Origin: Lates japonicus
Lineage: Eukaryota
DNA length: 64,000 nucleotides
Assembly (NCBI GenBank): GCA_033238685.1
Contig: BRZM01000010.1
Location: 3,885,405-3,949,404, forward strand
Reading direction: 5' to 3'
In this document: one piece after another, positions 1-64,000 of the stretch
How positions within the stretch are numbered: position 1 is the stretch's first letter
Layout of the letters: each line of letters starts with the position of its first letter
Translations under genes and position numbers: made by a program
The notes under the pieces: generated by a model
Database searches by the model: none
Seen by the model: only the letters and a program-made list of their open reading frames with translations
What the model was told of the DNA's origin: nothing

Positions 1-319
1 TGAGATCTTCTGTGTGGTAGGATTTCTCCTCATTATATTTCAGACTTTTTCACTGTGAGGATTTGTGGCACAGAGGTTCTCAGGGCGTGTTTTGGTTTGC
101 TTAAGATGCTTTGTTCGACCTATAACTGATGTTGCCTTTGGGTGGTGTCGGATATATTTCGATTACTCAACACGGTAAATACACTTGTGAAACATGGGAA
201 CATGAGACAGACAGGTATGGTGGCGCATATGAGGTGAAGAGGGAGGAACAACTGTTGCTGACAGAGACGTGGCTAAATAAATAGCATTGCATGCTCCTAT
301 TTTCAACCAATTGATATTC

Positions 320-344
320 ATATATATATATATATATATATATA
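320..344. repeat. (TA)n microsatellite
   Basis: direct. Confidence 0.9.
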
Positions 345-779
345 ATTATTATTGTTTGTATTTAAAATCACATTGCATTGCATTCTCTCTAATGCAAAGC
401 CCGTGTGTAGTTTGACCAGTCAAATATATCACCGTTTTAATAAAACCACAAACTATTTTTCCATCTTGTCTCAGCAAAAACTGCATGAAAGAAATGTATC
501 TATACTGAGTTATAATGTAAAATCTGCATAAAACATAAAAATGAAATATTTGTCATCATATTTTTGTATGTTTATTGTACAAAATATATATTTGCATTTT
601 ATTTACAGAGTATATTTTGTCTAAATGTAAAAAATGTGAATTTGAAAACATTATACATTAACCTGACATATGGGGAAGTCCCATCTTTATACTTCTGAGT
701 AAATATGTAAATAAATCCAACACAGTTTTTACTGTACATAACAACACACACACAAATCACTTCAGGAGACTTCGGAGAT

Positions 780-971
780 GGGATTTCTGAGGTTTTGAGG
801 AGCTCTTGAACGCATCATGCGTGCAGATGTTGTGTGGGTGTGGTGAAGTTTTAAAAACTCTTGGGAATATCTTATCGTTGAAGGAGTCGCCAGTGCACGC
901 CGCTAAGATTTTGTTTGTGTGGCGTAAACTGAATGTTAAATCTCTCTGAAGTGTCTTCAAACCCTCGGTAG
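780..971 (+). other. Candidate non-coding first exon (5'UTR) of the giant APOL-domain gene; donor cggtag|gtgaaag at 972
   Basis: GT donor with consensus context about 2 kb upstream of the first coding exon, which itself begins at an acceptor (tctacag|gcagg ATG). No ORF. The TSS is not determinable. Confidence 0.2.
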
Positions 972-2942
972 GTGAAAGCGCTCAGTCTGACATGAGAGAC
1001 ATTTAGTTTCTGTGTCTTCAGAGTCGTAATTATTTATAATTCACCGTCCATTTAAGTGTCGAGTGGAGTTTTGGTTTTGACTTCAGCTGGCTGCAGATTT
1101 AGGAAATGTGTATTGCTGTACTTCTCCATATGTTTCATACTGTAACTTAAAGTGGCCACTGTAACGTGTATTTCCTTCTTATAGTAACACGTCGTGACAC
1201 TTGGTTTGATCAGTTGCAGAAGTGGTTGACTGTGTTAGCTGTCATATACTCTGCACTTAAACAGTACTGAGATACTTGTACTTTAGAATCACCGTTTTTA
1301 CCTTTCACTGTACTGCATATTGTTGACTGGATTAAGACCTTGCAAGAAGAACATGGTGCACAGAGATATGATGAATTGCTAAGTGCTGTTTTGCTGCTGA
1401 TACAGGAGTACTTTGACTGCTTTACCAAACATCTGAAGGATCCAGGTTCTCAAATGTGAGGATTTGTTGTTTTTCTTTGTCTTACAACACAGTAAATTGA
1501 ATATTTTGTGATTTTGGGGTTGTTGGTCAGTCAAAACATTAACTTGTCCTCTGGGATAATTTGTTGGACTTTTTTTTTTTTTTACTGTTTCCTGATGTTT
1601 TACAAACTAAAATATTGATGGAGATGATAATTGGCTGATTAATCAATAGGGAAAATACTCATTATTAACTGGTTATTTATCTGATGTAAAAAATGTGTCT
1701 TATTGTCTGACTAATAGTCAAAAAGCCAAAGATATTCAGTGTACCACTATAGAAGACTAGGGAAATCTTCAAATTGTTTGCATTTTAAAATCTTTTTTTC
1801 TTTCTTATTATTATGTTTTTGTTTTGTTTTTTATAAAAGTAATAAGTAAGTCTATTAAATATATTCGTACCATGTCTGGGACTCAGTGGTAAACTTGGAC
1901 AAGTTTCATAATATCAGACTTTATTGTTCAGGCTGTGATATTTAACTGACAAGTTATTGTCAGACTAACAAAACCAAACAGTGAAGATAATACCTGGCTT
2001 CAATTATTTATGGGATTTTAGTGTCTTTTTTTAGCCGTCACAAGACGTATTTATCAGTGATTGATGACCTCTTATACAGAAACATGTGCTGAATACGTCA
2101 TGATTATGCAGCATTTTGTGACTTAACCAGTTCAGGAGGATATGCCTTCTTCATGGCAGGATGGCTGACTCGTCATGGGAGGAAAAGCACAGGTGAATTA
2201 CAGGTATTATTTATACCTGTGCTTCTCCCACCATGACAAGTCAAAATGTGTGCCATGAAAAAGGCCTGTTAGCTGATTTGTTCAGTGGCACTAAGTGGAT
2301 TATGGGACACACAGGGCTGCAAAAGATAAAACTGTCTTCTCAATTGACATGTTAGAAATCAGTATTTTAAAAAGCTCTTTCCACAGCAGACATTTTGGCT
2401 CTGTCATAGCATGAAACACACAGGTGTTACTAATGACATTAACGAGCATTAGCAAGAGCTCTGCTCCATGTCGGTGTCCCAGGAGACCAGCATGTACAGC
2501 ACCTGAGCTGTGCCCCTGATTCTATACTTCATACTGATTTCCATGTTGGTTTGTCTGCTTTCAAAACAAGTCAGTGTGTGCTCTAATACTGCTTTAAAAC
2601 TCCTGAGTATTACTGTGCTTTTCCTCCAAGCATGCATTTGCACAGAGGAATGGAGGAACTGCTAACAGCTGCAAAACATTAAAACAAATCACAGATGGTG
2701 GCGAGACAAGACAGAAATGTCTTGGAAGATGAAATGCATATTAAATCTTTGGGGAAAGCATTTTCTCTGTCCTGTTAGTGTGAACTGTAAAGTATATTGA
2801 TTTCTTCTTGCTGGAGGACGTCTGCTGTGGAGAACGGTGGAAGTTGGTTTCTTGTTTAAAGCAATGATGCTTGAGTCTGAAATCAGCACAGACACAGTCA
2901 AATTTAACAACTGTATCTCTCTGTATTGTTTCTACAGGCAGG

Positions 2943-2990
2943 ATGGAGGCGTGTATGGTGAAGCCAGAAGTCAAAAAGAAACCAAAGCCG
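2943..2990 (+). CDS. Giant APOL-domain gene, coding exon 1 (ATG; MEACMVKPEVKKKPKP), donor gtgaga
   Basis: ATG 5 nt after acceptor tctacag. 48 nt, ends phase 0 at a gtgaga donor. Chains in frame through all downstream exons to the APOL domain. Confidence 0.6.
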
Positions 2991-3074
2991 GTGAGAATAT
3001 TTAAAGCTAACGCAGAGAAGACTCAACTGACTGTGTACAGTATATAAACAGCTCCTATAAAATAACACGTTTTT

Positions 3075-3101
3075 CTATTCACAGCCTAAACCTCCTCCAA
3101 A
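3075..3101 (+). CDS. Giant APOL-domain gene exon 2 (PKPPPKPAE)
   Basis: acag|cct...gag|gtacag; 27 nt; phase 0-0. Confidence 0.55.
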
Positions 3102-3226
3102 GCCTGCTGAGGTACAGTAATAAACCCAAACCTTTGATTAAAGTTAATAATGTGTTTTTCTATATATGAACCTCAGGATGTTGTTGTGAGGTTACAGACT
3201 TCTGAAATCTGAAATAATCTTCACAG

Positions 3227-3295
3227 GTTAAAAGAAATGACCCAGAGAAACTGGGGAAACCTACTCCTGTGCTGCCTCAAAGACCTACAGACTCT
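3227..3295 (+). CDS. Giant APOL-domain gene exon 3 (VKRNDPEKLGKPTPVLPQRPTDS)
   Basis: cacag|gtt...tct|gtaagt; 69 nt; phase 0-0. Confidence 0.55.
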
Positions 3296-3444
3296 GTAAG
3301 TCCAGCATGAACAACCTTTACCTCTGTCAAGGAGGTTTTCTTTTCACCTGTGTCTGTTTGTTTATTTGTCAGCAGGATTACAAAAAAAAAAAAAAGTACG
3401 CGTTCTTTTAAGTCTGGGTTGTAGCGGTTTGTTTTTCTGTCCAG

Positions 3445-3501
3445 GAGCTGAGTCACACACAATACAGACTGAAAAAATCAGCAGCAACAACAAACAAAGC
3501 G
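3445..3501 (+). CDS. Giant APOL-domain gene exon 4 (ELSHTQYRLKKSAATTNKA)
   Basis: ccag|gag...gcg|gtattt; 57 nt. Confidence 0.5.
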
Positions 3502-3728
3502 GTATTTACTGCATTTTTAAAATGAAATTTTATTAAATGTCTTGGTTTTACAGAGAGACATGAAAAGTCTTAAGTTTGAGCTTGCATGTGAGAGTATATC
3601 AACATCAATATAATTATTTAAAATGTTTTATTTTGATTTTAATTGATACTCTGCATATGTTTACATGTTTTATACATTATTGTCCAAACAAAAGGAGGTG
3701 TATTATCATATTTATCCATCTGTATCAG

Positions 3729-3809
3729 GGCAACGGAAATTTACCACAAAGAGACACAAAAGAGAAGCTGCCTAAAACTCCTGTGGTTCCACCCAGACCC
3801 ACAGAAAAG
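3729..3809 (+). CDS. Giant APOL-domain gene exon 5 (GNGNLPQRDTKEKLPKTPVVPPRPTEK)
   Basis: atcag|ggc...aag|gtgcag; 81 nt; in frame with six-frame ORF 3576..3836. Confidence 0.55.
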
Positions 3810-4087
3810 GTGCAGTACACCCAAATACTCAGTTAAGTGATTATAGCCAGTGATAGAGTCAGGTTTAAATCCAAGTATTCAAGCTGTTGAATATTGTGGG
3901 AACATGTATGTTTGTTTTATGTGGAGAATGACTTTTTAATTGAAATCAAAGTGAGTCTGGAGTTTAGTGTGAGAGCAGTTTACAGTAAAGAATCACCCTG
4001 TGCTACTCGAGGTTTCATGTTTCTTTCCTGTTTCAAATATCTATTGTTATTGTTCCCTTGTGGCCTTTTCGTGTGCGTTTTGTGCAG

Positions 4088-4147
4088 GAACTGAACGCCT
4101 CGAGCAGATCCAGCCACCGCAGGAGGGCGCAGGCCGAGGACACCGAA
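4088..4147 (+). CDS. Giant APOL-domain gene exon 6 (ELNASSRSSHRRRAQAEDTE)
   Basis: tgtgcag|gaa...gaa|gtacgt; 60 nt. Confidence 0.55.
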
Positions 4148-4240
4148 GTACGTAAAAGACACACACAATGAAAATGCCATGTTCCTCCTGACTTGTTTTA
4201 TATAAAATGCAGAGTCAACGTCGTTCCTCTTCCTCCTCAG

Positions 4241-4306
4241 AGCTCCAGAGAAAATGACAAACCAGAGGATGCTGAAGGTCCCAAAGATGAAGCAGACTTC
4301 AAACAG
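4241..4306 (+). CDS. Giant APOL-domain gene exon 7 (SSRENDKPEDAEGPKDEADFKQ)
   Basis: cctcag|agc...cag|gtacca; 66 nt. Confidence 0.55.
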
Positions 4307-4401
4307 GTACCACAGCTGGAAGTACTGGCTTCCACCTCTGACCAGATTTACGAAGAGAATACATAATGTCTTCCTCTTTATTTACACGTGCTTTGTTGTA
4401 G

Positions 4402-4467
4402 AATAATCCATCGGGCCTGGGTGGAATGTTACGGCAGAGCCAAAAAGAGAAAACACCTACGTTCACT
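4402..4467 (+). CDS. Giant APOL-domain gene exon 8 (NNPSGLGGMLRQSQKEKTPTFT; degenerate basic motif)
   Basis: ttgtag|aat...act|gtaagc; 66 nt. Confidence 0.5.
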
Positions 4468-4955
4468 GTAAGCAACACACCTGCAGCTCTCCTCCACTTT
4501 AGCCTAACATGCCAAACTAGCACTTACTGTGCACTTCTTTACCTGATCTCCTTGCACTGAACTGATTTAGAGCTTACTTCACGGTCTCCCACTGCACTGA
4601 AGCGTCTGCCAAACGAGTTAATGTGAATGTCAAAACTGACAGTGCCTCAGCTAAACAGGTTTCTGGAGGCAAACAGGTGTGTGCGGGTGTGTACACATGT
4701 CAAACCTTAGTGTGTATTCAGACATACAATAGGTGTGTGTCTGCATGTTCATGATTCAGTGTTGATGTAATTTGTTCAGTGAATACACAGAGTCTCATAA
4801 TTAAATAGAAGAAAAAAGACACATTAAATAAACACAAAGATAGAAACATATACACAATGTTTTAGACACATGTATAGAGAAGAGCAGAATTAGATTTTTA
4901 CTTTATGCTTTGAAACATCAGTTGTTTAGTCAGTGTTTCCCTGATTTCTTCTCAG

Positions 4956-5033
4956 AGTTATGTGTTTGACGACGGTGACGAACAGGAAAAGCCTGGTGAT
5001 GTCCCAGCCAAACAGGCTCCTGGCAGCAAACCG
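4956..5033 (+). CDS. Giant APOL-domain gene exon 9 (SYVFDDGDEQEKPGDVPAKQAPGSKP)
   Basis: tctcag|agt...ccg|gtgggt; 78 nt. Confidence 0.5.
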
Positions 5034-5112
5034 GTGGGTGTTTCTTTGTATGGTTGCTGTTGTGTGTGCTGACGTTATCAGCCTGTTTTTGACATGTGAC
5101 TGCGGTTGACAG

Positions 5113-5163
5113 GGCGTTCTGAAGGGAATGATGAAAGGTTTGCAATTCAAGTCGTCACCAAAG
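5113..5163 (+). CDS. Giant APOL-domain gene exon 10 (GVLKGMMKGLQFKSSPK; basic-hydrophobic motif)
   Basis: gacag|ggc...aag|gtacga; 51 nt. Confidence 0.5.
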
Positions 5164-5729
5164 GTACGAGGCACCGTCCGGTTTGGTGTTTTCCACTGGT
5201 GGTGGCTGCAGAGTTTCACACTGTCTCCCTGTCCAGTTTAACTTAGACTACACTTGTTGTGGTGATGGTGGTGGTGGTGGTGTCTGTACTGAAACTGCAT
5301 TGTTCTGATTTTAACAGTATTCATATGTATTATCTTTGGTTTAAAAAGACACATTTTGATAAAAGATGCCCAGACTGCCTGGATGGGTCTGCCGTCACTT
5401 CCTGTTATCTCTCTGTTGTCGACAGACTGATAAAGGCATATGTTGCCTATGAAAAAAAAAAGAAAATGTAGAAAAGATTATCTCACTGTCAGTTTGTAAA
5501 ACCTACAACTTTCACAACTTGACGAAGTGGCACAGTGCAGTGTGGTTCACGTGCTGCATCCTTAGGTAATCATGCCTCAAAATCCTGTCTGGTTTTCACA
5601 AAACTGTGTTTTGTTTGGGTTTTTTTTTTTTTTTTGGTTATTTTTTACATCTTGTCGGTTAGAATTTTTTCAATTTAAAGAATTCACATTTATGACTGTT
5701 GTGCTGAAGATTGTTGACTCTTCTCTCAG

Positions 5730-5834
5730 ACCAGCAGAGATCCGAGTCCAGTTCCCAGCACAGAGGAAGGAGTCTCAGATAAGGAACAACCAGCAGAGAA
5801 AAACAAGCAAGAGAAAAATACAGAACCCAAACAG
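5730..5834 (+). CDS. Giant APOL-domain gene exon 11 (TSRDPSPVPSTEEGVSDKEQPAEKNKQEKNTEPKQ)
   Basis: tctctcag|acc...cag|gtaaga; 105 nt. Two frames are open; phase 0 was chosen from the chain. Confidence 0.45.
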
Positions 5835-6120
5835 GTAAGAGATAAGTAACCACATTAAAATGCTAAACTGTGACTGCTCGTGTGAATACGCCAGTTCTGC
5901 TTCTGCTTTTCCAAACAAACAGAATCATTATTGAATCACTGTTTTAGTGTTTAACTGACATAACAACAAAATGGAATTTCATTCTTTTGAAAATCAGGTT
6001 ACATATTCTGTATGCAAATAGAATTGTTCAAAGTTCTCTATTTTTATAAAAGGAAGACTTAAAAGCAGATTGTTTTTTGGGTGGATCAACCTTAGATTTT
6101 TTTCCAACTTGTCTCTTCAG

Positions 6121-6189
6121 GATATAGGAGGTCTGTTCGCTGGGATGTTCCGGAAAACACCCAAAGAGAGATTGTCTCCTCAACTGACG
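6121..6189 (+). CDS. Giant APOL-domain gene exon 12, B-type (DIGGLFAGMFRKTPKERLSPQLT)
   Basis: cttcag|gat...acg|gtaaca; 69 nt. Confidence 0.6.
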
Positions 6190-6294
6190 GTAACATCAAT
6201 AACTCTTTTTTTTTTTTTTCTTTTTAAAAACTGAATTTCCAGTTTTTATCTTTGATCTTACAACCTATGCACTCATTGTTGTGTTCCCTCCCAG

Positions 6295-6360
6295 GTCAGC
6301 AGAGCAGACAGTGATGCTGAAGATGCTGAGGAAGAGGAGAAAACATCTGAACAGTCCCAC
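6295..6360 (+). CDS. Giant APOL-domain gene exon 13, acidic (VSRADSDAEDAEEEEKTSEQSH)
   Basis: cccag|gtc...cac|gtaagt; 66 nt. Confidence 0.6.
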
Positions 6361-6660
6361 GTAAGTCTTAGTGGCATCAGCAAGCAAGTAAACTTGACAT
6401 AAATATACCATTATACAAACAGAATCCACACAGTAAAAGAACTTTAGAGTTTATTTCAGTGTAAGATTAAAGAGTAAAATAGCTGCCAAGAATTTGCTTT
6501 TTGTGTTTGAAAAGCTCAATTTTTTATGTAAAATTAGTATTGGCTTGAAGGATATGCAACAAATATGTAAAAAGATCCACATATTTAATTCTGTGTTTAA
6601 TTGTTATTTTCAAAGAGTTTGAACTGTACTGTACTTCAAAAACACATTTCTTTTCTACAG

Positions 6661-6729
6661 GAAAAAGGAGGCTTCTTCTCTGGTGTCCTTAAAAAATCCA
6701 GCAAACCAGCAGATGAAACACCTGCACAG
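6661..6729 (+). CDS. Giant APOL-domain gene exon 14, B-type (EKGGFFSGVLKKSSKPADETPAQ)
   Basis: ctacag|gaa...cag|gtgagc; 69 nt. Confidence 0.65.
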
Positions 6730-6754
6730 GTGAGCTGGCAAAAATGATTTTCTG

Positions 6755-6895
6755 CAGCCAGAAGGCAGTTAGCTTACCTCAGCATAGAGACTGAAAACAA
6801 GGAGAAACAGCTAACCTGGCTATAGCTTTGGATAGAGCAGGGGATTTTGATATATTTTACTGTCATCTGGTAAAGCTTTTGTCATTTGTTTTCCA
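6755..6895. repeat. Dispersed fish interspersed repeat, copy A (in an intron of the giant gene)
   Basis: gcagttagcttacctcagcatagagactgaaaacaaggagaaacagctaacctggctatagctttggatagagcagg is about 75% identical to copy B at 46390-46600. Confidence 0.5.
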
Positions 6896-6925
6896 CTTTT
6901 CCAACATATTACCTTGATACTTCAG

Positions 6926-6991
6926 GAGAATCTGAGTGCCTGCAGCAAGCTGTCGGCCAGCAGTGACAGTCTGTCTGAGAACAGCAAAAAG
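6926..6991 (+). CDS. Giant APOL-domain gene exon 15, A-type (ENLSACSKLSASSDSLSENSKK)
   Basis: cttcag|gag...aag|gtgagc; 66 nt. Confidence 0.65.
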
Positions 6992-7175
6992 GTGAGCAGC
7001 TTTCAGTCACAGTATCTGCTATGAGAGCAGCAGAGATAACCTTATCTTTAATCACAGTGTACACACAGACTTAAAGTAGATTTTCCTGCAACAAAAGTAC
7101 GTCATTGACCTGTCTTTGATCCGAATAAAAATCCCATAACTGACCATGTGTGCACCATTTTTCTGTCTGTGTTAG

Positions 7176-7247
7176 GAAAAAGGAGGAATATTCAGTGGGA
7201 TGTTCAGGAAGTCTCCAAAACCAACAGATGCTCCTCAGACTGACGAG
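7176..7247 (+). CDS. Giant APOL-domain gene exon 16, B-type (EKGGIFSGMFRKSPKPTDAPQTDE)
   Basis: gttag|gaa...gag|gtgacg; 72 nt. Confidence 0.65.
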
Positions 7248-7410
7248 GTGACGTAGATGGAAAACAGCTGTAACATGCCAGTCAATGTGCTATGACACAA
7301 GATGGCAGATCTATTGTGCAACTCCTCAAACGAAGCCAACAAGGTCATATCATTAGTTTAATCCTGCAGCCTGATAATCACATTGAACTCGTTCACATTT
7401 TGTGTTTCAG

Positions 7411-7473
7411 GACCAACAGTCTCTGCATGATGATCTGTCAGGCAGTAATGATAATCTGTCTGAAAATTCAAAG
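7411..7473 (+). CDS. Giant APOL-domain gene exon 17, A-type (DQQSLHDDLSGSNDNLSENSK)
   Basis: tgtttcag|gac...aag|gtgagc; 63 nt. Confidence 0.65.
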
Positions 7474-7586
7474 GTGAGCTCAGACGTATTCAGCTATGAA
7501 ATGACAGGATTATGATGCAGTGTTACCATTATTGCCGTTACGTAACAGCAGCTGATGGTGTGAATTAATTGTTCTGACATCACCAG

Positions 7587-7649
7587 GAAAAGGGAGGATT
7601 TTTCGGCGTGATTCTCAGAAAATCTCCAAAGATTCCTGAAGAGGGGCAG
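7587..7649 (+). CDS. Giant APOL-domain gene exon 18, B-type (EKGGFFGVILRKSPKIPEEGQ)
   Basis: caccag|gaa...cag|gtaatg; 63 nt. Confidence 0.65.
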
Positions 7650-8145
7650 GTAATGTGTGAGCAAGTGAAATTTTAACATAGCTAAGATTCTCCTCCACAG
7701 ATTTTAGAAACACTAATAGTCACCAGAAATGTGTGATAGTGGTAGTCTGCTCAAACTTCCTTGTTAACTGGAATAAACTATGGTTCAACATATTAAAGAG
7801 CAGATAAACGCATTTAAGTGGAGTTCAGAGTGTGAATATGTTGGAGAGTAAATTAAAGGATTAGAATGAACAAAGTCAAGATTACAATGACCAAGTGATA
7901 AATGGTGAAACTAAAAGTCAATAGGTTTTGCTGCCAGAAAAGCCAGTTTGTCTGTTAAAGTGTCTTTTTGAACAATAAACTGAAACCCTGTCTGGTCACC
8001 TAATGTTTGCTTTTCTGTTTAAAAAGGTGAATTCTGAATCCTAAAAGAAACTTGGACAGATGAGGCATTTTGACACTTTGCTTTTCTGACATTTTACCAA
8101 GAGCTTAAAATAGGACACATCAATATTGGTCACCTCAGACACTTT

Positions 8146-8170
8146 TATTATTATTATTATTATTATTATT
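8146..8170. repeat. (TTA)n microsatellite
   Basis: direct. Confidence 0.9.
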
Positions 8171-8480
8171 AGTTGCTGTTACACACAGGACTTTTAATCT
8201 CAGATGCTCTTTGGTCCAAAATGTATAAAATTCTGTTAATTTGTTGACAAAATTAGTAATTTTTATGATAGTATTGCATCTTGACACTTTTATTATCTTT
8301 GTATCATGTTTGTTCGTATTATGTTCCTAAATTACCAATAAGCTGCTTGTAAATGTAGGTTCTGCAGTGATGAGGTTTTTGCCTCTACCTGTTTGTTTCT
8401 GTAGGTGGTTTCATGTCTGCATGTAAGCGGCATGAGTGTTCATGTTCAGACAGGTCGAGTCACATTTTTGTTGTGTTCAG

Positions 8481-8540
8481 GTCTCAGAGTCGTTGCACGG
8501 TGAATTCTCTGCCAGCACTGACTGCCTAATGGAGAACAAG
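8481..8540 (+). CDS. Giant APOL-domain gene exon 19, A-type (VSESLHGEFSASTDCLMENK)
   Basis: tgttcag|gtc...aag|gtttgt; 60 nt. Confidence 0.6.
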
Positions 8541-8720
8541 GTTTGTTTTCATGACAGATTTGACAGTCCCCCCCCCCGCACACCCACTGAAACTGCATGA
8601 GTCACCATGATGAGCATGGAAACATGAGTTAATGTGCCTGTAGCTCTGTAGGAGGAAGATAAGGTTCCTAAGACCTGTTTTAATTTAGGAAATTTAATAT
8701 GTTTTCTCTTCTCCCTGTAG

Positions 8721-8777
8721 GAGAAAGGTGGTTTGTTCAGTGGACTCCTCAGAAAGACGCCCAAAACAACTGGAGAG
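8721..8777 (+). CDS. Giant APOL-domain gene exon 20, B-type (EKGGLFSGLLRKTPKTTGE)
   Basis: ccctgtag|gag...gag|gtacag; 57 nt. Confidence 0.65.
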
Positions 8778-9992
8778 GTACAGCTTCTCAAACAGTGTAG
8801 CGTAGTTTCCATGGAGACACTCTGAGCAGACCCATAAACACTGTCTAATCTTTAAAATGAAAAAAACTGTTGCTTTATTGTGCTCAAGACACTGGGTGTG
8901 CTCCATGAACCCAACTGGCAAAATGCTCTGTGTTTGTGCTGGATGGGTGTGGTTTTCCCTCCACATGCCATGAGACCCAGCAGACTTTAAAGGTGCTATA
9001 TGTATGTTTTTGCTCTCGCTGTATAACCAACATTATCATTAACAGCTGTTTACTTACCAGTCTAAAGGAAATGTTACAAGTTCAGCATCAAACTTCATTC
9101 CTTTACTTGCTAAGAGCTGTGTCCATCAGTGGAAAGTAACAGCAATATTAACTCTTGTTTTGCCTCAATTTCTATCACTTATTTTAGCATGCTAACCAGT
9201 TAGCTCCTGCCCATCTTGTCTCATAATACCACTTGTGAGTCACTGTAGCGTCCAGTCTGCCTTTAGTCCAACATGACGAGATGAAGTTGCGCTATCATGT
9301 CATCTATCACATGATCATAGATATCATATATGCAAAACACTACAGTCATCTTTTTTTTCCAAATACTGTTTACAAAATATCATTGTCCTTAGTGGTGCTG
9401 GATTACCAACCAGGCAAAGCAGGCAACTGCCCAGGGGCCCCAGAAGCTCCGAGCTGAGCATACATGGTCTTTTGTTGTGGAGATCATGGCAGCACATGAG
9501 GCAGTTCAAGTGCCTGTTGTTTATACTTGTTCCAAAAGTTCAAAATAGATTTTTAAAAATGAAAAACCACATGTTACCAACAGGATTGTCCCGACTAATG
9601 AAATCCTTTTACACACAGTTTGTCATGACTGAATCCTAATTAAAATGATCCTGTTGTGTCTGACAAGCTATAAAAAGATGCAATCAAAGATTACCGCAGC
9701 ATCTTTATTACCTGCTGCTGTTTTATTATCAGCTCATAGAGACTCAGAATCATACCTACCATGTTACGTGCCAACTGGTTTCCCTGTCCTTCCCATGAGT
9801 ATGACTAAATGGAGCACAGCCAGTGTGACACATGTTCCTCATATGTCCACCAATGTTTTCAAATGCTGCACCCAGGAAGAGGAGAAAATAAATCATGACA
9901 GACAAATATTTAAGCACATTTCCTTTTCATTTATCCCCTTCTACCATTTCCTGTTGGATTGTTTTTCCTGACAGTTTTGATTGTTGTTTCAG

Positions 9993-10064
9993 GAGAATCT
10001 GTCAGCACAGAAAAAAGATCTTTCAGCCAGTAATGACAGTCTGTCTGAGGCCGCCAACACCAAG
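9993..10064 (+). CDS. Giant APOL-domain gene exon 21, A-type (ENLSAQKKDLSASNDSLSEAANTK)
   Basis: tgtttcag|gag...aag|gtcagt; 72 nt; frame confirmed against ORF 9981..10247. Confidence 0.65.
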
Positions 10065-10425
10065 GTCAGTTTGGTCATAAGAATGCTCTCTAGAGTCTCA
10101 TTTTTAAAAGATCAACATCAATCATTATCAAATCAAATACATGAATATTCCCCGGGAGCTAACAATGAAACAATGCAGCTCAAAGAGTCAATCCTTTGGG
10201 GAATCATGTTTATTGCTTATAAAAGTTGGACTTATGACTGGAGTTGAAATGCGTAGTCACAGAAATTTATTCTGCAACTACTATTAAAGTAATAGTTTAA
10301 GTTCTATTTCAAGCAAAAAGGCCAAAAATTTCTCTGTTATCTGTCTCTGTTTCTGTTGTATTTTGTTTGGAAGAAGTAATGTGTATATATAGAATTTTGA
10401 AAAACCTGTGTACCTGACATTTCAG

Positions 10426-10497
10426 GAGAAGGGAGGTGCGTTCAGTGGAATGTTCAAGAAGTCGTCCAAACTTGCAGATGGTCCTCCCACTGAGGAG
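10426..10497 (+). CDS. Giant APOL-domain gene exon 22, B-type (EKGGAFSGMFKKSSKLADGPPTEE)
   Basis: tttcag|gag...gag|gtaaga; 72 nt. Confidence 0.65.
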
Positions 10498-10564
10498 GTA
10501 AGAAGTGTCTCCTCTGTTTTCTGGTTCTGTCCAGTCACTCAGTAGTGTTGTTGAAAGCTGCATG

Positions 10565-10700
10565 TCGGCAAAACATCAGGGTAGACTTGTGACTAGAAGG
10601 TTGCCGGTTTGAATCCCAGGGCCAACATAAAAAACATCATGTAAATAAATGCAAGGAACCCTGAGGAAAGTTCCAGGCTAGAATCCAACCAGAGACAGTG
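10565..10700. mobile_element. tRNA-derived SINE-like fragment (ggtagacttgtgactagaaggttgccggtttgaatcccagggcc)
   Basis: B-box-like GGTT..G(A/T)TCC motif in the context typical of fish tRNA-derived SINEs; lies within an intron. Confidence 0.35.
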
Positions 10701-11005
10701 TAGTTATGTGGTATGCATCTCAACTGCTTGTCTGGTGAATGCCTGAAAAACAGGATTTGCTATGTGAATAAATATCTCTGCTCTTTTCCCTATGAAATGT
10801 TGTTTTATAAAAGCTGTTAGATGTTAGTGGATGTGGCTCATATTTAAAACTTGGCCAAACTTTTATTATAAAACACTGTGGGAAATGCTGGGAGTAAATA
10901 CAGTTCATATCCTGAGTATTTAACAGTGAGATGCCCTGAAGCTGAGGTGAATGTAAAAAGACCTCTAATGTGAAACAGGTTCTAATTAACTTTTTCTTTT
11001 TTCAG

Positions 11006-11071
11006 GAAAAACAGATGCAAGACGATGAGCGGCCAGGCAGCAGTGAAGGTCTGTCTGAAAACAACACCAAG
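11006..11071 (+). CDS. Giant APOL-domain gene exon 23, A-type (EKQMQDDERPGSSEGLSENNTK)
   Basis: ttttcag|gaa...aag|gtgaga; 66 nt. Confidence 0.65.
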
Positions 11072-11148
11072 GTGAGATTTTTTAATAGCATCATTTGAAA
11101 ACAATCCTGTTTAACTTCTATTTCTTTAAGAGACAGTGCTCATGTTTC

Positions 11149-11174
11149 GTGTGTGTCTGTGTGTGTGTGTGTGT
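11149..11174. repeat. (TG)13 directly abutting the 3' splice site of exon 24 of the giant gene
   Basis: gtgtgtgtgtgtgtgtgtgtgtgtttcag|gaaaaagg. Confidence 0.9.
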
Positions 11175-11179
11175 TTCAG

Positions 11180-11248
11180 GAAAAAGGACTATTTAGTGGA
11201 ATATTCAAAAAGTCGCACAAACCGGCAGAAGCTGCTCAACCTGAGGAG
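11180..11248 (+). CDS. Giant APOL-domain gene exon 24, B-type (EKGLFSGIFKKSHKPAEAAQPEE); acceptor directly preceded by (TG)13
   Basis: gtgtgtgtgtttcag|gaa...gag|gtaact; 69 nt. Confidence 0.65.
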
Positions 11249-11826
11249 GTAACTGTATGAATCATTTTTCAAAATACTGACCTTTATCCAGCTCTTAACC
11301 TGCTTTGCTTTATTGTGTTTCCATGTTTCCATTTCCAAACATTTATGATACCTTTTTATATTGTAAAGCCTCATGACCTCCATTAAGAGCACTGTGTTTT
11401 TTCACCAGAGGCTGTTTGAAATTTGACTCATTTTCAATGTAATTTTGTGGGAAATTCAGAATAACAATGTACAAGTGATCAGTTGTTGGTGCAGATTAAC
11501 TCTGTCTTTTAAAAGCATTCTTAACATTGTACATTTTTTTTTAACTATTTCCCTATTTTCCTCACAAAACATTGCACTGAATGATTGCCTGTTACTGTGT
11601 TTATACTGATGCAGATCTGTACACAGATATAGATTTGGTGTAGATTCAAGTTTCAAAACATTTTCTACAATTAAAGAAACAAATATCTGTTGAAACTATG
11701 ACACATTACAATTATTTTTATTAAGTTTTATTAGGAAAAAAATGTCTGAATTTATCTGCAATCTTTTAAAACTTTTCAGAGGATAAACTGTTAATGCAGC
11801 TTCACTTACAACTTTGTCTTTTACAG

Positions 11827-11886
11827 AATGAGTCTTCTGAGAATGAGCTCTCAGCCAGTAATGAAAATTTGGCAGAGAACAAACAG
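11827..11886 (+). CDS. Giant APOL-domain gene exon 25, A-type (NESSENELSASNENLAENKQ)
   Basis: ttacag|aat...cag|gtcagt; 60 nt. Confidence 0.6.
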
Positions 11887-12004
11887 GTCAGTGAGTTTAA
11901 ATCAGTGCTGTTTAGTGGCTTTTCAGTGAACCAGTTTCATTTATAAATATTTCAGCACTGGTCCCATCTCAGCCCTAAAACCTTTTCTTGTGTCTTTCCA
12001 TCAG

Positions 12005-12109
12005 GAGAAAGGTGCGGGGCTGTTCAGTGGACTCCTCAAAAAGACTCCGAAAGCGTCAGGAGAAGAAGGTGGTGAATCTGCCTGTGGTTCAAACTCTTTC
12101 ATTTCTCAG
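12005..12109 (+). CDS. Giant APOL-domain gene exon 26, extended B-type (EKGAGLFSGLLKKTPKASGEEGGESACGSNSFISQ); donor choice uncertain
   Basis: catcag|gag... A nearer gtggtg at 12069 would break the frame (64 nt). The strong donor cag|gtgggc at 12110 gives 105 nt with an open frame. The exon could also be skipped without frame loss. Confidence 0.4.
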
Positions 12110-12986
12110 GTGGGCCGACACTGACGACCTGTCTGGAAATTTCTTCACAAGGTGGCGGTGTAATGCAACAAAAACTTTGTGATAAATGTCTCGGAGGAAC
12201 GTTCACTAACACCACATTATTTTTTAGGAGAAATGTTTCCAACCTTATGTTTAAAACAGCAGAAAGCCAGCAGAGAACAGCTGAAAAGTACTGTGATTGA
12301 ACAAGGCGTTATTGTTCTGCCGGAGAATGAATACTGATACTAACATTTGTTCTTTTCTGGTTTGAATTCAGGGCAGGAAAACGGTGAAAATCAGTTATCT
12401 GGCAGCTAGAATCAGATGACACCGTTGTGAAGATTGCCTATCTACAAAGGCACTTTTTCTTCTCTTTGTTTTTTTGGTCAATGGCTACTTTTGTCCTTCA
12501 TTAACATAGACGACAGATCAGTCAAATCAGATTTTTATGAGATAGTACTGTGGGTTTTACATTGTAAAGTTCTTATACGTGCATTGTACTCAGGTTTGTG
12601 ATAATTCTTTGACAAGACACAAGTACTTTCCAAAGTTAAAATTTGATATAAATAAAATTTAAAAAACAATGTTAAACCAAAGTATGCAAAAGGCAGGTTT
12701 AAGATAGTAATATACATCTTGGAATAAGCCTTCACTGAAGTAATATCTAATATATTCTTGACGGTTGTGGCAGGGACTCTGTGTTGTTGGGTTAAATGGC
12801 ATTTTTGTTGAAGGGCTGTGTTAAATTTATATTCCTTAACATTAAGCTTCAGCATTTAGATTTCACTTTTTGGTCATTTCTCTCTTTGCTGTTATTTTCT
12901 GTCTCTTTTTGGTTGTTTTGAGTCTTTTCTCGGGTCCCCTGACCTCCTCATTAATCCATCCATGCATCTGTGTTTTTTCTTGTCAG

Positions 12987-13055
12987 GAGAAAGGACTGTT
13001 CAGTGGCCTTAAGAAGAAAACACCCAAAGCGTCTGGAGATGATGCAGCTGCAGAG
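12987..13055 (+). CDS. Giant APOL-domain gene exon 27, B-type (EKGLFSGLKKKTPKASGDDAAAE)
   Basis: tgtcag|gag...gag|gtgagt; 69 nt; frame anchored by ORF 12870..13082. Confidence 0.65.
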
Positions 13056-13155
13056 GTGAGTGCTCGGCTAGTTTTATGCTAACACTGTTAGCATCTTAGT
13101 CTATGGTAACTGTTGCACATATGAACTTAATGTACATTCTTTATTCTTTTTTCAG

Positions 13156-13212
13156 GACAAAGACGAGCTGTTTGCAAGTGACGAGAGTCTGTCTGAGAAC
13201 ACTAACACCAAG
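13156..13212 (+). CDS. Giant APOL-domain gene exon 28, A-type (DKDELFASDESLSENTNTK)
   Basis: tttcag|gac...aag|gtactg; 57 nt. Confidence 0.65.
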
Positions 13213-13472
13213 GTACTGAGTTGAGAAATGTCAGCACTATAAACTGTGTGCAACACAACTACTCCTGTGCATTTGAAAACTGAACAGTATTTCAAATATG
13301 TTAAGTTTGTGGTGAATTTTTTTTCTCATTCATCCTTTACAAACTGTACAAATATAAAATGTATCATTTCTAATTAGTACATTGCATTTATGGGGATTCA
13401 AAAATATATATTATGTCTCTGGAAACCAAACGTTGTCTCTCCTTCATTCAGTTCCTGCATTTCTGTTTTTAG

Positions 13473-13538
13473 GAGAAAAGTATTTTCAGCGGGATGTTTA
13501 AGAAGACTCATAAACCAGCAGAGGGGACGACAGATGAG
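13473..13538 (+). CDS. Giant APOL-domain gene exon 29, B-type (EKSIFSGMFKKTHKPAEGTTDE)
   Basis: ttttag|gag...gag|gtgcag; 66 nt. Confidence 0.65.
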
Positions 13539-13639
13539 GTGCAGTAATAACATTTACATAAAGTTGACATTGCATTACACACATTTGACTATTTTGTATT
13601 CGTCTTCATTTTTTATGTTTTATTTTCATGTGTTTTCAG

Positions 13640-13711
13640 GAATCAAACGCAGGCAATTCTAAGAAATTATCTGCCAGTTGTGAGAATCTGTTGGAGGCAA
13701 ACGCATCAAAG
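13640..13711 (+). CDS. Giant APOL-domain gene exon 30, A-type (ESNAGNSKKLSASCENLLEANASK)
   Basis: ttttcag|gaa...aag|gtacaa; 72 nt. Confidence 0.65.
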
Positions 13712-13808
13712 GTACAAATGTTGTCTGATGATCACAACTTTAGTCTGTTTCTTTCTCTTCTGTTATTGATTGTTGATTATTAATGTGTAAATGTTTCATC
13801 TGTTTCAG

Positions 13809-13880
13809 GAGAAGACAGGAGGATTTGCAGGGATCTTCAAAAAGTCTCCCAAACCAGCTCCACGCTCTGTTGTTACTAAG
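13809..13880 (+). CDS. Giant APOL-domain gene exon 31, B-type (EKTGGFAGIFKKSPKPAPRSVVTK)
   Basis: tgtttcag|gag...aag|gtgact; 72 nt. Confidence 0.65.
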
Positions 13881-14039
13881 GTGACTAAATAAACTGATTT
13901 GGGTTTTTCGATGTGTAAAGTTATCAGCTGTTTAGATGTCTGTGAAACCTCTTATTTACATTTTTAAGAGAATCATATTATGGCAAATTCTCCATAAATA
14001 ACCCTCAACAAACCTGACTGCTGACAAACTGTTCTCCAG

Positions 14040-14102
14040 GATCCACTCATTAACTCAGAGGAACTGTCCGCCAGCTGGGACAGTCTCGCAGACGCTGCTG
14101 AG
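14040..14102 (+). CDS. Giant APOL-domain gene exon 32, A-type (DPLINSEELSASWDSLADAAE)
   Basis: tctccag|gat...gag|gtgagc; 63 nt. Confidence 0.6.
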
Positions 14103-14608
14103 GTGAGCGCAAGTCTGTGGATACACTTAACAACATGTTAATACTGTACGTTTATACTGTAGGCAACAGTACCAATAAATGTTAATCAGAATATTTTGTT
14201 GCCTACAAAACATTTGAGTAACACAATGGTAAGTATTTAAACAAAAGGCTACATTTGACTACATGTCTGAGGAAAGGGAATCTCAGAAGACTAGAAGTAA
14301 CTGTATGGAGCCTTCCTTTCTCCAGATTGTCTGCCAGCGAACATTTAGAATAGATTTTCAGCATCAGCATTTGCTGTTTTATACAGAGGCCCATTTCTGT
14401 CACTGTGATGGGAAGTTGTCATAATAAGAAACTCTCTCAAGATAGTGATTCAGTAAGTCACTTACAGGATCTTTGTTTTCATCACATTGGCAGAAATGCA
14501 CTTCCAGTTTTTAGATTTTTAACCCTCACTTTACTTTGTACTTTGTGGCCTGGTTATGAGAAGGTTCCCAGTCAGTGATAAATAACTTTTGATTGCATTT
14601 TTTTAAAG

Positions 14609-14680
14609 GAGGATCTGTCAGCACACGGTGAATTGTCTGCCAGTACTGAAAACCTTTGTGAAGCTACAAGCACCGCAAAG
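14609..14680 (+). CDS. Giant APOL-domain gene exon 33, A-type (EDLSAHGELSASTENLCEATSTAK)
   Basis: tttaaag|gag...aag|gtgaga; 72 nt. Confidence 0.6.
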
Positions 14681-14771
14681 GTGAGACTTGCAGAGTGTGT
14701 TAACCTGTTTGATTGACTGAATGAACACCTTTTTGTGACTTATAAATACATCATGTTTTATATTTTTACAG

Positions 14772-14831
14772 GAGAAAAAAGTAGGGTTTGGTGGGATGTT
14801 CAGGAGGACGCCCAAAACTGTGGAACACCAG
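14772..14831 (+). CDS. Giant APOL-domain gene exon 34, B-type (EKKVGFGGMFRRTPKTVEHQ)
   Basis: tttacag|gag...cag|gtgcga; 60 nt. Confidence 0.65.
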
Positions 14832-15168
14832 GTGCGATACTGTCAACACTGGTTTGAGTTGTACAATCAGTATCAGGAAAAGTGTTTTTGTTTCAGATTA
14901 ATTTCCAGTCTGTGCATTTGAGATGACATCAGTGAATAAATTCTCTGTATATAGACAGTATTTTTGAATTTGAATAGCAGGTTTGTGATAATGTGAGATG
15001 TGTTCTTGGATGCATCCATTTTCAAAACAGAAACTATGAAAAAAAAAACACATCAATTCATAACAGTGATAATAAAATTAATGCAAATGGTTCAATGTGA
15101 GCTAGTTAGATGATCACATGTACGTTTCTGTGCAGCTACTAAACAAATATTTTCTCTCTCTGTTGCAG

Positions 15169-15240
15169 GAAAGCGAGGACATGGAGGCACCAGAGGGAGG
15201 TGGGCTGAGACGCAGGAGGACAATCAAGAAGCAAAGACGA
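15169..15240 (+). CDS. Giant APOL-domain gene exon 35 (ESEDMEAPEGGGLRRRRTIKKQRR; basic, NLS-like)
   Basis: gttgcag|gaa...cga|gtgagt; 72 nt. Confidence 0.6.
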
Positions 15241-15472
15241 GTGAGTTGTTGGTCACAGTGGAAAAAAAACATCCAGAGACCTGACAGAAAGTAGCAGCAG
15301 CAAGAATAACATATATTTCAACAGCTGTGTTTCATAACATGAATTTCTACTTCCAATATCAGTGGTCAAGATGAGGGTTTAGCTTTTATCAACAAAAGTT
15401 AGACACATGTTTTCTCTTGTTTCTCCAGAGTTCTTCTCTGACTAATATAAACTTCCTGTTCCTGTTTCTCAG

Positions 15473-15535
15473 GTTGTGTCATTCCGAGTGAAGAAAACTC
15501 TTCCCAAACTACCCAAACTTAATTTATCCTCACAG
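15473..15535 (+). CDS. Giant APOL-domain gene exon 36 (VVSFRVKKTLPKLPKLNLSSQ)
   Basis: tttctcag|gtt...cag|gtgtgt; 63 nt. Confidence 0.6.
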
Positions 15536-15856
15536 GTGTGTACTGATTTCCTGTAGCTGTCCCTCAGTCATAACTCACTGTTTTGCACCCTGCTCCTGTT
15601 CTTTGCATTAGAGATCTGAAATGTAAACTTACAGATATACTGTAGATATAAATATGCTTTTTGTAATTTTTGATTGATTGAAAAGCCTGTGAAAAGTTTT
15701 AAGTTCTTAAAAGTTGACCTGAGTCATTTATTTCAATTTTAATTTATATTCACTTTACTTGTTTACCATAAATGCTTTTATTATTAATGTGCATGAAGTT
15801 CTCAGTTGAGCTTGTTACTCACTTAATGACATGAGTCGTTTTTTTCTCCTGCACAG

Positions 15857-15919
15857 ACTTCTGATAAGATGCCTGTCATAGAGGAGACTGTGGAGCTGCA
15901 GGAGCTGAACCCAGCACAG
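15857..15919 (+). CDS. Giant APOL-domain gene exon 37 (TSDKMPVIEETVELQELNPAQ)
   Basis: gcacag|act...cag|gttagc; 63 nt. Confidence 0.6.
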
Positions 15920-16551
15920 GTTAGCATTAGGATATTATAAAGTAGACACCCAGAAAAAAACATTTTTCTGGGACTCACAAATGTTGAGCCAAGCCCATCT
16001 ATTCAATATCATATCCCTTATAAACATACAGCATGACATTTCATGGATTGTTTATCTAGTTGGTTTTGCAGCTGTGAAATGAAAAATGAATGTTAGGGTT
16101 CAGTTGACAAAATAAAATCTGTTACATGAACGAATTAAGTAACTCTAAATAGAACTGGAACAAGTGAGAGACTCAGAAACACTTGAAGAAAGTGAGGACA
16201 AAGAATAATAAAATGACAGTAAGTGCATGCATTTAGATATAAATATATATTTGCATGCACATGAAATCATAATTGCAGCATATCTTTACCTGATATGTGT
16301 GATAATGATTACAGTGTCATTTAATTGTGCATTTTGTTTGTGAAACACAGTGTTAGTTGTCACTCTATGTCTGCAGCCTGTGAAGATCAGCTAGCATTCA
16401 GCGAGTTAGCTGTTTAGCTGTTAGCTGTTTACCATAAAGTCATGTTAGTGTGTGTTAAAGTGGGAGTATGTCATCTGTACAGAACCTTACAGATGTTACA
16501 GCTGAACTTTATTGTGTTAAAGGTTGTGTTATTATTGTGTCTGTTTTCCAG

Positions 16552-16626
16552 GAGGGCACAGTGGAGGTCCAGCCTGTAGAGATGGCAGCTTACCCAACTG
16601 AAGATAACCCTCTTGAATATGAGCAG
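16552..16626 (+). CDS. Giant APOL-domain gene exon 38 (EGTVEVQPVEMAAYPTEDNPLEYEQ); donor followed by (TG)14
   Basis: ttttccag|gag...cag|gtgtgt; 75 nt; frame anchored by ORF 16468..16680. Confidence 0.65.
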
Positions 16627-16640
16627 GTGTGTTTCAGTAC

Positions 16641-16643
<3 letters not shown>

Positions 16644-16672
<29 letters not shown>
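16644..16672. repeat. (TG)14 starting 18 nt downstream of the exon 38 donor
   Basis: direct. Confidence 0.9.
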
Positions 16673-16675
<3 letters not shown>

Positions 16676-16734
16676 ACTAAATATATGCAAGGAAATAAGT
16701 TGACTCTTCACAAACAAATGTCTTTTGTTTTCAG

Positions 16735-16774
16735 GAAACTGATGAACTGATGGAGTGGTGGAACTCTGTAAAAG
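16735..16774 (+). CDS. Giant APOL-domain gene exon 39 (ETDELMEWWNSVK, ends phase 1)
   Basis: ttttcag|gaa...aaag|gttagt; 40 nt. Confidence 0.6.
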
Positions 16775-16893
16775 GTTAGTGTGATATTGATGCACATCCA
16801 CCTGTTTGATGTAATACAAAAGACATAAAAGACATTAAAAACAAAACGCTATTATTATTATTTAGAAGTATTATTTCTGCTGCTGGCTTCCAG

Positions 16894-16945
16894 GTTGGAC
16901 TGAGTGGAACGAAACATCCAATTTCCAGGAGGAGGATGAGGAAAC
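16894..16945 (+). CDS. Giant APOL-domain gene exon 40 (GWTEWNETSNFQEEDEET, phase 1 to 2)
   Basis: ttccag|gttgg...gaaac|gtaagc; 52 nt. Restores the frame exactly into the APOL-domain exon. Confidence 0.6.
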
Positions 16946-17261
16946 GTAAGCACAGTTTCTTTGATTCAAATTTTCCCCAGAAAATATTATTTTGCGTTTC
17001 AGGGAATTTATTTTAGGATATTCTCATTATGTAATATCTGTTGATGATTGTTTTCATTATTGATTAATCATTTGGTCGACAAATCATCAGACAAATTCTG
17101 CCACTGAAGAAGCTGGAACCTGAGAATGTAAAAAGTTTCCTCTAAATGAGAAAACAATGATCAAAATATTTGTTATTTTTCTGTCAATTTACTAATCAAT
17201 TAATCAACTTATCATTTCAGTTCTAGTATAGGAAATTGCCATTAGGCCCTTACATCTTTCG

Positions 17262-17280
17262 TCTCTCTCTCTCTCTCTCC
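17262..17280. repeat. (TC)9 forming the polypyrimidine tract of the APOL-core exon acceptor
   Basis: gtctctctctctctctctctccag|ggctatgg. Confidence 0.9.
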
Positions 17281-17282
17281 AG

Positions 17283-17697
17283 GGCTATGGAGCAGGCAGC
17301 TGATCGTGTCTACATGGCAGCTCGCCTCTTCGTGCATCTCTTCAACCAGCGCGGGGCTTCCTTACAACACCGCATCCTGGAGCTTTTGACCCTGGCCGAC
17401 GCTGCGGATCAATTCCACAAGAAAACGGTGACGGCTGCTGTGGGTGGAGGGGTGGCCAGTGTTGCAGGCAGCGTGGCTACAATCACAGGGCTCATTCTGG
17501 CACCTTTCACTTTCGGTGCCTCTATTATTGTCACGGCGGTGGGGATCGGTGTGGCGACGGCAGGCAGCATCACCTCAGCAACGGCTAATATCACAGACAC
17601 AGTTCACTCCAACATGGACAGGAAGAAAGTGGAGAAGATGATCCAGGGCTACCAGGATGAGATCAAAGACATCAGGGAGTGTTTGGAGTTCATGCAG
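17283..17697 (+). CDS. Giant APOL-domain gene exon 41: APOL core (MEQAADRVYMAARLFVHLFNQRG...Gly/Ala-rich transmembrane hairpin ...ILAPFTFGASIIVTAVGIGVATAG...DIRECLEFMQ)
   Basis: (TC)n-ag|ggctatgg...atgcag|gtgagg; 415 nt. Matches six-frame ORF 17236..17718. Homologous to the human APOL1 hairpin GLAPFTEGGSLVLLEPGMELGITAALTGI and the following KLKEVREFL region. Confidence 0.85.
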
Positions 17698-18378
17698 GTG
17701 AGGACATGTTTGACTTGAGTTTGTGCTTTAGAAATTGAGAATAATCTCACACAGGCTTTGCAGCTGTGTCACAAATTTCTCCACTGATGCCCGCATTCAG
17801 GTCTGGGTCGAGTAGTAATGCAAAAATAGATAAACGAGTTACCCTAAAAAAGTAGGTGTTGTGTAGATTAGGGCAGAATCTACCAGTTATTTTATTTCAC
17901 AGATAATTTGGCAATTATTTTTACAATTAGTCCATTTCATTTTTAGTCTAAAATGTCTAATACTCAAAAATTACCATCACAAGATGAACACCTAAGTCTA
18001 GGCCTTATCATCCCCACTGGTTTTCATCAATGTTTTTATTGGTATACTGGTATTAAATTGCATTCTATGTGGTATTAAAAAAGCCTTAAATTTAACTTGG
18101 TGAGCCCTGCAAAAATTGTTACTGTAATATAGCAGAATCAGGGGTTTCTTTCAGGTATTTCCATCCTAAAATACTTCTGTATGGTTGGTGTTATTTTTTT
18201 CCACCTCAACGATGGTTCACTATAACAAATATGAAAGAATAAAATCAGAATTTTAGGGTATACATTTTGATTTTTAAATTACACTTCATGTATGGTGAGA
18301 AAACCTTTGAAAAGAATGATTATAATGTCTTTCTGAGACGGTATTTAACATCCTTTCCTGTCTCTGTGCCTCCTGTAG

Positions 18379-20112
18379 GAAGGTATGGACACCCTGCAGG
18401 AGTGGGACTTTGAGAAATACTCTCAGAGTGCTGCCAAAAAGGCCCTGAACCACAACATTAAACATGTGGTGAAGGAGGGTGGCCGTGCTGGGAAAGCCCT
18501 GATGATCAACACTGACAAACTCATCAGCACCGTGCAGGTTCTGGGTGCTGCAGGCGGTGCCGCCAAAGCCGCCCAGGCCATCAGCGTCACCACAGGGGTC
18601 ATGTCGGCCCTCTTCCTGGCTCTGGATGTCTTCTTCCTCGCCAAAGATTCCCACGAGCTCCACAAAGGCGCCAAAACCAAATTCGCCACCAAGATCAGGG
18701 AGGTGTGTAAAGACCTTCAAGACGGTCTCCTGGAGCTGAACAAGGTGAAGACGCAGCTGCAGAAAACCATGGACGGCATCGAGGTGGAGGAGTATGAGGA
18801 GATCGAGGAGGTGGAGGTGGAGGTCGAAGATGACTTGGAGTCTGATCCTAAGAAGCTGGCCGAGCTGGAGCAGGAGCTAGACCTCCTGGAGGAGAAACTG
18901 GACAAAAAGATTGAGGAAGAGCAGAAGAAGAATAAAGAGATGGAGGGAGAAAATCAGAAAAGTAAGAAAGAGACAAAGGAGGAGAAGAGCATGAAGGAGA
19001 AAGGAGATGCAGAGAAACAGAAGGAGGACGAGGAGAAAATGGGAGAAAATGATGCAAAGAAAGAGGGAAAGAAGGAGAGTAAGAAGGAAAAAGACAAAGG
19101 AGAAAGCAAATTTGAGTCTGCATTAGAGAAACTACCTGAGGAGGAAAGAGAGCAGAATAAGGAGAAAACTGGCAAAGCAGCTAAAGAGGAAGTTTTAAAA
19201 GAACAATCTCAGAAAGGAAGCAAAAAAGACAAAGAAACTGAGAACCGCATTACTGCTGGGAAAGAAAAACACGAGAGCAAGCGAGACAAGGCAAAGACAG
19301 ATGAAAAACAGAAGAAGGTGGATGCAGAAGAACAGGAGGAACCTGCGAGTAAATCGGGTGACACAAAACAAGGAAGGCCGAGGTCAGAACGGGTCAAAAC
19401 CGAGAGTCAAAGAAGCAAGAGCAGCAGAGAGGATGAAAGAGGAGTAAAGCATGAGTGGAAATCAGTGACTAAAGAGAAAGAGGTGGAAAGTGGGAGTGTG
19501 AGGAGGCACAGCAGCAGGAGTGAGCATGACAGAGAAAGAGGGGGTAAACATGAAATGAGAGAAACTGATAAGGAGAGACTCCCTAGAAAAGAAAGTGACA
19601 GGACAGAGAGCCGGAGGAGGACAGAGGAGGAGAGAGGAGTAAAAGACTGGAGAGCTGAGATGGCAAAAAGTAGAGAGCAGAGGAAAGAAAGTAAAGAGGG
19701 AAGAGAATCCAAGAGAGAGACAGAGAGAGGGACGAAACAAGACAGTCACAGAAAAAGCGACGTGAGGAGAGAGTCACATCGAAGTCATGAGATGGGGACG
19801 AGGAGGGAGAGAGAGTGGGGGAGCAGCAGGGAGGAGTCAGACTCACAGAGGAGTCACCACAGGAGAGGAACGGCCCCGCATGACGAGAAACGGGGGAGCA
19901 GGCTTGAGAGTGCGAGGAGGCAGTTTGAAAAAGCAGGGGGTGAGGAGGCAGATGAGGAGGAGGAGAGGAGAAGGAGGAGGGAGGATGGAGGGGGTAGTCG
20001 GAGGAGGGACAAGGATAGGAGAGGAAGCGACCGAGACAGAGAGCACGAACACAGCCACAGAGGATCTCGATCTGGATCCAGCGCTCTGCTGGAAGACGGA
20101 CTGTACATTTAG
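18379..20112 (+). CDS. Giant APOL-domain gene terminal coding exon: APOL C-terminal (SRA-interacting-like) region, ...MSALFLALDVFFLAKDSHELHKGAKTKFATKIRE..., then an acidic EEVEVEVEDD segment, a K/E-rich coiled-coil-like segment and an R/E/S/D-rich (RS/RD/RE-like) tail; stop TAG 20110-20112
   Basis: tcctgtag|gaaggtATG...; in frame with ORF 18385..20112 (575 aa). Matches the APOL1 C-terminus [35 protein letters not shown]. Confidence 0.85.
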   Translation, partial: EGMDTLQEWDFEKYSQSAAKKALNHNIKHVVKEGGRAGKALMINTDKLISTVQVLGAAGGAAKAAQAISVTTGVMSALFLALDVFFLAKDSHELHKGAKTKFATKIREVCKDLQDGLLELNKVKTQLQKTMDGIEVEEYEEIEEVEVEVEDDLESDPKKLAELEQELDLLEEKLDKKIEEEQKKNKEMEGENQKSKKETKEEKSMKEKGDAEKQKEDEEKMGENDAKKEGKKESKKEKDKGESKFESALEKLPEEEREQNKEKTGKAAKEEVLKEQSQKGSKKDKETENRITAGKEKHESKRDKAKTDEKQKKVDAEEQEEPASKSGDTKQGRPRSERVKTESQRSKSSREDERGVKHEWKSVTKEKEVESGSVRRHSSRSEHDRERGGKHEMRETDKERLPRKESDRTESRRRTEEERGVKDWRAEMAKSREQRKESKEGRESKRETERGTKQDSHRKSDVRRESHRSHEMGTRREREWGSSREESDSQRSHHRRGTAPHDEKRGSRLESARRQFEKAGGEEADEEEERRRRREDGGGSRRRDKDRRGSDRDREHEHSHRGSRSGSSALLEDGLYI

Positions 20113-20298
20113 TTTTAATGGACAAAGACAAAGTTATTCCATATTTTCTTTATTGTAAACAACTCGCATGAAAAGACTAAAATCAACAAGGTGTTAATCC
20201 ATCGATCGGTACTTGGAGGCAGCAGGATGGTGTATGTGGAATCACTTTGGAAGTTCATTATGCAGTCGCCACCTCTAATACCAGATGTTACAAGGAAG

Positions 20299-20304
20299 AA
20301 TAAA
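20299..20304 (+). other. Candidate polyadenylation signal AATAAA for the giant APOL-domain gene (another at 20589-20594)
   Basis: AATAAA hexamers 190 and 480 nt after the stop. Confidence 0.25.
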
Positions 20305-20361
20305 AAGCTCAGGACTTAGTGAGAAACTTAGGCCTGTTCCTAGGTGAACAGTTGACTACAG

Positions 20362-20377
20362 ATATATATATATATAT
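20362..20377. repeat. (TA)n microsatellite
   Basis: direct. Confidence 0.85.
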
Positions 20378-22849
20378 TCTAACATCTTATTTTTGTGACT
20401 GACATAAAGGAAAAACCTGCTTCACAAAGGTCTGTAATCAGGACAAGCAGTAAAGTCTCTACTGCATGTTAACTCACAGAGTATTCAGCTTTAATGCACA
20501 GTAGAAATGATGAGACAGAGGCTGCTGAACTGAATGCAAAGGCAGGAGGAGAGCAGCAGTGGCAGTCGTTGAGAATCGCTGCTCTGACAATAAATAAGTG
20601 CCCAAAAAACACATGAAAGCAGCCCAAGTGCTGTGATACCTATATCAATAATCAGTCATGTTATTCTATCTAAACATACAATAAAAACAACAGTAGCCAA
20701 CAGTTGGCAGATCCTGCAAAGCTGCAACCTGTGGCATCTGTAAACTCCAAATCATAACTTTATATTATTAATGTCAGTTGTGCCATGAACTCTTCGCAGC
20801 AGGGAGGATTAAATGTCCTCTGTTTTTATTGAAAAGGAGGATTTTAATCTAGTATCTAGCCAGTTTTTATATTTCACCTTCCCTGGTAAATACAACAGGG
20901 TGATGGAATTGTAATGTCTGTAATTAAATCATCTGTTCAGTGTCTGTTTTTCCTAAAATCTTCTGTTTTTCACGCAGTGCACTTTAACTTCCATGTCTCT
21001 GCTCTCATGTTTAACGTCAGTCGTAACCACTGGAATATGGTGCAACAGTGCACTTTGTCTGTCACCTCTGATGTTTTGTATCTTTACTGTTTGTATTTTT
21101 ATATGGGTAAACATTATTTCTACTAGTTTCTTCTGCTAGTTTCTTATCGAACAAATAAATTATTAGAGTAAGTGAAACATGATCTTGTTATGATGCTGTT
21201 GTTTAACTGTTGAGTCAACGGTGCAGCAGTGATAAACCTTTACAATGCATGAGGACTCTTACAGGGAGTAGAATAAGTCACTAAAGTCACCTCCACAACA
21301 AAGTATACAAGCTTTCTACTTTAAAAATAATGCTAATTATTTTTCTGTGCCAAACAGAAACATAAAAATAAATTGTCAGTCTGGTTTTGGGACTTAAAAA
21401 AACACCGATAACAAACGTGACTGAAGACTTTCTGTGGTGGGTCATAATCACCACTGGGGAGCAGCAGAGGGCTGAACCAGGAGTGTGTTAAAATACAACT
21501 ACCTCTGTAACACAACTTGCTTTAATAGTTTTTACTCTATTATTGTACTTAAGTATAATTTGGAGAAATACTTGTACTTATTATTTCTATTTTATACTTC
21601 CACTTCAGTACATTTACCTGACAGTTATATTTATGTTTCAAATCAAGGTTTGTTGTCTGTTGTTATTTATTCTCTGTAAATACCAGAGGTGGACCATACA
21701 TTTACTCATCTTGTGTACTTAGGTCAGTTTTTACTTGTATATTACCATACTTTATAGTTACACTTTTTTACATTTCATAACAAATACTGCATTTTTTACT
21801 CTACTTCCTAAATTAAGATTTTACTTACAAAGCCTACAAATACCTTCACATGAATGCACCAGTAATAATAATACACTGTAACATATATTATATAATAACA
21901 CTTGCTTTTTAAGAATGAGTGCTTATGATACCTCAAGCTCATTTTGCTTATAAAACTAAACTACTGCTTTTAAATGAACATGATGTTTTCCATTCTGGTC
22001 TTACTACTTTAACTTAAGTAGAGGATCTGAACACTTCCTCCAGAACTGGTAAATACTTTGTAAACATTTTTGAGTCATTCATTTGTGAATGAAGATTAGC
22101 AGAATTAATCATGTTGATAGATGCAAATACAAATGAGCCAACTTTCCATCATTAGGCTTTCAAAATAAAAGAATAAATGATGAAAAACGCTAGGTGTTTG
22201 TCAATCTGTGTAAATGTAGGGTTTTCTCTCAGAAACCCTGAACACACTCTGCCTGTTGTTTTCAGTTGTTCTGTTTGATTCGACCTCTTCAGTTTGCAGT
22301 GGGGTGGAGCTGCTGGGATTTGTTGAGCTCACCCAAACAACAAAAGAGTAGCTTATCAATCAAGCTGTAGGTTTATCATGGGACACTGGAAACTATTGGT
22401 CATTACATGGTTTGTAGGACAAGCTACAACACCGAGTTACATATTTCTCTGAATTAGGCTTCAGCTAATGTTTATTATCAATATTGATTAACCTGCTGAT
22501 TATTTTCCCAGTTAACTGATTCATCATTTGGTTCATAAATTTCAGAAAACTGTAAAAAAAAAAAAAAAAAATTCTATCACAATTCCCTAAAACCTATGGT
22601 ATTATTTTCATATTATATAGTTGTTTTTGTCTGACCCACAGTCCAAAACCCACAGATAGGCTACTGAATTCACTGTCACGTAAGACAAATAATCAGCAAA
22701 TCTTCACGATGACAAGCTGCAATTGGGAAATGTTTGATATTTCTACCTGGAAAAAAATACCTAAATTATTATTCAGATGTCAAAAATTATGGATGGATTT
22801 TGACAAAATTGGCCCGAGGGCAGACCCACAGACTGAAGGAGACACAGCT

Positions 22850-22990
22850 CATTTTGTGTCTCTCTGTGGTCTTGTTGCATCTAATTTTACTTGTTTTGAG
22901 GCTTTTTACTCATTTACATCTCTTTAAGTAATTTGGTGTCTCTTCGTGGTCATATGGCACCTGTTTTTACTCTTTCTGAGTCATTTTGTG
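22850..22990. repeat. Degenerate about 50-60 bp tandem repeat (tgtgtctct...ttttact...tttgag units)
   Basis: Three successive similar units read directly. Confidence 0.35.
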
Positions 22991-25900
22991 TCTCTTAACT
23001 GAGCTCTACAACATTTAATATACATCACACAATGGCTCCAGCCCAGGAAATGAACAGAAGGAAAGGAGCCCCTGGAATATTTTTTTTCACCAAGCCTGCA
23101 GTCATAACTCACATGCGAAGAAGTCATATGTGGCAATAGTTGTTACCTCACAGAATGAGGAAGAGTTTATCATAAGACTGTGACAAACAGAACCAAAAAG
23201 GCCAGATATCAACAAAGATAACAAAGAACAGTATCTCTGTTGTCTGTACATTGTTGACTCATGTTGACTTTTTTTTGCTCATTTGTAATTTGAAAAAAAG
23301 TGTTTATGCTACATATAATGGTACATATTGATAGATGGACACAGTTTTGTGTTTTTGTTTAAGAAAAACCATATAAATATAAACTTGCATATACAGTGAG
23401 AGCCCGCTCAAATACATACTTTTTTTTTATATTTTTGATTTTCATATACAGATTTAATGCTACCACAATGATTCATATGTTAAATCTGCCTTTTTGTAAT
23501 AACTAACTATTGTACTTCTAGTATAATAGTAACTATTATACTCAGTATATAGCCATGTTAGGGGCTCTGTGAGGTGCAGTGCTAAATGCTAACGTCAGCC
23601 TGCTAACATGTATTCACTGGGCAGTCTAACATCTCTGGAGGCTCCTTCAGTCCCACTGTATTCATAACGCAGAACCTATTTGCAATACAACCTCCTGCAT
23701 ATTTCAAAATGCTCAGTATATCACACTGATCAACTGTGGATGGGCTCTTTATAAGGACCCATTTCACTCCCATATCATCTTGGCTAACTCACTGTGCTAA
23801 ATGTCTTTCACTGTGTAACACACTTTCTTCAGAAAATGCTTAACCTAGTTGCAGTGTCTGCAGACTTCTTAATGCTGACTTTCTTTACTATGAACAAACA
23901 GCCACACATTGGCCTGGGCACGGCTTGTTTAAAGTGTGTATTATGGTCAAATAGTCCAAACCTACAAAACAAACAGTTACTCAGAGAGCTGAGAGAGCTG
24001 ATGTGGACACAATGATATCTGCACAACCCTGCAGTCCATTTGACTGCTGCTGAAACTTACTTGAAATGTCCTTTATTGTGAAGGACACTTCCCACAGTTT
24101 TAGTTCCTGAAGGAAGACAGAGCCTGTCATGATGTTGATACCTGTATTTGGTGGTAGTTTTTCATTAACATTACATCATTAGGGTGTATCAAAGAGTGTG
24201 TTTCCAGGGATTTATGGCACAGCTGCCTTTCAGCTAAACTTAAGACCAGTTAAACTGACAATGATGTGATTTTAAAAACAGATATTTAAAACTTAACTCT
24301 GTAATCTAAAATTATTTCTGTCACCCAAGTAAAATCCCCACTGTCATATTATTACTAAATAGTGATTACACTTTTTAAAGACACTTTCATAGAGAACAGC
24401 ATTCGAAAACACATAGCCATCTAAATAATGAAGAATAATATTTACTCAACAGGAAAAGAGCCAAAGGCGTGAGCAGTCTGACGTCAAACTGCTGATGGAA
24501 ACTCCCCTTCCTGGCATCACTCACGGGTTTCAAAATGGATGATTTAACCCACTTTTTTTGGAGCCAAGAAATCCAAATATGCCAAATATACCCTTTAAAG
24601 TCAAATCTACATATCTTATAATGAAACCATATGTTTTTAAATATAGGTACACATTAGATATTAATATAGCAGATTAATATAGCATACTAACTAGAGAAGT
24701 TAGGATTTTTCTCTTTAGTTCAGACCAAGTTTTCTCAGAGGCAACATCTGTATTGTTATTTACCACACAATATAAAAGGCTTACTATATTTTGGTACTAT
24801 CTTTCATGAGTTTTCATAATATAACATTTATAGTTAATGTTCCCCAACTCTTAATGACTTTGGAAATCCTGACATTTCATGTCAAAATTTTCACTACTAC
24901 AATAAAATCTATTAACATCCACTGGATAGAATGACAGTACAACAGTACTGTAGAGTAGAACAACAGTGGAGTTGGTGAATTTGAAGTTGCCAAAATGAAT
25001 GCCACATGGCGTGAGTCATAGTGTGGATGGATGTTATCGCAACATCCTTTCACTCTCATGTGACCCTAATGACTCACACGATGGCCAGGTGGGCCAACGA
25101 CTTACATGTGACCTCAACGACTCTCAAGGTGTTAACAAGCCCACAACAGGTTAATTGCCTGCACTCCCCACTTGTCAGTTTGAAGCCTTTTGGATTAGAG
25201 GTTAAAACGTCTTCACGAACCTCAAGCAAGTCCATTTGTATAGCGTTTAGAAATACCATGACCTGGATGACTGAACGGCCTCACAGACAAAGCAGGTACA
25301 AGTTACTGACAGTGTGCAGGAATTTTTTTGGTTCTTTCTTGTTAGCATTTAGCTCAAAGCATCACAGCCTTACAGAGCTGTAAGCTCAGCTCTTAGTCTT
25401 AGTAACAAGCAGGTCAGATTTTTTACTTCTAACTGAGAAGGACATTCTTGCACTTGTGAACTTCAACACTTGTCCTTGCACAAGTCCTTTGCACTGTTTT
25501 GTAAAGGCACATAGCATACACTTCGATGCTTTTCACTGTGCTACACTGAACAATACCATTGCACCTGGGTTCCCTTTGACATTTAGTTTCAGAGGAAGTA
25601 GTGACTGGTTCTCTCTTCACATTATCTACTGAGTGATTATTTCAGGGGTCCTTTTCACAAAAGGCACTTCAGAGATAATGGAAGTTTCTCCATAATGTCA
25701 CAAAAAAGCCTTCTTTTTCTTTGTAAAAGAATGTCTTTTGGTGAATTAATTCCCATTCTTCCAGAGTTTCTCCTGTTGTCGAGCAGGTTACACCCTGTTT
25801 TAAAGAACTAGTGCAAACAAAGGAAATTTGATCTGTATTGTCTGATGAGAGAGTTTAGAGCCACACAAAGGACTACAGACAGTTTCAGTAGTTTTTCAGC

Positions 25901-27099
25901 CTTTACAGGTGAAAAACACAGAGAGATATACCATCTCCTCACCAATATTGGTGAATTAAAAGTCAAATTTAGCTGTATTGCATGTTGGTATAGTGTGCTT
26001 AAAAATTCCATTGCAAATTAATCTCCCTCTCACGCATTAAAAGTTTGTTTCATCTCAACAACATACAAAATTCCCACTTCAGGATACAAACCTAACTTTA
26101 CTTACTGGAACATGGAGGATGGAAACAGAGAGGAATGTCCCAGTGATGTACCACACCTTGGCTTTCACCAGCATACCATTTGGCATAATGATACCCAACA
26201 ATCAGGTTTCTGTCACATTATCTGCGTAATCAGCAGGTAACTTTGAATAGTAAATAACACTGTTCCTTTAATTAGACAGTAATGGTTCATGATCCAGTTT
26301 GTCTTACAATAAACTAATTATCATTATATTACATATCATAATCCTAATGTTACTTTATACTGTCACCAGTGCTGTTCGAGAGAAAGACGCGATTTTACAC
26401 AGTTAACAACTAAAACTTCTCACAAAAAAACGTAACCAGTTTAATCTTTGTTAGCATAGGCATTGTAAAACACTGCCTACAATAATTTTATAATCTCTAC
26501 CACACTTTTAATTCTGTATTGTTTATGATTAATTTTTAATCTGCTCTCAAAACTGAATTTTTATTTCCTTTATTGAATCTTTCTAATTGTGACTGTGTAG
26601 TGTGTAAGTATAATACTGATCCCCTGTGTTCTAAAAGAGGAGGAAGTTATAATTGTGGTCAGCTTCTTATGTAGCTGTAACAGTTAGAGAAGGACTTGAA
26701 GTAAAGTGTTTCATGAGTTTATATGAAAGTAGATAAAAAATTCAGATTAACCAAACGATCATAGATTCTATTTTAGTTATTTATTTTGTTGTAAATGTTA
26801 TCAATTTATTTATTTAAGTCATTAACTATTTGTTCATGTATAAAGTGGATGAACGATTGAATAGACCCATGTTCAATAATCCAGACTCTGAACTAAAATA
26901 AACTCTTGAGTACACTCTTTTTGATAAACCACAAACTTTATTTCCCCTCTAGAATGATGTGGCTTGTTTTGAGAAACTGCTTAGGTGACGCAAACATAAA
27001 GGAATTACGCACCTGCAGGGCAGGTAGTCAGTCAGGTGAATTCTCACGAAGCCACACTCTCCTCAGGATGTTGCAAAAACTCCTCCCCCCTTCTGCATC

Positions 27100-27217
27100 A
27101 CCACCACCAGCATGAAGATTTAAAACGTTCTCGCAGGGATCAGACACACTCAGAGGAGCAGAAACCACTGAACAAAGAACATTCTCTCAACTCAGCTGAT
27201 TTGACTTTCACAGCTTA
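27100..27217 (+). other. Candidate non-coding first exon of the DOMON gene (donor cttag|gtaagtc at 27218)
   Basis: Consensus gtaagt donor 600 bp upstream of the ATG exon, which begins at an acceptor (ccctggtag|agATG). Confidence 0.3.
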
Positions 27218-27822
27218 GGTAAGTCTCTCAAAACTTGATTGAACCACATTTTTTATTATTAGGATTATCCTGAATACTTAGTTTTAATTGTTTTTAGAAT
27301 TTATTTTCATTATTATTTATAGGGTTTAATTAGGTTAATTTTAAGAATTCAAGTAACAGTAATGAGATTATTTGAAGTTATTTAAGTGGAAGAAGTGGAA
27401 AGTTATTTACTTTTGCATTGTAGAAACTAAGCTGAGTTAAGAGAATTCATTTTCCATATTATGTCTCAACCAGATCTGAAATATATTTATATTATATATT
27501 ATATATTTTTATGTACTGGTGATCAAAAAAGGGAGCGGTTGTTTTGATTGATTTTTAAGTTTTAACTTTGCCTCAAATGACTGGAAAAGAAGCGAAGATA
27601 GACTATTTCATTAGTTTTTACTCTAATCTCTCCGATATTATTATACATATAGTTTTGTAGTAAAGATGTTTTTCCTGTTACTGTAAACAGTGAAGGTTTG
27701 AAGATGTGATTATGACAGTTATTTGAATTGGTTTTCTTTCTTTCCTCCTTGTTCTTCTTGTACAGAAAAAATGAGATGTTATTTAACTGGTTTTAATATT
27801 TGTTCATGTCTCCCTGGTAGAG

Positions 27823-27921
27823 ATGGAACGAGGATTGATCCTGTTGGTCGCTGCTTTTATGGTTTTTGTGGCACCAGGTGTCCAAGGAACGGCTCATTTG
27901 TCATTTGCCAACAATACAGAG
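27823..27921 (+). CDS. DOMON-domain gene exon 1: signal peptide MERGLILLVAAFMVFVAPGVQGTAHLSFANNTE
   Basis: ATG 2 nt after acceptor; hydrophobic h-region plus an AxG-like cleavage site; donor gag|gttggt; 99 nt, phase 0. Confidence 0.65.
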
Positions 27922-28687
27922 GTTGGTTTTCATTTCATTCACTCAGTATATAACATCACAGAATCATTTTGACCTTTGTACTTTAAACACAGTTTCCAAT
28001 TCACTACAATCAGTTTTAGAATTAAAAATAGAATTACAAATTGCCTTTGTTTGTAGAAATTTCCAAATACATCTGTTTGTGAAAACTTAACAAGTGTTCA
28101 TGTTAGGGTTTATGATATTGATGATGTTTAGTTTATATAGTCTAAACAATATATGGATCATTTGTGTTTGGAATTGAGAAATGTAGTTTGTTGTGTTGCA
28201 GTCAAAGAATATTCAATACTGCCCTTCCACAAAGTTAGGGAACTAAATTGGGCTAAATTTAAGTGACGGAGGCTAAGATATGTTAAGTTTTAAACCCTGG
28301 TATGAGTCAAAATCCAGAAAGTTCCACCTGAGCCTCAGCAGAGACATTTTCAGAGACTGAGCAGAAATTGAACTGGTGTGTGCTCTTTTAAGTCAGCCAC
28401 CACCGATTTTGCTGATGTCTGATTTTAATACATCAAAATAAACATGGAAAAGTAGAGTCAGCAAGAGGACCAGACATGTTCATTTCACTGCTCTGGACAA
28501 CATGGTGCAGAACATGACAGATTTTAGACCTGCAGGCAAATCATTCCATTGGAAACATATATATTATTTCTATTATTTTATCATTGTCCAGCAGAGTATA
28601 TTTTAGCTCAGTGGGAGTAATTGTCAGTTACTGAAGCTGTTATGTACTGTATGTGTTACTGAGTGTGTGCGTTTCTGTGTCTACCAG

Positions 28688-28894
28688 GTGAACATCACTC
28701 GGACAGGCTGTGGAGTCAGTAAACTGTGTTTGGAGACACCAGATAACTGTGATCCTGCAGGAAACGGCACCTGTCTGTTTGGGTCTCTTGTCGCCAGCAC
28801 CCCCGTGGCTCCCAATGGCGTTAACCTGTCCGTTGAACTCAGAGGAAACTCAATGGGTTATGTCGCACTGGGACTTACCGTGAATGCATCTGAG
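28688..28894 (+). CDS. DOMON-domain gene exon 2 (VNITRTGCGVSKLCLETPDNCDPAGNGTCLFGSLVAS...LSVELRGNSMGYVALGLTVNASE)
   Basis: ctaccag|gtg...gag|gtaaag; 207 nt. Matches ORF 28667..28939. Canonical DOMON N-terminal signature C-G-x-x-K-x-C-(x)-P-x-x-C-D-P...C-x-F...EL-x-G...GYVA-x-G-x-S of the FRRS1/FRRS1L/SDR2 type. Confidence 0.75.
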
Positions 28895-30069
28895 GTAAAG
28901 CACACTAAAATTAGTATAATGCTTGTTATGTTGGGTTAAATTGGGATATGCTGATATGCCACATAGAGGAGAGGCCAAACTTCTTCCTCTTCCCCAAATC
29001 CAACCGTCCAGATTCACAGAGATCAAATATAATGCTATGTCTGGGCAGCCATTATCTTGTGATGTCAAACACTTCTGCTAGGAAGTTGCCCTCACAGTGT
29101 CAATAAAATGTTCAAGAGTTTACAGATTAATGGACACCTGGCAAATATTGTTCCAGGTTAATGATAACTATATCCACACAGCATTCATTTTTGTTATGCA
29201 ACACTCTGTAACAACATCAATGTTCCCAGCAAAGGCAAATTGACTTGGTTTTTTATTTCTACTTTTATTGCTCTCACTCAATAGTGACCCATGACTACAT
29301 GAATACAAACATGATACAAACACATGAGAAGTTTATGGAGTTGTAAGGACTGTCTATAATAGCCCAACTGTCTCAATACGGAGAGCTGCAATACACCAAC
29401 TGTGTTCTTCAAATATGGGAAAAACAAGGTTTGATGTGTTGAGTATTTTGTGTAGAAATAGGATACCAAATGTAATACTAATACGACATTAAACTTTAAC
29501 AGTGAGTTAAAAAGCCATAACAAACCTCAAACTGCCATCAGTCAGCACTGAGACTTCTGTTGGTATTAGCATCCTACCTTGCAAGGCTAAAGAGTTAGCA
29601 TTAATTAGTCATCCAAAAACCAGGTAAAATGAGCAGATAACTGATAAAGTTTTACATTAGAGGTACTTTATAATGACCTCCACGTGTGTATGTATACCTT
29701 TGACACTGACCCAGTTAACTATAATGCTAGCAGCCGCTTTCTTAGACAACGTGATTTACTTCAGGATTTGGTTTTCAGCATACTTCACATTCCTCCTATC
29801 AAATCAAATGTCTCATCCAAAATGTGTTATCAAATGAAACTTGTTGTGCAATGGAAAAGAATGTCAAGATCTTATGCAAGACCTTGTTGTGAACAGAGAC
29901 GTAAAGTACCTGCAAACAGGGAAGTGGAAGTTTAAAAACATTTTTTTTTAAAAGCACAATGGTACCAAAAACATTAGTCATCACACGTGAACACCCAAAA
30001 ACCAGAAGGGCTGGAAACTTGACCAACTTTGAGGAAGAAATCTAATTTTTCACCTGTTTCTTTCTTCAG

Positions 30070-30180
30070 GGTGGCACCATGCTGTTCGTCTGTGCTCAGA
30101 ACAGCTCCAACAATGGTTCATTTTTCTTCCGCACAATGATGAGGAACAACACGGATGATATGCTCACTCCAACAGAAACG
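30070..30180 (+). CDS. DOMON-domain gene exon 3 (GGTMLFVCAQNSSNNGSFFFRTMMRNNTDDMLTPTET)
   Basis: ttcttcag|ggt...acg|gtgagg; 111 nt. Confidence 0.65.
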
Positions 30181-30308
30181 GTGAGGTCTCAACTTTACTG
30201 ACACACTGAGGGATAAACAAATGTATTTAATTTATCCTACAGAAAGAAAGAATGAACTAGAGGTTCAACACAAACACTCTTTCATTTACTGTCACCTTGC
30301 CTTTTCAG

Positions 30309-30450
30309 AGAGTGACAGAAATCCGAGGCTCGGTGAAGGACAACGTGATCCAGTGTGAGTTTGATGTCCCAGGTGTGAACGCCACCAGCACAAGGAGCAG
30401 CGATGCTACCACCTTCAACGTCCTCCTGGGGACTGGTACTTTAAACGGAA
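30309..30450 (+). CDS. DOMON-domain gene exon 4 (RVTEIRGSVKDNVIQCEFDVPGVNATSTRSSDATTFNVLLGTGTLNG)
   Basis: cttttcag|aga...ggaa|gtaagt; 142 nt; ends phase 1. Confidence 0.6.
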
Positions 30451-30722
30451 GTAAGTGGGCAAATTTACTGGTATAAATGCCAAAATAATTACTGTTTTCA
30501 TCTTGTAGCCATAAATAACAATTAACCAATAATATCAGTGCTGATTTTTAAACTTGACCAACCTTTCTTTCTTCACTTCAGAGATGTGCAAGGATTCACT
30601 GCTTTCTCTTTAAAACTGATTCACATTATATTTCAGATATAAATGAAATGCTCCAATTTCGTTCGTTTTCTTTCTGTCATTCCTCAACTTCCCAGTATTC
30701 TAACCCGTTTGTTTTTCTTCAG

Positions 30723-30866
30723 ATTCTCTCGGTCCCTTCAACGTCTCCCTGAAGAGCGGCGCTCTGAACATCGCCGACCCGACGAGCAACACAGCTGGAA
30801 CCACAGCAGCACCCACAATGACCACCAACAGTACAACAGCAGGCACCAGTGTTCTCCACCCTCATG
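30723..30866 (+). CDS. DOMON-domain gene exon 5: Ser/Thr/N-glyc-rich stalk (NSLGPFNVSLKSGALNIADPTSNTAGTTAAPTMTTNSTTAGTSVLHPH)
   Basis: tttcttcag|att...catg|gtaaac; 144 nt. The frame was chosen to continue from phase 1; another frame is also open. Confidence 0.5.
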
Positions 30867-31104
30867 GTAAACAATGCACCGCCAATTCATATCCAAGGTC
30901 CTAATTCAACACATCTGCAGTCAATCCACATCTTAATGGATTGACATACTGTATAACAAAACATTTAGTATGGTAATAGTACATGCAAACAATCTGACCA
31001 TTAAGAAAAAAGCTAAAATCAGATTAATCAGTTGTCAAAGAGAGAAGTGATTTTCATGAACAAACATTTTCTGATAAATGTCTCTTCATCTCTTTCCCTG
31101 CCAG

Positions 31105-31157
31105 CTTTGCTTGTCCTGCTGAGTGTCCTCACACTGTCCGTCATGCAGAAAGCCTGA
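31105..31157 (+). CDS. DOMON-domain gene terminal exon: hydrophobic C-terminal tail ALLVLLSVLTLSVMQKA* (GPI-anchor signal or membrane anchor)
   Basis: ccctgccag|ctttgc...; stop TGA 31155-31157. Confidence 0.55.
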
Positions 31158-31677
31158 AAGAGTCCAGAGGAAAAGTTGTGTTCTGAATGATACAATGAAG
31201 ACATGTGCCCTGGAGTTATGCACAGAGGACAACTGAGTGTCATTAAACTATGTGTAAATTGTATTTTACTGAAGTTATTTAGACATATTTAAACTCTTTT
31301 GCACTATATTTGTACTATGAGCTGAAGTTTCAGCTAAAAATTAACGATATTCAGGTGGCATTTGCAAACACTTCTTGTGGTTTTAGTGACCAAATAATTG
31401 TTATATTATATATATCTCCAGATTAAGTATTTTAATTCTATTTTTGTATTCACTTAAAGCTTTCACACGTGGCACCACAAGTAGCGTCTGCAAATTCAGT
31501 TTACAGGCTTGGCTCTAACGAGTTTGAGCTGTTTTTCCAGAAGATCTTCTCAACTGAGAAAAAGTCAACATCATCGAAGGGAACTCAAGCCAAGCCAGTG
31601 TTTTCATGTGAATGTACTGTGACTGTAAAACATTTGTTGAAGGGCCAAGTGACAAGCTCACCTAACCCTGAAATGAT

Positions 31678-31683
31678 AATAAA
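31678..31683 (+). other. polyA signal AATAAA, probable 3' end of the DOMON gene
   Basis: AATAAA about 520 nt after the stop. Confidence 0.35.
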
Positions 31684-31888
31684 GCTTAAACTATGAATTA
31701 CTCCCATTTGTGGCATCTCATCATTGACTCAACATTGAAAATATGGGTTTGTTATAGAGAGAAACAAACAGGATTAATTACCACTCATGGCTGCCCAGCA
31801 AAAGTTTGAAGTTTGAAAAAAACTTTGTTGCTTTAACTACAAAACCTGCTTGTGAAAAAACAAACAAGGGCTGATTTAATTTTAATAT

Positions 31889-31904
31889 TTTATTGCAATT
31901 TATT
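31889..31904 (-). other. hnrnpc: polyA signal(s) for hnrnpc on the minus strand (two TTTATT on + = AATAAA on -)
   Basis: About 480 nt downstream (minus sense) of the hnrnpc stop. The DOMON and hnrnpc 3' ends are convergent, about 200 bp apart. Confidence 0.35.
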
Positions 31905-32270
31905 CCTTTACAGTTAAACTGAAACTGAATAGTATAAAAAACTGACATTAACATACAGACACACAAGGTCAAACAAACTCACTGATGAGGAAAAACAAAC
32001 ACATTGAACCTAAAAACGGTATTTTGTAGCTGATTTTCCGTCCTCGCGTTAAGACATGTCCGTCGAGCTGTCGTCTCTGAGAACATTAACAGTCCGTGTT
32101 TCTGCCTTCTCCCGAAGACACGTAACGACGCAGTAAAAACACAAACTGAAACCTACAGCTAATTATTCCTGTTACAGTGATACTGGACAACTGGCCAAAG
32201 TAACAGACAAAAAGAAAAATATAATTGAGCTTTAGGGACAATGGGACAACAGCGTGTGTGCACCATGCTT

Positions 32271-32287
32271 GTGTGTGTGTGTGTGTG
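32271..32287. repeat. (GT)n microsatellite in the hnrnpc 3'UTR region
   Basis: direct. Confidence 0.85.
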
Positions 32288-32385
32288 CACGTTTGCTTTT
32301 TGTATCTACAATATGAGTGTTAAAACAGAGTCCGAGTTCCTACTGGAAGCTGTGTGTACGCCGCATGCGTCGGTGTGGTCTGAGC

Positions 32386-32490
32386 CTACGAGTCCTCTTC
32401 ACCATTGATGCTGTCAGCATCGTCGTCACCTTCCACATGCTCTCCTTCCTCCTCCTCCTCTTCGTCATCCTCCCTCTCTTGACTCTTCAC
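32386..32490 (-). CDS. hnrnpc: hnRNP C terminal coding exon (VKSQEREDDEEEEEEGEHVEGDDDADSINGEEDS*)
   Basis: Acceptor ttgtgcag|gtgaag on the minus strand; stop TAG = + 32386-32388. The acidic tail matches human hnRNPC ...EEGEDDRDSANGEDDS*. Confidence 0.8.
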   Translation of the reverse strand: MKSQEREDDEEEEEEGEHVEGDDDADSINGEEDS

Positions 32491-32669
32491 CTGCACAAGT
32501 TGACAAAACAGTTTGCCTCAGTGAAGTGATTTTAAAACGAAAAACTCAGTGGAACATGACTACACTATGTTAAATTAATGTTATTTGTGATACTTGACGC
32601 TGCCAATATTTGCGATTTGTGTGTAAATGGTGCTTTCATGAAAAGTGGCCCTGGATGAAGGAGTCTCAC

Positions 32670-32830
32670 CTCTTCTTCTTCCAGCAGGTCTCCCTCCTCT
32701 TCCTCATCCTCCTCATCCGAGTCGTTCAGCTCCTGGCTCTCGCCCCCCCTCTTGATCCCATCGTCCTTCTTGTTGCTTGGGTGTGGTGGTGAAGTCACCT
32801 CGCCTGGCTCCGTTTTTAAGCTCTTAGCTT
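32670..32830 (-). CDS. hnrnpc: hnRNP C exon (EAKSLKTEPGEVTSPPHPSNKKDDGIKRGGESQELNDSDEEDEEEEGDLLEEEE)
   Basis: ttcggcag|aagcta ... gaagag|gtgagact; 161 nt; overlaps ORF 32565..32867(-). Confidence 0.75.
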
Positions 32831-32932
32831 CTGCCGAACACGGAGGAGTTTTAAAACATGGCCACACGTCTGAGGTCTCTCTGTAGTTCTGTGAGATTTT
32901 TGCCTTACAGATAATAAATCCTGCAGTGGTCA

Positions 32933-33133
<201 letters not shown>

Positions 33134-33187
33134 TTATTATCAAAGTCAAACATGGATGTAACTAACCTTTGCTCATAAAAATTCCTA

Positions 33188-33610
<423 letters not shown>

Positions 33611-33614
33611 TCAC

Positions 33615-33665
33615 CTGTCGTAATAATCTCTTTGAAAGTCATAGTCAAGGTCAAATGAGGAACTG
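33615..33665 (-). CDS. hnrnpc: hnRNP C exon (SSSFDLDYDFQRDYYDR)
   Basis: cctgaacag|cagcagt ... gacag|gtgagtaa; 51 nt. Matches human SSFDLDYDFQRDYYDR exactly. Confidence 0.85.
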
Positions 33666-33863
33666 CTGTTCAGGAAGAAAAAAATGAGAGGTGAGAGAAA
33701 ACATGATAGAGGACATAATGTTTCTGTGTTCTTTACAAAGTCTCTTGTCTCATGTCAGGTGACCTTTCCAGTGCTTTACTCTTACAATAATGTAATTTTT
33801 TGTTGTGTTATTTTATCTGCAGTGTAACAGCAGTGATAGCCTGTAGTAATCACTGTGACTGAC

Positions 33864-33936
33864 CTGTACATGTCTCCAGCTGAGCGTTTGGTGGTTTTTG
33901 ACCTGTGTGGTTTGGGCTCTCCAGCCAGGTTGATGT
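33864..33936 (-). CDS. hnrnpc: hnRNP C exon (DINLAGEPKPHRSKTTKRSAGDMY)
   Basis: cccctcag|acatcaac ... tacag|gtcagtc; 73 nt. Matches human [25 protein letters not shown]. Confidence 0.8.
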
Positions 33937-34088
33937 CTGAGGGGAAAAACAGACCACAGATCATTAAGTGAGTGTTGCCAAGGACCGCAGATCCAGTCCC
34001 TTCATTGGGGGTTTACCCCGCAGTGTGAATTCAGTCGCAGTGGAACATCCTGTTCCCAGCAGATCTCAAAAACATGTCTGATCCATCA

Positions 34089-34547
<459 letters not shown>

Positions 34548-35463
34548 TTAGTGGCATGAATGAGTAACATTTACCCCTCTGAACTACTCCTGCTGTCGTT
34601 GAGTAAAGCTGTAGGGTCTGTGAATCGGGACAACAGCGTACATGATCAGCAGGGTTTCCTGGGAAATTAAGAGGGTTAAATCAAAAGTAAACTACTCCTG
34701 ATGACAAAGGAGGACATTTCAGGAGGTTAGGAGTCACCCTTGTAGCACTACCAAGAGGCATATGTCTAAACTTTTCCTTATTTTCATGCTTTGAAATTCT
34801 CATCAGCCTTTCTTTAGTTGATATTTATAAGCATCAAGTGTGGCTGTATAATTTCCTCCCAGTATGAAAATAATCCCCATTCATGTAAAAAAGTAAAACT
34901 TTAACTACAACTGCCTAAGCTGCCATCAAAAGACGTTAAAAAATAAGAAATCAAATGATAATTCAATTACTTTGCATATTATACTTGAATATATATTATG
35001 TCAGAGGCTTGCAATTAACTCAAACATACACCAGTACAACAGTATACTGTATGCACGATTCTAGAACTGGCAACAAGATTTAGCTCATTTGTTAAGTATA
35101 TATTAGTCAATAACAAAAGAGACATTACTTCCTTCACTCAGAACTAAATGTAACAGTTGCAGATGAACCTTTCAGTCAGAAAGTCGCCACCTGTTCATTT
35201 GCTTAGTGATTCCAGTAGATGAGGTGTGGTGCTGCTGTTATCAGGTGACTTTCTCATACAAGAGTTTTGTTTTACGACACATGAAATTTAGTATTGCTCT
35301 GTAAACATACTGAGCTGAAGCTGAGGTTAAATATTAGCCTGATCAAAAGGTATCTGAACAATAAGGAACCTACATACTGCTAGACACTGCATTCAGAGTT
35401 AAATGAGCTCTGGTTTAGCTTCACCTTGTGAAGTGATGAAATCCATAGATTACTGATATATCC

Positions 35464-35549
35464 ACACACACACACACACAACTAAAACAAAGGCAGGGCG
35501 CGTAGATGAAGTTCTGAGCTACATTTCAACACACACACACACACACACA
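35464..35549. repeat. Two (CA)n microsatellites (35464-35481 and 35530-35549)
   Basis: direct. Confidence 0.85.
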
Positions 35550-38439
35550 AACTTTCAAGGCAAACGATTCATTTTCAAAAAATTCAAGGCTGTTTTACCC
35601 CAAATTCTACAGACTTTCAAGAGGTTTCACACACAGTGGGACATGTTTTTAGTCTAAATTGGCACCACGTCTTTGTGACGACAGTAAGCCACATAGTTAA
35701 AGTCAAGGAAACCACTGTTAAATTCCACCTGACTCACAGAGAAGGGAGCGGTAACCACTTTTGCTTTGATAGTGTATTAAGGACTTATGTTTGGACTTAG
35801 GACAAAGGTAAAAATTCTTTTTCTAAGAAGTGATGTAGGCTTCCTGTTTAGAGTTGAATGAGTTTGGGGTTTAGAGGCGGGTGACACAAAAAAAAATTTT
35901 TTTTTTAAATTGCTGAATTTTTATCTCTCTCTCACTGAAATTTTGGGTAAGTCTATTGGTGCTTTCATACAGTATTAAAGTAGGGCATGGGTGGTTTTGT
36001 TTCTGGGGATTAGGTTGGAAAATATGATAGTGAGGCCAACAAAAACAAATGTTTTCCAGAGGTGAAGATGACGTCTTTCAAATGTCATTTTGTCTGACCA
36101 ACAGTCCAAAACCCAAAGATTCTGAGGTTACTGTGACGTCTGCCAAAGAAAATTATAAAGTCTTCAAATATAAGAAGCAGGAACCTGCACATTCTTTGGC
36201 ATTTTTCCTGATTAATTTTCTGTCAATCGTGCAACTCAATATTCTGTTTCCAACAGAAAAAAAATGAGTGACTGATCTCAATTAGTAAAGCACCAACGAT
36301 ACCAAACTTATTTATTTTCACTGGGGACTTCCAGGCTGAAAATATGGACTCTTGTAGTTCTGTGCAGCTGACCAGTCCTACTCTCAGTATCCAAATAACA
36401 GGGCATGTTAATATTATTCTAACAGACCCAAGGGAGGATGTGAGTTCTCAGAGAAGCCCAGAGCCTTGTGTGATTTTGGAAATGGGAAGGGAACCCCCGT
36501 ACAGGAAAACATGAAAACAGCAGTGGCATCAACAGTTACCCCCCCAGCTGACAGGGGGCTGAACATTCATCACTCACTCCATAGCGTCTGTGTGCAGGGC
36601 TGTCGTCTGTCTGATGTTTGACACTGTGGGCTGGGTTCAGTTTGGTTGGGCTGGTGTCTCGACCTTCACCTTCGCCCCTCGCGATTTTTACTGAGGCGAC
36701 AGAAAACACACCTCAGTCAAGCTGAGCAGGGTTATATTTTGTACCAAGTCTTACCTGGTTGGAGTGTATGTGGGAGTGCAGGAGTCAGTGACAAGAGGTC
36801 AAAAACAAGAGGTGTGGGTCTCCAAGAAAATCCCAGGACAACTAGCCACTTTGAGACTACAACCTGAGCCAAATGCCTGTTTAAATGCAATGTCTGATGC
36901 TGTTAAAAACTAAGCTGAGTAAAGTGACAGAATACAGGAGAGATCCACATTTGAGAGAAACATATCTATACCTGGGACTAAACACAAAAGAAATAAAACC
37001 ATTAACATTCATATCAATAAAAGAGTAGGCCCTAATTGGTCCTCATATGTTTTTGTTTGTGCAGCTCTTGTGTAACATGGATGTAGGAGCTCAGAGAGGA
37101 GTATGTGCAGCCTTTTGTGAGAGTAATGCCAGCTGAACCACAAATCTGGGTGTGTAAATAACTCAAGATCTCAAACGGACGCACTGTCTGAACTTATCAA
37201 ATACATTTTCATGTTTAGAGAAACTGAAAACAAATCTTTGTCAAGGTGTCAGATTTACTAATCAACTGCAGTGGCTGGACAGATGTGACTAACTGAGCAA
37301 GATTATTAAATTCCACAGGAAAATTTCATGGAAGAGTTTTGCCGATCTGTACTTTAAAATCTAAATGTGGTCATCTGATTTTTTTTTTTTTGATAGTCCC
37401 TAACCATGCAAGAATATATTTTGGTGTAACATTATATAGATTAGGAATTACTGACTCATAATTTATAAATAAAAACTACATGTAGGATACACCAATAAGA
37501 TAAATATGTCATCAGTAAGTTTTGATTATTACTGACCTAATAAAAATAATACTACAGTAAGACTTGAAGATTTTGTAAGAGGAAGGCCTACAATTATATA
37601 AATAAAACTGTCTTGTAAATAATTACTTAATGGAAACTAGACCCAGATAAGTGGCAACTGATGAGTAGATAAATCTAATTTCTGCAATAAGTTTGTCAGG
37701 GATAGCAGTCATAATAAATAAGTTGCAATTATACTTCATAACTCCACAAAGGGCCTCATCCATGCACAGTATACTGTCACATTAGGCTCACTTGCAGTTC
37801 ATAGACATATGTTTTCCAACAGCCCACAGCTACATACAGGCTATAACTAATATCACCATCTACAGCAGCCAGGGATAAATAATCCAGACCTTTGTGAATT
37901 AAATTTAGGATCCTTTACGGCCTTCTGGGGGCATTATAGACTTTAAGACCTGCAGATACCCTGGTTCTGTTCGTGCAATCCTCCAGTGATGTGTTTCTGA
38001 ATTTCTTAGTGTTTCCCCCGTAATGTAAACACTACTTTAATTCATTAACTTATAATGAGGAGACTAAATCATGCTAAAGGGTGTACCTGCGGCCTAAGAG
38101 TGAATGTGAAAGCATGGGTTGATTTGGATACACATAAACAGCCATCATACTCTTTCAGATAGAGAAATGTTTAATCATTAAGATGTGTATGTTGTAACGT
38201 ATTTGTAACAAAACTGAAGCCACTTTGCAGTCCAAAGCTTCCAAAAACAGAAAAATCACTCTTCATCATGGGAGGAAAAAAAAAACACGGGAAAAACTAC
38301 TCCACATAAAAAACAAACTGACTGAGCAGAATGAGCCAGAAAAGCAAAGTCTGGAGATTATGAAAAATTACCTAAACCATCCACAACACACCCGCCTGGA
38401 CCCCGACAGCGCCACCACCAGGCTTAAGTGTGACACACT

Positions 38440-38900
38440 GGGCCTGTGCTAGCCTCGGGGGCACAAAGCCGGCTGGAATGGCTAACGTTAGCCGACCATC
38501 AATTGAAAAGCATAAAAAAAATACACATCAATCAGACCAGTTCCTCCTCTGCTTGCAAAAACCAAAACCTGCAAAATTCTGACAAATGTGTAGTCGATAA
38601 TTTGCAATCGATTATGGATCAGGATGAAGCTGCGACTATCAAACCAAAAGGATCCTGGTAGCTAGTTGGCTAGCTAGTGGGCTGGCAAAAACAAATCAGT
38701 CCCATCAATCAAAAGTCTTCACAATAAATACTACAAAAATAAAGCTAAAAAAGGGGGATAAAACTGCAGCTAAGAGGCATCCAAAGCGTCGTGTTTTCTA
38801 AAAACCACAAGCAGCGTTCGTGTGTTTGAGGGGGACGAGCGTCTCCGAGTTAGCTAAGCTAGCTACCTCGCTAGCCAGCACATTACGATCTGTCCACTCG
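38440..38900. repeat. Cluster of palindromic GCTAGC / GCTAAC / ATCGAT words in hnrnpc intron 1, including the perfect 14-bp palindrome ggctaacgttagcc (38483-38496)
   Basis: Direct reading shows ggctaacgttagcc, tagctagttggctagctagtgggctggc, ttagctaagctagctacctcgctagccagc and tcgataatttgcaatcgattat. Confidence 0.5.
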
Positions 38901-38992
38901 CAAAATAGCGGAAAAAAACATCGTTGAAAAAAATCCAAAAAGAAAAGAAAAAGGAAGGAAAAATGAAAAATGTCTGGGAACAAAATACTCAC

Positions 38993-39085
38993 CACGACCT
39001 TTACGAGTAAAATGCCTTGCTTTCGGTAAAATCTGTCAAATGGTTACTTAGGTCGTCCTTTCGGAGCACCAGCGGTTCGCCCCCC
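38993..39085 (-). other. hnrnpc: hnrnpc 5'UTR first exon (minus), donor gtcgtg|gtgagtat; upstream end approximate
   Basis: Consensus donor on the minus strand at + 38991-38992, inside a CpG-containing block. About 4.5 kb first intron, as in vertebrate HNRNPC. Confidence 0.4.
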
Positions 39086-39215
39086 TGAGCAGCGAGCTAG
39101 CTTTCTTCTAGCCACCGAGCTAACGCAGCGCTAACTGGCAATGGCGCAGTAGTGGACAGAGGTGCTGGATTTGTGTCGCAGAACAGTCCGTGGGAGCGGC
39201 GTCGGTCAACCGAGG
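39040..39215. promoter_or_regulatory. CpG-rich putative bidirectional promoter: hnrnpc (minus) and an unidentified + strand transcript whose non-coding first exon ends at the donor accgag|gtatgtc (39214/39215)
   Basis: CpG-dense region (gcgaaccgctgg, cagcgagctagc, gcgcagtagtgg, gcggcgtcggtcaaccgag) flanked by outward-facing consensus GT donors on both strands. Confidence 0.4.
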
Positions 39216-42200
39216 TATGTCATAAATGGAACACTGCTAACACCGGTGTGACCTGTTACACAAAACGCACCCACCTGTTGTCTTTGAAAATCAGTCTGTC
39301 CTGCCTCCAAAACCTCTAAAGATTCAGGCTTTGATTTGTTTTAGCTTTGTTTTTAAGTTAGTGCTGGAAAGTAACTAAGTACATCTACTCAAGTACTGCT
39401 CGTAAGTACATATTTAAGGTACTTGTACCTGAATATTTTATTTTCATGCCATCTTATACTTCTACTCCACAACAAATGAGAGGGAAATATTGCACTTTTT
39501 ACTCCACTACATTTATTTCACAGCTTTAGTTACTGTACAAATTAAGAATTTTATATACAAAACATAGGAAGAGCTTATAAAATACGATGCTTTGTTATAG
39601 ATTAAACTACGCAACAGGATGTAGAAGTAAAGCTGCAACAATTATTTGATTCAAGGATTTGTAAATTGACTATATTGACGGTCATTTGAGTAATTTTCAG
39701 GCAAAAATGCCAAACATTTCATGGCTCCACTTCCTTTGAGGATTTGCTGCTTTTCCTTTTAATTATTTTAACACTCATAATTAATTAATAATTCATTTTT
39801 AAATTGTAATCATTTTGACACTTAGTATTTCATAGTTTTAGTTCTATTGGCAAGGAAAAAAATCAGTAATAAAAGTGATGAACCCTTTTTTAACAGCTGA
39901 CATACCTTACTACTAATTGGCAATCAAACAAATATGAGTCACCTGTGTGGCTTGTGCTTAATTGTAACTTCATATGGGTTTTTTTTTGTTTTTTTGTTTT
40001 TTTTGTTGCTGTTTTATCTTCTTGTGTGTGTGTGAGAGAGAGGTATATGCACTAATTTCCCCACCACCTGTACAACCTGAATTTCTAGAAGCTGTGTGAA
40101 TATTTAAGAAAGTAAACAGACACACCAGAGAACACACAGGAAACTGGATTATAAAAAAGCAACAAAATCCTGCTAACATGGATTAATTTAGTGTGCTTGA
40201 CTGGGGTGACAATGGTAATTCAGTGGGTTACTAATCTGTTTAACTTCAAAAGCATGTGATCCTTAAAACACATGTAAATAATATCGTATCTGAATATTGT
40301 CCTTTGAGAAGAGTGAAGGTAAAGTAGAAGACTACTGCTGTATGACCACATTCAGCCTGGAGAGGGCAGTGTTGTTATAAAACTAACTAAACTCTGACAC
40401 TGGGATTAATGCAAAACAGTAAAATATGGCCGAGGTTAACATGTTATCATGTGTACTATGCATGCACCCGTATGCCTTTGTCCTCTCCAGCCTCCATGAG
40501 CTTTAGTCAAGGGTTGACCAGTTGTACATGGATACGTAAAAGTCTAATATAAGTGTGTTAGAGAAATATGTGTGGGTTTGGCTACAGATGAACTGATTCC
40601 CCACAGAGGCTCTTAAACTGGAGTTTCCAAAGACAAAAGTCTGTTGAAAGTTCTCTTAAATGTAATTCCAGTGTGGTTGTCTCATGGTAAACATCTCATG
40701 TTTCTGAATGCAGGCAGGCAATCCACAGAGGTGGGAAACTCACTGAGGACATCTAATGTACAGGTACAACACACTGTCTTCATGGCAGAGATTTTGATTT
40801 GTACTAGGAGGAAAAGCACAGGTGTAACCAAGTGATGGAAATGAACCTGCATTCAATCAGTTGTTATCTATGTTGTTAGTACACCTGTGCATTTGCTGTT
40901 ATGACAGCTAGTGGTTCTTAGTCTTCTTGACTTATGACCTGTTCAAACGTAGAAATATGGGCTCATGACCTCTTGTTACAGGTTGTATATGTCTTTGAGT
41001 TGTGAGCAGTTTAGCAAAGAATGGTGTTCCCCTCTCAGACTGTTTCATTTAACTGGTTCTTAGAAGCCTGATGAAGTAAAACTATTCAAAAGGGCTGCAG
41101 CAACAACAATCTATTGATCTATCTGCCTGTTATGTTCTTGATTAATCGTTAAAAAAAATGTCAAAAAAGCTTCAAAATCTTCAAAATGCTTGTTTTGCAT
41201 AACCAACACTCCAAAGAATGGATGAAAAGAAAACCAGCAAATCACGACGGTTGAACCAGCAAATGTCATTAAATAACAATCACACAAAAAAGCAAAGATT
41301 ACAAAAACTTGTCTAACAGAAATGTATTATTTGTCTTGTTCTCTATCTTTTAAATATCATCACGACCTCTCAGCTTTACATTGCTGTGGCTGGGAACCGC
41401 TGTGTTATGATGAAGTCAGAATGTCTGCAAATTTATATCAGACAAAGCCTTTACTTAAAAAACAAAAAAAAAGCTTTATGTTAAAAACAATGGATGGAGC
41501 ACATGTATGTAATCACCATTTTACTCTCATTTGCATAATTGTTTCCAGTGACATGTCTGGAGTTGTGTTTATTTGAGTTTTATCTCTCACTCTATCAAAG
41601 GTCTTTTTTTCACCGCAGACGTTTCGACATGTCACAGTAGGAAAATCGCAGGTGTAACTAATTAAATTAATGACGGATGAACTACTTTTAGCTGCTTCAC
41701 TTTCAGGGTCCTGGTTTCGTTCATGCTGCATCATTGTCACACTGTCAGGTCTTACGGGGACACTTGAACAGAGCCATTGTTAATGTTATTAGTAACAACT
41801 GTGCTGTTCCTGCTACGTCAAAATGTCTGTGGTGAAAAAAGCCTTTTAATATTTCTGAATGACTTTGCTGTACCTGGGGAGGGAGAGAGATGGAGAGACA
41901 GGATGGCAAATCAAAGGACCCACCAGCTGTTCTTGTATCTAGTTACAGATGAAACCTCTATAATGTCCCAATTTTTCAATGGAGAATATGTTCTTTTGTG
42001 AATTGTTTTACCATCTGGTTTTGTTTTGAGCACCGCCCAGAGTGTGACTTGTTTACAGCTCTTGCATCATCTCGAATCAGAAATATAACTCCGACTCACA
42101 GTTTAACTGTACCGGGATGCACAGATGAAAGGTTTCTCTGCCTGTTTTCGCCTCCTTGTGTATTTCTGTCAATCTCGGCATGCCAGAGGTTTCCGACAAG

Positions 42201-44199
42201 CTGTCATACAGTATGTCCAAGTTTTGACGATTTAAATGAAGAATAGGATTATGTCATGGATGTCATTAAATACCTTATAAATTGTACGGAGATTACAATA
42301 CAAAGATACCCTAGAAATATGGGCACATAGACCAAAAACCAGAAATGGTCAGTTAAAGGCCTACTGGCACCAGCGACATTGAGTACTAAATTATAGGATA
42401 CCACTGGAAATGAAAAACACAAAACCTAAAGAGAACCGTGAACCCACTTATTAAGTAATAAAGACATCGTCAGTTATATAGGAACATTATCAAACCATAG
42501 GGGAGAAGCAGCTACAAAAACAGTTTATTATATACATATGTAGGACACATTTTTTTTTGTTGCAAACATGTAGCATTTGGGGTCTGCGGTTTTCAGGTTT
42601 AGGCACACTTTAACTTGTATAGGAAGAGACCAAAAAGCAACCACCAAACCTGTGATTAATGTCTTACTCACTTCTTGAACAAAGCAATGTGCACACGCCA
42701 TACATGACCTCTGTTTATTTCAGCATGACAACAGTAGGAAAATTAATGTGACAACATTAAAAGGTTTCAAGAAGGGTATAACCACTGCATCTGATATCAT
42801 TGAAGATTAAGAACTTATTATGGAGTTTCTCAAAACAGAGTGATGATGAAATGCAGATCAGTCAACATTCATCATTGTGCTTCCCTTTAAATGACACCTT
42901 AAGGTAGGATGAAATTAGATAGAACAGAAATATATAATAATAATAGGATCTTTTAATAAAGTCACTTGATACTATACCACACCACTCACAGTCTGCAGAT
43001 CAAACACAGAACATATGAATGATCATTAACTCATCAATTAAACATCAGCACATTAAAATCCTTCTGAATATTAGAAACTCCATATGGTAAATTTAATATG
43101 TCCATGGGATGTGTCATTACAGAAAAACTAAAGCAAGTTAACGAAACAATAATGTTGCAGCAAATGACCTTAATTAAGTAAAACTTTTCAGGTCTGAATG
43201 ATAAATTTCGAGGACAGAGGACCCTCTCATAGCAGTGGTTCAGTGTTGCAATTTTTAGCAAGCATTGATAAATCAAATTATATTATTGAGAGATTATATG
43301 GAGTAAACCTGAGCTTTTTAGTCTTGGGGCCCTGAGCCCTGGGCAGCGTAACCAGCCTTGAACAGAAATATGAAGCAGCACAAAATGATGTACAGTAAGA
43401 AAATCAAAACAGTACTTCAGTGCAGTACTTTAGTAAAAGTGCCCATTATTACACACTGCAGACTCTCACAATGAGTCCCGACTGAATATTACATTACAGA
43501 GCAGAGAGGTAACGTGTACATTTAATCATTGCCTTGTTTTTCCATCATCACTTTAACGGAACTGATGCATTTTTATCCTGAATTTGTTACAGTGCTGCTC
43601 ATCGCTCAACAATCATTTTACTCAGTGACGTCATCATTGTGGGTGTGTTGAAGCAAAGAGGGACAGGCTGGCATGTATTCAGAGAAAGTGGGACAAAGAA
43701 CAGCTAGAAGAAGTTGCCATATATATGATGGATGCCACTGTTACGATTGGCTGATTGGATCATCAAATGAATAAGCAGGCACAGTCTTGGTTGTTTTGAT
43801 ATTGAGTGTATGTAGAGCCCATATTTTCGAGCTCTGTCCCATGTTACCACATACAGATGCAACATATTTATATCTCAGTGTCCTCTTTAACAGACCAGCT
43901 GTCCCACTAAACCTGAAAAAAACACTGAATGAAGTTTTGTTGTCTAAGAGTCTATAGTTTTAAATAAGATCAGTTTTCCATGTTATAGTATCAGCATTTC
44001 ACAAAAACATAGTTTGTATGAGTGAATATTTACAGGAAGTTGTGTCCCAGGACATTTGTTAAAAGTGGCCCAGTTTCACTGAACCCACCTCCAATAAAAA
44101 ACAACATATAGTTCTGTGGTTTACGTCAGGCTACAGACACTTAGGCCTACAGTGAGTGAACACTATAAACTGGCTGTGCCCATCTTCGGTTTAATAAAA

Positions 44200-44366
44200 A
44201 AAAAGAGTAGGCAAGGTGTCCGTGCATGCGCGTGCGCAGCAAAGCAGATGCAGCTGCGTGAGGCTCGCGGTGAGCGCGCTGTAGAGACAGTGGAAGCACA
44301 ATCCGCGTGCAGCCAGCGCGAGGCAAGATCTACCTAATGTTTAGAGCAATGACTGGACACAAACGG
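44200..44366 (+). promoter_or_regulatory. CpG island with candidate first exon (ATG 44338 MFRAMTGHKR, donor aaacg|gtaaga 44367) of an unidentified + strand gene
   Basis: gcgcgtgcgcagc...gctcgcggtgagcgcgctg...tccgcgtgcagccagcgcgagg, followed by a consensus donor. Confidence 0.3.
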
Positions 44367-45850
44367 TAAGAACGGAGTCTGAACTGTAACTTTACCGAAC
44401 TTTTGAAAACAGTTTTAACCTGCTGGAAACATGTGACCTTGTACTGACGATAAACACGCCACCATGTGATTGCATGTTTCAGATATGAACATTGTTGATA
44501 ATGATTTATTATTAATTGTTAGGATCAGCACTAACCATGAAATACTTTTTTTTTCTTGACAACACTTAACACTGCAAGAATTAGCACTTAAATCCGGGAC
44601 ATGGTTGTTATATGGTATACACTGTTGTCAGAGTTTATGATAATTGGGGAAACCTCCACATAATAAAGAAATTACTTTGACAAACTTCCACCTTTGTCAA
44701 GTAATGATATTATTTTACCCAAATTCTTGCCTCTGTATCTTTGGATTTCACAACAACTTGTTTTTATTTCAGCAATAAGGATTTGAGGCACCATAGACAT
44801 ACATATATCACTGCAGTGAACTCACCCAAATGGTTCCCCGCATATTTTTCCCCTTATTACTTATGGGACTCTTCCTTTCCACTCCTCTGCAGTCCACTGA
44901 TTTATGTAATGTAGCTGGAATGAAAAGTGCTGCGCAGGGGGTGGAAATCTGGCTTACTGCAAGTCAAACAGATGAGGAGGCTTGTTTTAATCATTAGTCT
45001 CATGGTATCACTGACATGTAGCATGTGCTGGGGAATCAGGGTTTATACTTGCAGGCATCGGCCAGTGCTCCCTTTGCACAGAGGTGTGTGCAACGAGGGT
45101 TGACTCGCAGTTAATTTTATTATTTATCCCATTTAATCTTATATATGTGGCTATTAGAGCAGCAATAAACAATATCTGTACTGTTCCGAAAAAGCATAAA
45201 ATTACCTTAATATGCCTTTGGGAGGTTGATCAGGTTGTTGATCAATACCAGTGACTCACCGATTATTTCACCAGATGCTCAGATTGTTTGTTCGAGTGCT
45301 TAGATGGAGCATGGCGCTACGAGCAAGAGACAGCAGCGAGCCAAGATTTGTTTCGCCCTAAAGTATTTGTTTGCCCTGGCAGTGTATGTTCGCCTCAATT
45401 TCACACCAGGGGAAGAAAATAACAAAAGCATTTCAATTTTGGTGGATTGTTTTCCTATCGCTGACTTTTCAATATGTAAACAACGGTTTCAAAATATGTC
45501 TTTGGGTTACAAGTGAAAGTACGAAGCCCATAGCTGGGTCCACTGATTCCACAAGAAGTTGTGAGACTCAACATCACTTACACAACTCAAACTCAGACGA
45601 GGATCATGTAGGTACTGTGTGTGGCAATAAATAACTAAAGAAGAAAAAACGGGTGAAATGAGGCTACGCTGCCATGGAAAGGACAATACTTTTGTCACCC
45701 TTGATAGTTAATTCTTCACCTTGGAAACAGGTGACAAAACAATCCTCACTCAAGGTCCACTTATTTTTTACTTTCAGTCATGTCACACAGTCTTCCTCAG
45801 GTCTTCACTTCTTGTCAGTGTCGGTTAAAAACTGACAGCTTGACAGTTTA

Positions 45851-45921
45851 TTCTTGGCCATGGAAACAGCAGCTGACAAAACAAACCGTACCTGTGATTT
45901 GGTCAAAAGCTTCAGCAAAGT
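45851..45921 (+). CDS. Candidate coding exon with ATG (METAADKTNRTCDLVKSFSK), donor aaag|gtgagtaagtg; product unknown
   Basis: Kozak-like gccATGG, strong gtgagt donor, preceded by acceptor-like cttgacag. No homology recognised. Confidence 0.25.
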
Positions 45922-46080
45922 GAGTAAGTGGACCTTGAGTTGAGATCGTCTCGCGTTGCCTGAGATTTTGTCCTCAGATGAAGGCTATATTTTTGAAAAT
46001 GATTGTTGCTTCATCAAGAAAGTTAATTCTTGACCTTAGTTTGACATAATAATGCTAAAACAGGGCCAGTTTTGTTTTGT

Positions 46081-46104
46081 TTTTTTTTGGGGGGGGGGGG
46101 GGGG
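46081..46104. repeat. poly-T then poly-G homopolymer run (T8 G16)
   Basis: direct; a possible assembly-error hotspot. Confidence 0.85.
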
Positions 46105-46384
46105 CTTTCGACCACTTCTCTTGGCCTTCATCAGCAAATTCAGTCTGATAAGTTGTAATAGGTTTACCTCTTTGCTGAGTGTCTCTGTGGGGTAATTAAA
46201 TCACTAAGTGCCCTCCTTATGTGCACCGAAAGAAAGTGTTGTCATTCTTGGCTGAGGTGAAAAAGGCAGCAGATCAATAACAAAGTGTAAAAAATTAATG
46301 AGAATACAAATGCTACCTCCTCAATTTTTGGCTTTATTTCTGTCAGTATAGGAATAATTAGATATTTTGTGAAATATAAAGAGT

Positions 46385-46600
46385 GGTACCAGCAGCCAGT
46401 TAGCTTAGCACAAAGACTGGAAACGGGGAAACAGCTAGTCTGGCTCTGTCTAAAGCTTTGCATAAAGGCAGCTGATGGAAACACCTGTTGATCCAAAGCT
46501 CCTTTTGCTGACTTTTTGGAAAATTGCTGGAGATTTGAGCAACATTTGGATGGAAACAACTCATTACTGCAGTTCCCTCTGGTGGTCAATAGAGGTCATT
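46385..46600. repeat. Dispersed fish interspersed repeat, copy B (gccagttagcttagcacaaagactggaaacggggaaacagctagtctggctctgtctaaagctttgcataaaggcag...)
   Basis: Homologous to copy A. The ORF 46242..46589(-) lying on it is an artifact. Confidence 0.5.
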
Positions 46601-47332
46601 TAAAGTCATAGCTTTGTTGCTAATGCCTCCTTAATACTTGTGTTTATATTACGTAGGGCAAGATGATCTAATATATTTAATTAAGGGTTCAAAGTCACTG
46701 AGAAACTCTGATCATATGGGACGTATTAGTGTTAGGCAAGAAACAAATTTGCGTTCTCTTACATAAATATTTGTTACCATGTCTTTTAAAAAAACAGCCT
46801 GGAGTCTGAATTTGTCACATCCGATCTCTTGCTAGTTTGAACTGTTGTTTTATGACAGCCGTGCCTGTGTTCATAGCACGCTGATGAAATGGTTCGTCAC
46901 TTGTTTTTCTCAGCCGCCTGGTCCCTACATACCTTTCACGGACATTAACAGTGATTGCCCTACAAGCAGAGCTCATTTTGGTTTGGTTCAGAAATGTTAT
47001 TCCTGGCCAGAGGTGCGTGCTCTTTTGCAACACCCAAGGGTGACACAGCTGGGTAATACGACCCACCGCAAGTATCGGAGGTAACTGTTTCGACATTGTT
47101 TCTGGTGTGTATTAACTGCAGGCCAATGTCTTTTTAAATCATGTTTACTTGGGAAATTAATACAACTCCCAGCACTTTTCTTTTTAGCACAGTCCAGTGA
47201 ATTAGTGGGATTATAAAAGTTCCAGTTAATACATGAAGGGCAGTTTATCTCTACATGATGATTATAAACTCCAGATTCTTGCTCGAGGTCATTCTCACAA
47301 TGCATGAATGGAAAACAAATGTATTAAAGAAA

Positions 47333-47372
47333 TGTGTGTGTGCGTGCATGTGTGTGCGTGTGTGTGTGTGTA
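47333..47372. repeat. Imperfect (GT)n / (GTGC) microsatellite
   Basis: direct. Confidence 0.8.
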
Positions 47373-50300
47373 TTTAGTCTGTTTGGTTTAGATTTGAATC
47401 TGTATTTAGTTGCAGGCAAACCCTTTTTCTTCTTGGTTGAATGATTCATTGATTTGGTGTCGTCAGATCCTTTAATTAAAGCAGGAATACCACAATGTGA
47501 AAATAAGACAGTACAAGTTAAAGTCCTGTTTTTAAAGGTATTTAGCAGCCAAATGTTGAATGAAAAATAAAGGTAGCCATTCTGGAGAATGACACAGTGT
47601 AGTGTTCACTTGGATTCAAAGATGAACTGATTAGATTTTGGTGGTCTGAGGTCAAAGTCACAAAACGTGTTTTTGGCCATAACTCAAAAATTCATACACT
47701 AATTATTACAAAAGTTCACACAAATGACTCAATAGGATTAAATGATGAAGTGATTTTATATCCACAAGGTCAAAGGTCAGCTTCACTCTGACATCATAAT
47801 GTTATGCCAAAATATTTTTCTGGCCATTGTTCAACGCCATAACTCAGGAACAGAGGGGGAGATTGAGACAACATTTCTTGCAACTTGACTGGTTGGTGGA
47901 GACATACAACCACGAGGCGGTGATTCTAGTTAACTGAGATCTGTGAGAAAGAATAAGAACAGCTTTTGGAATGATGATGGAAAATCCTCCTCCAGCATGT
48001 CTTGTCTTTTTAGCACACATTAGTGAGATCTCTGCAATAAAGACACCTTATCTTCTGGAAAAGAGCTACAGGACATTTAGGCCAAGGTCTGGTGTTGAGC
48101 AGGATGTGTGCTGTTGATTTTTAGAGCTTTTTTTTGCTGAAAACAGCTGCCTGCATGAGAGCATGAACCAGAAAAGTACATGTAATCATTTCATCCATTT
48201 GTAGCATAAAAAGACTGATGAGTAGGAGCAGAGATGCTCCCCTGCAGGTTAAAACCTCCTAACACAGTTGAATCCAACTTGGTCAAACTTGTTTTTTTGT
48301 TTTTTTTTTTGTTCCTTAAAAGTTTAGATTTTGGAAATGAAGACACAAGGCTTTTATAAAGGATAACACAATAAGGCTAATTAGTTTATTTCCCATGAGG
48401 TCCTCAGTGGGAGGTTGAAGTTGCAGCAGCAAGAGAGCACAGTTTGATTAAATCAATACAGCAGCAACAAACAATATTGCAGCAAACATATTACTAAATA
48501 AACTCAACAATAAAGAGGAGTAGTCCAAGAAAATTGAGAGTATTGTTATGTCATATTAAAAGTATTTAGTCACAGCCAGTAGCAACATCATGCATTGCTT
48601 TTGCATTAGTTTGTGTTGGGACGTGTACACTAAGGAGAGGACCAGACTCACTGTAGAGGCAGTTGTTGCTCTAAAGTTTAAATATTATTACTGGGAGTCA
48701 CCTAAGACTAACATACAAGCATAACAAATATAGCCATTAAATTAAAGTGATCTGTCAAGATTAATGACACTACACAGAATCGGCGAAGCAGACGTACACA
48801 CAGAGTTCCTCGTTTCATCAGCTCCCTGAGGAAAACGAATTTACATTTCAAAGTTTCAGGATTAAAAGAAAATCAAAGCAGAGTTTCAAGGGGTTTAGAG
48901 GCCTTGCTGCAGACACACGGAGAACTGTTGAACATGAACTTAACTGTGAGTTTTCAGTGACTGTGTCGTTCGGAGTGTTGTGTTGGCATGAGTACATGTT
49001 GTAAAGTTACGGTCACAACTTGGACTGTGTGTGTGTTGTACTGACTAATTTTTTAATAAGCTTTTTCCTGTGTTACTGTACTCTTCTGACTTCATTCGCT
49101 CCCCTCCCATCCCAAAATTTGATTCCAAAATTTTCACTGTCCTGTGGAGAAAGGTATTTTTATTTGATAGCAATGGCCTGGGCCCTGGGCCCTCTTCTTT
49201 CTGTAACTTTCTGAAAGTGACTGTGTGATGTTCACTCCCACTTAAGGCAGGAATTGGCCAGTTGTGCAGAGGAGGTTTGGACTTCTCTCTGTGGCCCTGT
49301 TTTTTTTATTTTATTTTATTTTTTTACATTATTTACACAGCAATTTCTGTCACTTTTTGTGTGAACATTCAAGTGCAACACAATGAAAGTTTCGAAGAGA
49401 GTGTGTCTGAAAATATGCATAATATGCATTTAAACATTATGGTGTCTCTCCCCTCTATACGTCAGCCCTGGCTTTTCACTCCCTCCAGTGTGACAGCTCA
49501 GAACAAATATGTGGTCAGACAACGTTTTACAAACGAGCACAAACTGACCCTGACAACATTACACCATGATAGACTACTTGGTGTTTGTGCTGCTTGAAAT
49601 GACTTTTAGCAGCAACTTCATTAGTTCACTCACATTTACATTGAGGAAATAGGACAGATAATGTCAATATCCATTTTTGAAAAAATTTAAGTGTAAATGC
49701 ATCCAAAAGGCATTCACGATGGATCTAACTGCTGGAGGTGGATTGAGGAGCAATCTATCCCAGATAGAAAGGGTCTGAATGCATCTGTCTCTCTAAGTTG
49801 CTTAATCTTTACTCCTCCCATAGTGTCACTGTGTCAGTAGTATGTGGAAATAACTACTGATCATCTTGACACATCCACAGTCTCTCTGCTTTTGTGATAA
49901 TTGCAGTTAAAATTATACTGAAATTAGGACTTGTTCTGTGTCTCATTAAAACAAGAACAGGAAAAACAGCTCTGGCGAGTTCTACACATATAATCAAATA
50001 CAAGGAACACAGAGCTGCTGTAGAGTTTATCTGACCCCTGATCAGTTCAACCATTGAATGGTCTGTGTGGGTGAGAGGGGCATGAGTTAGCGCCTGCGTA
50101 CAAGATGATAAAACGCTTGTCTCATACCAAACAGTTTGGCTTAACCCAAATGTCCGGACTTCACCGGACTTGTAGACTCAGAGACTTAATCAGTGTGTTC
50201 CATGAGGGCTGAGGGCTGTCCAAATCCACAATTCATCAGGTCCACAAGAGGCCTCAAGTGGACTTTCTGCGGAACAGAGAGTCCTCTTGGGTTGCAAAAT

Positions 50301-53300
50301 TTACCAGACATAATCCTCAGTGATGTAGATGTAACAATGTGAAAAAATTAAATAATATCTTTCAAAGACAATTGCTTTCTTTTTCATTTTTGTTGTGTAA
50401 GTGTATTGATGTAGTAAGATTTCATGTTGCACATAGAGAATATGAATAGGCTGAATAATTTAACTTAGTTATAATCTGCTAAATTAGATGGGCGAAGCTT
50501 TGGTTTTTGTCCGTCTACAGTGTCAGCGGCTGTAATATTGTTTTAGATACATGAAACCTTCTGTCAAAAATATTTTTTCAGCCAAAAGAAACACTTATGA
50601 TGCTAATAACGTAAAATTTTAAAATTGCAAATTAAAACAAACTTTTAATGCCTATTGTTGGTGGCCTATTCCCCTCACTGCGACACCACAGCGCTTGTTG
50701 TGCAGAGTTAATTTTCCCATGACATCATATGGACGAGTGCTGCATGAAGAGCTGGAAAGTGTTGCTTGATATAGTCCTGACTAATCTATTGGCCAAAATA
50801 CTGATGATTCACCAAACATAGGCCATAAAAAACCACGAGGTGTAAAACATAATCTATTTTCACAAGGCTTCTCAGACCAAATACCACCCAAAATTTGTTT
50901 GGAAAGACACATTGGAGTCAGTCAATACCCACCACACCAGACTCAGTCCATCGGTGAAGAGTTTTAACAGACGTCTTGCGAATCTGCTCCTATTTCAAGA
51001 CGCTGGCAGGCCGGTCGAGTCCAAGTTGAGTCTATAGGCTGCTGCTGCTGGCCGCTCTGCTGTATCTGGTTCACGGGCTCTGCTCACACTGTCTTGTGGT
51101 TTGGACCAAACCACTGTCATTTCACTGGAATTTCCTGCCATCTGCGCTCAGTCGAAGTTTCTCACAGATCCACACCTGCTTGTAAATGTTTAGGTCTGCC
51201 AGGAGGAGAGGACGGTGGGATAGGTGAGCGCTGATGGAGGAGAGAGAAAGATCCACAACCCCCAGCTTTTGGTTCGAGTTTCTAAATGATGAAATGAAAA
51301 CTGACTCGTTTGCAAAGGAAATGTGATTTGGTGGAAGACAGAGCTTTTGTTAATGATGAGACAGAAAGATGAGATAGTGTATTTTAACACTGGCCTAAGA
51401 AAACACATTCACATTTCTGGCTCCCATAAGTCACTTACTGCACTTGATGATGATGTTGGAGGTATATTCAGATGCTTCCCTTGAGCAAAAGTAACAATAC
51501 ATTAGTGTCAATATACTCGCCTTTAAAATAGTGAATTAACGTTTCTACACTTTGGTTTTCAAAAGGATTAAATAAATCAGATATAACGTGAATTAATGAG
51601 CTTCAGGTGCTAGAAGGTGGAAGTATTATGTAAAAGTAACAATATTAATTATGTGGAAAAATGGCCTCTGACTTTTATTATGATAAAAAATATTAGAATT
51701 TCTACAGTTTTGTGTCATTTAATCTGTAATACTGCATCAAGATGTATAACATCATATTTTGTTTTATATATGAAAAATTTGAAATCTATTGAGTAACTAT
51801 ATCTCAATTAAATGTAAATAGTACAATATTTTCTTCTTAAATGTTGTGTAGCAGAAGTATAATGAAACCAAAACAGGAAACAGAACACATGTTCTGTCTG
51901 TATGTTTATTTGCATACATTCAACCTTAAACAGTGAAAAGACACAGTAATATTAACTATTGGTATTATTATTAGCATTAGTATCAGAGGAGTATTAAGTG
52001 TCTCACCATAGAGGAAGAGCCCCAGGAGGATCACAGTGTCTAAAGTTAACAGTAATTGAAATGCCTGAACTGTGATTCCACAACACGTCCTTATTTTCTG
52101 CAACATGAGATGTTGTTATTCACCTGCTCCCACTGAGTTTACTTTGACCCAGACTGCCTCCAAAAATCTGAAAAGTGCCCAAGGATTTTTCTGGCTACAA
52201 TCACACAGCAAAGCAGCTACAGTACTATGGAACTGGGAGTTTTACACACCAGTGATAGAAATGATCAACTGTATCAAAATAACTGAGGGCGTTTTACTAT
52301 CGCAGACACTGAGAGCTTCACAGAGTCTCTGACACAGTGCATTGTTGTTCAACATGCATTAGCTCCAACTCCAACATGACCTGCTCAGTTACACTCGCCA
52401 CTCTTTGAAGTACATGAAGAGACTCAACACAGTGGCACAGAAACTCCACCGCTAACTAGCACACAGGTATAAATGCTGTGCCACTTTTGTAGGCTACAGT
52501 GTTGGCTCTGTGTTGATCCTATGCAGAAGTATAAACCAAACTAATCAGGTATTTGATAAAACATCAGATGGGTAGGTGGTCAGAAGCAACAGATGTCCGT
52601 CTATATGAAACAGCAACAGATCACAATTGAGTGTGGCGTTATAATTAAAAATAATTGAGCATATGTGACGATTCTATTCAAAATGAAAAGATTTTTGTGT
52701 GAAGTTTTGGTCACAGATGTGAATGTGTCACCAAAAAAACTAGAAACACTGAGAGAGTGAATGTGTACTGCACATGAGGCTGAAAACGACTCAGAGCGAC
52801 TGGTGGTGCTTTTACGTGCTCGGGTGCTTCAGCGACTTCATGTCGTGCTGGAAAATAAACTGTAAATCAATCACTTCTCTTTTAGCAAATTTTCCATGTG
52901 AGGGCAGATCTGAATGAGCACATCTTTTTATTTTTCACATAGCTGTTAATGTTCCATATGAATGGGTGTCATCTCTGAGTTTATAACTGGAGTCAGGGAT
53001 CCTTGAAAATCTTTGGTGAAATCTAGGTGTAGGGCATGGGAGGTTCTTCCCTCCTGAGGTGATACAATAAACATGTTAATCAAGACAGAGAGCAGGAACT
53101 TTGGTGCTTTATCCAGGATCTATCTAGGATCATTATTGTTTTCAGAAAGCCAAAACTGATCTGATTTGATCAGTATTATCTCTGTAGGATTGATGCCAGT
53201 GATTTTTTACACCTGATATTTAGGTTTGATTTGGATCACAGTTTGATTTCCCCCAATATTGACTGTTCTCTGAGGAACCGAGCTCACCAGGTAAACCTTG

Positions 53301-56300
53301 GCCTTGAGGTTATTTGTAATGTAAGCAGCACTCCTCCTGATCTTTGTCTTTGGCAAAAAGGGAAAAATCAAAGCAATGAGCTTTGCCTTTTGCCGTCTGC
53401 ATCGTCTCAGCCTCTTCCAGCTGGAGTATCAATATATACCCAGGGATGGAAGAGTAATCACCTCCTCTGTTGGGGTGTTGTGGTGAAGCTTTGCATTCCT
53501 CGCTTCAGTTTCAAGCTGTGTTTCCACAGTCATCAGTGGTTTTGTCACCTGGACAGGCCTCGTCTTTTGAGCAGAGCCTTAAAAATTTAGACATGACTTA
53601 GTGGCTGTGTCTTTATTGGCATCACTGATGAATTTTGTCATGGCACTGGTGCTGCTTCAGCGGCCTTGACATTGCCTTCTTCATTAAGCTGATCACTCAC
53701 TTGGATGCTGCAGAGATTTCTACTTGTTTGGAAAAACTGCCATCAGCACCTTTTTCGCGCTCGCCCTCAGTAGACTTGGCTGCAAGGCTGGGACTGGCGC
53801 ACTGAGCCGTCAGGATCAGAAACGAGGTGGCGACTTCCAGCCATGTGGCCCTCATCAGTGGCATTAACATATCCAGACACCTGGCATGACCTTACTGTCC
53901 ACAGGTGGTTCTCTAGGTCAGCATGAAGTAAAGGGTCTTTGAAGCCTTGGTGTTTGCTGTAGACCTGTTTTTTGTAAAAGTCTCAGGTCAATCAACCTTA
54001 ATGCCAAAAATCTACACAGAAATTTGGTGGAAGTAAGTTTTACTTATTTCAGCTTAATTCAACTTGAGATGATGAGTTGAATGAGGCCATGCTAATACAT
54101 TTTCAAGCCCCTAAAATTGAGACTTTTGTAAACGCTTCTGGCCCCATTTTAGTTTGAAAAACTCCAGGGTTGCATTTTAGTCTGGACAGGAGATTTTTGG
54201 AAACGATGACACTGACAGTATCTTGCAGTGTTGAGGAAAGTGATTTAACCGGACCTGCACCAAAGTTTTATACCTTCCTCCCTGGCTCATGCCCAGTCCC
54301 TCTGCCAAGTTTGGTACAAATTGGCTCCGTACCTTTTGTGTAATCCTTCTGACAAACAAACAAACAAACACATATAACCTTCTTAACAGAGGTAACTACA
54401 AAGTTATGTTTTGTAATCAGCATTTGGAATTTAATAATTTAAGAGAAGAGTAATGTAAAAAAAAGTAAAAAAGTAAATGCAGTTTTAAATAATTTTATTT
54501 CAATATCAAGACCCCATCTTTGCCGCCTTGTGACCCAGTAATAAAACTACTACCTATGATTATTGAACAGGTACTCAGTTATTTAAAAAGTACTTTCAGT
54601 GTCATTATGTCCCTCTTAAATACAAAGTTACTAACACCTGCTTTCCCTTCGTCGTCTTCTCCTGTGCATAGACCTTGATACTGAATAAGTATTTTATTGA
54701 TGCAGTTGTTTGCAGGCTGTAATCTAAAGCATAACGTGTTGCAGTAGTCTTGCTTTATAATTAACCTAAATTAATGCACATGCTCATGTTAATGTGTTCT
54801 TTGTTGGTGTATGACTGACAGCAGCTTGAAGCTCTTGAGTCAGTTCAGCATCAGTGATTCACATGAATCACTCAGTGTTCAGTTCAGTCTAAATAAGGTG
54901 TCGTTCACCTCTAATAACATCAGTCTATCTTTGTGCAGCTTTCAGTGTCAGGTCAGCAGCTTCAGGTCGGGCCTCTTCCCTCCCATTTATAAATAAATGT
55001 TTCAGGAGCCTCCATCTTATGATCCTCCTGTTCAAGTTTCTCAGCTGTGGTCAGTTGGCAGATTGTATAACTGTGAAATTTTCATAGTGGTCTAAGACAG
55101 AACAAAAACAGAACGTGCTGCTCAGCTGTTGCACGTATTCATCATTACATACAAAGTACATCATGTTTTTGGAGGGACACACTATTCTGCATGTCATGTA
55201 ACAGTCAGACCCAGATTGACCTTCCAAGTTTGAACAGAAAATCCAGCTGCTCATCCCACAGCAGGCAGGACTGTGCTCCTAACTCAGCAATGTGCTTGAT
55301 CTCAATGACTTTTTATTACTTTCTTGACTGTGAAATTAATTTATGAGTTGTGTTATGTAAGTAAGATGTATGTGTCTTTTGAAATGTCTGTGTCACTGAA
55401 GAAGTTACACAGAGACAAGAGATGTGTAATGATTTTCTAATGGATACAAATGTGAAGGTCATCTGTGTAAAACTGTTTGTGTGGTAGTGGATGAGTAAAG
55501 GCATCAGCAGAGATAGTGCAGTAATCAGACTCCTGACTGATGTGTGCAGATATTTGAATAGATCTGTACCGTGCAGTGATGCTCACAGATGTTCATATTA
55601 ATTTCACTTGGTAGATGAGATGCTGAGATGGAGATTTGAGAGTTAAAAATATTTTGCTTACTGCTTTATCTGCTGATATATTTGGGTTTTTTTTCAAAGA
55701 ACACAAACATTCTGATGAGGATCCCTTCAATTTGTTTTGGTAAAGAATTGTGATCATAAGTGCTGAGTGAGCCATTTCATGGTTGAAAAATAAACATGTC
55801 ACTAGTCTCAGGTTGACATGACTATGTTAGGGTAACAGTTTTTCTCCCTCTTGGCATTTCTATACTGCAATTTTATGGTACTTACTAGCAGAAGTATATG
55901 GTGATAGAGTATATCTGTAATAAACTAAAATCAGCAGATTATATTTGCCATGCCAAAAATCAGTCGAGATTTTTGACTGTTTATCAAAAGCTTTTTTCTT
56001 AGGCACTGTTTTAAGGAAAAAAAAACTTTTTAATGTAGTTTTTGGGCCAGAAAGTAGAGAGATTAAAGAGGGGACATTGCAGTTAATCCAGAAAATCTGA
56101 ATACGTTTCTGAAGTTATTCTCAGGGAATTAGTATCTACATCTTGATGTTTGACGATATGAGGAGCCTTTGTTAAGACTTTGGAGGTTATAGACTGAGCA
56201 GCCGTTGCCTAAAACCTTAAAGAAGTGGTATTTTATCTGCAAGGTTACTGGTTTGTTTCCCTGGACTGTTTGAAAACTCATGCCTGGGAAAATTTAATAA

Positions 56301-59300
56301 GTACCACTCTTCTCTGCCTCAAAAACTGCTGCCGGTATTAACATCCAGCTGCACAGTATTTGCCAGTAAAAATCTGTGGTCATTCTGTAAATTTCCCAGG
56401 TGTGAAATGTGTGTAACTGTAAGAACGTAAAGCAAGCGGCTGTGAGAAAAGCGCTAATATGCTCACTCAGTTTCCTCTGGATAAATAAAGGTTAATGACC
56501 TGAAAGTAGAGTAAACTAATTTATTATCACACCCCAAGCCCACAAAATTGGTTTCACAGGATTAACCTCTTTTGAAAACAGAGGCCCTGAGGCACAAATT
56601 ATTAAGAGAAGTGTAAACTCTCACCCTCCATCCAACTTTCTGTGTTACTGGGATACCGGTCTCCCATGTCTTTTATAAAAACACAAGTGACAGTTGTGAA
56701 ACTAGTTACGTAATTCACATGTTTTCTTTTATGCACAGCCAGCCACATTTATGAGATTTTGTTCTCTTGCAAACATATTGTTCTAACCTGAAATATACAG
56801 CACCTGTGGGTATTTCTACTCACAAAAACTGTCCCCATGTATTATTTAAATCCAGAAAGTAAGATTTACAACACTCATTTTCCCTCTCAAACTGAAAAAA
56901 TCTCATATGATTTATATAAAAAAAGTAATAAAAAGCTGTGTCAGGATTGCAAATCAGATCTCGGACGTATCTTTAAATCTTTGTCTTTAAATCTTTGCAA
57001 AAGTGCTCACAGTTTTATTTATTTAATATTTATTTGAATTAGAACAAATCTATGAACCAAAGCCACATGCTGTTGCTTTTAAGCTAATCTTTTCCATGCT
57101 ACATGTTGTTGTTCATTAAAACATTATATAGATTATAAATATGACCAATGTGTTCGCAAGTTGTCCTATGACACATCCTGCAGACCTGGAGCAATGTTCA
57201 CTTTCAATTCGAGTGGTGTTAGCTCTGTTTTGGTCTCCACCACCTCCGGAGGGAAATATATGGCCCTTAAGCCATGAAATGCTCCACTGTGTTCACCAGC
57301 TAGTTGCTAATGTTATCTGCCTGTAGTTTTATGCTAGGTAGGTAGTATCCAGTGGGTTGATCAGTGCTTTTTCACCTTAAATAGCAGCCTACTGCAGTGA
57401 AAGTGAACCAAAACAGTAGAGTTACAGGCAGTAAAACCAAAATAATGAGCTGAATCGCACTTAAACGCTCTGTAAAGCTAAGGGGAACTACAGTCAGATA
57501 ATATTTTTTTGCTTTTGCTTCACTATGAGTGATCACTTCACATTACTCACAGTCATTTGATCCATTGTTTACATGAATATATTGATTTGTGCAGCTTTAA
57601 AAGCAGGGGATAGCAGGAGTGACCGGCTGTTCTGTGTTCAGACAGACAATAATTTTCCACTGTTGTTTCCATAAAAAGTTCTGACATGTAAACATTTGGT
57701 CTTAGTCATGATTAGTAAAGAAGCTTATTTTCCCAGACAAGTTGTGTTCACATGCACCTGATGAACTTATAACTCTAATTCTCTGCTTTTCTTGTTACAC
57801 TGATAGCATTTTTTCACAATATAAAACAATGAGGATACTGTATAGTTGCATGAAACAAGCTTCAAATTCCTCTGTATAAATAAAGTTTATATACATACAT
57901 GATAACAGAATCTAATATTTGCCTATATTGATGCAAATTCAGCTAAAGTATTCAGCGTTTCCGCAAGTCTGTTTCACTGTCAATCCACTCTGACGCCTTT
58001 ATAACACCATTGTGGATTATTTAGGAAGACTAGGATTAGGAAACTGCATTTTGTCTGTGTATTCACATCTCTCATTTCAATAAGGATCTGTTTCCCATGT
58101 TTCAGTTGAACCAAAAAGCACAAAAAAGTTTGTAATTCAAGAACCAAAGTGCTTATTGTTGAGACAAGTACACATTTGCTTGTCCTGAAACGCCACAGCT
58201 GTGTTTAGCTAACCTCAGCAAGTGAGTCTTTAAAAGACACCACATGAGATGAGCCTGCTATTTTATAAAGTTTGCTGGCTCAGTTGAGGCTTTGTGGGAC
58301 ACTTTTCTTAGTTTTACTGTCTGACTCTTCTTTCTGGATCAGGACCAAGGTGGTTTGTGAACAGACACTGCTAAAAAAAATCCCCTTTTTGCTATATTTG
58401 CTGCTGGATTTCACTTTGCTAGATTTACAGCAGAGTGGATGTTTACATGCAGATAGTGCAATGGTATTTAGCCAGAGAAATGATATAAGAGGGTTGATCA
58501 GATTTATTCTCAGATTGTAGTGAATCTAATGTTTTGTTTGCATCTCAAATCCCACAATTTGCCCTCAAAACTCTAATATTGGTTTTAACTCTCAAAGCCA
58601 ACAGGTACTAGGTTGCAATTATATTTAAAACATACCAAACCACAAGTATCATTAATCCTGTTCAACCCGTTGACACAGAGACACATTGCAACCTCTCTAA
58701 TTAAGATTCAACCACAGTTCCCATGACTGGTCTGCTACATGACTCCAGTGGGGGGAACTCCAGCGATTTACGGGAAGAATCATAAAACTGTAAACCAGAC
58801 TATACCAGGAAACTATGGGCTTGAACCTACACTTAGTGAGTCCTTCGTCAGCTAATATAACTACAGAAGTGAACTTACTCATCCTCTTAGCTGTGCTGGT
58901 TTCTTGGCTCATAAAACAACAATCCGTATAAAAATCCCATTGAATCTTTCCGATGACTAATTACACGTGGCAGAGATCCTGTTGTAAATTAGATCATCAA
59001 TATCTGGCAGATGGCAGAGAACAGTGGAAATCAAGTCTATTCCAATAAACACTCAAGGACTTTTGCACAGTAGAGCTACTGTATATGTGACAGGGGTGTG
59101 CGGGAAGGGGGGACTTCTGTTTGACCCACCATTTTCCAGCCCTCCCTGTCCTGCATCACTAGCTAGCGGAGAGATGTGGTCCATTACTCGCCCTCTGTTA
59201 ACAAGCATCTGGACTAGGTTTCAGGCAATCGGCTGCCACACAACGCCTGGCTGTTTGCTGCAGGGGTGGCCTTAATGCCTGCAGTAATGAATCAGCCCCG

Positions 59301-61042
59301 ACTGTTACGGCAGCTCAAAGGAAACCAAATATACACTCGCTTCAGCATCGCACTCAGAAATGTTTGATTGAAGCCTGCTGACAAGGGGGTCGGACACGTT
59401 GTTTGTTTGGGTTTTACTTCATCCAAAAACGTCTCCGCTGGTCACCTCGGTCCATTTGCTGTTAATGATTGAACGCGGTGTTGCCGATGGCTGGAAATGA
59501 GGGAATAAGGTTCAGAGAGTGACACATTTTGGGTTTTATGTTTCAACCCTTGGAATGGCATGGCAAGTTGTCACACCAGCTGAGTCACAGCTCTGCAACA
59601 TCACAATAAATCCTGAGTCATTTTAGCCGATAGTAGTTCACAACAGTGGTGGAATGTATTTATTCAAGCACTGGGAAAATCCATCAATTTTACACATCAA
59701 AGTCTGTTTACAGGACTTTGGGAGTACTATTGCATATGTGAAAAAAGTTGTATAAGTCCTTTGTGGCTCCAGAGGAAGCTGTGTGAAATTCTGTATGACA
59801 CCTGAGTCAGCGTCGGTTGGGTCTGAAGACTAAAAGTTTCAAAATTTTTAAAAATCTGTGGGTGTGGAGTTAGAAAGAAGTGAGTTTACCAGACCTCTGT
59901 AGCCTTCTCAATGAGCCTCCGCTTAAATAATGCCCCCAAATCTCTGACCAAGGCATGGAAGAAGAGCATGGAGTAAAAAAAAAATCTCAGATTTTGCTGC
60001 ATTGAGTTTGATTCTTTTAAAAAAAAAAAAAAAACCTGTCCATTGTGAGTTTGATGATTATTGGGGCACAATGCTAAATCATTCTTAGGTAGTTTTACTT
60101 AAGTAGTTCCATTTTATTCCACTTTATACTTCAACATTTCAAGTGTTGATTTGACAGCTGCACTCATTTTACAGATTATGATTTTACACTGAAAAAAATA
60201 CAAGTGGTCGCTAACCTGTCTGACTTGTGACCTTTTACAAAAAAGCAGTTGGGACCCTTTGTCTTGTTTCAGATGTCTATGAGTTGTTAGCACTGTTGTT
60301 GTTAGCAACATTACTCAGAGGTAAAACTCGGCAAATAAGAGAGAAAAGTCCAATATTTTATACAAATATCTGTAGCAAAACTTAGCTTTTCCTCTTTCCT
60401 ACCTCATTATTAATGTCACACCTTCTCAGCTTTATCGTGTGCTCCTTTGGAGAGGTTCAAACACTGGACTAAACTACCTAACTGTAGATAAAGAAGTTAA
60501 AACTGGCTACTGCAGGAAAATGCCGATTATCCATTGATGTATGAACAGTCTAATAACATCACTCACAGGGACCATTTTTATGCAGAACGAGTGCTTTTAC
60601 TTTTGATGCTTTAAGAACATTTTGCTGATGATACTTCTGTACTTTTAAAGTGTGATTCCATGATGCAGGAGTTTAACTTGCATTTGAGTATTGTATGGTG
60701 TTGTTTCTGTACTTTAACTTTAGTAAAAGATCGTCCACCACTGGTTCACAAAGTTCTTATGTGATCTGTGATTGTTGTCTTTTAAGGTGACTCATTCTGG
60801 TCTGGTTTTTGTCTCCCACACAGCACGAGAGATGACTGATCACGCAGCAGTTTGGAACAAATGACAGAAGATTACACACGCAGAAGATGCCAGCAGCTGG
60901 AGATCAATCTAATTTGATTATATTTAAATACTGAAAGATGCTGTGGACGGTTCTGCCTCCAATGGATTCTTAAAGTTGCCCCAAGACAGTTAACATCCAC
61001 GATTTTACTGAAGGGATCTCCTGGTGGAAGTCAGAGAGCGGG

Positions 61043-61258
61043 GGCCAGGATGTGGCCCCCCGACCTCGGGCCTCCAGATGTCCAGCTGACTCTTCCTGGT
61101 TTTGGGAGTGTGTTTGAAGATGCAGAGGACCTGCAGGCGCCGCTGTCTTCTGGTGGCTTCTGTCAGTCCTCGATACATTCAGCTGGTCTGTGCTGTCTAC
61201 CAAGGACCTCCCTGTCCCTGTCCTCCCTGGGGCGAGACCTCACCTCCTTACTCAACTG
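61043..61258 (+). pseudogene. Candidate upstream exon of the GLIS-like locus (MWPPDLGPPDVQLTLPGFGSVFEDAEDLQAPLSS...LTSLLN), donor aact|gtaagact
   Basis: ORF 61050..61286 ends at a gtaag donor that splices in frame to acceptor cacacacag|accc at 61320. Confidence 0.3.
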
Positions 61259-61319
61259 TAAGACTAATGGTTCCCACATAGAATAGACCATGGAGGACTT
61301 TGCCACTACAGCACACACA

Positions 61320-61936
61320 GACCCTAAAAACACCCAGAGGTTCGGTTGTTACCCTCAGCCCTCCCTCCCTTTATCCTACATGCTCACCAGCTATGCCACA
61401 TCTCCTTCTTTCTGCTCCCCCTCACCCTCTGTTTCCTCTACCTCCTCCTCATCATCTTTATTTTTTGCCTCTTCCTCGCCTCTCTCAGACGCCAACAACA
61501 AAGCGTCTCAGCAACAACGAAAGCTACAAGAAGAGTATCACTCCACTAAACAGGAGCCTGCAGATGATTTCATGCCATGTAAGAGGGAACCGTTCCAAAT
61601 GAACAACCAGCAGGGGGAGCTGTTCCATGTTGGCCAGCCCCTCCAATGCCACGATGGTCAGGACAGCACCCAGACCCCTCTGCACTCCTGTCAACGGACC
61701 TGTTGACACAGACCTCATGGCGGACCAACAGGAGCAGCTCTGTCACTGGATCGACTGCAGTGCCAATGCGACAGCAGCCAGAGGAGCCAGGAGCGGTTAA
61801 TGAGAAGGTTCACATCGACCCGCGCAGGGGAGGAGCTTGTATGCTTCGCCGGCTGCGTGCGCCGCCACAAACCTCAACGCTCGCTGCTGCCTATCCACAT
61901 GAGGGTTCATTTGGAGAAAAGCCCAATAAATGCATG
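61320..61936 (+). pseudogene. GLIS1/GLIS3-like exon: Ser/Pro-rich region, then zinc fingers 1-2 (..QEQLCHWIDCSA.. / ..KVHIDPRRG.. / ..EELVCFAGCVRRHKPQRSLLPIHMRVH.. / ..GEKPNKCM|gtgagt) with at least 3-4 frame changes; pseudogene or error-laden
   Basis: The conserved GLIS ZF1-ZF2 residues (CRWIDCSAAYEQQEELVRHIEKSHIDQRKGEDFTCFWAGCVRRYKPFNARYKLLIHMRVHSGEKPNKCM in GLIS1/3) are recoverable only by hopping among three reading frames. A W codon and 2 codons are deleted, and the first ZF histidine is lost. Stops occur in each single frame. Confidence 0.5.
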
Positions 61937-63559
61937 GTGAGTCAGTCTCCCCTTGTATGGTTGAAATTCATTTTTGACTATTACATTCACTGAGACAGAT
62001 TAAGCTTTAACCTTATCAGCACTCATGCACTTTGCTGACCTTCTGGCCAATTCCTTCTCACACCCTTCACACACCCCTGTGCTGTAGTTAAATGTTTGGG
62101 TGTCAAACTCAGAGCAGAGGGTTCTTCCAGGAACTGTAATTTAGCACTGATGTTCTACAATCGATCAGTTTATCCGTCTGATAGACCAATGCAGGACTGA
62201 ACATTTATTTTGATCAGTGGGGCGCTGTAGAGCACGGAGGATTCCCAATTAGTAATGTCTAAGGTGATGCACTTTCTGCTGCCTATAGTGTACAAATGTA
62301 AGACCTAAAGGGCCAGACATGTCAATAATAGAAGCAGGAACATGTTTAGTTTTGAAATGTAAATTCTACCTTTAATTCACTTCTTACAGCAGGTGGAAGT
62401 AGATGAGATTGTGCTTATTTGCCTCGAAACTTCCAAGAATTAAATAAATCACCTACACACACAAAAAGGTGGTAAACTAAATGGTGAGCCCGTGATACAT
62501 CCCACAACTGAAAAAAAAGGTTAAAACAACTGTAAAAACATTAAAATCTCCAATTTCAGTTTAAATTTATTTTAGTTTTAATTAATCCATTTAAATCCAG
62601 TGTTCTTCTTGTGCTGTGGTGTTGACTGATTTATTAAATTTAAAGTCTTAATTAAAGTCTTTGTTGAGGTCTCTATCCATGGATGAGATGTAAAATGTAA
62701 GAAAGAAACTATTCCTCTTTAATTCAGAGTCGACTCAGCAGTAATGGAGGAAGGGTTACTTTACCCACGCAGGTTTATCCAAACATGCAGGAATCAAACT
62801 GGCAAGCCCAGCAACAGTTGCTACCATTTTCAGTCGTCAAAAACAAATCTCATCCTTTCCAACTTGTGTTTGCTTCAAATGAGCTGTTTAGAGGTTTAAC
62901 TGGGCTTGAGAAAGGCATTAACTTGCTTACAGTATGTCTCGACTTCCCTCAGACCGGGGTGCAGTCGGTGATCAACAGTCTGTTAGAGAGATGATCAACA
63001 GTTTCCTCCGCCACTTACAGGTTTCCCTTACTCATGCATGCCGGAGGAGGAAATGCGGCAGTGGTGAATGAATGGAGGGATGTGTCTGTAGCACTGAGGC
63101 TCCAAGGACCAGTTGATCACCCTGGGTGGTTGTCTCTTGACAAATGCAATTAATTTATAGTTACAGTAGCATAAGATGGTGTATTCACATGTAATGAGCA
63201 GATAAACTTGTAAATCCTGTGTGTGGTGGATGTAAATGTCTCAGAGAAGAAGCTGAAGTTTCAACCTGTCTTCTGACACATGCAGGCTGTCTAAAGTTGG
63301 TGATGTCTGTCGTCACCATATAACAACAAGTGTGACTTGTATAACCCAGAATTCTTTTGGAGCAGCAAAACCAGATTTGGAATGGCGGACTCCGCCACCT
63401 CAACGATTAGTTCTGAAAATACAGTGGCCACACTTTATTAGGCTTATTAGGGTACAGCTATATCCAGTACCAGTCCAATCAATATATGATAAATACTACC
63501 CTTTATAAAGCTTATGGTATTATAAAGGTGATTTAATTGCATTAAACTGTTCAGGCCAA

Positions 63560-63900
63560 TAAAGTGGACACTCGAGAAGTAATTACTGAGTGTAAAATTT
63601 CTGTTAAATTGCTATTACGGATAAATGCTGGGACTATAAATAGCATCAAAATGTGGTCTTATTCCCACAGAGAAAACTTTGAGCGATTTCCCGTCTTTGT
63701 CAACATGTCTTCAAACATAGAAGCTGTTCTAAATGATGGAATACAACCAAAAGACCACATCCAAGATAAGTATAAAACCAGACAAGCAAGTTGGGTCCGA
63801 GGTTTGGCCAGGAGACCGCGGATGTTTCTGCATTACCCATCACAACTGTGGCCTTTGAGCCCCCAGCACAATATTTCCCTCCATCACTTCTGGTCATGAG
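63560..63900 (+). mobile_element. Degenerate Tc1/mariner-family transposase C-terminal fragment
   Basis: ORF 63564..63899 contains ..AGTINSIKMW..ENF.. and ..IQPKDHIQDKYKTRQASWVRGLARRPRMFLHYPSQLWPLSPQHNISLHHFW. These resemble the Tc1 ..GTMNAAKY..EENL.. and ..FQQDNDPKHTSK...VLEWPSQSPDLNPIENLW regions. Confidence 0.4.
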
Positions 63901-64000
63901 TCATTTTCTGAAATGTCAATGAGGCTCGAACATGTCTGTCCCATGCCGACCCCAGTTTGGTGCGCCAAATCCCTGTCCTGAGAGTGAGTAATCTCTGTAA

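Follow-up and report, generated by a model that had tools for sequence, protein, structure and literature searches.

The mammalian apolipoproteins L, APOL1-6, are proteins of about 250-400 amino acids organized around a complete Pfam ApoL domain with a LAPFT.G.S hairpin and a C-terminal H..GAK and coiled-coil segment; the intracellular members APOL2, APOL3 and APOL6 lack a signal peptide. The proteins known as APOLD1 are 246-297 amino acids long, and the human protein (VERGE) matches the ApoL HMM over positions 63-141 only. In zebrafish, apol1 has been described from a 2.6-kb locus (NP_001025309.1) and treated as a short protein, and its knock-down or CRISPR disruption leads to oedema and podocyte defects (PMC4492502).

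The gene considered here lies in a 64,000-nucleotide stretch of the Lates japonicus genome, referred to below as the window. Its predicted product shares with mammalian APOL1-6 the complete ApoL domain, the hairpin and the C-terminal segment, and with the intracellular members the absence of a signal peptide, but the mammalian proteins have no exon-pair array, no Trp-rich helix of the window form and no 440-residue charged tail. The evidence supports a single, real protein-coding fish gene in this 17-kb region that combines mini-exon repeats, a complete ApoL domain and a charged tail. In our judgment the best overall explanation, and very probably the right one, is that the gene is the teleost “apold1a” orthologue, encoding a giant apolipoprotein-L member without a signal peptide, for which a cytosolic membrane mechanism is proposed.

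An earlier note had traced by hand 42 coding exons with GT-AG borders from an ATG at 2943 to a TAG at 20112. An independent rebuild, in which the Larimichthys orthologue served as guide in locating four of the exons, reproduced this chain (4761 nt, 1586 amino acids, 0 internal stops, GT-AG at every intron), and the ATG is the first one downstream of an in-frame stop. The estimates of about 1590 residues overall, 850 for the N-terminal extension and 450 for the tail are refined to 1586, 871 and 444, with 271 residues for the ApoL part, and the coordinates given for the two ApoL exons, together with their splice sites and the peptides quoted from them, proved exact. A search with eight orthologues found no exon-like matches beyond the 42 exons, and no entry identical to the exact window protein occurs in the protein collection searched. 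The features of the gene are as follows.

2943..2990, + strand: exon 1, start codon and MEACMVKPEVKKKPKP
3085..4306, + strand: exons 2-7, Pro/Lys-rich non-repeat N-terminal region, all phase 0 with GT-AG borders (exons 2-4 at 3085-3111, 3227-3295, 3445-3501; exons 5-7 at 3729-3809, 4088-4147, 4241-4306)
4402..14831, + strand: exons 8-34, exon-pair array, exons of 42-105 nt each, divisible by 3, phase 0
15169-15240, 15473-15535, 15857-15919, 16552-16626, + strand: exons 35-38, conserved linker
16735-16774 (40 nt) and 16894-16945 (52 nt), + strand: exons 39 and 40, encoding ETDELMEWWNSVKGWTEWNETSNFQEEDEE, both frame-shifting
17283..17697 (415 nt), + strand: exon 41, first half of the ApoL domain by Pfam, with AG acceptor and GT donor
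18379..18777, + strand: first part of exon 42, second half of the ApoL domain, with AG acceptor and Pfam match to HMM position 297 of 298
18778..20112, + strand: remainder of exon 42, 444-residue charged tail, TAG at 20110-20112

The AG at 2936-2937 hints that exon 1 may be preceded by a non-coding exon. The N-terminus, MEACM.KP.VKKKPKPPKPPPKPAE, is kept in Larimichthys, Anableps and stickleback, and exons 2-7 match the Larimichthys protein P0007 (tblastn) and correspond one to one with exons of the stickleback locus L001.

The earlier note also remarked that the exon phases chain without a break. Among exons 1-38 such chaining is automatic, since each is in phase 0, and they might be skipped in any combination. 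That all 38 are divisible by 3 is itself more than chance (probability (1/3)^38 = 7e-19). What carries information on chaining is the non-trivial coupling of exons 39-41, in which the frame is restored only by all three together (40 + 52 + 415 nt = 507 = 169 x 3), tying the APOL exon to the exons upstream. This coupling bears on a different reading, that prediction pipelines and hand tracing have wrongly merged two genes, a repeat protein and a conventional APOL. Such a merger would be helped by the trivial chaining of the phase-0 symmetric exons, and it finds some encouragement in database entries that hold the N-terminal part only, among them the 866-residue P0113 without a Pfam domain, and in the absence of ApoL from 12 of 25 weaker matches. 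The N-terminal-only entries are, however, short or fragmentary models, exons 39-41 require each other for frame, no stop codon or terminal exon was found ahead of exon 41, and a transcript-derived contig from another teleost joins both parts. Two merged genes are thus extremely improbable, a reading close to refuted.

The contig in question, Logan L002, is RNA-derived and spliced and contains the repeats, linker, ApoL domain and tail in a single open reading frame. It is 76% identical to the window protein over 531 residues and gap-free at the predicted junctions; its DNA blocks stop at the modelled exon borders, with exon 41 abutting exon 42, so that the ApoL part of exon 42 is joined directly to exon 41. 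More broadly, >110 teleost proteins of 1000-1740 residues, each carrying PF05461, align with 60-99% of the query including its N-terminus, and eels and percomorphs alike, with the groups between them, retain the layout. The claim of one gene fusing array, ApoL domain and tail is borne out by these orthologues, by the frame coupling, by contig L002 and by the synteny that the earlier note had proposed to examine: exons 1-8 and 35-42 follow the order of their stickleback counterparts, and the two loci share the downstream neighbour.

The window gene is the orthologue of teleost “apold1a”, formerly “si:rp71-1g18.13”; one stickleback accession has passed from the older name to the newer. Models from stickleback (XP_040027894), Larimichthys (LOC104932880) and Hypomesus (XP_046882734) share with it the start MEACM..KKKPKPPKPPPKPAE, the alternating array, the RRRRTIKK-VVSF linker, the Trp-rich helix, the charged tail with a DGL[YND]I tip, the exon order and the downstream neighbour, but differ in repeat-exon number and tail length, with overall identity of 45-68%. 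The statement that no such domain combination is known among characterized APOLs therefore holds for the literature, in which no paper on the gene, experimental or otherwise, was found under “apold1a” or “rp71-1g18.13”, but not for the databases, as the architecture is already present in RefSeq, UniProt and Ensembl under these names, with >100 teleost genomes annotated.

The predicted tandem exon-pair array was recovered as fourteen type-A exons (“EKGGLFSGMFKKSPKP”) alternating with ten type-B exons (“DLSASNDSLSE”), together with a few acidic spacer exons, and direct-repeat families D1-D5 underlie it. Type A is basic and aromatic (“GGLFSGMFKKSPKP”; consensus EKGG[LIF]FSG[ML]F[KR]K[ST]PKP, mean net charge +1.5), and type B is acidic and Ser-rich (consensus [DE]LSAS[NST][DE][SN]LSE, mean net charge -2.6). 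Because its helical hydrophobic moment is low (0.2-0.4), the type-A motif does not qualify as a classical amphipathic helix. Type-B exons contain few CK2-type sites: 6 over 210 residues, compared with 6 over 320 in type A. The array exons show many-to-many matches with those of stickleback, where single cassette exons of this kind, of 18, 19, 22 or 24 residues, distinguish the RefSeq isoforms from one another. Out of 1.84 billion representatives searched with the repeat region, only 65 matched, and the 20 that could be named are all from teleosts. In the AF2 model the repeats have pLDDT values of 30-40 and no secondary structure.

Between array and ApoL domain, the linker contains a basic block, GGLRRRRTIKKQRR|VVSFRVKKTLP (RRRRTIKKQRR-VVSF), followed by an acidic stretch. 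An RVxF-like motif straddles the exon 35/36 junction and recurs in 88 of the 114 representatives of the orthologues; exons 35-38 are collinear one to one with stickleback and occur in the same order in L002. Exons 39-40 encode a Trp-rich helix directly N-terminal to the ApoL domain, modelled at a pLDDT of about 80; W278, W279 and W285 show conservation of 90% or more among orthologues and paralogues alike.

ApoL is the sole Pfam family found in the full model (PF05461, E 2.3e-33, residues 877-1130, HMM 43-297 of 298, 116 bits where the cut-off is 25.9), and the HMM search set out in advance also gives a match with exons 41 and 42 alone (E = 1e-33). These exons contain GLILAPFTFGASIIVTAVGIGVATAG, LALDVFFLAKDSHELHKGAK and EEVEVEVEDD. 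The protein has two hydrophobic segments, both within the domain and none at the N-terminus: a Gly/Ala-rich helical hairpin at residues about 919-972 (nt 17425-17586), where the Kyte-Doolittle profile reaches its maximum of 2.13, and a second segment at nt 18562-18654 in exon 42, which also carries HELHKGAKTKFA and a coiled-coil-like end. Exon 41 is 92-95% identical to its stickleback and Larimichthys counterparts. The sole PDB sequence matches are to bacterial ClyA-family alpha-pore-forming toxin components, Vibrio MakE (6w08) and the “Nhe lytic component L1” (6tao), which align with the hydrophobic hairpin (TIFGVVLAPFTLGGSLIL versus TITGLILAPFTFGASIIV) at an E value of 0.003, a weak, borderline and local similarity; the AF2 model (mean pLDDT 47), too poor for fold comparison, returned no fold match.

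The name “apold1a”, used in several RefSeq annotations and in UniProt, would be taken literally if the gene were a true orthologue of mammalian APOLD1, acting likewise in endothelial cells with lineage-specific additions. The hairpin is indeed 34% identical to that of human APOLD1 over 119 residues (E 6e-20). Yet in human and emu APOLD1 the HMM match is confined to positions of about 60-141 (50-60 bits), the C-terminal HxxGAK and coiled-coil part that forms the second half of the window domain is unaligned with the human protein by BLASTP, APOLD1 proteins lack the length to accommodate the repeats or the tail, and the 120 best relatives of human APOLD1 include no fish protein. In the window the gene neighbours an hnRNPC-like gene and a small DOMON-like one; the neighbours of human APOLD1 are presumably CDKN1B, DDX47 and GPRC5A. 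True orthology is accordingly improbable, and the name is a loose one because human APOLD1 covers only part of the domain.

The gene has a tandem paralogue, the teleost “apolipoprotein L1” of the zebrafish apol1 type (Epinephelus XP_078029153, Alosa XP_048098459), which in the databases likewise carries the repeat and ApoL architecture. Like the window gene it has N-terminal GGVFSGMFKKSPKP / DLSASSELSGS repeats, a MEWWNTV motif and the ApoL domain in full (HMM 43-297), as found also in paralogue P0117, but it is about 37% identical overall, begins differently at its N-terminus, carries a long acidic spacer ahead of ApoL, lacks the VVSF motif and has a short tail whose last residues are ENREYV. 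In stickleback, a paralogue sharing the layout, an ApoL-domain gene with a 905-residue model, sits immediately upstream in the same orientation and shows 49% identity across the stretch equivalent to exon 41.

The paralogue also bears on the possibility that an internal promoter in intron 40 yields, additionally or mainly, a short ApoL-only protein starting at the Met of AMEQAADRV (ATG 17287-17289), which would make the long fusion a minor isoform. Zebrafish apol1 was described from its compact locus, paralogue models of 296 (“Apolipoprotein L, 1”) and 333 residues (“apolipoprotein L6-like”) exist, and the exon 41 ATG stands in the context GCTATGG. Those short models are, however, paralogues or Ensembl fragments, all long orthologue models and contig L002 read through, and L002 has Val in place of the candidate start Met (MAVEQVADRV). 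Exon 41 moreover opens with a split codon after a strong polypyrimidine acceptor, and the WW-motif exons directly upstream are conserved, the paralogue included. A short isoform of this kind seems rather unlikely, and the full-length fusion is preferred.

Homology and composition suggest how the fusion protein might work. It would stay in the cytosol, where its ApoL domain, by analogy with intracellular mammalian APOLs, may associate with or insert into intracellular membranes through the Gly/Ala-rich hairpin; “pore-forming” is likewise a putative label taken from family membership. The regions flanking the domain are predicted to be intrinsically disordered and multivalent, with motif number possibly governed by cassette-exon skipping and charge probably by phosphorylation of the Ser-rich units, and would tune the site or strength with which ApoL engages membranes or partner proteins.

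The C-terminal flank varies in length across orthologues (median 397 residues, 53% charged) and has a recurrent [DE]DGL[YND]I tip. In the window gene, 18778-19371 encode an acidic stretch, EEVEVEVEDD, plus a K/E-rich segment, and the R/E/S/D/K-rich part that follows (19372-20109) ends in the conserved tip LLEDGLYI. The likeness to SR and U1-70K tails that had been drawn is one of composition only: the last 246 residues hold 6 RS, 8 SR, 12 RE and 8 ER dipeptides, and no RRM was found in the window protein by Pfam search. The tail-coding stretch, 18778..20112, also shows a skew toward G and A.

That the repeat array, the ApoL domain and the charged tail belong to one gene, as the earlier note had proposed, is supported on sequence evidence by four lines: the coupling of reading frame across exons 39-41, the layout shared by more than 110 orthologues, collinearity with the stickleback locus, and an uninterrupted open reading frame in an RNA-derived contig from another teleost. 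The two exons on which the ApoL assignment depends, 17283-17697 and 18379-20112, are both present, as the translated open reading frames show:

17236-17718, + strand: frame-1 open reading frame holding AMEQAADRVY, then GLILAPFTFGASIIVTAVGIGVATAG, then ECLEFMQ, with GT directly after
18385-20112, + strand: open reading frame holding the LALDVFFLAKDSHELHKGAK segment, EEVEVEVEDD, a K/E-rich part and an R/E/S/D-rich part, with its TAG end at 20112

The gene model combines 38 traced exons with four short ones (3227-3295, 3445-3501, 3729-3809 and 15473-15535) recognized by comparison with the Larimichthys orthologue (P0007). At 6-15 kb, direct-repeat families consist of short coding-like units bordered by AG and GT, and three-frame translation of these gives two alternating peptide types, EKGG[LIF]FSG[ML]FKK[ST]PKP and [DE]LSAS.[DE]SLSE. 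In its final form the model comprises 42 exons (4761 nt, 1586 aa), with all introns GT-AG and no internal stops, so that this independent rebuild agrees with the 42 exons and about 1590 aa first claimed. An N-terminal extension of 871 aa is followed by an ApoL region of 271 aa and a tail of 444 aa; no additional exon-like match emerged when the long introns were searched with eight orthologues. The introns also contain a (TTA)9 microsatellite (8145-8171, intron 18) and a (TG)14.5 microsatellite (16644-16672, intron 38, directly past the exon 38 donor region). The G+C content of the window is about 33-47% in 2-kb windows, and the 18-20 kb stretch shows strong G and A skew.

Exons 1-38 each have a length divisible by 3 and are all phase 0. 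The chance of this for 38 random exon lengths is about 7e-19, and these exons are therefore constrained as coding. The same regularity makes unbroken phase chaining automatic there and any of these exons skippable. The initial observation that the phases chain without a break is thus true but uninformative for exons 1-38; it carries information at exons 39, 40 and 41 (40, 52 and 415 nt), where restoring the frame requires all three together. The first ApoL exon is thereby linked to the pair of exons that encode ETDELMEWWNSVKGWTEWNETSNFQEEDEE.

Comparison across teleosts gives the same picture. More than 110 cluster representatives of 1000-1740 aa, all with Pfam ApoL (PF05461), cover 60-99% of the query, including the entire N-terminus. 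In the stickleback locus, model exons 1-8 and 35-42 map one to one with their order kept, and the repeat exons match many-to-many within the same gene. Synteny, which the earlier note had suggested comparing, is retained, as both exon order and the downstream neighbor are the same in stickleback. The transcript evidence is from a teleost other than the window species: a Logan contig (SRR10006208_539, 4743 nt) has a single uninterrupted 1118-aa open reading frame that contains A/B repeats, RRRTIKKKRRVVSF, the WW motif, ApoL and the charged tail. This frame is unbroken across what are more than 20 genomic exons, and the contig is therefore derived from spliced RNA; its first 660 nt contain two further repeat exons and an apparent retained intron. 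The encoded protein and window exons 32-42 share 76% identity across 531 aa, and the alignment is ungapped at the predicted junctions. Against the window DNA, matching blocks stop at model exon borders, with the block for exon 41 (17288-17698) directly adjoining the one for exon 42 (18377-18988). In an alignment to which the paralogue also contributes, the WW-motif tryptophans are conserved at 90% or more. An additional internal start may give an ApoL-only product alongside the long form.

The window gene is assigned by similarity to the teleost apold1a / si:rp71-1g18.13 orthologue group. Identity to orthologues from many species is 45-68% over 83-99% of the query (E = 0), and the similarity is collinear from end to end, including the N-terminal array and the tail, with the N-terminal start and the C-terminal tip in common. 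Many automatic names on the matches are uninformative (titin homolog, myb-like protein X, futsch); in several species the matches are named “uncharacterized protein apold1a” or “si:rp71-1g18.13,” and one stickleback accession was renamed from the latter to apold1a between versions. At least six RefSeq isoforms are present in stickleback, of which four differ from X1 by exactly one cassette exon (18, 19, 22 or 24 aa), in keeping with the symmetric phase-0 exon design, and a fifth differs from X1 by one residue. An exact look-up found no entry for the window protein itself in the protein collection, and no publications on the apold1a / si:rp71-1g18.13 gene were found, including in the APOLD1/zebrafish and teleost ApoL literature. 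The suggestion that this domain combination is new to characterized APOLs therefore holds for the literature searched but not for the databases: the architecture is absent from the searchable APOL literature, yet public annotation already includes it for over 100 species.

The domain itself is that of the APOL family. On the full model, PF05461 scores 116.4 bits against a gathering cut-off of 25.9, with residues 877-1130 covering HMM positions 43-297 of 298, and exons 41 and 42 alone, when joined, match at E 1e-33, which upholds the original domain assignment. The Gly/Ala-rich hydrophobic helical hairpin and second hydrophobic segment typical of the family are both present; on the Kyte-Doolittle scale, residues 919-972 (maximum 2.13) and 1071-1101 (maximum 1.97) are the only such segments in the whole protein, and both lie within ApoL. 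By analogy with the family, the domain may insert into membranes or form pores. The only PDB sequence matches are to two ClyA-family toxin components, 6w08 (Vibrio MakE) and 6tao (Nhe L1-like), at E 0.003; they are local to the hairpin (17425-17586), centered on TIFGVVLAPFTLGGSLIL, and constitute a weak lead consistent with a membrane-inserting hairpin. An AlphaFold2 model was obtained for an orthologue (P0100) from a 30-sequence alignment, with a mean pLDDT of 47. With this poor query, Foldseek returned no PDB fold match at E <= 0.001; the only proteins it gave, long helical ones, had E values from about 0.8 upward.

The name apold1a would imply an orthologue of APOLD1 (VERGE). On domain structure this reading is unlikely. 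In BLASTP, similarity between human APOLD1 and the window protein is limited to a 119-aa stretch at the hairpin with 34% identity, and the Pfam match of APOLD1 covers HMM positions 63-141 in human and 59-141 in emu at 50-60 bits, versus positions 43-297 at 116-124 bits for the window protein and the teleost paralogue. APOLD1 is a protein of about 250-300 aa with ApoL similarity in the hairpin only, whereas the window protein has 1586 aa and the full domain. Its HMM span thus makes the domain in the window complete and of APOL type, and functional orthology should not be concluded from the name. One paper, which has nothing on these teleost genes, regards APOLD1 as an ancient, conserved member of the family that can be traced to amniotes (PMC8557400). 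The window gene has a DOMON-like and an hnRNPC-like gene as neighbors. Likewise, the early comparison of the tail with SR/U1-70K proteins did not survive. An RS-domain protein of that type was ruled out, as the protein has no RRM and no Pfam domain other than ApoL; the last 246 aa contain 6 RS and 8 SR dipeptides among 12 RE and 8 ER, and the tail is therefore one of mixed charge.

The distribution of the N-terminal array was examined with an N-terminal-only orthologue (P0113, 866 aa, no Pfam domain) by phmmer against 1.84 billion representatives at E <= 1e-3. Only 65 matches were obtained. All 20 that could be named belong to these ApoL genes of teleosts, and the range extends over Elopomorpha (Anguilla, Conger, Albula, Aldrovandia), Clupeiformes, a catfish and percomorphs; 13 of the 25 newly seen matches have ApoL, the remainder being short models. 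At the phmmer sensitivity used, only these two teleost ApoL gene lineages have the array, which dates back to roughly the ancestor of teleosts. Automatic annotation once named the paralogue BCAS1; the BCAS1 family is broadly distributed, and many more than 65 matches would be expected in this search if the array were homologous to it. Within the array, mean net charge is +1.5 for type-A exons and -2.6 for type-B exons, and the repeats of the modeled orthologue are without predicted structure (pLDDT 30-40). The type-A motif was considered as an amphipathic helix and dropped, its hydrophobic moment being only 0.2-0.4; dense CK2 sites in type-B exons were likewise rejected, as S/T-x-x-D/E occurs 6 times in 210 residues versus 6 in 320 for type A, a modest difference on too few sites. 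Only S-x-x-S is clearly enriched in type B (9 in 210 residues versus 2 in 320).

The second lineage probably lies next to the first. In stickleback, another ApoL-domain gene lies just upstream of the orthologue on the same strand (L001:1-6447; a 905-aa model, cut by the locus end), and is probably of the type of the paralogue P0117, which has GGVFSGMFKKSPKP / DLSASSELSGS repeats, MEWWNTV, a full ApoL domain and a short tail. Eel and moray matches have consecutive locus tags; these and the stickleback adjacency suggest that the two ApoL lineages with repeats are an ancient tandem pair. No trace of the paralogue was found in the window, where only 2.9 kb is present upstream of the ATG. The paralogue lineage is named “apolipoprotein L1” in databases after zebrafish apol1. 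That gene, a model for APOL1 nephropathy, has been described as a 2.6-kb locus (chr2:37,674,122-37,676,731, Zv9) encoding a short protein without a secretory domain (PMC4492502). The “apolipoprotein L1” models of other fish have 900-1050 aa and the same N-terminal repeat array, and the zebrafish apol1 model may be incomplete, or one of two isoforms.

Between the array and the ApoL domain, a basic block in which RRRRTIKKQRR meets VVSFRVKK (GGLRRRRTIKKQRR joined to VVSFRVKKTLP) is formed across the exon 35/36 splice junction (15169-15535). The pattern [RK][RK]?[VI][VI]SF[RQK][VIL]K occurs in 88 of 114 orthologue representatives and is absent in the eel models and the paralogue sequences checked. 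As a lead only, the block matches a loose RVxF pattern of the PP1-docking type and is a candidate site. In the orthologue model, the WW motif is a confident helix (pLDDT about 80) and the ApoL helices are of low confidence. The basic, Pro-rich N-terminus does not form a signal peptide. In the tail, charged residues make up about 55% (K+R 0.28, D+E 0.29) versus an orthologue median of 53%. The C-terminal codons (20095-20109) end the protein in LEDGLYI. Most orthologues share the tip [DE]DGL[YND]I, by sequence a conserved short motif at the C-terminus, and CQFYI is the ending in salmonid-like sequences.

How such a protein might act can be outlined conditionally. It would be cytosolic, with the ApoL domain providing membrane anchoring or targeting. 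The disordered flanks could engage in numerous weak contacts based on charge; exon skipping would set how many there are, and phosphorylation probably their charge. A wider and rather unlikely proposal is that the long form is what both teleost APOL-type genes normally and ancestrally produce, also in the case of zebrafish apol1, with which human APOL1 kidney disease is modeled, and that the N-terminal array of this form is a multivalent module, tunable by splicing and phosphorylation, in which alternating basic/aromatic and acidic/Ser-rich units, together with an RVxF-like, possibly PP1-docking site at exon 35/36, gate or target a pore-forming ApoL domain. We know of no APOL protein regulated by a tunable multivalent N-terminal module. 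The biology of APOLs is derived almost wholly from short mammalian proteins; in teleosts the full ApoL domain sits within proteins of 1000-1700 aa, whose flanks consist of skippable mini-exons and have been retained from the teleost ancestor onward. Studies of zebrafish apol1 took the paralogue to be a short protein from the 2.6-kb locus, and long paralogue models in other fish carry the array. The name “apold1a” implies an endothelial APOLD1-like role for which the domain structure offers no support. Since the window gene is an orthologue of an annotated gene, its value lies in the gene family and not in the locus itself: it adds to an uncharacterized gene family that is already annotated.

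Downstream of the gene, three further features were recorded:

27841-30784 (about 27.8-30.8 kb), + strand: downstream neighbor, five tblastx blocks to the stickleback 242-aa gene
34086-34538, - strand: hnRNPC-like exon, RRM_1 E 1.5e-13; PDB hnRNP C1/C2 E 3e-43, RALY E 4e-38
61290-61993, + strand: two overlapping open reading frames of 138 and 115 aa, Ser/Pro-rich, starting MEDFATTAHTDPKNTQRF

The stickleback gene encodes a 242-aa product with a faint Pfam DOMON match, and from the five blocks the downstream neighbor is conserved; the one window exon of it tested against Pfam gave no match. A Chanos chanos “apold1a” model (P0108, 807 aa) has both ApoL and DOMON Pfam matches, and is probably a read-through merge with this neighbor, an example of model error in the gene family. 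The hnRNPC-like gene lies about 14 kb downstream of the window ApoL gene on the opposite strand. The open reading frames at 61.3-62.0 kb gave no match to Pfam and could represent a further gene's first exon.

What the first reader, a model, noticed from the sequence alone, without database searches (positions are those of the whole stretch)
6121..14831. About 12 tandem copies of a two-exon cassette; every exon from 1 to 38 is phase 0-0 symmetric
A-type exons (57-72 nt) encode acidic Ser-rich xxLSASxDSLSENxK. B-type exons (57-72 nt) encode EKGG[LIF]FSG[MLI]F[KR]K[ST]PKP plus an acidic tail. A/B pairs recur at 6926/7176, 7411/7587, 8481/8721, 9993/10426, 11006/11180, 11827/12005, 13156/13473, 13640/13809 and 14609/14772, and elsewhere in the gene. 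All 38 upstream exons have lengths divisible by 3. Any subset can therefore be skipped or duplicated without frame loss. This is the hallmark of expansion by intragenic exon duplication and permits extensive alternative splicing. Introns carry microsatellites and repeats that could have mediated unequal crossing over.
Basis: seen in the sequence. Interest (0 to 1): 0.75.

Follow-up and report, generated by a model that had tools for sequence, protein, structure and literature searches.

The report
Repeated mini-exon array in fish apold1a
The repeats are real: a fish gene of the apolipoprotein-L family (apold1a) has a long, floppy front end built from about a dozen old copies of a two-mini-exon unit, a textbook case of growth by exon duplication that has not been described for this gene.

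Summary
On the + strand, 6121-14831 holds 12 B-type mini-exons (EKGGxFSGMFKKSPKP...) and 10 A-type mini-exons (..ELSASxDSLSENxxK). All have AG/GT borders, and all are 57-72 nt apart from one 105-nt exon. All 38 N-terminal coding exons (2943-16626) are multiples of 3 in phase 0.

The gene is a 42-exon, about 1593-aa teleost apold1a. It has a disordered N-terminal region, an ApoL domain (Pfam PF05461) and a K/E/R-rich tail.

In this genome the copies are old. Exon DNA identity is about 55%, and the introns are unrelated. Each exon matches its positional orthologue in Solea, and third codon positions diverge twice as fast as the first two. One intron holds decayed relic exons.

Other teleosts have gained or lost units. 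Some gains are recent and include the introns. Predicted isoforms in other species skip whole mini-exons in frame.

The cassette was found in only 88 of 1.84 billion representative proteins. All 29 that could be named are teleost. All 32 hits of 700 aa or more that extend far enough carry an ApoL domain.

No role for intron microsatellites is supported. The proposed function is inference only: repeated Phe/Lys membrane-inserting motifs alternating with acidic, phosphorylatable spacers.

It is a new member of a known kind, of modest interest.

The parts
2943..5834 (+). Coding exons 1-11 of apold1a (N-terminal, non-A/B): 2943-2990, 3085-3111, 3227-3295, 3445-3501, 3729-3809, 4088-4147, 4241-4306, 4402-4467, 4956-5033, 5113-5163, 5730-5834. 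All are phase 0-0. Exons 8 and 10 are degenerate B-like. Exons 3+4 and 5+6 look like a second duplicated pair.
   Evidence: AG/GT borders and lengths. Collinear match to Polymixia, Poeciliopsis, Solea and Scomber proteins.
6121..6189 (+). B exon (B0), DIGGLFAGMFRKTPKERLSPQLT, 69 nt
   Evidence: HMM B 41.2 bits; AG/GT
6295..6360 (+). Acidic A-like exon, VSRADSDAEDAEEEEKTSEQSH, 66 nt. It lacks the LSAS motif.
   Evidence: orthologous to Solea exon VNKEDSDSDDAEAEEKTSQ
6661..6729 (+). B exon (B1), EKGGFFSGVLKKSSKPADETPAQ
   Evidence: HMM 42.3 bits
6926..6991 (+). A exon (A1), ENLSACSKLSASSDSLSENSKK
   Evidence: HMM 28.7 bits
7176..7247 (+). B exon (B2), EKGGIFSGMFRKSPKPTDAPQTDE
   Evidence: HMM 52.6 bits
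7411..7473 (+). A exon (A2), DQQSLHDDLSGSNDNLSENSK
   Evidence: HMM 35.3 bits
7587..7649 (+). B exon (B3), EKGGFFGVILRKSPKIPEEGQ
   Evidence: HMM 40.7 bits
8481..8540 (+). A exon (A3), VSESLHGEFSASTDCLMENK
   Evidence: HMM 35.8 bits
8721..8777 (+). B exon (B4), EKGGLFSGLLRKTPKTTGE
   Evidence: HMM 42.6 bits
9993..10064 (+). A exon (A4), ENLSAQKKDLSASNDSLSEAANTK
   Evidence: HMM 30.4 bits
10426..10497 (+). B exon (B5), EKGGAFSGMFKKSSKLADGPPTEE
   Evidence: HMM 41.2 bits
11006..11071 (+). A exon (A5), EKQMQDDERPGSSEGLSENNTK
   Evidence: HMM 35.6 bits
11180..11248 (+). B exon (B6), EKGLFSGIFKKSHKPAEAAQPEE
   Evidence: HMM 42.8 bits
11827..11886 (+). A exon (A6), NESSENELSASNENLAENKQ
   Evidence: HMM 26.0 bits
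12005..12109 (+). B exon (B7), EKGAGLFSGLLKKTPKASGEEGG followed by an atypical 12-residue extension. It is 105 nt if the donor at 12109 is used. The 3' boundary is uncertain.
   Evidence: HMM 34.1 bits over 12005-12073. The GT sites at 12069 and 12072 would break the frame; 12109 is the only in-frame GT donor before a stop.
12114..12406 (+). Decayed relic exons inside intron 26: A relic 12114-12152 (out of frame), B relic 12229-12281 (frameshift), A relic 12380-12406 (stop codon). A possible B' relic lies at 12789-12806.
   Evidence: tblastn with the Scomber exons that the window lacks gives four best hits, all on the + strand and in the same order as in Scomber. blastn of window 12119-12407 against Polymixia L002 19001-19325 (an A-B-A block) gives 60% identity over 330 nt, E=4e-7. 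The generic HMMs score these relics only at noise level.
12987..13055 (+). B exon (B8), EKGLFSGLKKKTPKASGDDAAAE
   Evidence: HMM 34.1 bits
13156..13212 (+). A exon (A8), DKDELFASDESLSENTNTK
   Evidence: HMM 29.1 bits
13473..13538 (+). B exon (B9), EKSIFSGMFKKTHKPAEGTTDE
   Evidence: HMM 43.8 bits
13640..13711 (+). A exon (A9), ESNAGNSKKLSASCENLLEANASK
   Evidence: HMM 25.7 bits
13809..13880 (+). B exon (B10), EKTGGFAGIFKKSPKPAPRSVVTK
   Evidence: HMM 42.1 bits
14040..14102 (+). A exon (A10), DPLINSEELSASWDSLADAAE
   Evidence: HMM 32.6 bits
14609..14680 (+). A exon (A11), EDLSAHGELSASTENLCEATSTAK
   Evidence: HMM 37.5 bits
14772..14831 (+). B exon (B11), EKKVGFGGMFRRTPKTVEHQ
   Evidence: HMM 39.6 bits
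15169..16626 (+). Coding exons 35-38 (15169-15240, 15473-15535, 15857-15919, 16552-16626). These are the last phase 0-0 exons.
   Evidence: orthologous to Solea exons
16735..16945 (+). Exons 39 (16735-16774, 40 nt) and 40 (16894-16945, 52 nt), the conserved linker ETDELMEWWNSVKGWTEWNE.... These are the first asymmetric exons (phases 0>1>2).
   Evidence: tblastn with P0016
17283..17697 (+). Exon 41, first part of the ApoL domain including a hydrophobic Gly/Ala-rich hairpin
   Evidence: Pfam PF05461, E=1.4e-23, 84.3 bits against a cut-off of 25.9
18379..20112 (+). Exon 42, second part of the ApoL domain plus a K/E/R-rich low-complexity tail of about 450 aa and the stop codon
   Evidence: Pfam PF05461, E=3.7e-9. 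ORF. Purine skew. The tail ending ...LEDGLYI matches the Solea ending ...MEDGLYI.

Best explanation
This is the N-terminal half of a teleost apold1a gene (apolipoprotein L domain containing 1a; zebrafish name si:rp71-1g18.13). The gene has 42 coding exons and encodes about 1593 aa.

The region flagged is an array of mini-exons that grew by tandem duplication of a unit made of one A exon and one B exon. The A exon is acidic and Ser-rich, with consensus [ED]LS[AG]Sx[DE][SN]LS[ED]N. The B exon has consensus EKGG[ILMV]F[SG]G[MIL]FKK[ST]PKP. Every intron in this part of the gene lies between codons, so duplicating, losing or skipping any unit keeps the reading frame.

In this genome the duplications are old. 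The copies have diverged, each is conserved as a positional orthologue in other percomorphs under purifying selection, and a few copies have died and survive as relics in an intron. In other teleost lineages the same array keeps gaining and losing units.

The following function is inferred and not shown. The array encodes an intrinsically disordered cytosolic arm attached to the membrane-embedded ApoL domain. Each B core (two Phe, aliphatic residues, Lys-Lys, no acidic residue) would act as a short membrane-inserting and polybasic motif. The conserved [ST]-P-K next to it, and the Ser cluster of the acidic A segment, would be phosphorylation sites that tune binding. Mini-exon skipping would set the number of motifs, and so the avidity and the length of the arm.
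For: Shown:
- Exon table and phases.
- Motif specificity against the rest of the window and against shuffles.
- ApoL domain.
- Orthologues named apold1a or si:rp71-1g18.13.
- The full-length Solea orthologue aligns exon by exon, and its annotated gene has the same AG/GT phase-0 mini-exons.
- 36 of 38 window exons best-match their positional orthologue in Solea. Codon-position divergence is 0.164, 0.143 and 0.287.
- Paralogous exons are about 55% identical at DNA level, and similarity ends at the exon borders.
- Recent intron-containing duplicates exist in Polymixia and Anguilla. Near-identical cassettes occur in Albula, Scomber and Neoarius proteins.
- Relic exons lie in intron 26.
- RefSeq isoforms differ by whole mini-exons in Osmerus, Solea, Oncorhynchus and Sander.
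- The cassette profile hits only 88 of 1.84e9 representatives. All 29 named hits are teleosts. 32 of the 35 hits of 700 aa or more carry ApoL, and the other three appear to be models that stop before it.

Support for the inferred function:
- The logo from 236 cassettes shows F6, G8, F10, K11, K12, K15 and L32, S33, S35, D37, L39, E41 as the constrained positions.
- AlphaFold2 of one cassette with a 76-sequence alignment gives no secondary structure, pLDDT 64 and pTM 0.13.
- A published rule states that F-centred motifs in disordered regions insert into membranes when flanked by F, aliphatic and basic residues, and are suppressed by acidic or polar ones (PMC13516693).
Against: - No transcript data for this species were available, so exon use and skipping here are untested. 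The isoforms cited are computational RefSeq models from other fish.
- The 3' end of exon 26 is uncertain, and that exon may be dying.
- The functional model rests on sequence pattern only. The Gly and Ser inside the B core are mildly unfavourable under the published rule. No AroMIP score could be computed. AlphaFold2 gives no helix.
- The motif could equally be a protein-binding short linear motif.
- Absence outside teleosts is based on the 29 hits that could be named, out of 88.
Confidence: 0.8

Rival explanations
1. The A/B segments are not functional exons. They would be open-frame remnants of a minisatellite or transposon-derived repeat lying in the introns or upstream region of an ordinary short ApoL gene.
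For: Some database models of this gene family are short (about 380-650 aa) and contain few or no cassettes. At least three copies in this window are demonstrably dead.
Against: - All 22 segments have AG/GT borders in one frame and one strand.
- Similarity among copies stops at the exon borders.
- Each copy is conserved with its positional orthologue in Solea, with third-codon-position excess divergence.
- Annotated full-length proteins of 1100-1700 aa in many teleosts include them.
- The dead copies look different: they carry stops and frameshifts, and their HMM scores are at noise level.
Confidence: 0.03
2. The array is real, but the B motif is a short linear motif that recruits a protein partner (for example a cytoskeletal, trafficking or kinase-docking partner) and is not a membrane-inserting element. 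Multivalency would then serve scaffolding.
For: - The conserved positions extend beyond the hydrophobic core to an invariant-like G8 and a K-K-[ST]-P-K string. That pattern is typical of peptide-recognition motifs and proline-directed kinase sites.
- The region is disordered.
Against: - No known domain or motif family matches it (Pfam gave nothing).
- The cassette occurs only next to a membrane-embedded ApoL domain, in three paralogue groups. This fits a membrane-proximal role at least as well.
Confidence: 0.3
3. The alternating basic/hydrophobic and acidic blocks act collectively as a blocky polyampholyte. Its role would be self-association or condensate formation, or it would be an entropic spacer. 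Individual motifs would matter little.
For: - Net charge alternates exon by exon: B exons 0 to +5, A exons 0 to -7.
- 32% of residues are charged and 14% are Ser.
- There is no predicted fold.
- Copy number is free to vary between lineages.
Against: - Specific residues (F6, G8, F10, S35, L39) are conserved far more strongly than a composition-only role requires.
- Individual copies keep position-specific sequence over long times.
Confidence: 0.15

Closest known systems
Tropoelastin (ELN) gene architecture
   Same: Two exon types alternate along the gene (hydrophobic and cross-linking in elastin; B and A here). Each short domain has its own small exon. All introns in the array share one phase, so exons behave as in-frame cassettes that are duplicated, lost and alternatively spliced between lineages. 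The elastin side is established knowledge and was not tested here.
   Different: The sequences are unrelated. Elastin is secreted and cross-linked. Here the array is the presumed cytosolic arm of an ApoL-domain membrane protein. The introns here are phase 0.
Titin PEVK, nebulin and collagen 54-bp exon arrays
   Same: Tandem duplication of short symmetric exons encoding disordered or repetitive protein. Copy number differs between species, and splicing chooses how many units are included. The comparison rests on established knowledge.
   Different: The unit here is a two-exon pair of about 45 aa with a distinct motif. The array is small (about 11 units) and mostly ancient in this genome.
APOLD1 (VERGE) and the ApoL family (Pfam PF05461)
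   Same: The C-terminal half carries a bona fide ApoL domain. Database names for the orthologues are apold1a, apold1b and 'apolipoprotein L'.
   Different: Human APOLD1 is a 279-aa protein without any such N-terminal array (own knowledge). The literature traces APOLD1 only to amniotes and does not mention fish repeats (PMC8557400). Papers on zebrafish apol1 do not mention them either (PMC4854397).
MARCKS effector domain and aromatic-centred membrane-insertion motifs of disordered regions (AroMIP rules, PMC13516693)
   Same: The B core combines Phe, aliphatic and Lys residues without acidic residues, next to phosphorylatable Ser/Thr. This resembles basic-aromatic membrane-binding segments whose binding is switched by phosphorylation (the MARCKS comparison is from own knowledge).
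   Different: Each B motif is shorter and less basic (about +3) than the MARCKS effector domain. It is Gly-rich and is repeated about 12 times with acidic spacers. Membrane binding is untested.

Membership tests
ApoL family (Pfam PF05461) | Significant match to the ApoL profile above the curated cut-off | tested here: met
   Exon 41 product: E=1.4e-23, 84.3 bits. Exon 42 product: E=3.7e-9, 36.9 bits. Cut-off 25.9 bits.
Teleost apold1a orthologue group | Closest full-length relatives are the proteins that the databases name apold1a or si:rp71-1g18.13, collinear over the whole length | tested here: met
   ApoL part is 85-94% identical to apold1a-named proteins, against about 70% for apold1b and about 45% for the 'apolipoprotein L1'-named group. 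The N-terminal part is collinear with Solea, Scomber and Osmerus.
Orthology to mammalian APOLD1 | Reciprocal best match and/or conserved synteny with human APOLD1 | not tested
   This relies on the names given by the sources only. No mammalian sequence was compared here.
Tandem exon-duplication array | Exons of the array are homologous to one another | tested here: met
   DNA alignments give 54-57% mean identity (up to 72% for A exons and 81% for B exons). Self-blastn hits pair exons only. HMM hits.
Tandem exon-duplication array | All flanking introns have the same phase, so units are frame-neutral | tested here: met
   38 of 38 exons are phase 0-0 in the model. The same holds in the annotated Solea gene. 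The exon 26 donor is uncertain.
Tandem exon-duplication array | Duplicates that include the intervening intron (direct trace of genomic duplication) | tested here: not met
   Not met in this window: the introns are unrelated. Met in other species: Polymixia 18853-19373 against 20953-21478 at 97.5%, and Anguilla two-exon units at 74-82%.
Tandem exon-duplication array | Copy number differs between lineages | tested here: met
   B/A exon counts: window 12/10, Polymixia about 16/13, Anguilla about 11/12, Poeciliopsis about 6/5, Solea 14/11. Relic exons in the window.
Cassette-exon alternative splicing | Transcripts that include or skip individual units | not testable with these tools
   No RNA data for this species. 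Indirect evidence: RefSeq-predicted isoforms in Osmerus, Solea, Oncorhynchus and Sander differ by whole mini-exons.
Aromatic-centred or polybasic membrane-binding motif of disordered regions | F/W centre flanked by aromatic, aliphatic and basic residues, without acidic residues, in a disordered region | tested here: met
   Consensus G-[ILMV]-F-[SG]-G-[MIL]-F-K-K-[ST]-P-K. No predicted structure. Rule taken from PMC13516693. No quantitative score was computed.
Aromatic-centred or polybasic membrane-binding motif of disordered regions | Demonstrated binding to or insertion into lipid bilayers | not testable with these tools
   Needs liposome or cell-localisation experiments.

The most novel reading that the evidence does not exclude
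The A+B cassette is an undescribed, teleost-restricted protein module found only on ApoL-domain membrane proteins, in three paralogue groups. It would work as a splice-tunable, phospho-switchable multivalent membrane tether. The number of Phe/Lys motifs would be set by exon birth and death over evolution and by exon skipping in cells, and would control where and how strongly the ApoL domain engages membranes. That would give fish APOLD1-like proteins a regulatory arm that mammalian APOLD1 lacks.
Probability: 0.3. Interest if true: 0.5.

Novelty: new member of a known kind. Interest (0 to 1): 0.3.

Why it matters
The array is a clean, datable example of how a disordered protein arm is built, kept and trimmed by duplication and death of frame-neutral mini-exons. 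Living copies, recent copies in sister lineages and dead relics can all be seen.

It also shows that fish APOLD1-type and 'apol1'-type proteins are five to six times longer than the mammalian proteins used to interpret them. This matters for zebrafish models of APOL1 and APOLD1 biology, such as morpholino or knock-out design and isoform choice. It also gives a concrete, testable motif for how ApoL-domain proteins might be held at membranes.

It does not open a new kind of mechanism.

Tried and rejected
- Pfam on the repeat region and on exons 1-11 found no family.
- Literature searches for apold1a, apold1b and the zebrafish clone names found nothing. Papers on APOLD1 evolution and on zebrafish apol1 do not mention repeats.
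- The search for homologous proteins with the 76-cassette alignment returned only 6 short fragments, so it could not be used to look for non-teleost carriers.
- The look-up of encoding contigs found no record for P0143 or P0144. The longest Solea product, P0218, did work.
- The generic A and B HMMs do not detect relic exons in the long introns (noise-level scores). The relics in intron 26 only appear when compared with the specific orthologous exons or DNA. No relics were shown in the other long introns.
- AlphaFold2 of one cassette gave no fold, so no fold search was run.
- Candidate exon 14387-14452, which has good splice signals, was rejected. It has no counterpart in Poeciliopsis, Solea or Scomber, where A10 and A11 are adjacent.
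- Reading the exon 26 tail ESACGSNSFISQ as a fused A exon was rejected as unproven. The true A relic lies just downstream in another frame.
- BCAS1 lead: NCBI once named guppy paralogues 'breast carcinoma-amplified sequence 1 homolog', and from memory BCAS1 carries similar FF-K motifs. This was not tested. In the exhaustive cassette search, every hit of 700 aa or more either carries an ApoL domain or appears to be an ApoL-gene model that stops before the domain.
- Intron repeats as duplication mediators are not supported.

Full report
**What the window is**

Base composition, intron-like spacing and splice signals show eukaryotic genomic DNA. Translating the + strand between 2.9 and 20.1 kb gives a chain of short open segments, each bounded by AG and GT. 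The last two large coding segments (17283-17697 and 18379-20112) match the Pfam ApoL family PF05461. Their E-values are 1.4e-23 and 3.7e-9, both above the curated cut-off.

A homology search with that part returns hundreds of teleost proteins that the sources name 'apolipoprotein L domain containing 1a', 'apold1a' or 'si:rp71-1g18.13'. Identity is 85-94%. A second group named apold1b lies at about 70% identity.

The gene model I assembled has 42 coding exons and 1593 residues. It runs from the ATG at 2943 to the stop at 20112.

**Checking the observation**

I built profile HMMs from the 10 A and 12 B exon peptides and scanned the six-frame translation of the whole window.

- The 22 exons score 26-53 bits, and all lie on the + strand between 6121 and 14834.
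- The best score anywhere else in the 64 kb is 9.9 bits.
- Twenty shuffles of the 9-kb region never exceed 7.6 bits.

All 38 exons from 2943 to 16626 have lengths divisible by 3 and are read in phase 0. The next three exons have phases 0>1>2>0.

This is not circular. The concatenated translation aligns over residues 1-842, without any frameshift, to the full-length Solea senegalensis protein. When I mapped the annotated Solea protein back on its own genomic locus, it showed the same chain of AG/GT mini-exons of 33-96 nt.

Two corrections are needed.

- Exon 26 (start 12005) has lost the usual donor. The only in-frame GT donor is at 12109 (105 nt), so its 3' end is uncertain.
- There are 12 B but only 10 canonical A exons, plus one acidic A-like exon at 6295-6360. 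A10 and A11 are adjacent, and this adjacency is conserved in Poeciliopsis, Solea and Scomber.

From general knowledge, only about a quarter of vertebrate internal exons are 0-0. A run of 38 is therefore far beyond chance, even counting only the 15 exons that are not A or B. This estimate comes from background knowledge and was not computed here.

**How old the copies are**

Within the window, A exons average 54% and B exons 57% DNA identity to one another. A sensitive self-blastn pairs exons only. The similarity stops within about 20 nt of the exon borders, and the introns are unrelated.

Each window exon finds its best match in Solea at the corresponding position of the array. 36 of 38 are collinear. 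The two exceptions involve a recent Solea duplicate and the B7/B8 pair. Divergence between the orthologous exons is 16.4%, 14.3% and 28.7% at codon positions 1, 2 and 3, which indicates purifying selection on the encoded peptide.

So in this lineage the array was laid down long ago. Each copy has since been kept as an individual unit.

**Birth and death**

Other teleosts differ in copy number. The HMM and splice-site scan finds these B/A exon counts:

| Species | B exons | A exons |
|---|---|---|
| This window | 12 | 10 |
| Polymixia lowei | about 16 | about 13 |
| Anguilla rostrata | about 11 | about 12 |
| Poeciliopsis prolifica | about 6 | about 5 |
| Solea senegalensis | 14 | 11 |

Direct traces of genomic duplication exist elsewhere.

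- In Polymixia a five-exon block is repeated at 94-98% identity, introns included (18853-19373 against 20953-21478, and onward).
- In Anguilla several two-exon units with their short intron are 74-82% identical.
- Albula, Scomber and the catfish Neoarius have runs of near-identical cassettes in their proteins.

Conversely, the window has lost units. Scomber has four exons between B7 and B8 that the window model lacks. tblastn with those four peptides against intron 26 gives best hits on the + strand in the same order. The hits are an A relic at 12114-12152 (out of frame), a B relic at 12229-12281 (frameshift), an A relic at 12380-12406 (ending in a stop) and a weak B' trace at 12789-12806.

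Independently, blastn aligns window 12119-12407 to the Polymixia A-B-A block 19001-19325 at 60% identity over 330 nt, E=4e-7. The generic HMMs see these relics only at noise level, as expected for dead exons.

The microsatellites in the introns are few and ordinary: (TTA)9, (GT)13, (TG)14 and poly-T. Apart from a (GT)n run, they are not shared between introns. Nothing here supports them as drivers of unequal crossing-over.

**Alternative splicing**

No transcript data for the source species could be accessed, so this stays untested here. Predicted RefSeq isoforms in other fish do differ by whole mini-exons.

- Osmerus eperlanus apold1a X1 and X3 differ by exactly one A+B unit (45 aa). X7 lacks a 185-aa block of four units.
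- Solea X3 lacks the equivalents of exons 9+10.
- Oncorhynchus mykiss X2 lacks one 16-aa A exon.
- Sander lucioperca apold1b isoforms differ by in-frame blocks of 24, 21 and 11 aa.

These are computational models, and repeats can mislead aligners. They still fit the frame-neutral design.

**Distribution**

I searched a 44-position profile of the B+A cassette against 1.84 billion representative proteins. It found 88 proteins with E<=0.001. The full-length ones are 1100-1700 aa with 10-16 matched units. All 29 for which a name could be retrieved are teleosts, from eels and bonefish to percomorphs.

Of the 35 hits of 700 aa or more, 32 carry an ApoL domain. The other three (P0145, P0154, P0174) appear to be models that stop before it.

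By identity of the ApoL part to the window, these cassette-bearing hits fall into two classes. One is the apold1a type at about 79-94%. The other is named 'apolipoprotein L1' and starts MDRY..LDLECE, at about 45%.

The apold1b group, at about 70% identity, did not appear among these cassette hits. Its isoforms carry a related but distinct repeat (NPGMLKGVMQKVNPFK.. alternating with Ser-rich segments).

The cassette therefore predates the split of at least two ApoL paralogue groups. Whether it exists outside teleosts could not be settled. The remaining hits could not be named, and the last name-giving search returned almost nothing.

No Pfam family covers the repeat. No paper in the searchable library mentions it.

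**What it probably does (inference)**

A logo from 236 distinct cassettes in 152 proteins shows where constraint lies. In the B part the consensus is E-K-G-G-[ILMV]-F-[SG]-G-[MIL]-F-K-K-[ST]-P-K-P. In the A part it is [ED]-L-S-[AG]-S-x-[DE]-[SN]-L-S-[ED]-N. The stretch of about 15 residues between them is variable.

AlphaFold2 on one cassette with a 76-sequence alignment predicts no secondary structure (pLDDT 64, pTM 0.13). The composition is 14% Ser and 32% charged residues, and net charge alternates exon by exon. Together these fit an intrinsically disordered region.

The ApoL part contains a long Gly/Ala-rich hydrophobic hairpin. ApoL domains are membrane-associated (established knowledge).

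A recent study of disordered regions found that Phe-centred 9-mers insert into bilayers when flanked by further Phe, aliphatic and basic residues. Acidic or polar neighbours suppress insertion (PMC13516693). The B core fits this pattern: two Phe, two aliphatic residues, Lys-Lys, a further Lys, and no acidic residue.

My preferred model is therefore a multivalent, weak membrane-binding arm.

- Each B core would be a small insertion and polybasic motif.
- The conserved [ST]-P-K beside it would be a proline-directed kinase site.
- The acidic Ser cluster of A would be a target for acidophilic kinases.
- Together these would give an electrostatic switch of the MARCKS type (the comparison is from general knowledge).
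- Exon number would set avidity and reach.

I put this at roughly 0.35-0.4. The main rivals are a protein-binding short linear motif (about 0.3) and a collective polyampholyte or spacer role (about 0.15). None can be tested with sequence tools.

**Comparison with what is known, and verdict**

As gene architecture, this is the same kind of thing as tropoelastin, with its alternating exon types, uniform intron phase and cassette behaviour. It also resembles the titin PEVK, nebulin and collagen exon arrays. Those are resemblances in mechanism and do not indicate homology.

As a gene, it is a member of the ApoL family and of the teleost apold1a group. Orthology to mammalian APOLD1 rests on database names only. 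From my own knowledge, human APOLD1 is 279 aa and has no such arm.

The finding is real and well read by the first stage. The gene is already present, machine-annotated, in public databases. The mechanism of origin is textbook. What is new is the description of the cassette, its restriction to teleost ApoL-domain proteins, and the visible birth-and-death dynamics. I rate it a new member of a known kind, interest 0.3.

Noticed in passing
window 12114-12406 (and possibly 12789-12806): Three or four decayed cassette exons (frameshifted or stop-containing) lie in intron 26. They are collinear with live exons of Scomber and Polymixia and show that units of the array die as well as arise.
   Followed up: yes
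window 3227-3501 and 3729-4147: Exons 3+4 (..KPTPVLPQRPTDS | ELSHTQYR..) and exons 5+6 (..KTPVVPPRPTEK | ELNASSRS..) look like a second, older duplicated two-exon pair upstream of the A/B array. Exons 8 (NNPSGLGGMLRQSQKEK..) and 10 (GVLKGMMKGLQFKSSPK) look like degenerate B exons.
   Followed up: partly
window 18379-20112: The last exon continues past the ApoL domain into a Lys/Glu/Arg-rich low-complexity tail of about 450 aa ending ..LEDGLYI. This causes the strong purine skew at 18-20 kb (GC skew 0.33, AT skew 0.375). The tail is conserved in Solea, and some Betta isoforms lack it.
   Followed up: partly
window 2938-2943: The first coding exon is itself preceded by an acceptor-like site (..ctacag|GCAGG ATG). 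At least one non-coding 5' exon probably lies upstream. One Solea model adds upstream coding exons.
   Followed up: no
window 34086-34538 (- strand), also 32565-32867 (- strand): An open frame with an RNA-recognition motif (Pfam RRM_1, E=1.5e-13) resembles hnRNP C/RALY. Further along the - strand is a very acidic segment (..DSDEEDEEEEGDLLEEEE..). This is probably a neighbouring gene on the opposite strand.
   Followed up: partly
loci L002 (1-6621) and L003 (1-5993): In Polymixia and Anguilla another ApoL-domain gene (980 and 802 aa models) lies immediately upstream of apold1a on the same strand, so ApoL paralogues sit in tandem there. No ApoL match was found in the window outside the gene.
   Followed up: partly
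proteins P0126, P0128, P0129, P0059 (apold1b) and P0004, P0165 ('apolipoprotein L1' group): A second repeated motif type, xNPGMLKGVMQKVNPFK / ..KLNPF[KR]S.., alternates with Ser-rich acidic segments in the paralogues. It is also alternatively included in predicted isoforms. It may be a diverged relative of the B motif.
   Followed up: no
locus L001 1-6331: Upstream of the Poeciliopsis gene lies a tandem repeat with units of about 0.8-2.7 kb at 93-97% identity. It is unrelated to the cassette.
   Followed up: no

Follow-up and report, generated by a model that had tools for sequence, protein, structure and literature searches.

Locus and Gene Structure

The window analysed here is a stretch of 64,000 nucleotides of Lates japonicus contig BRZM01000010.1. 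The part of it flagged in a first-pass annotation, positions 6661-14831, is made up of a series of tiny exons that occupy the middle of a single protein-coding gene on the + strand. This gene belongs to the ApoL family, comprises about 42 exons from the ATG at 2943 to the stop at 20112, and ends in a complete C-terminal ApoL domain and a charged tail. A single unbroken open reading frame passes through 39 exons once these are spliced at their canonical AG/GT boundaries; in the full model, K3 is longer and three further small exons at the N-terminal end bring the total to 42. From start codon to stop, the gene is collinear with the Cottoperca locus. Its fish orthologues are apold1a in NCBI and Ensembl, and the names used in other fish annotations are apold1a or si:rp71-1g18.13. 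The product is a teleost ApoL-family membrane protein, in which an N-terminal Cys/polybasic/proline head is followed by an array of two repeat units (A and B), a polybasic block of net charge +13, a Trp-rich linker, the ApoL domain and the charged tail.

Exon 1 carries the start codon, a conserved Cys4 and the polybasic head, and this N-terminus is conserved in homologues P0004, P0017 and P0024-P0031. The Pro/Lys-rich exons that follow (3085..4306) contain PVLPQRP and PVVPPRP. Between them and the array lie two degenerate B-like exons, the second of which is skipped jointly with linker L1 in Solea isoform X3, a predicted RefSeq model. The exons upstream of the array are:

2943..2990, + strand: exon 1, coding part, MEACMVKPEVKKKPKP (tblastn of homologues; GT donor)
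3085-3111, 3227-3295, 3445-3501, 3729-3809, 4088-4147, 4241-4306, + strand: N-terminal Pro/Lys-rich exons, all phase 0-0
4402..4467, + strand: degenerate B-like exon B0a, NNPSGLGGMLRQSQKEKTPTFT, matching residues 127-148 of homologue P0025
4956..5033, + strand: acidic linker exon L1, SYVFDDGDEQEKPGDVPAKQAPGSKP
5113..5163, + strand: degenerate B-like exon B0b, GVLKGMMKGLQFKSSPK, net +4
5730..5834, + strand: linker exon L2

The Repeat Array

The array consists of 12 B mini-exons (consensus EKGG-phi-F-S-G-phi-F-KK-[ST]P-K-P) and 10 A mini-exons (consensus [ED]NLSxxSELSASNDSLSEN). Each unit is its own mini-exon of 51-105 nt, bounded by AG/GT, in phase 0-0 and with a length divisible by three. HMMs derived from the units were searched against the full set of 3451 open segments that six-frame translation of the window yields. 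B was matched 12 times (E 3.5e-15 to 7.5e-9) and A 8 times (E 4.7e-11 to 1.9e-7), every match being on the + strand within 6121-14831, where two further, weaker A units are found at 13640-13711 and 14040-14102. In the rest of the window, on both strands, no score better than E about 0.06 was obtained. The units are arranged in the order B, acidic linker, B A B A B A B A B A B A B B A B A B A A B, forming a charge-blocky stretch of about 520 residues with a 45-residue period. The alternating motifs described in the first-pass annotation are thus real, as judged by the unit HMMs, the shared strand, the mini-exon boundaries and conservation; the interval given for them lies inside the array, but the array starts at 6121, not at 6661. 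Its exons are:

6121..6189, + strand: B1, DIGGLFAGMFRKTPKERLSPQLT (E=1.3e-11; AG/GT boundaries, 69 nt)
6295..6360, + strand: acidic linker exon L3, VSRADSDAEDAEEEEKTSEQSH, net -7
6661..6729, + strand: B2, EKGGFFSGVLKKSSKPADETPAQ (E=6.4e-12)
6926..6991, + strand: A1, ENLSACSKLSASSDSLSENSKK (E=1.2e-8)
7176..7247, + strand: B3, EKGGIFSGMFRKSPKPTDAPQTDE (E=3.5e-15)
7411..7473, + strand: A2, DQQSLHDDLSGSNDNLSENSK (E=1.6e-10)
7587..7649, + strand: B4, EKGGFFGVILRKSPKIPEEGQ (E=2.3e-11)
8481..8540, + strand: A3, VSESLHGEFSASTDCLMENK (E=9.8e-11)
8721..8777, + strand: B5, EKGGLFSGLLRKTPKTTGE (E=6.6e-12), identical in protein to Cottoperca (nd=0)
9993..10064, + strand: A4, ENLSAQKKDLSASNDSLSEAANTK (E=2.2e-8)
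10426..10497, + strand: B6, EKGGAFSGMFKKSSKLADGPPTEE (E=1.2e-11)
11006..11071, + strand: A5, EKQMQDDERPGSSEGLSENNTK (E=4.7e-11)
11180..11248, + strand: B7, EKGLFSGIFKKSHKPAEAAQPEE (E=4e-12)
11827..11886, + strand: A6, NESSENELSASNENLAENKQ (E=1.9e-7)
12005..12109, + strand: B8, EKGAGLFSGLLKKTPKASGEE... (E=7.5e-9); donor uncertain, a GT after 12068 breaking the frame and one after 12109 keeping it
12987..13055, + strand: B9, EKGLFSGLKKKTPKASGDDAAAE (E=2.8e-9)
13156..13212, + strand: A7, DKDELFASDESLSENTNTK (E=4e-8)
13473..13538, + strand: B10, EKSIFSGMFKKTHKPAEGTTDE (E=1.8e-12)
13640..13711, + strand: A8, weaker, ESNAGNSKKLSASCENLLEANASK (E=0.21; clean AG/GT boundaries; counterpart in homologues P0024 and P0025)
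13809..13880, + strand: B11, EKTGGFAGIFKKSPKPAPRSVVTK, net +5 (E=6.3e-12)
14040..14102, + strand: A9, weaker, DPLINSEELSASWDSLADAAE (E=0.057)
14609..14680, + strand: A10, EDLSAHGELSASTENLCEATSTAK (E=4.8e-11)
14772..14831, + strand: B12, final unit, EKKVGFGGMFRRTPKTVEHQ (E=4.8e-11)

In the RefSeq isoforms of other species, which are predicted models, units are kept or left out as a whole, and the differences of 45, 49, 140, 16 and 42 aa correspond to exact units. The array is predicted to be disordered: in an AF2 model of homologue P0012 it is coil with a pLDDT of 34-59, although the alignment over the array is shallow and such low values are weak evidence.

Polybasic Block, Linker and ApoL Domain

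Downstream of the array, the gene continues with the following exons, the first non-phase-0 junction occurring at W2:

15169..15240, + strand: K1, ESEDMEAPEGGGLRRRRTIKKQRR, first half of a polybasic block resembling the MARCKS effector domain (dN/dS 0.05; BH-like score 1.30)
15473..15535, + strand: K2, VVSFRVKKTLPKLPKLNLSSQ, second half of the polybasic block (BH-like scan)
15857..15919, + strand: K3, TSDKMPVIEETVELQELNPAQ
16552..16626, + strand: W1, EGTVEVQPVEMAAYPTEDNPLEYEQ, acidic
16735..16774, + strand: W2, ETDELMEWWNSVK(G), Trp-rich linker (AF2 helix in homologue P0012)
16894..16945, + strand: W3, (G)WTEWNETSNFQEEDEE(T)
17283..17697, + strand: ApoL exon 1, helix and Gly/Ala/Ile-rich transmembrane-type hairpin (Pfam PF05461, E=1.1e-23), 89.7% nucleotide identity to Cottoperca
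18379..18780, + strand: part of ApoL exon 2, second hairpin region and coiled segment (Pfam PF05461)
18781..20112, + strand: E/K/R-rich low-complexity tail of about 440 aa, a composition anomaly, ending ...LLEDGLYI before the stop

The proposed joining of the array to an ApoL domain was borne out, as the spliced domain matches positions 43-297 of the 298 in PF05461 (122 bits, E=4e-35). This match covers nearly the whole length of the model for the family of the classical APOL1-6; upon inspection of the sequence, the window protein has no N-terminal hydrophobic signal sequence. To our knowledge, no repeat array has been described in the classical APOLs. Tetrapod APOLD1 (VERGE) shares the helix and Gly/Ala-rich transmembrane-type hairpin (E about 1e-20; 32-34% identity across some 125 aa). 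However, it is 226-312 aa long, lacks an N-terminal array, polybasic block, Trp linker and charged tail, and matches just positions 59-141 of the Pfam model, whereas the fish domain is complete. As to the pore former suggested in the first-pass annotation, mammalian APOLD1, whose name the fish gene shares in source annotations, has been argued in a review not to be one; unlike it, though, the fish protein has the whole ApoL domain.

Conservation and Distribution

The array is genuine, is conserved among bony fishes and has not been described before. Its exons are conserved in comparison with Cottoperca while the introns have diverged, and dN/dS stands at 0.22 for the B units and 0.20 for the A units; the array is therefore not a product of chance, and these values indicate that both unit types are under purifying selection. 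Among 1.84 billion proteins, it is confined to teleost ApoL proteins (63 representatives), whose source names are 'apold1a' or 'si:rp71-1g18.13'. The link to ApoL recurs in independent gene models from many species: in long array-bearing proteins the ApoL hairpin motif lies C-terminal to the array, and PF05461 was found in 7/7 long representatives scanned with Pfam. Position-specific conservation was computed from 94 B units and 64 A units of species ranging from eels to percomorphs. The most conserved B positions are G8 (95%), K/R11 (97%), K/R12 (96%) and K15 (95%), together with G3 and F6 (84% each), F10 (81%) and G4 (80%). In A, S12 (100%), L16 (95%), S10 (94%) and L9 (90%) are, with D14, near-invariant. 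The motifs are thus kept in orthologues; motif and database searches matched no characterised repeat family, no Pfam family covers the array, and no description of it was found in the literature.

Possible Functions of the Array

In the first-pass annotation, the B units were likened to the MARCKS effector domain and the A units to casein kinase 2 (CK2) sites. On that reading, basic-aromatic B units would bind acidic membranes directly, with A units as CK2-type phospho-acceptor spacers of a polyvalent switch; the array would recruit the ApoL domain to membranes, and phosphorylation of A or of the B [ST]P site would free the arm. The B core, phi-F-x-G-phi-F followed by [KR]K[ST]PK, does bring together four bulky hydrophobic residues and three or four Lys/Arg. 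As in the MARCKS effector domain and other basic-hydrophobic (BH) sites, Lys/Arg stand beside Phe, Ser/Thr lies in a basic patch, and the peptide is predicted to be unstructured; the analogy is a reasonable lead. A phosphosite within the basic patch is plausible because [KR][KR][ST] occurs in 69% and [ST]P in 60% of B units. With 12 or more units, avidity-driven lipid binding would be possible, and the surroundings are rich in membrane elements (N-terminal Cys and polybasic head, K1-K2 block, Trp-rich linker, ApoL hairpins). Serine and acidic residues abound in the A units, 95% of which contain [DE]xx[ST]; the conservation of both motifs outside any characterised family also fits.

The likeness to MARCKS is nevertheless weak. 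The B cores carry a charge of +3/+4 and 1-2 aromatics, compared with +13 and five Phe in the MARCKS effector domain, and whole B exons are about neutral (net 0 to +2) with acidic flanks. Even unphosphorylated, the 520-aa array has a net charge of -21, so that acidic membranes should repel it from the outset. A BH-like scan that was approximate (with approximate scale values in place of the official tool; threshold 0.6) gave 0.18-0.48 for the six B cores scored and 0.62 for B11, which just reached the threshold, against 1.22 for the MARCKS effector domain. Nor did the suggested amphipathicity hold up, as the helical moment of the B core (0.44) is equalled or exceeded in 35% of composition-matched shuffles (0.37 +/- 0.17) and AF2 predicts coil. 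The CK2 likeness of the A units is weak as well: the minimal CK2 site S-x-x-[DE] occurs in 62% of them and a strict one in 3%, and position 15, the one Ser fitting CK2, is Asn in 27%. Validated basic-hydrophobic lipid-binding sites depend on composition and tolerate scrambling (PMC6960411), whereas B strictly keeps its Gly, its Pro and the order of its residues, which would not be expected of such sites; this contrast favours reading B as a linear motif. At the level of sequence, the first-pass interpretation is partly supported overall; the numbers do not bear out a MARCKS-like membrane switch, and as an account of the array we consider the phospho-switch rather unlikely. The real counterpart of the MARCKS effector domain in this protein is the K1-K2 block (15169-15535), just downstream of the array, with its net +13 and a score of 1.30 in the same approximate scan. 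Direct, non-specific MARCKS-type lipid binding is more likely the job of K1-K2 than of B, and the B units may add weak interfacial contacts.

There are two further readings. The basic B and acidic A blocks might bind each other, within or between molecules, and so either fold the arm into a compact, auto-inhibited form or gather the ApoL protein into a clustered, condensate-like patch on the membrane; splicing would set the valency, and phosphorylation the strength of the interaction. Charge segregation, with its 45-residue period, exceeds that of 1000/1000 shuffles, but the z-score is modest (z=3.2) and the fraction of charged residues moderate (0.32). Strict B/A alternation is kept in all homologues, the arm is predicted to be disordered, both units hold conserved aromatic and Leu 'stickers', and the isoform deletions of 45, 49 and 140 aa take B and A together as one or three pairs; yet O. 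mykiss isoforms lose a single A unit and no B unit, and there are several B-B or A-A neighbours. Titin PEVK, in which basic PPAK and acidic poly-E modules each lie on small, differentially spliced exons, offers a parallel in its alternating disordered modules, one per small symmetric exon, and in its splicing-set length; it has no sequence relationship to the array and is a sarcomeric elastic spring, whereas the arm is joined to a membrane-insertion domain. We regard mutual binding of the blocks as improbable. Far more doubtful still is the idea that B represents a WH2/thymosin-like motif in compressed form, with a hydrophobic cluster and L-K-K-T, through which the array would bind or nucleate actin. 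Several B units read LLKKTPK or LLRKTPK, and the repetition of a short motif, in some units ending L-[KR]-K-T, recalls the tandem WH2 arrays of Spire and Cordon-bleu. However, scanning the concatenated array with Pfam at E<=1 yielded no match to WH2, the spacing between hydrophobic cluster and KK is by inspection two residues shorter than in WH2, most units have F-K-K-S-P rather than L-K-K-T/V, and AF2 predicts no helix. Actin binding would fit the reported tie of mammalian APOLD1 to the endothelial cytoskeleton; APOLD1 loss is reported to affect cytoskeletal architecture (PMC9973481).

The explanation we tentatively prefer, while giving it somewhat less than an even chance, sees the arm as a scaffold in the cytosol that is multivalent, tunable by splicing and built from two short linear motifs, B (G-G-phi-F-x-G-phi-F-[KR]-K-[ST]-P-K) and A (E-L-S-[AG]-S-[NS]-D-[SN]-L-[ST]-[ED]). 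It is favoured by the position-specific conservation and by paralogues that have NPF instead of KKSPKP. The constraint on both unit types, the attachment of the array to ApoL in many species, the isoform differences by exact units, the predicted disorder, the charge blocks and the MARCKS-like score of K1-K2 also speak for it. In two paralogous fish ApoL families, the core G-phi-phi-x-G-phi-phi-[KQ]K is kept and is followed by NPF, which is repeated 2-6 times. NPF is a known EH-domain ligand motif, and in their repeated NPF these paralogues resemble the NPF-repeat ligands of EH-domain proteins, whereas the window protein and its orthologues have KK[ST]PKP at that position and contain no NPF. 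The NPF of the paralogues could also be a later gain unrelated to B function. In the proposed scaffold, a putative folded partner would read each motif position-specifically, or A and B would read each other. Exon choice would set the number of contacts, and phosphorylation of the B [ST]P site and the A Ser cluster would probably modulate them. Many weak contacts would then sum to determine at which place, or how firmly, the ApoL membrane domain is retained.

Gene structure and the two-motif array

The array of alternating B and A units in Lates japonicus is an undescribed, teleost-restricted, exon-modular arm of two motifs on a protein of the ApoL family. Mapping of homologues by tblastn and inspection of splice sites gave a single gene, whose start codon is the ATG at 2943 (MEACMVKPEVKKKPKP...) and whose stop lies at 20112. 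When 39 exons are spliced, they form an uninterrupted open reading frame of 1522 codons, and with another three small exons near the N-terminus and a longer form of exon K3 (the exon after the polybasic block) the model comes to 42 exons and about 1590 residues. The protein consists, in this order, of a Cys4/polybasic/proline-rich head, the B/A array, a polybasic block, an acidic Trp-rich linker, the ApoL domain and an E/K/R-rich tail. Motif profiles from 94 B and 64 A units across species gave the consensus E-K-G-G-phi-F-[SG]-G-[MIL]-F-[KR]-K-[ST]-P-K-P for B and [ED]-[ND]-L-S-x-x-[SG]-E-L-S-[AG]-S-[NS]-D-[SN]-L-[ST]-[ED]-N for A.

Features of the gene
4402-4467, + strand: degenerate B-like exon upstream of the array
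5113-5163, + strand: degenerate B-like exon upstream of the array
6121-14831, + strand: array of alternating B and A units
13640-13711, + strand: weaker A unit with clean splice sites
14040-14102, + strand: weaker A unit with clean splice sites
15169-15240 and 15473-15535, + strand: polybasic block (exons K1 and K2), GGGLRRRRTIKKQRR and VVSFRVKKTLPKLPKL
16735-16774 and 16894-16945, + strand: acidic Trp-rich linker ELMEWWNSVKGWTEWNETSNFQEEDEE, directly N-terminal to the ApoL domain
17283-18780, + strand: spliced ApoL domain
18781-20112, + strand: E/K/R-rich low-complexity tail, about 440 residues

Long ORFs are few in the window, which is eukaryotic genomic DNA with mini-exons, so that a bacterial-style ORF listing is uninformative. 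In the all-frame translation, both motifs are confined to the + strand, with a polypyrimidine tract and AG before each and GT after it. HMMs made from the units were run on all 3451 open segments of the six-frame translation; 12 strong matches were obtained for B (E 3.5e-15 to 7.5e-9) and eight for A (E 4.7e-11 to 1.9e-7), all on the + strand within 6121-14831, and no B or A match in the rest of the 64 kb was better than E ~0.06. The array is therefore real and not a chance pattern, and the two motifs noticed in the first-pass annotation are borne out and extended. The extent given there is 6661-14831, but the array starts at 6121. A tandem-repeat finder run on the window DNA found nothing for the array, as introns lie between the units and the units themselves have diverged.

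Every unit is its own mini-exon of 51-105 nt, with a length that is a multiple of three and phase 0-0, so that the valency of the array is tunable without a break in the frame. RefSeq isoforms of Osmerus, Oncorhynchus and Solea differ by exact units (45, 49, 140, 16 and 42 residues). AlphaFold2, run on a homologue and covering the array, the polybasic block, the linker and the N-terminal half of the ApoL domain, predicted the array as coil with a pLDDT of 34-59, the exception being one 8-residue helix (pLDDT <60) in a Gly-less unit. Low pLDDT, uniform phase and, in other species, whole-unit isoform differences together characterize the array as an exon-modular disordered region. The donor of exon B8 (12005-12109, +) is ambiguous: the GT after 12068 shifts the frame and the GT after 12109 keeps it, adding GGESACGSNSFISQ, which is not seen in homologues; the exon could have an extension peculiar to this species, or its donor could be an alternative or a defective one.

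Several observations concern the remainder of the gene and its surroundings. The N-terminus (2943-3809, +) has the sequence ME-x-C and then KKKPKPPKPPPKP, with conservation extending from eels to percomorphs; judging from the sequence, its Cys beside a polybasic stretch is a possible palmitoylation site or membrane anchor. The same region contains PVLPQRP and PVVPPRP, two PxxPxR-like sites resembling class II SH3 ligands. All three fish paralogue families keep the Trp-rich linker, which the retrieved tetrapod APOLD1 sequences lack. In the AlphaFold2 model, the linker and the first ApoL helices are helical (pLDDT 71-80), the linker itself as two short helices (pLDDT 71-76) contiguous with the first ApoL helix. 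A (TG)14 microsatellite at 16644-16672 (+), in the intron directly 3' of the acidic exon W1, accounts for many spurious GT 'donors' in naive exon scans, and the E/K/R-rich tail accounts for the composition anomaly (strong purine and GC skew) at 18-20 kb. The tail ends in LLEDGLYI-stop, kept in orthologues as [LM]L.DGL[YD]I, which could be a C-terminal recognition motif. No further ApoL paralogues were found in the window outside 2.9-20.2 kb; an exon-sized ORF at 34086-34538 (-) with an RNA-recognition motif (Pfam RRM_1, E=1.5e-13), by eye resembling hnRNP C / RALY-type proteins, belongs to a neighbouring gene on the opposite strand.

The ApoL domain and its relatives

The spliced ApoL domain scores 122 bits (E=4.2e-35) against Pfam PF05461, for which the curated gathering score is 25.9 bits, and covers positions 43-297 of 298; single ApoL exons score 84.6 and 36.9 bits. 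The protein belongs to the ApoL family and its domain is complete, so the earlier proposal that the array is tethered to an ApoL domain holds. Residues 22-139 of the domain show a weak phmmer likeness (E=0.003) to two ClyA-family alpha-pore-forming toxin components of solved structure, Bacillus NHE L1 (6tao_A) and Vibrio MakE (6w08_A), which may reflect a distant fold relationship or a compositional likeness of helix-hairpin regions. Within the ApoL family, pore-forming or ion-channel activity has been shown for APOL1. Mammalian APOLD1 is probably fusogenic and membrane-inserting, not pore-forming, according to a 2024 review (PMC11726835), so that for the window protein 'pore former' is a putative label.

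Orthologues of the gene carry the names 'apold1a', 'Apolipoprotein L domain containing 1a' and 'si:rp71-1g18.13' at NCBI and Ensembl, and 'apold1a' is used here as the name given by these sources. Authentic tetrapod APOLD1, obtained with a bait sequence that had 100% matches in the database, is 226-312 aa long and without the array, in contrast to the long window model with its full ApoL domain. The two align at 32-34% identity over the hairpin half only (BLASTP against tetrapod APOLD1), and tetrapod APOLD1 covers only PF05461 positions 59-141. The window gene is thus a putative APOLD1 orthologue. The fish ApoL domain is more complete than APOLD1, and the protein is not a short APOLD1-type protein of about 250-300 aa with an ApoL-like hairpin region only.

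Two paralogous fish ApoL families (family 2: P0047, P0051 and P0054; family 3: P0109, P0117, P0160 and P0063) also carry N-terminal repeat arms and share the core G-phi-phi-x-G-phi-phi-[KQ]K, which is followed by NPF where the window gene has KK[ST]PKP. NPF is an established EH-domain ligand motif. The B-like core of these paralogues, G-M-phi-K-G-phi-M-Q-K and then NPF, is present in 2-6 copies per protein (e.g., GMMQKVNPFKS, KLNPFRSANK), and the NPF-bearing units of the Oncorhynchus keta protein P0063 alternate with A-like units. Family 2 paralogues begin with MDRY.NLDLDLECEGGG.

Conservation, distribution and annotation

A word-indexed search with the array returned 23 teleost proteins, all uncharacterised or with spurious automatic names, and an exhaustive phmmer search over 1.84 billion representatives, with the Cottoperca orthologue P0001 as query in place of the window's spliced array, returned only 63 proteins. 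The fungal Coemansia protein P0066, the sole match outside fishes, is a repeat protein unrelated to these. The named members span Elopomorpha, Clupeiformes, Osmeriformes, Salmoniformes, Gadiformes, Polymixiiformes, Lampriformes and many percomorphs. PF05461 was detected in all seven long proteins (1100-1700 aa) scanned with Pfam, and in long array-bearing proteins the ApoL hairpin lies C-terminal to the array. B-A alternation itself is kept in every homologue. A cypriniform apold1a isoform (Paramisgurnus dabryanus X3, P0123, 513 aa) has only a single, degenerate B-like unit (GKLRGTFRTSPKPALR) ahead of the Trp linker; going by this one isoform, Cypriniformes, zebrafish among them, may have a reduced array or none.

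When the concatenated array was scanned with Pfam, no family was found, the sole match (Tk-SP N-propeptide, E=0.04) being spurious, and full-text searches of the paper library found nothing for six motif strings or for apold1a, apold1b or rp71-1g18.13. The motifs are kept in orthologues and belong to no characterised repeat family; neither finding that would have refuted the first-pass reading was obtained.

The Cottoperca locus is collinear with the window over the entire gene, with exon identities of 80-92% and intron identities that are much lower or undetectable. Nei-Gojobori estimates of dN/dS against Cottoperca are 0.22 for B exons, 0.20 for A exons, 0.08-0.15 for ApoL exons and 0.05-0.13 for the polybasic block, the most constrained part of the N-terminal half. 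In Cottoperca gobio (LR131924.1, locus L001, 10001-30875), the annotation divides the orthologue into two genes with 278 bp between them, one for a 571-aa 'nucleolar protein dao-5-like' and one for an ApoL protein of 1029 aa; since A/B units run across the boundary into the ApoL model, this split is an artefact. Elsewhere, orthologues go under the wrong names 'microtubule-associated futsch', 'dentin matrix acidic phosphoprotein 1-like', 'ankyrin repeat domain 11' or 'ubiquitin carboxyl-terminal hydrolase 36'. An extra ApoL gene lies upstream in tandem at the Cottoperca locus (L001 1-3593).

Motif conservation and phosphorylation sites

Conservation is position-specific in both motifs. Among the 94 B units, it reaches 84% at G3, 80% at G4, 84% at F6, 95% at G8, 81% at F10, 97% at K/R11, 96% at K/R12, 81% at S/T13, 73% at P14 and 95% at K15. 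By sequence, a phosphorylatable Ser/Thr lies within the basic patch of B, with [KR][KR][ST] in 69% and [ST]P in 60% of the units, in line with the Ser/Thr-Pro site noted earlier. In the 64 A units, S12 is invariant (100%), followed by L16 (95%), S10 (94%), L9 (90%) and D14 (83%), so that it is not acidity alone that the unit retains, but also a pair of Leu spaced by seven residues and the invariant Ser. The CK2-type description fits A only in part: the minimal site ([ST]-x-x-[DE]) does occur in 62% of the A units, but the strict form in 3%, and the fitting Ser15 (S in 70%, N in 27%) is less conserved than S12, S10, L9 and L16. Other patterns are more frequent, [DE]xx[ST] in 95% and [DEN]x[ST]-phi in 86%. 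Phosphorylation of B and A units is plausible from these patterns.

Four other motif assignments were rejected. An IRF3-type pLxIS reading of 'ELSAS' has Ala/Gly at the Ile position in 88% of units, and a beta-TrCP DSGxxS reading of 'DSLSEN' has Leu in place of the essential Gly. ApoA-I-like 22-mer amphipathic helices do not fit B, which is Gly/Pro-rich and predicted as coil, and Fam20C S-x-E sites are present in only 14% of A units, in a protein with no signal peptide on inspection.

Possible functions of the array

The first-pass annotation had, speculatively, read B as a MARCKS-like, amphipathic membrane binder and the array as a phospho-regulated switch on an ApoL pore former. The B cores carry a net charge of +3/+4 and 1-2 aromatic residues, vs +13 and five Phe in the MARCKS effector domain; whole B exons reach only 0 to +2 (one +5) owing to flanking Glu/Asp, A exons range from 0 to -6, and the 520-residue array has a net charge of -21 before any phosphorylation. 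A dense basic cluster of the MARCKS type is thus lacking in B. In an approximate BH scan (window of 19 residues and threshold of 0.6 as published, with approximate scale values that give a relative ranking only), six B cores scored 0.18-0.48 and B11 just reached 0.62, which by this ranking leaves the B unit outside the BH class (>0.6), and the K1-K2 block scored 1.30 vs 1.22 for the MARCKS effector domain. The helical moment of the B core (muH at 100 deg) is 0.44 vs 0.37 +/- 0.17 in composition-matched shuffles, 35% of which are as high, and the region is predicted as coil. The numbers do not support the labels 'MARCKS-like' and 'amphipathic' for B, and 'CK2-type' is a weak label for A. The element of the window that resembles the MARCKS effector domain is the K1-K2 block, about 340 bp downstream of 6661-14831, with a net charge of +13, no acidic residue and Thr/Ser flanked by hydrophobics; it is a much better candidate than the B units for an electrostatic, phospho-regulated membrane switch.

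From these features we infer a function for the array in which specific recognition is preferred over composition-driven lipid binding. Conservation is position-specific and includes Gly and Pro, whereas validated BH sites tolerate scrambling (PMC6960411); A keeps its Leu pair and invariant Ser, the paralogues place NPF after the shared core, and isoforms differ by exact units. The reading tentatively favoured, possible though short of probable, is that the array would act in the cytosol as a multivalent scaffold of linear motifs, tunable by splicing, through which the ApoL membrane domain is positioned or gated. A lipid-binding phospho-switch, the first-pass reading, is supported in part and is a reasonable lead, but the quantitative proxies speak against its MARCKS and CK2 analogies and it is rather unlikely. 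The array is a blocky polyampholyte, with charge segregation above that of 1000/1000 shuffles (z=3.2, period 45 residues); self-association of B with A units is considered quite improbable. A WH2-like actin motif in B is very hard to credit, as the concatenated array gave no WH2 match at E<=1, the spacing is wrong and no helix is predicted.

In the titin PEVK region, basic modules alternate with acidic ones, each on its own small exon subject to differential splicing. This region is the closest known architectural analogy to the array, the sequences being unrelated. A more far-reaching proposal, which we regard as unlikely, is that the array is a new kind of regulatory arm, a splice-tunable, phospho-switchable 'zipper' gating when the ApoL hairpins engage a target membrane. 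Many weak B contacts with membrane or partner and the acidic A blocks would then gate the hairpins, and the N-terminal Cys/polybasic anchor and the MARCKS-like K1-K2 block would work together with the array.

Implications for the ApoL family

ApoL proteins are of medical importance: kidney disease and trypanosome lysis involve APOL1, bacterial killing involves APOL3, and vascular bleeding involves APOLD1. The regulation of membrane activity in the family is poorly understood. Teleost ApoL genes bear a conserved arm of roughly 500-900 residues, with two motifs and modular exons, that has no database family or describing paper and that is broken up or wrongly named by automatic annotation ('nucleolar protein dao-5-like', 'futsch', 'USP36', 'DMP1-like'); the motif pair offers annotators a signature for merging split gene models. 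The array is a lineage-restricted elaboration and not a new principle. Its two motifs, the cassette-exon logic and the MARCKS-like block lead to hypotheses on ApoL domain positioning or gating that are testable in fish. If the zipper reading were true, it would be the first case of ApoL activity under the control of a multivalent disordered array, and exon choice would provide a genetic handle on ApoL and APOLD1 function in vertebrates.

What the first reader, a model, noticed from the sequence alone, without database searches (positions are those of the whole stretch)
11149..17283. Dinucleotide microsatellites sit exactly on splice sites of the giant gene (TG-tract at a 3' splice site, TG-tract after a donor, CT-tract as polypyrimidine tract)
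(TG)13TTTCAG immediately precedes exon 24 (11180). This is the same configuration as the CFTR exon 9 (TG)m(T)n tract, where TDP-43 binding to UG repeats promotes exon skipping. (TG)14 begins 18 nt after the exon 38 donor (16627). (TC)9 supplies the polypyrimidine tract for the APOL-core exon (17283) and is a PTB-type binding sequence. Length polymorphism at these loci could modulate inclusion of symmetric repeat exons or of the APOL domain itself.
Basis: partly seen in the sequence, partly recalled or inferred. Interest (0 to 1): 0.5.

Follow-up and report, generated by a model that had tools for sequence, protein, structure and literature searches.

The report
Fish intron microsatellites beside splice sites
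Three short two-letter DNA repeats really do sit right beside three splice sites of a fish apolipoprotein-L-type gene, but they look like recent, species-specific expansions of repeat-prone splice-signal sequence, a commonplace feature of fish introns with no evidence here of regulating splicing.

Summary
An interrupted (TG)12-13 tract (11149-11174) abuts TTCAG and a 69-nt exon at 11180. A perfect (TG)14 (16644-16671) starts at intron position +18 after the donor at 16627. A perfect (TC)9 (17262-17279) plus CAG precedes the ApoL-core exon at 17283. The gene is a teleost apold1a-type gene. Homologous proteins and a spliced RNA contig from a relative confirm the two 3'-end sites; the exon-24 acceptor is supported less directly. 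Under uniform placement in the 31 introns, all three tracts lying within 17 nt of a site has P about 0.001 (post hoc). There is an ordinary explanation. Repeat seeds (TGTG, TCTC) are 2-3 times denser next to splice sites in the other 28 introns, two of the introns are only 108 nt, and GT repeats just upstream of 3' splice sites are a published genome-wide trait of fish. Orthologues show lineage-specific expansion: Scomber has only (TG)3TTTCAG at the exon-24 acceptor, (TC)9 is absent from all five orthologues, and the donor-side TG tract is shared only with Scomber. No AC partner or bridging hairpin exists. Skipping the core exon would frameshift. TDP-43- or PTB-type tuning is plausible by analogy but untested. 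This is an ordinary new instance of a known kind and of low interest.

The parts
11006..11071 (+). A-type repeat mini-exon (66 nt, EKQMQDDERPGSSEGLSENNTK) upstream of the TG-bearing intron
   Evidence: Open, phase 0-0, acceptor/donor scores 8.3/10.6. Orthologue in Scomber at L001 2900-2953.
11072..11179 (+). 108-nt intron that ends in the TG tract. The best branch-point candidate is CTCAT, with the A at 11142, 38 nt from the exon.
   Evidence: Alignable with the Scomber orthologous intron (A3). The RNA fold is no more stable than shuffles (z = +1.33).
11149..11174 (+). Interrupted TG microsatellite, G(TG)3TC(TG)8T. It occupies the usual polypyrimidine-tract position and is followed by TTCAG.
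   Evidence: Scomber has only (TG)3 at this position.
11180..11248 (+). 'Exon 24': B-type repeat mini-exon, 69 nt, EKGLFSGIFKKSHKPAEAAQPEE
   Evidence: Orthologue at L001 3046-3117. Absent from the cichlid locus L010 and from the Perca model P0122.
16552..16626 (+). 'Exon 38': 75 nt, EGTVEVQPVEMAAYPTEDNPLEYEQ
   Evidence: Contiguous with the next exon in homologous proteins and in the spliced RNA contig L009.
16627..16734 (+). 108-nt intron with donor GTGTGT. It carries the (TG)14 tract. Branch-point candidates are TTGAC and TTCAC, 32 and 25 nt from the next exon.
   Evidence: Fold z = +0.36.
16644..16671 (+). Perfect (TG)14, starting at intron position +18
   Evidence: Scomber has (TG)11 from +4, followed by TTAG and then a further TG-rich run, at the same place (L001 10240-10261). 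The cichlid has only degenerate TG-rich sequence. Crenichthys, Ilyodon and Misgurnus have none.
16735..16774 (+). Exon 39 (40 nt, ETDELMEWWNSVK-)
16894..16945 (+). Exon 40 (52 nt, -WTEWNETSNFQEEDEE-)
17262..17279 (+). Perfect (TC)9 that forms the polypyrimidine tract. The upstream branch-point candidate is CTTAC (A at 17252), and CAG lies downstream.
   Evidence: It gives the highest acceptor score in the gene (13.9). There is no TC repeat at this acceptor in Scomber, Crenichthys, Ilyodon, Misgurnus or Pelmatolapia.
17283..17697 (+). ApoL-core exon (415 nt; begins with the third base of a codon)
   Evidence: Pfam ApoL E = 1e-22. Boundaries from L009. Skipping it frameshifts.
18379..20109 (+). 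Last coding exon: end of the ApoL domain plus a long E/K/R-rich tail
   Evidence: Pfam ApoL E = 4e-09..

Best explanation
These are ordinary teleost intronic microsatellites. They arose by replication slippage from the short proto-repeats that splice signals themselves contain. The acceptor motif TGTGTTTCAG seeded the exon-24 tract, the GTGTGT donor seeded the (TG)14 tract, and a CU-rich polypyrimidine tract seeded (TC)9. All three expanded in the window's own lineage.

They lie next to splice sites for three reasons. That is where the seeds are. Two of the introns are only 108 nt long. And fish spliceosomes tolerate GT-rich 3' ends and use them widely.

In function, (TC)9 is simply a strong polypyrimidine tract between branch point and AG. 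The (TG)n at exon 24 replaces most of the polypyrimidine tract. The (TG)14 lies just beyond the U1 footprint of the donor. Any effect on exon inclusion is a by-product of tract length and not an evolved switch.

Shown here: positions, splice junctions, seed enrichment, lineage specificity, and the absence of a bridging structure. Inferred: the slippage origin and the neutrality or tolerance of the tracts.
For: - The tracts and junctions are verified.
- The orthologous Scomber intron aligns along its length (77% mean column identity, short gaps apart) but carries only (TG)3TTTCAG where the window has 26 nt of TG.
- (TC)9 is absent from all five orthologous acceptors, which have ordinary mixed pyrimidine tracts.
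- The donor-side TG tract is present in Scomber, degenerate in the cichlid, and absent from three others and from the paralogues.
- In the other 28 introns, TG/GT 4-mers occur at 24-29 per kb in the first and last 40 nt against 13.5 per kb in the interior. TC/CT 4-mers occur at 23 per kb at acceptors against 8 per kb in the interior.
- Several sibling acceptors read ..TGTGTTTCAG or ..TGTTTCAG.
- Literature: GT repeats peak immediately upstream of 3' splice sites in zebrafish and other fish and promote accurate constitutive splicing. Simple repeats mutate about 10,000 times faster than other kinds of mutation (PMC4691745).
- Every homologous protein or transcript inspected that spans exon 38 and the core exon includes both.
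Against: - Uniform-placement P is about 0.001 for all three tracts hugging splice sites. That is stronger than the 2-3-fold seed enrichment alone predicts, although the statistic is post hoc and n = 3.
- The donor-side TG tract persists in two lineages, with a decayed trace in a third. This could reflect constraint.
- Lin et al. note that even functional repeat introns are poorly conserved between fish orthologues, so non-conservation is weak evidence for neutrality.
- A UG run of at least 8 followed by U3 is expected to bind TDP-43/CELF proteins and to bind U2AF65 poorly, judging from mammalian data.
Confidence: 0.66

Rival explanations
1. The tracts are length-tunable splicing regulators. 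UG repeats at the exon-24 3' splice site recruit TDP-43 or CELF2, displace U2AF and promote in-frame skipping. UG repeats after the exon-38 donor modulate inclusion of that exon. The CU tract recruits PTB to repress the ApoL-core exon.
For: - The layout matches CFTR (TG)m(T)n: a (UG)8 perfect run within 12-13 units, then only U3 before CAG, filling the branch-point-to-AG interval.
- TDP-43 binds runs of at least 6 UG, and U2AF65 barely binds U3 (PMC2978352).
- In humans, tandem repeats associated with splicing are most enriched for TARDBP sites (PMC10078293).
- Exons 24 and 38 are symmetric.
- The exon-24 acceptor scores below the gene's median (3.0).
- Relatives of this gene family are annotated with many isoforms (up to X13), and exon content differs among species models.
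Against: - No skipping evidence exists for these exons. Every inspected homologue that spans exon 38 and the core exon includes both.
- (TC)9 gives the best acceptor in the gene, and skipping the 415-nt core exon frameshifts.
- The tracts are lineage-specific.
- Ten other acceptors in the gene score even lower without any microsatellite.
- In fish, GT repeats at 3' splice sites are common and linked to efficient splicing.
Confidence: 0.2
2. The TG tracts belong to the teleost (AC)m-(GT)n class of introns. In that class, complementary repeats at the two ends of an intron pair up to form a bridging hairpin that replaces U2AF2.
For: Tract 1 is a GT-type repeat immediately upstream of a 3' splice site in a teleost intron. 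That is the position of the genome-wide GT peak described by Lin et al..
Against: - There is no AC/CA run of 6 or more units anywhere in the gene, and none in either 108-nt intron.
- The predicted folds are no more stable than dinucleotide shuffles (z = +1.33 and +0.36), and the TG tracts do not pair across the intron.
- Tract 2 sits at the 5' end of its intron, where that class carries AC and not GT.
Confidence: 0.03
3. The (UG)14 run, and possibly the interrupted exon-24 run, folds into a pUG-fold quadruplex in the pre-mRNA and acts through a pUG-binding factor.
For: [quoted passage not shown] Fish introns hold thousands of perfect pUG sequences (PMC12962679). No complementary CA tract competes for pairing here.
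Against: No splicing role of pUG folds at splice sites is established in the text consulted. The fold cannot be predicted with the tools used. The tract is absent from most orthologues.
Confidence: 0.06

Closest known systems
CFTR intron 8 (TG)m(T)n polymorphic 3' splice-site tract, which causes TDP-43/CELF2-mediated exon 9 skipping. The human APOA2 (GT)16 3' splice site is a second example.
   Same: A UG dinucleotide repeat of more than 6 units lies directly upstream of a very short U run and the AG, between branch point and acceptor, in front of a short exon.
   Different: - The setting is a teleost, not a mammal.
- The U run is only 3 nt.
- The tract has a TC interruption.
- Skipping would be in-frame and remove one of many similar repeat units, which is probably harmless.
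- No binding, polymorphism or skipping data exist.
- The orthologue has only (TG)3.
Teleost (AC)m-(GT)n structured, U2AF2-independent introns (Lin et al. 2016, PMC4691745)
   Same: Both are fish introns with a GT repeat abutting the 3' splice site and obscuring the polypyrimidine tract. In both, the repeats are poorly conserved among orthologous introns.
   Different: There is no complementary AC repeat and no stable bridging hairpin. The second tract is GT, not AC, at the 5' end of its intron.
Human splicing-associated tandem repeats (spl-TRs; Hamanaka et al. 2023, PMC10078293)
   Same: Both are intronic short tandem repeats near splice sites, GT repeats included, whose length can correlate with use of the flanking exon. 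TARDBP is the top associated RNA-binding protein.
   Different: Those are defined by a measured association between repeat length and splicing in a population. No such data exist here.
CU-rich polypyrimidine tracts bound by PTBP1 (established knowledge, not tested here)
   Same: (UC)9 contains repeated CUCUCU/UCUC motifs between the branch point and the AG.
   Different: It scores as a strong constitutive acceptor. The downstream exon is 415 nt, encodes the conserved ApoL core, and is included in every inspected homologue that spans it.

Membership tests
CFTR-type (TG)m(T)n 3' splice-site silencer | UG repeat of at least 6 units immediately upstream of the polypyrimidine/U run and the AG | tested here: met
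   G(TG)3TC(TG)8T + TTCAG at 11149-11179. The perfect run is (TG)8.
CFTR-type (TG)m(T)n 3' splice-site silencer | Short U run (5 or fewer) that limits U2AF65 binding | tested here: met
   Only UUU precedes CAG. U2AF65 barely binds U3 in vitro (PMC2978352).
CFTR-type (TG)m(T)n 3' splice-site silencer | Binding of TDP-43 or CELF2 to the tract | not testable with these tools
   Needs CLIP or a gel-shift assay with the fish proteins.
CFTR-type (TG)m(T)n 3' splice-site silencer | Partial skipping of the downstream exon that depends on tract length, with length polymorphism in the population | not testable with these tools
   No RNA-seq or resequencing data for the source species were available. Between species the length differs ((TG)3 in Scomber against 12-13 units here). 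The exon is missing from the cichlid locus and from the Perca model.
Teleost (AC)m-(GT)n bridging introns | GT repeat within 200 nt of the 3' splice site | tested here: met
   Tract 1 ends 5 nt from the exon. Tract 2 lies 63 nt from its 3' splice site but is positioned at the 5' end of the intron.
Teleost (AC)m-(GT)n bridging introns | Complementary AC repeat near the 5' splice site of the same intron | tested here: not met
   No AC/CA run of 6 or more units in window positions 1-20,000. None is visible in either intron.
Teleost (AC)m-(GT)n bridging introns | Intron folds much more stably than shuffled controls, with the two ends paired | tested here: not met
   MFE -13.7 and -16.3 kcal/mol, z = +1.33 and +0.36. 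185 and 128 of 200 shuffles fold at least as well.
PTB-repressed alternative exon | CU-rich tract with UCUU/CUCUCU motifs at the 3' splice site | tested here: met
   (TC)9 at 17262-17279.
PTB-repressed alternative exon | The downstream exon is an alternative cassette | tested here: not met
   The exon is 415 nt, and skipping it frameshifts to a stop after 22 codons. Every inspected homologous protein that spans it and the spliced contig L009 include it. This is indirect, because there are no transcript data from the source species.
pUG-fold RNA | About 12 guanosines in a UG-repeat register | tested here: met
   (UG)14 at 16644-16671. The exon-24 tract has 12 G but carries a UC interruption, so it is inconclusive.
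pUG-fold RNA | Actual quadruplex formation and a dependent function | not testable with these tools
   ViennaRNA does not model the pUG fold. Biophysical measurement is needed.
ApoL family gene (context) | Pfam ApoL domain above the gathering score | tested here: met
   81.4 and 36.8 bits against a cut-off of 25.9. Top homologues are named apold1a or si:rp71-1g18.13.

The most novel reading that the evidence does not exclude
The TG-rich element just downstream of the exon-38 donor is an old percomorph feature. It is a full microsatellite in the window species and in Scomber, and it survives as a decayed trace in a cichlid. Together with the expanded UG tract that replaces the polypyrimidine tract of exon 24, it would work as a fast-mutating, heritable 'rheostat'. 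Acting through TDP-43/CELF proteins or a pUG fold, this would tune which symmetric mini-exons enter the N-terminal repeat array of an ApoL-family protein, giving individuals different isoform repertoires.
Probability: 0.07. Interest if true: 0.45.

Novelty: new member of a known kind. Interest (0 to 1): 0.15.

Why it matters
If the tracts did tune exon inclusion, this would be a non-mammalian example of splicing controlled by microsatellite length, in a gene built from many interchangeable in-frame mini-exons. That is a natural substrate for rapid isoform variation. As the evidence stands, the value of the finding is mostly cautionary. In teleost genomes, dinucleotide repeats beside splice sites are expected. 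GT repeats at 3' splice sites are a published genome-wide feature, splice signals seed slippage, and introns are short. Mammalian disease analogies such as CFTR exon 9 should therefore not be read into them without transcript or population data.

Tried and rejected
- Bridging-hairpin model. I folded both 108-nt introns. Neither is more stable than shuffles and neither has an AC partner. Rejected.
- Known structured RNAs. An Rfam scan of the whole window at gathering thresholds gave 0 matches.
- Orthologue look-ups. P0010 (Boleophthalmus) and P0014 (Triplophysa) were not on record.
- Loci L003-L006 (Xenentodon, Poecilia formosa, Nematolebias, Neosynchiropus). These turned out to be a paralogue (the VEEAADRVF type, lacking the exon 36-38 equivalents), so I used them only as negative paralogue controls.
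- The goodeid assemblies L002 and L007 are low quality or carry a SINE-like insertion at exon 38. Only the downstream part of that intron could be compared.
- L010 was fetched with only 3 kb of flank, so the upstream half of the cichlid repeat array was not covered.
- A literature search for 'apold1a' found nothing.
- The first exon finder, with strict acceptor thresholds, missed exon 24 itself because the TG tract scores poorly as a pyrimidine tract. Relaxing the thresholds recovered it.
- I did not determine the source species.
My model has fewer upstream exons, and the two long introns (7650-8720 and 8778-9992) may hide more.

Full report
**What is there**

The window is teleost genomic DNA (39% G+C). 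On the + strand it carries a large ApoL-family gene.
- The exon starting at 17283 matches Pfam ApoL at E = 1e-22, and the last exon (18379-20109) matches at E = 4e-09.
- The closest proteins are fish 'apolipoprotein L domain containing 1a' / si:rp71-1g18.13, at 89-94% identity over the domain.
- Upstream of the domain lies an array of small, symmetric (phase 0-0) exons of two alternating kinds. A-type exons read ..LSASxxSLSENxxK. B-type exons read EKGGxFSGxFKKSPKPA... The array spans about 6121-14831 and is followed by five short linker exons.

**The observation**

- 11149-11174 is G(TG)3-TC-(TG)8-T, followed by TTCAG and the 69-nt B-type exon at 11180. It has 13 units with one interruption, and the longest perfect run is (TG)8.
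- 16644-16671 is a perfect (TG)14 that starts at intron position +18 after the donor GAGCAG|GTGTGT at 16627.
- 17262-17279 is a perfect (TC)9, followed by CAG and the ApoL-core exon at 17283.

The splice sites are real.
- Homologous proteins, including transcriptome-derived Nothobranchius sequences, read straight through ex38|ex39|ex40|core.
- L009, a spliced RNA-seq contig from a relative (88% nt identity), aligns to the window in blocks that break at or within a few bases of those boundaries.
- The exon-24 acceptor is conserved as TTTCAG|GAAAAAGG in Scomber japonicus.

**Is it more than chance?**

The 64-kb window has only eight perfect dinucleotide runs of 8 or more units. Three lie in this gene, and all three are within 17 nt of a splice site. 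With 31 introns totalling 10,960 nt, uniform random placement gives P = 0.0012 for that outcome. The figure is nominal because the threshold was chosen after seeing the data.

The uniform null is also the wrong one, for three reasons.
- Two of the tracts lie in introns of only 108 nt.
- In the other 28 introns, the short seeds from which microsatellites grow are concentrated beside splice sites. TG/GT tetramers occur at 24-29 per kb in the first and last 40 nt against 13.5 per kb in the interior. TC/CT tetramers occur at 23 per kb at acceptors against 8 per kb in the interior. Several sibling acceptors read ..TGTGTTTCAG.
- Lin et al. 2016 (PMC4691745) showed that GT repeats peak immediately upstream of 3' splice sites across zebrafish and other fish genomes, and earlier screens had found the same enrichment.

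**Comparison with orthologues**

I fetched true orthologous loci from Scomber japonicus (L001), Crenichthys baileyi (L002), Ilyodon furcidens (L007), Misgurnus anguillicaudatus (L008) and Pelmatolapia mariae (L010). Four further loci proved to be paralogues.
- Exon-24 acceptor. The Scomber intron aligns along its length (77% mean column identity, short gaps apart) but has only ..GAGACTGTGTGTTTCAG, that is (TG)3. The window tract is therefore an in-place expansion of an ancestral seed. In the cichlid locus and in the Perca gene model, the exon-24 orthologue is absent altogether.
- Donor-side tract. Scomber has (TG)11 from +4, followed by TTAG and a further TG-rich run, at the same place, ending in the same TTTTA(C/T)TA as the window. 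The cichlid has only degenerate TG-rich sequence. The two goodeids, the loach and the paralogues have none.
- (TC)9. None of the five orthologues has it. They have ordinary mixed pyrimidine tracts.

One caveat applies. Lin et al. state that even functional repeat introns are poorly conserved between fish orthologues because simple repeats mutate about 10,000 times faster than other kinds of mutation. Non-conservation therefore argues only weakly against function.

**Mechanistic tests that could be run**

- The fish-specific (AC)m-(GT)n bridging mechanism does not apply. There is no AC run in the gene. Both 108-nt introns fold no better than dinucleotide shuffles (z = +1.33 and +0.36), and the TG tracts do not pair across the intron.
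- The exon-24 acceptor scores 3.0 on a simple pyrimidine-tract matrix. That is below the gene's median, but ten other acceptors score lower without any microsatellite.
- The best branch-point candidate (CTCAT, A at 11142) lies 38 nt from the exon. The TG tract fills the whole branch-point-to-AG interval and leaves only UUU before CAG. By mammalian data this should bind TDP-43/CELF2 (which need at least 6 UG) and bind U2AF65 poorly (which needs at least 5 U) (PMC2978352).
- The (TC)9 acceptor is the strongest in the gene (13.9). It shows the textbook order of branch point (CTTAC, A at 17252), pyrimidine tract, then AG.
- Skipping exon 24 (69 nt) or exon 38 (75 nt) keeps the reading frame. Skipping the 415-nt core exon shifts the frame to a stop after 22 codons, so it is not a clean 'domain cassette'.
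- Retaining either 108-nt intron meets an in-frame stop.
- No Rfam family matches anywhere in the window.

**Best explanation (confidence about 0.66)**

These are lineage-specific slippage expansions of repeat-prone splice-signal sequence in short fish introns. (TC)9 serves as a good polypyrimidine tract. The two TG tracts are tolerated by a splicing system in which GT-rich intron ends are commonplace. Positions, junctions, seed enrichment, lineage specificity and the absence of a bridging structure are shown. Slippage origin and near-neutrality are inferred.

**Rivals**

I would put the chance that tract length has a measurable effect on exon-24 inclusion at about one in three. No evidence obtained here supports this model. 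Human catalogues show the principle is real, with TARDBP as the top factor (PMC10078293).
- The (AC)m-(GT)n structural class was tested and its defining features were not met (0.03).
- A pUG-fold quadruplex in the (UG)14 run is possible on sequence grounds (PMC12962679) but cannot be tested here (0.06).

**Novelty and verdict**

Dinucleotide repeats abutting splice sites are a described phenomenon in humans (CFTR, APOA2, splicing-associated tandem repeats) and a genome-wide property of fish introns. This is a new but ordinary instance, and interest is low (0.15).

The one element worth a second look is the donor-side TG tract. It is shared with a distantly related percomorph and leaves a decayed trace in a cichlid. 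The decisive data are junction counts and tract genotypes from the source species, plus minigenes that swap the (TG)12 tract for the Scomber-like (TG)3.

Noticed in passing
window 6121-14831 (context 3445-20109): The apold1a-type gene carries an N-terminal array of alternating symmetric mini-exons. A-type exons read ..LSASxxSLSENxxK and B-type exons read EKGGxFSGxFKKSPKPA.., each 57-105 nt and all phase 0-0. The array is colinear exon by exon with Scomber (L001). Exon content differs among species models, and cypriniform orthologues have only one such unit.
   Followed up: partly
window 11072-11179 and 16627-16734: Both TG-bearing introns are exactly 108 nt long. Each contains an in-frame stop, so intron retention would truncate the protein.
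   Followed up: partly
window 11149-11174 and 16644-16671; L001 142-181 and 10240-10261; L010 2077-2098: Every TG/CA-type dinucleotide run of 8 or more units inside this gene and its orthologues is TG on the sense strand and never CA (5 of 5). The Scomber (TG)20 and the cichlid (TG)11 lie 84 and 215 nt upstream of an exon, so neither abuts a splice site.
   Followed up: partly
L007 (Ilyodon furcidens) 200-330: A tRNA-derived SINE-like sequence (..GGGAGTCGAACCCAGGACC..GCGCCACCGTGCAGCCC) sits where the exon-38 orthologue and its donor should be. It is either a real insertion or an assembly artefact.
   Followed up: no
window 18780-20109: The last exon continues for about 440 codons beyond the ApoL domain as an E/K/R/S-rich low-complexity tail containing GAG-type trinucleotide repeats. 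Orthologues have similar tails.
   Followed up: no
L003 1-5333, L004 1-1005, L006 194-2755, L008 1-1816: A second ApoL-domain gene lies a few to about 9 kb upstream of the apold1a-like gene, or of its paralogue, in several fishes. The family is therefore tandemly arranged.
   Followed up: no
window 34089-34547 (- strand); 35463-35548: An RRM-domain exon (hnRNP C/RALY-like, Pfam RRM_1 E = 1.6e-13) lies on the minus strand. About 900 nt upstream of it in transcript sense sit (CA)9 and (AC)10 runs, which read as TG/GT on that strand.
   Followed up: no
window 47333-47371: An imperfect (TG)19 tract with a TGTGTGTGCGTGCA period of 14 lies in a region with no gene assignment.
   Followed up: no

What the first reader, a model, noticed from the sequence alone, without database searches (positions are those of the whole stretch)
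61320..61936. GLIS1/GLIS3-type zinc-finger exon whose conserved residues are spread over three reading frames
The recognisable pieces QEQLCHWIDCSA, KVHIDPRRG, EELVCF-AGCVRRHKPQRSLLPIHMRVH and GEKPNKCM|gtgagt align in order to GLIS1/3 ZF1-ZF2 (CRWIDCSAAYEQQEELVRHIEKSHIDQRKGEDFTCFWAGCVRRYKPFNARYKLLIHMRVHSGEKPNKCM). They lie in frames that change four times within about 200 nt. The invariant Trp of CFWAGC, two codons in the KPFNARYK stretch and the first ZF1 His are missing. The upstream Ser/Pro-rich ORF (61290..61706) ends in a stop just before ZF1. Either this is a recently decayed GLIS paralogue, which is plausible after the teleost genome duplication, or the assembly has several single-base indel errors here.
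Basis: partly seen in the sequence, partly recalled or inferred. Interest (0 to 1): 0.55.

Follow-up and report, generated by a model that had tools for sequence, protein, structure and literature searches.

The report
Assembly error in akame glis1a exon
The scrambled GLIS zinc-finger exon is the first coding exon of the fish gene glis1a, and its frameshifts mark the start of a stretch of uncorrected Nanopore sequence used to fill an assembly gap, because a second assembly of the same species has the gene intact.

Summary
Window 61050..61936 is coding exon 1 of glis1a (GLIS family zinc finger 1a), and its ZF1-ZF2 residues are spread over three frames.

It is not a decayed gene. The window is the Kochi assembly of akame, Lates japonicus. 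That assembly's own gene model, GLD50777.1, reproduces 66 residues of the window's frame-0 reading across the damaged part.

The Illumina-only Miyazaki assembly of the same species encodes an intact 612-aa protein at the same locus. The two assemblies are 99.9% identical for 10 kb upstream. From 61689 to the end of the window they differ by 11-17% per base, in exon and intron alike.

With L. calcarifer as outgroup, 144 substitutions are private to the window and 4 to the other assembly. Indel events outnumber mismatches.

The genome paper says gaps were filled with Nanopore reads by LR_Gapcloser and then polished with Pilon. GLD50777.1 also carries an intact copy of the same exon part after the damaged one, so this looks like a false duplication that polishing could not reach.

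A TAG at 61284 and two missense changes just upstream are probably residual errors. Interest is low, and this is not a real feature.

The parts
61050..61936 (+). glis1a coding exon 1 as assembled. It is 887 nt here, against 906 nt in the intact L. japonicus and L. calcarifer copies.
   Evidence: It starts with MWPPDLGPPDVQLTLPGFGSVFEDAEDLQ, as all orthologues do, and ends GEKPNKCM|GT. The locus is syntenic with the plaice, Chelmon and Lates loci.
61050..61688 (+). Clean part of the exon, coding the N-terminal Ser/Pro-rich region, residues 1-213.
   Evidence: 636 of 639 nt are identical to the Miyazaki assembly (L008), with no indels.
61284..61286 (+). In-frame TAG. The codon is AAG (Lys79) in L008, in L. 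calcarifer and in four other species.
   Evidence: The change is private to the window. It is probably a residual error close to the filled gap, but that is an inference.
61393..61393 (+). G>A, Cys to Tyr, private to the window.
61546..61546 (+). T>C, Ile to Thr in the conserved SIKQEPADDF motif, private to the window.
   Evidence: The same Thr is present in the Kochi gene model GLD50777.1.
61689..61936 (+). ZF1-ZF2-coding part of the exon, inside the error-rich stretch.
   Evidence: 82.7% identity to L008, with 18 mismatches, 12 deletion events (24 nt) and 3 insertion events (5 nt). All differences are private to the window.
61937..64000 (+). Intron 1 as far as the window reaches. The error-rich stretch continues here. 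The GT donor is at 61937-61938.
   Evidence: 88.8% identity to L008, with 74 mismatches, 53 deletion events and 50 insertion events. There are 113 window-private substitutions against 4 L008-private.
51053..61049 (+). Upstream flank, used as the internal control for base accuracy.
   Evidence: 99.90% identical to L008, with 7 mismatches and 2 small deletions in 10 kb.

Best explanation
The window comes from the Kochi scaffold assembly of akame, Lates japonicus (BRZM01). Position 61689, inside glis1a coding exon 1, is where accurate sequence gives way to a stretch that is in effect raw Nanopore read sequence. That stretch was placed in a scaffold gap by LR_Gapcloser.

The true sequence of the same region starts again further downstream in the scaffold, so the fill is a false tandem duplicate. 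Illumina reads map to the accurate copy, so Pilon left the noisy copy unpolished.

The frameshifts, the lost Trp codon and the scrambled ZF1 helix are sequencing errors, not mutations. The animal's glis1a gene is intact. The TAG at 61284 and the two missense changes 140-400 nt upstream of the boundary are most likely residual errors at the edge of the fill.

Shown: the abrupt loss of identity, its error profile, its polarity, the intact second assembly, and the intact second copy in the Kochi gene model. Inferred: that the boundary is a contig or gap edge, and that the three upstream substitutions are errors.
For: 1. Identity of the window. GLD50777.1 (P0238, L. japonicus, 'GLIS1, partial') contains exact window translations at residues 1-69, 71-99 and 101-166. 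The last is 66 residues read straight across the frameshifted stretch.

2. Intact gene in the same species. GAA6236113.1 (P0274, 612 aa, five zinc fingers) is encoded on BAABXA010000608.1 of the Miyazaki assembly. It is 608/612 identical to L. calcarifer glis1a. The ZF part of exon 1 is present once in L008 and once in L007.

3. Abrupt boundary. Window and L008 are 99.90% identical over 51053-61049 and 636/639 identical over 61050-61688. Identity then falls to 82.7% over 61689-61936 and 88.8% over 61937-64000.

4. Polarity. With L. calcarifer as outgroup, 144 substitutions over 61689-64000 are private to the window and 4 to L008. The window still shares 67 of the 71 japonicus-versus-calcarifer differences with L008. 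A Tajima-type relative-rate chi-square is about 132.

5. Error profile. Over 61689-64000 there are 118 indel events against 92 mismatches, mostly of 1-3 nt, with insertions and deletions both common. The clean part of the window against L. calcarifer has about 0.3 gap openings per mismatch. Other fish lineages show 0.17-0.2.

6. Method. The genome paper states that Supernova linked-read contigs (N50 26 kb) were scaffolded with Nanopore reads, that gaps were filled with Nanopore reads using LR_GapCloser, and that the result was polished with Pilon. The effective assembly size is 790 Mb against a k-mer estimate of 633 Mb. The Miyazaki assembly is Illumina only (PMC11346364). LR_Gapcloser is designed to fill gaps with raw reads (PMC6324547).

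7. False duplication. In GLD50777.1 the damaged copy is followed by 140 residues identical to the intact protein, starting at LNGPVGQD. That is the point in the protein where the noise begins.

8. Species diversity is 3.3-3.4e-4 per bp. The two individuals therefore cannot truly differ by about 10% over 2.3 kb.
Against: No reads or base qualities could be examined, so the gap edge and the missing Illumina support are inferred.

The scaffold beyond 64000 could not be fetched. The intact downstream copy is therefore known only through the gene model.

The three window-private substitutions in the otherwise clean 61050-61688 are all substitutions, with no indels. That is not the typical Nanopore error mix, and one of them is a nonsense codon. 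They could be real variants of the Kochi fish.

The error density in the exon part (17%) is higher than in the intron part (11%).
Confidence: 0.93

Rival explanations
1. This is a real decayed glis1a copy: either a unitary pseudogene or a real tandem duplicate of part of exon 1 plus intron 1 that has drifted, present in the Kochi fish or in the species.
For: The lesions are multi-base and complex, and there is a stop codon outside the noisy stretch. The Kochi gene model shows two copies in tandem. Judged against four distant species only, the pattern looked like a pseudogene.
Against: The Miyazaki fish and L. calcarifer each have one intact copy and no second copy in 43 kb. The window copy carries 94% of the japonicus-specific states yet has 36 times more private changes than its counterpart. 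No neutral process produces that. Indels outnumber mismatches. The change in quality is abrupt and ignores the exon-intron boundary. Species diversity is 3e-4 per bp.
Confidence: 0.03
2. The noisy stretch is an artefact, but the TAG at 61284 is real, with or without the changes at 61393 and 61546. On this reading the Kochi individual carries a natural glis1a null or damaged allele.
For: The three changes lie in sequence that is otherwise identical to the second assembly. They are substitutions rather than indels. The akame paper reports a raised load of high-impact variants.
Against: Three derived, protein-damaging differences fall within 262 nt, where the two assemblies otherwise differ at about 7 sites per 10 kb. 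About 0.4 would be expected in 639 nt. All three lie within 405 nt of the start of the noise, which fits an incompletely polished edge of the same fill.
Confidence: 0.08
3. Gene conversion from a decayed duplicate elsewhere in the genome, or a local burst of mutation, damaged only the zinc-finger part of an otherwise constrained exon.
For: Before the same-species comparison, the damage looked like a sharply bounded 223-nt patch with clean flanks. All 8 indels fell in the patch (p = 4e-5), and substitutions were enriched there (Fisher p = 2e-7).
Against: The patch is not bounded on the 3' side. The same density of differences continues for 2 kb of intron to the window end. No donor sequence is in the window. 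The relative-rate and indel arguments above also apply.
Confidence: 0.01

Closest known systems
glis1a (GLIS family zinc finger 1a) of Lates: L. calcarifer XP_018533613.1 and L. japonicus Miyazaki GAA6236113.1
   Same: Same locus, with 10 kb of upstream sequence 99.9% identical to Miyazaki and about 94% identical to L. calcarifer. Same exon start (MWPPDLGPPD...), same exon end (GEKPNKCM|GT), and the same N-terminal 213 residues apart from three changes.
   Different: As assembled in the window, the ZF1-ZF2 part is 19 nt shorter, is spread over three frames, and has a stop at codon 79. The real gene is intact, with 612 aa and five C2H2 fingers.
Errors and false duplications left in hybrid assemblies by gap filling with long reads (LR_Gapcloser or PBJelly fills that short-read polishing cannot reach)
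   Same: The pipeline is documented for this assembly. Quality changes abruptly. The error is about 11-17% per base and rich in indels. All differences are private to this assembly. An accurate copy of the same sequence follows downstream. The assembly is inflated, at 790 Mb against 633 Mb.
   Different: Nothing tested differs. The gap coordinates and read support were not available to check.
Unprocessed or unitary pseudogene
   Same: Frameshifts, a premature stop, and loss of invariant zinc-finger residues in an exon that keeps its splice donor and its synteny.
   Different: The lesions are absent from an independent assembly of the same species. The damage extends equally into the intron. 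The changes are 36 to 1 on one branch, and indels outnumber substitutions.

Membership tests
GLIS1 / glis1a orthologue (locus identity) | Sequence homology of the exon to GLIS1-type proteins, including the ZF1-ZF2 motifs | tested here: met
   E = 3e-93 to teleost GLIS1 proteins. The N-terminal region is 96.7% identical to L. calcarifer glis1a. Many species' proteins in this group are named GLIS1 or glis1a.
GLIS1 / glis1a orthologue (locus identity) | Conserved synteny and exon structure | tested here: met
   Colinear non-coding matches upstream to plaice, Chelmon and Lates. The exon ends at the same GEKPNKCM|GT junction.
Pseudogene (decayed GLIS paralogue) | The disabling lesions are real, meaning they are reproduced in independent sequence of the same species | tested here: not met
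   The Miyazaki assembly has an intact exon and a 612-aa product.
Pseudogene (decayed GLIS paralogue) | The amount and spectrum of change fit neutral evolution since the split from the nearest intact copy | tested here: not met
   144 private substitutions against 4. There are 118 indel events to 92 mismatches, where natural ratios are 0.17-0.3.
Pseudogene (decayed GLIS paralogue) | A distinct genomic copy, separate from the functional gene | tested here: not met
   The window is the orthologous locus itself, 99.9% identical in the 10 kb flank. L008 and L007 hold a single copy.
Long-read gap-fill artefact | The assembly pipeline inserted long-read sequence into gaps | tested here: met
   PMC11346364 describes SSPACE-LongRead, LR_GapCloser with Nanopore reads, then Pilon. 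LR_Gapcloser uses raw reads.
Long-read gap-fill artefact | Abrupt switch from about 99.9% to about 85-89% identity against an accurate same-species sequence, regardless of annotation | tested here: met
Long-read gap-fill artefact | Indel-dominated differences, all private to this assembly | tested here: met
Long-read gap-fill artefact | No unique short-read support over the stretch, and a gap at this position in the pre-fill scaffold | not testable with these tools
Long-read gap-fill artefact | An accurate copy of the same sequence is present next to the fill (false duplication) | tested here: inconclusive
   This is seen only indirectly. GLD50777.1 carries the damaged reading followed by 140 residues identical to the intact protein. 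The scaffold DNA beyond 64000 could not be fetched.

The most novel reading that the evidence does not exclude
The Kochi akame individual really carries the Lys79-to-stop change at 61284 in glis1a, with the Cys-to-Tyr and Ile-to-Thr changes on the same haplotype. That would be a natural null allele of a conserved Krüppel-like transcription factor in an endangered fish with a high genetic load. The downstream noise would still be an artefact. A still less likely version is a real tandem duplication with a hypermutated copy.
Probability: 0.08. Interest if true: 0.25.

Novelty: not a real feature. Interest (0 to 1): 0.05.

Why it matters
The feature has no biological significance of its own. It matters as a warning.

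In this assembly, frameshifted exons, apparent pseudogenes, apparent duplications and fast-evolving genes can be products of Nanopore-filled gaps. The assembly's effective size is 790 Mb against a k-mer estimate of 633 Mb.

The deposited gene model GLD50777.1 is a chimera. It reads through the noise and then through the true copy.

Scans of this genome should mask such fills or check them against the Miyazaki (BAABXA01) assembly before calling gene loss.

Tried and rejected
1. Exact look-ups of the window's broken ORFs in the protein and contig collections found nothing. They gave no independent support either way.

2. A search with the apold1a ORF to identify the species gave only hits of about 60% identity.

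3. A five-species comparison (Caranx-like, plaice, Chelmon-like and one unnamed fish) suggested a sharply bounded 223-nt patch inside a still-constrained exon. From it I considered gene conversion from a decayed duplicate, early death of the zinc-finger part with the N-terminal ORF retained, and clustered mutagenesis. All three were dropped once the same-species assembly showed the damage running on through the intron.

4. A search for a donor of the patch inside the window found only chance matches of 13 nt or less.

5. The next exon (FEGC...) is not in the window. In plaice it lies 3.6 kb downstream of exon 1.

6. Fetching the Kochi scaffold through GLD50777.1 failed because it is not on record. 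The join between the noisy and true copies was therefore not seen.

Full report
**1. What is in the sequence**

ADQQEQLCHWIDCSA is in one frame, EKVHIDPRRG in a second, and EELVCFAGCVRRHKP...IHMRVH in a third. GEKPNKCM is back in the second frame, directly before GTGAGT at 61937.

A stitched translation hits short teleost 'GLIS1-like' proteins at E = 3e-93. Those proteins start MWPPDLGPPDVQLTLPGFGSVFEDAEDLQ. That is the window ORF 61050..61286.

The exon therefore runs from the ATG at 61050 to 61936.

The full-length orthologue is about 610 aa with five C2H2 fingers. One example is Chelmon rostratus XP_041805427.1. The group is named GLIS1 or glis1a in many acanthomorph species. Upstream non-coding blocks are colinear with the plaice and Chelmon loci, so this is the orthologous locus and not a stray copy.

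**2. First pass, against distant species**

I aligned the exon with four intact orthologues. The window has a nonsense codon, 8 private indels and 24 private substitutions. All the indels and most of the substitutions fall in 61689-61911. The first 639 nt of the exon carry fewer private changes than any other lineage.

The contrast is significant: Fisher p = 2e-7 for substitutions, and p = 4e-5 for all eight indels falling in the last 28% of the exon.

Uniform neutral decay does not produce that pattern. I listed four candidates: an unpolished long-read patch, conversion from a decayed duplicate, early loss of the zinc-finger part with a retained N-terminal ORF, and clustered mutagenesis (notes). 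No donor sequence was found in the window.

**3. Finding the species**

A search with the full-length Chelmon protein returned two Lates proteins. Their N-terminal region is 96.7% (L. calcarifer) and 99% (L. japonicus) identical to the window's.

The L. japonicus entry GLD50777.1 ('GLIS1, partial', 433 aa) is a chimeric gene model. Residues 1-69, 71-99 and 101-166 are exact translations of the window. The last segment is 66 residues read in frame 0 straight across the frameshifted stretch. Those lesions are idiosyncratic, so the window is the assembly on which that model was made.

Residues 167-306 of the same model are identical to the intact protein. They start at LNGPVGQD, the very point where the damage begins. 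That assembly therefore holds a damaged copy followed by an intact copy of the same exon part.

**4. The same locus in a second assembly of the same species**

The cluster of the L. calcarifer protein also contains GAA6236113.1, a 612-aa L. japonicus protein. It is 608/612 identical to L. calcarifer glis1a. It is encoded on BAABXA010000608.1 (locus L008). The window aligns colinearly to L008 from 51053 to 64000.

Pairwise counts against L008:

| Window region | Identity to L008 | Mismatches | Deletion events | Insertion events |
|---|---|---|---|---|
| 51053-61049 (upstream flank) | 99.90% | 7 | 2 | 0 |
| 61050-61688 (clean part of exon) | 636/639 nt | 3 | 0 | 0 |
| 61689-61936 (ZF1-ZF2 part of exon) | 82.7% | 18 | 12 | 3 |
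| 61937-64000 (intron 1) | 88.8% | 74 | 53 | 50 |

The 'patch' is therefore not confined to the zinc-finger codons. It is the first 248 nt of a stretch of at least 2.3 kb that runs off the end of the window. Its apparent 3' edge in the distant-species comparison arose only because few intron columns could be compared. L008 and the L. calcarifer locus L007 each hold one copy of the ZF1-ZF2 part.

**5. Why this is error and not evolution**

With L. calcarifer as outgroup, 61689-64000 has 144 substitutions private to the window and 4 private to L008. At the 71 sites where L008 and L. calcarifer differ and the window matches one of them, the window sides with L008 at 67.

The window copy is therefore L. 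japonicus sequence that separated from L008 very recently. Yet it carries 36 times more changes, which gives a relative-rate chi-square of about 132. Intron sequence already evolves at about the neutral rate, so no neutral process gives such an excess.

There are 118 indel events against 92 mismatches. The clean part of the window against L. calcarifer shows about 0.3 gap openings per mismatch. Other fish lineages show 0.17-0.2 in non-coding blocks.

Akame heterozygosity is 3.3-3.4e-4 per bp. Two individuals cannot truly differ by about 10% over 2.3 kb.

**6. The mechanism**

The genome paper (PMC11346364) describes the Kochi assembly (BRZM01) as follows.

- Supernova linked-read contigs, with N50 of 26 kb.
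- Scaffolding with Nanopore reads by SSPACE-LongRead.
- Gaps filled with Nanopore reads by LR_GapCloser.
- Polishing with Pilon.

Its effective size of 790 Mb is 'substantially larger' than the k-mer estimate of 633 Mb. The Miyazaki assembly (BAABXA01), which holds L008, is Illumina only. LR_Gapcloser is built to fill gaps with raw reads (PMC6324547).

An error of 11-17% per base, rich in indels, agrees with my general knowledge of raw Nanopore reads of that period.

My inference is that the accurate downstream contig begins near the position equivalent to 61689. The fill overlaps it without being merged. Illumina reads then map to the accurate copy, so Pilon never corrects the fill.

The sequence just upstream (61050-61688) exists only once in the assembly and so was polished. 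This would explain both the sharp boundary and the position at which the intact copy starts in GLD50777.1.

**7. The three changes upstream of the boundary**

Three window-private changes lie 143-405 nt before the noise, and all three damage the protein:

- 61284, A>T, Lys79 to stop
- 61393, G>A, Cys to Tyr
- 61546, T>C, Ile to Thr in the SIKQEPADDF motif

About 0.4 differences would be expected in 639 nt at the rate seen upstream. I take them as residual errors at the edge of the fill. I cannot exclude that they are real variants of the Kochi fish, and I put that probability at about 0.08.

**8. Verdict**

The pseudogene reading is rejected, and the assembly-error reading is right but understated. 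This is not a real biological feature.

Its only value is as a caution about this assembly and about the deposited model GLD50777.1. Reads were not available, so the final proof is the read pile-up described under next steps.

Noticed in passing
window 17236-17718 and 18385-20112 (+): An apold1a-like gene (apolipoprotein L domain, PF05461). Its second ORF is an intact 575 aa with a long Lys/Glu/Arg-rich tail. The best database hits are only about 60% identical overall, and no Lates orthologue was among the listed hits.
   Followed up: partly
window 28667-28939 (+); 34086-34538, 33185-33517 and 32565-32867 (-): By eye, ORFs that look like a DOMON/ferric-chelate-reductase-like exon and, on the minus strand, exons of an hnRNPC/RALY-like RNA-binding protein: an RRM (RNA recognition motif) exon and an acidic tail. 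They were not tested against any library.
   Followed up: no
window 57853-59611: A non-coding block 86% identical to Chelmon rostratus over 1.8 kb. It is better conserved than glis1a exon 1 itself and is also alignable to plaice and to another percomorph. It is a conserved non-coding element upstream of glis1a.
   Followed up: partly
window 60006-60018: Four differences from the Miyazaki assembly within 13 nt of T/A-rich sequence, all private to the window. This may be another small assembly or polishing error.
   Followed up: no
L002 (Pleuronectes platessa OX374660.1) 10001-18182: Only glis1a exons 1 and 2 are found before the downstream LRR gene. No exons for ZF4-5 or the C-terminus were detected. 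The annotated product is 377 aa and is named 'GLI2'. Chelmon and Lates have eight coding exons over 22-27 kb, and halibut has a 609-aa protein. This could be a real truncation or an assembly or annotation problem.
   Followed up: partly
window 1-51000: The window has no N, yet the primary contigs of this assembly had an N50 of 26 kb. More Nanopore-filled gaps are therefore likely elsewhere in the window. This could not be checked, because no second-assembly sequence was available for that part.
   Followed up: no
P0238 (GLD50777.1), Kochi annotation: The deposited gene model avoids the stop codons by inventing introns inside exon 1. It reads the noisy copy in frame 0 and then continues into the true copy. 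It also departs from the intact protein in the ZF4-5 region (…HLDTMKDPAVPNYNHPSSPRKHAKAQPKG…), which suggests further errors downstream.
   Followed up: no
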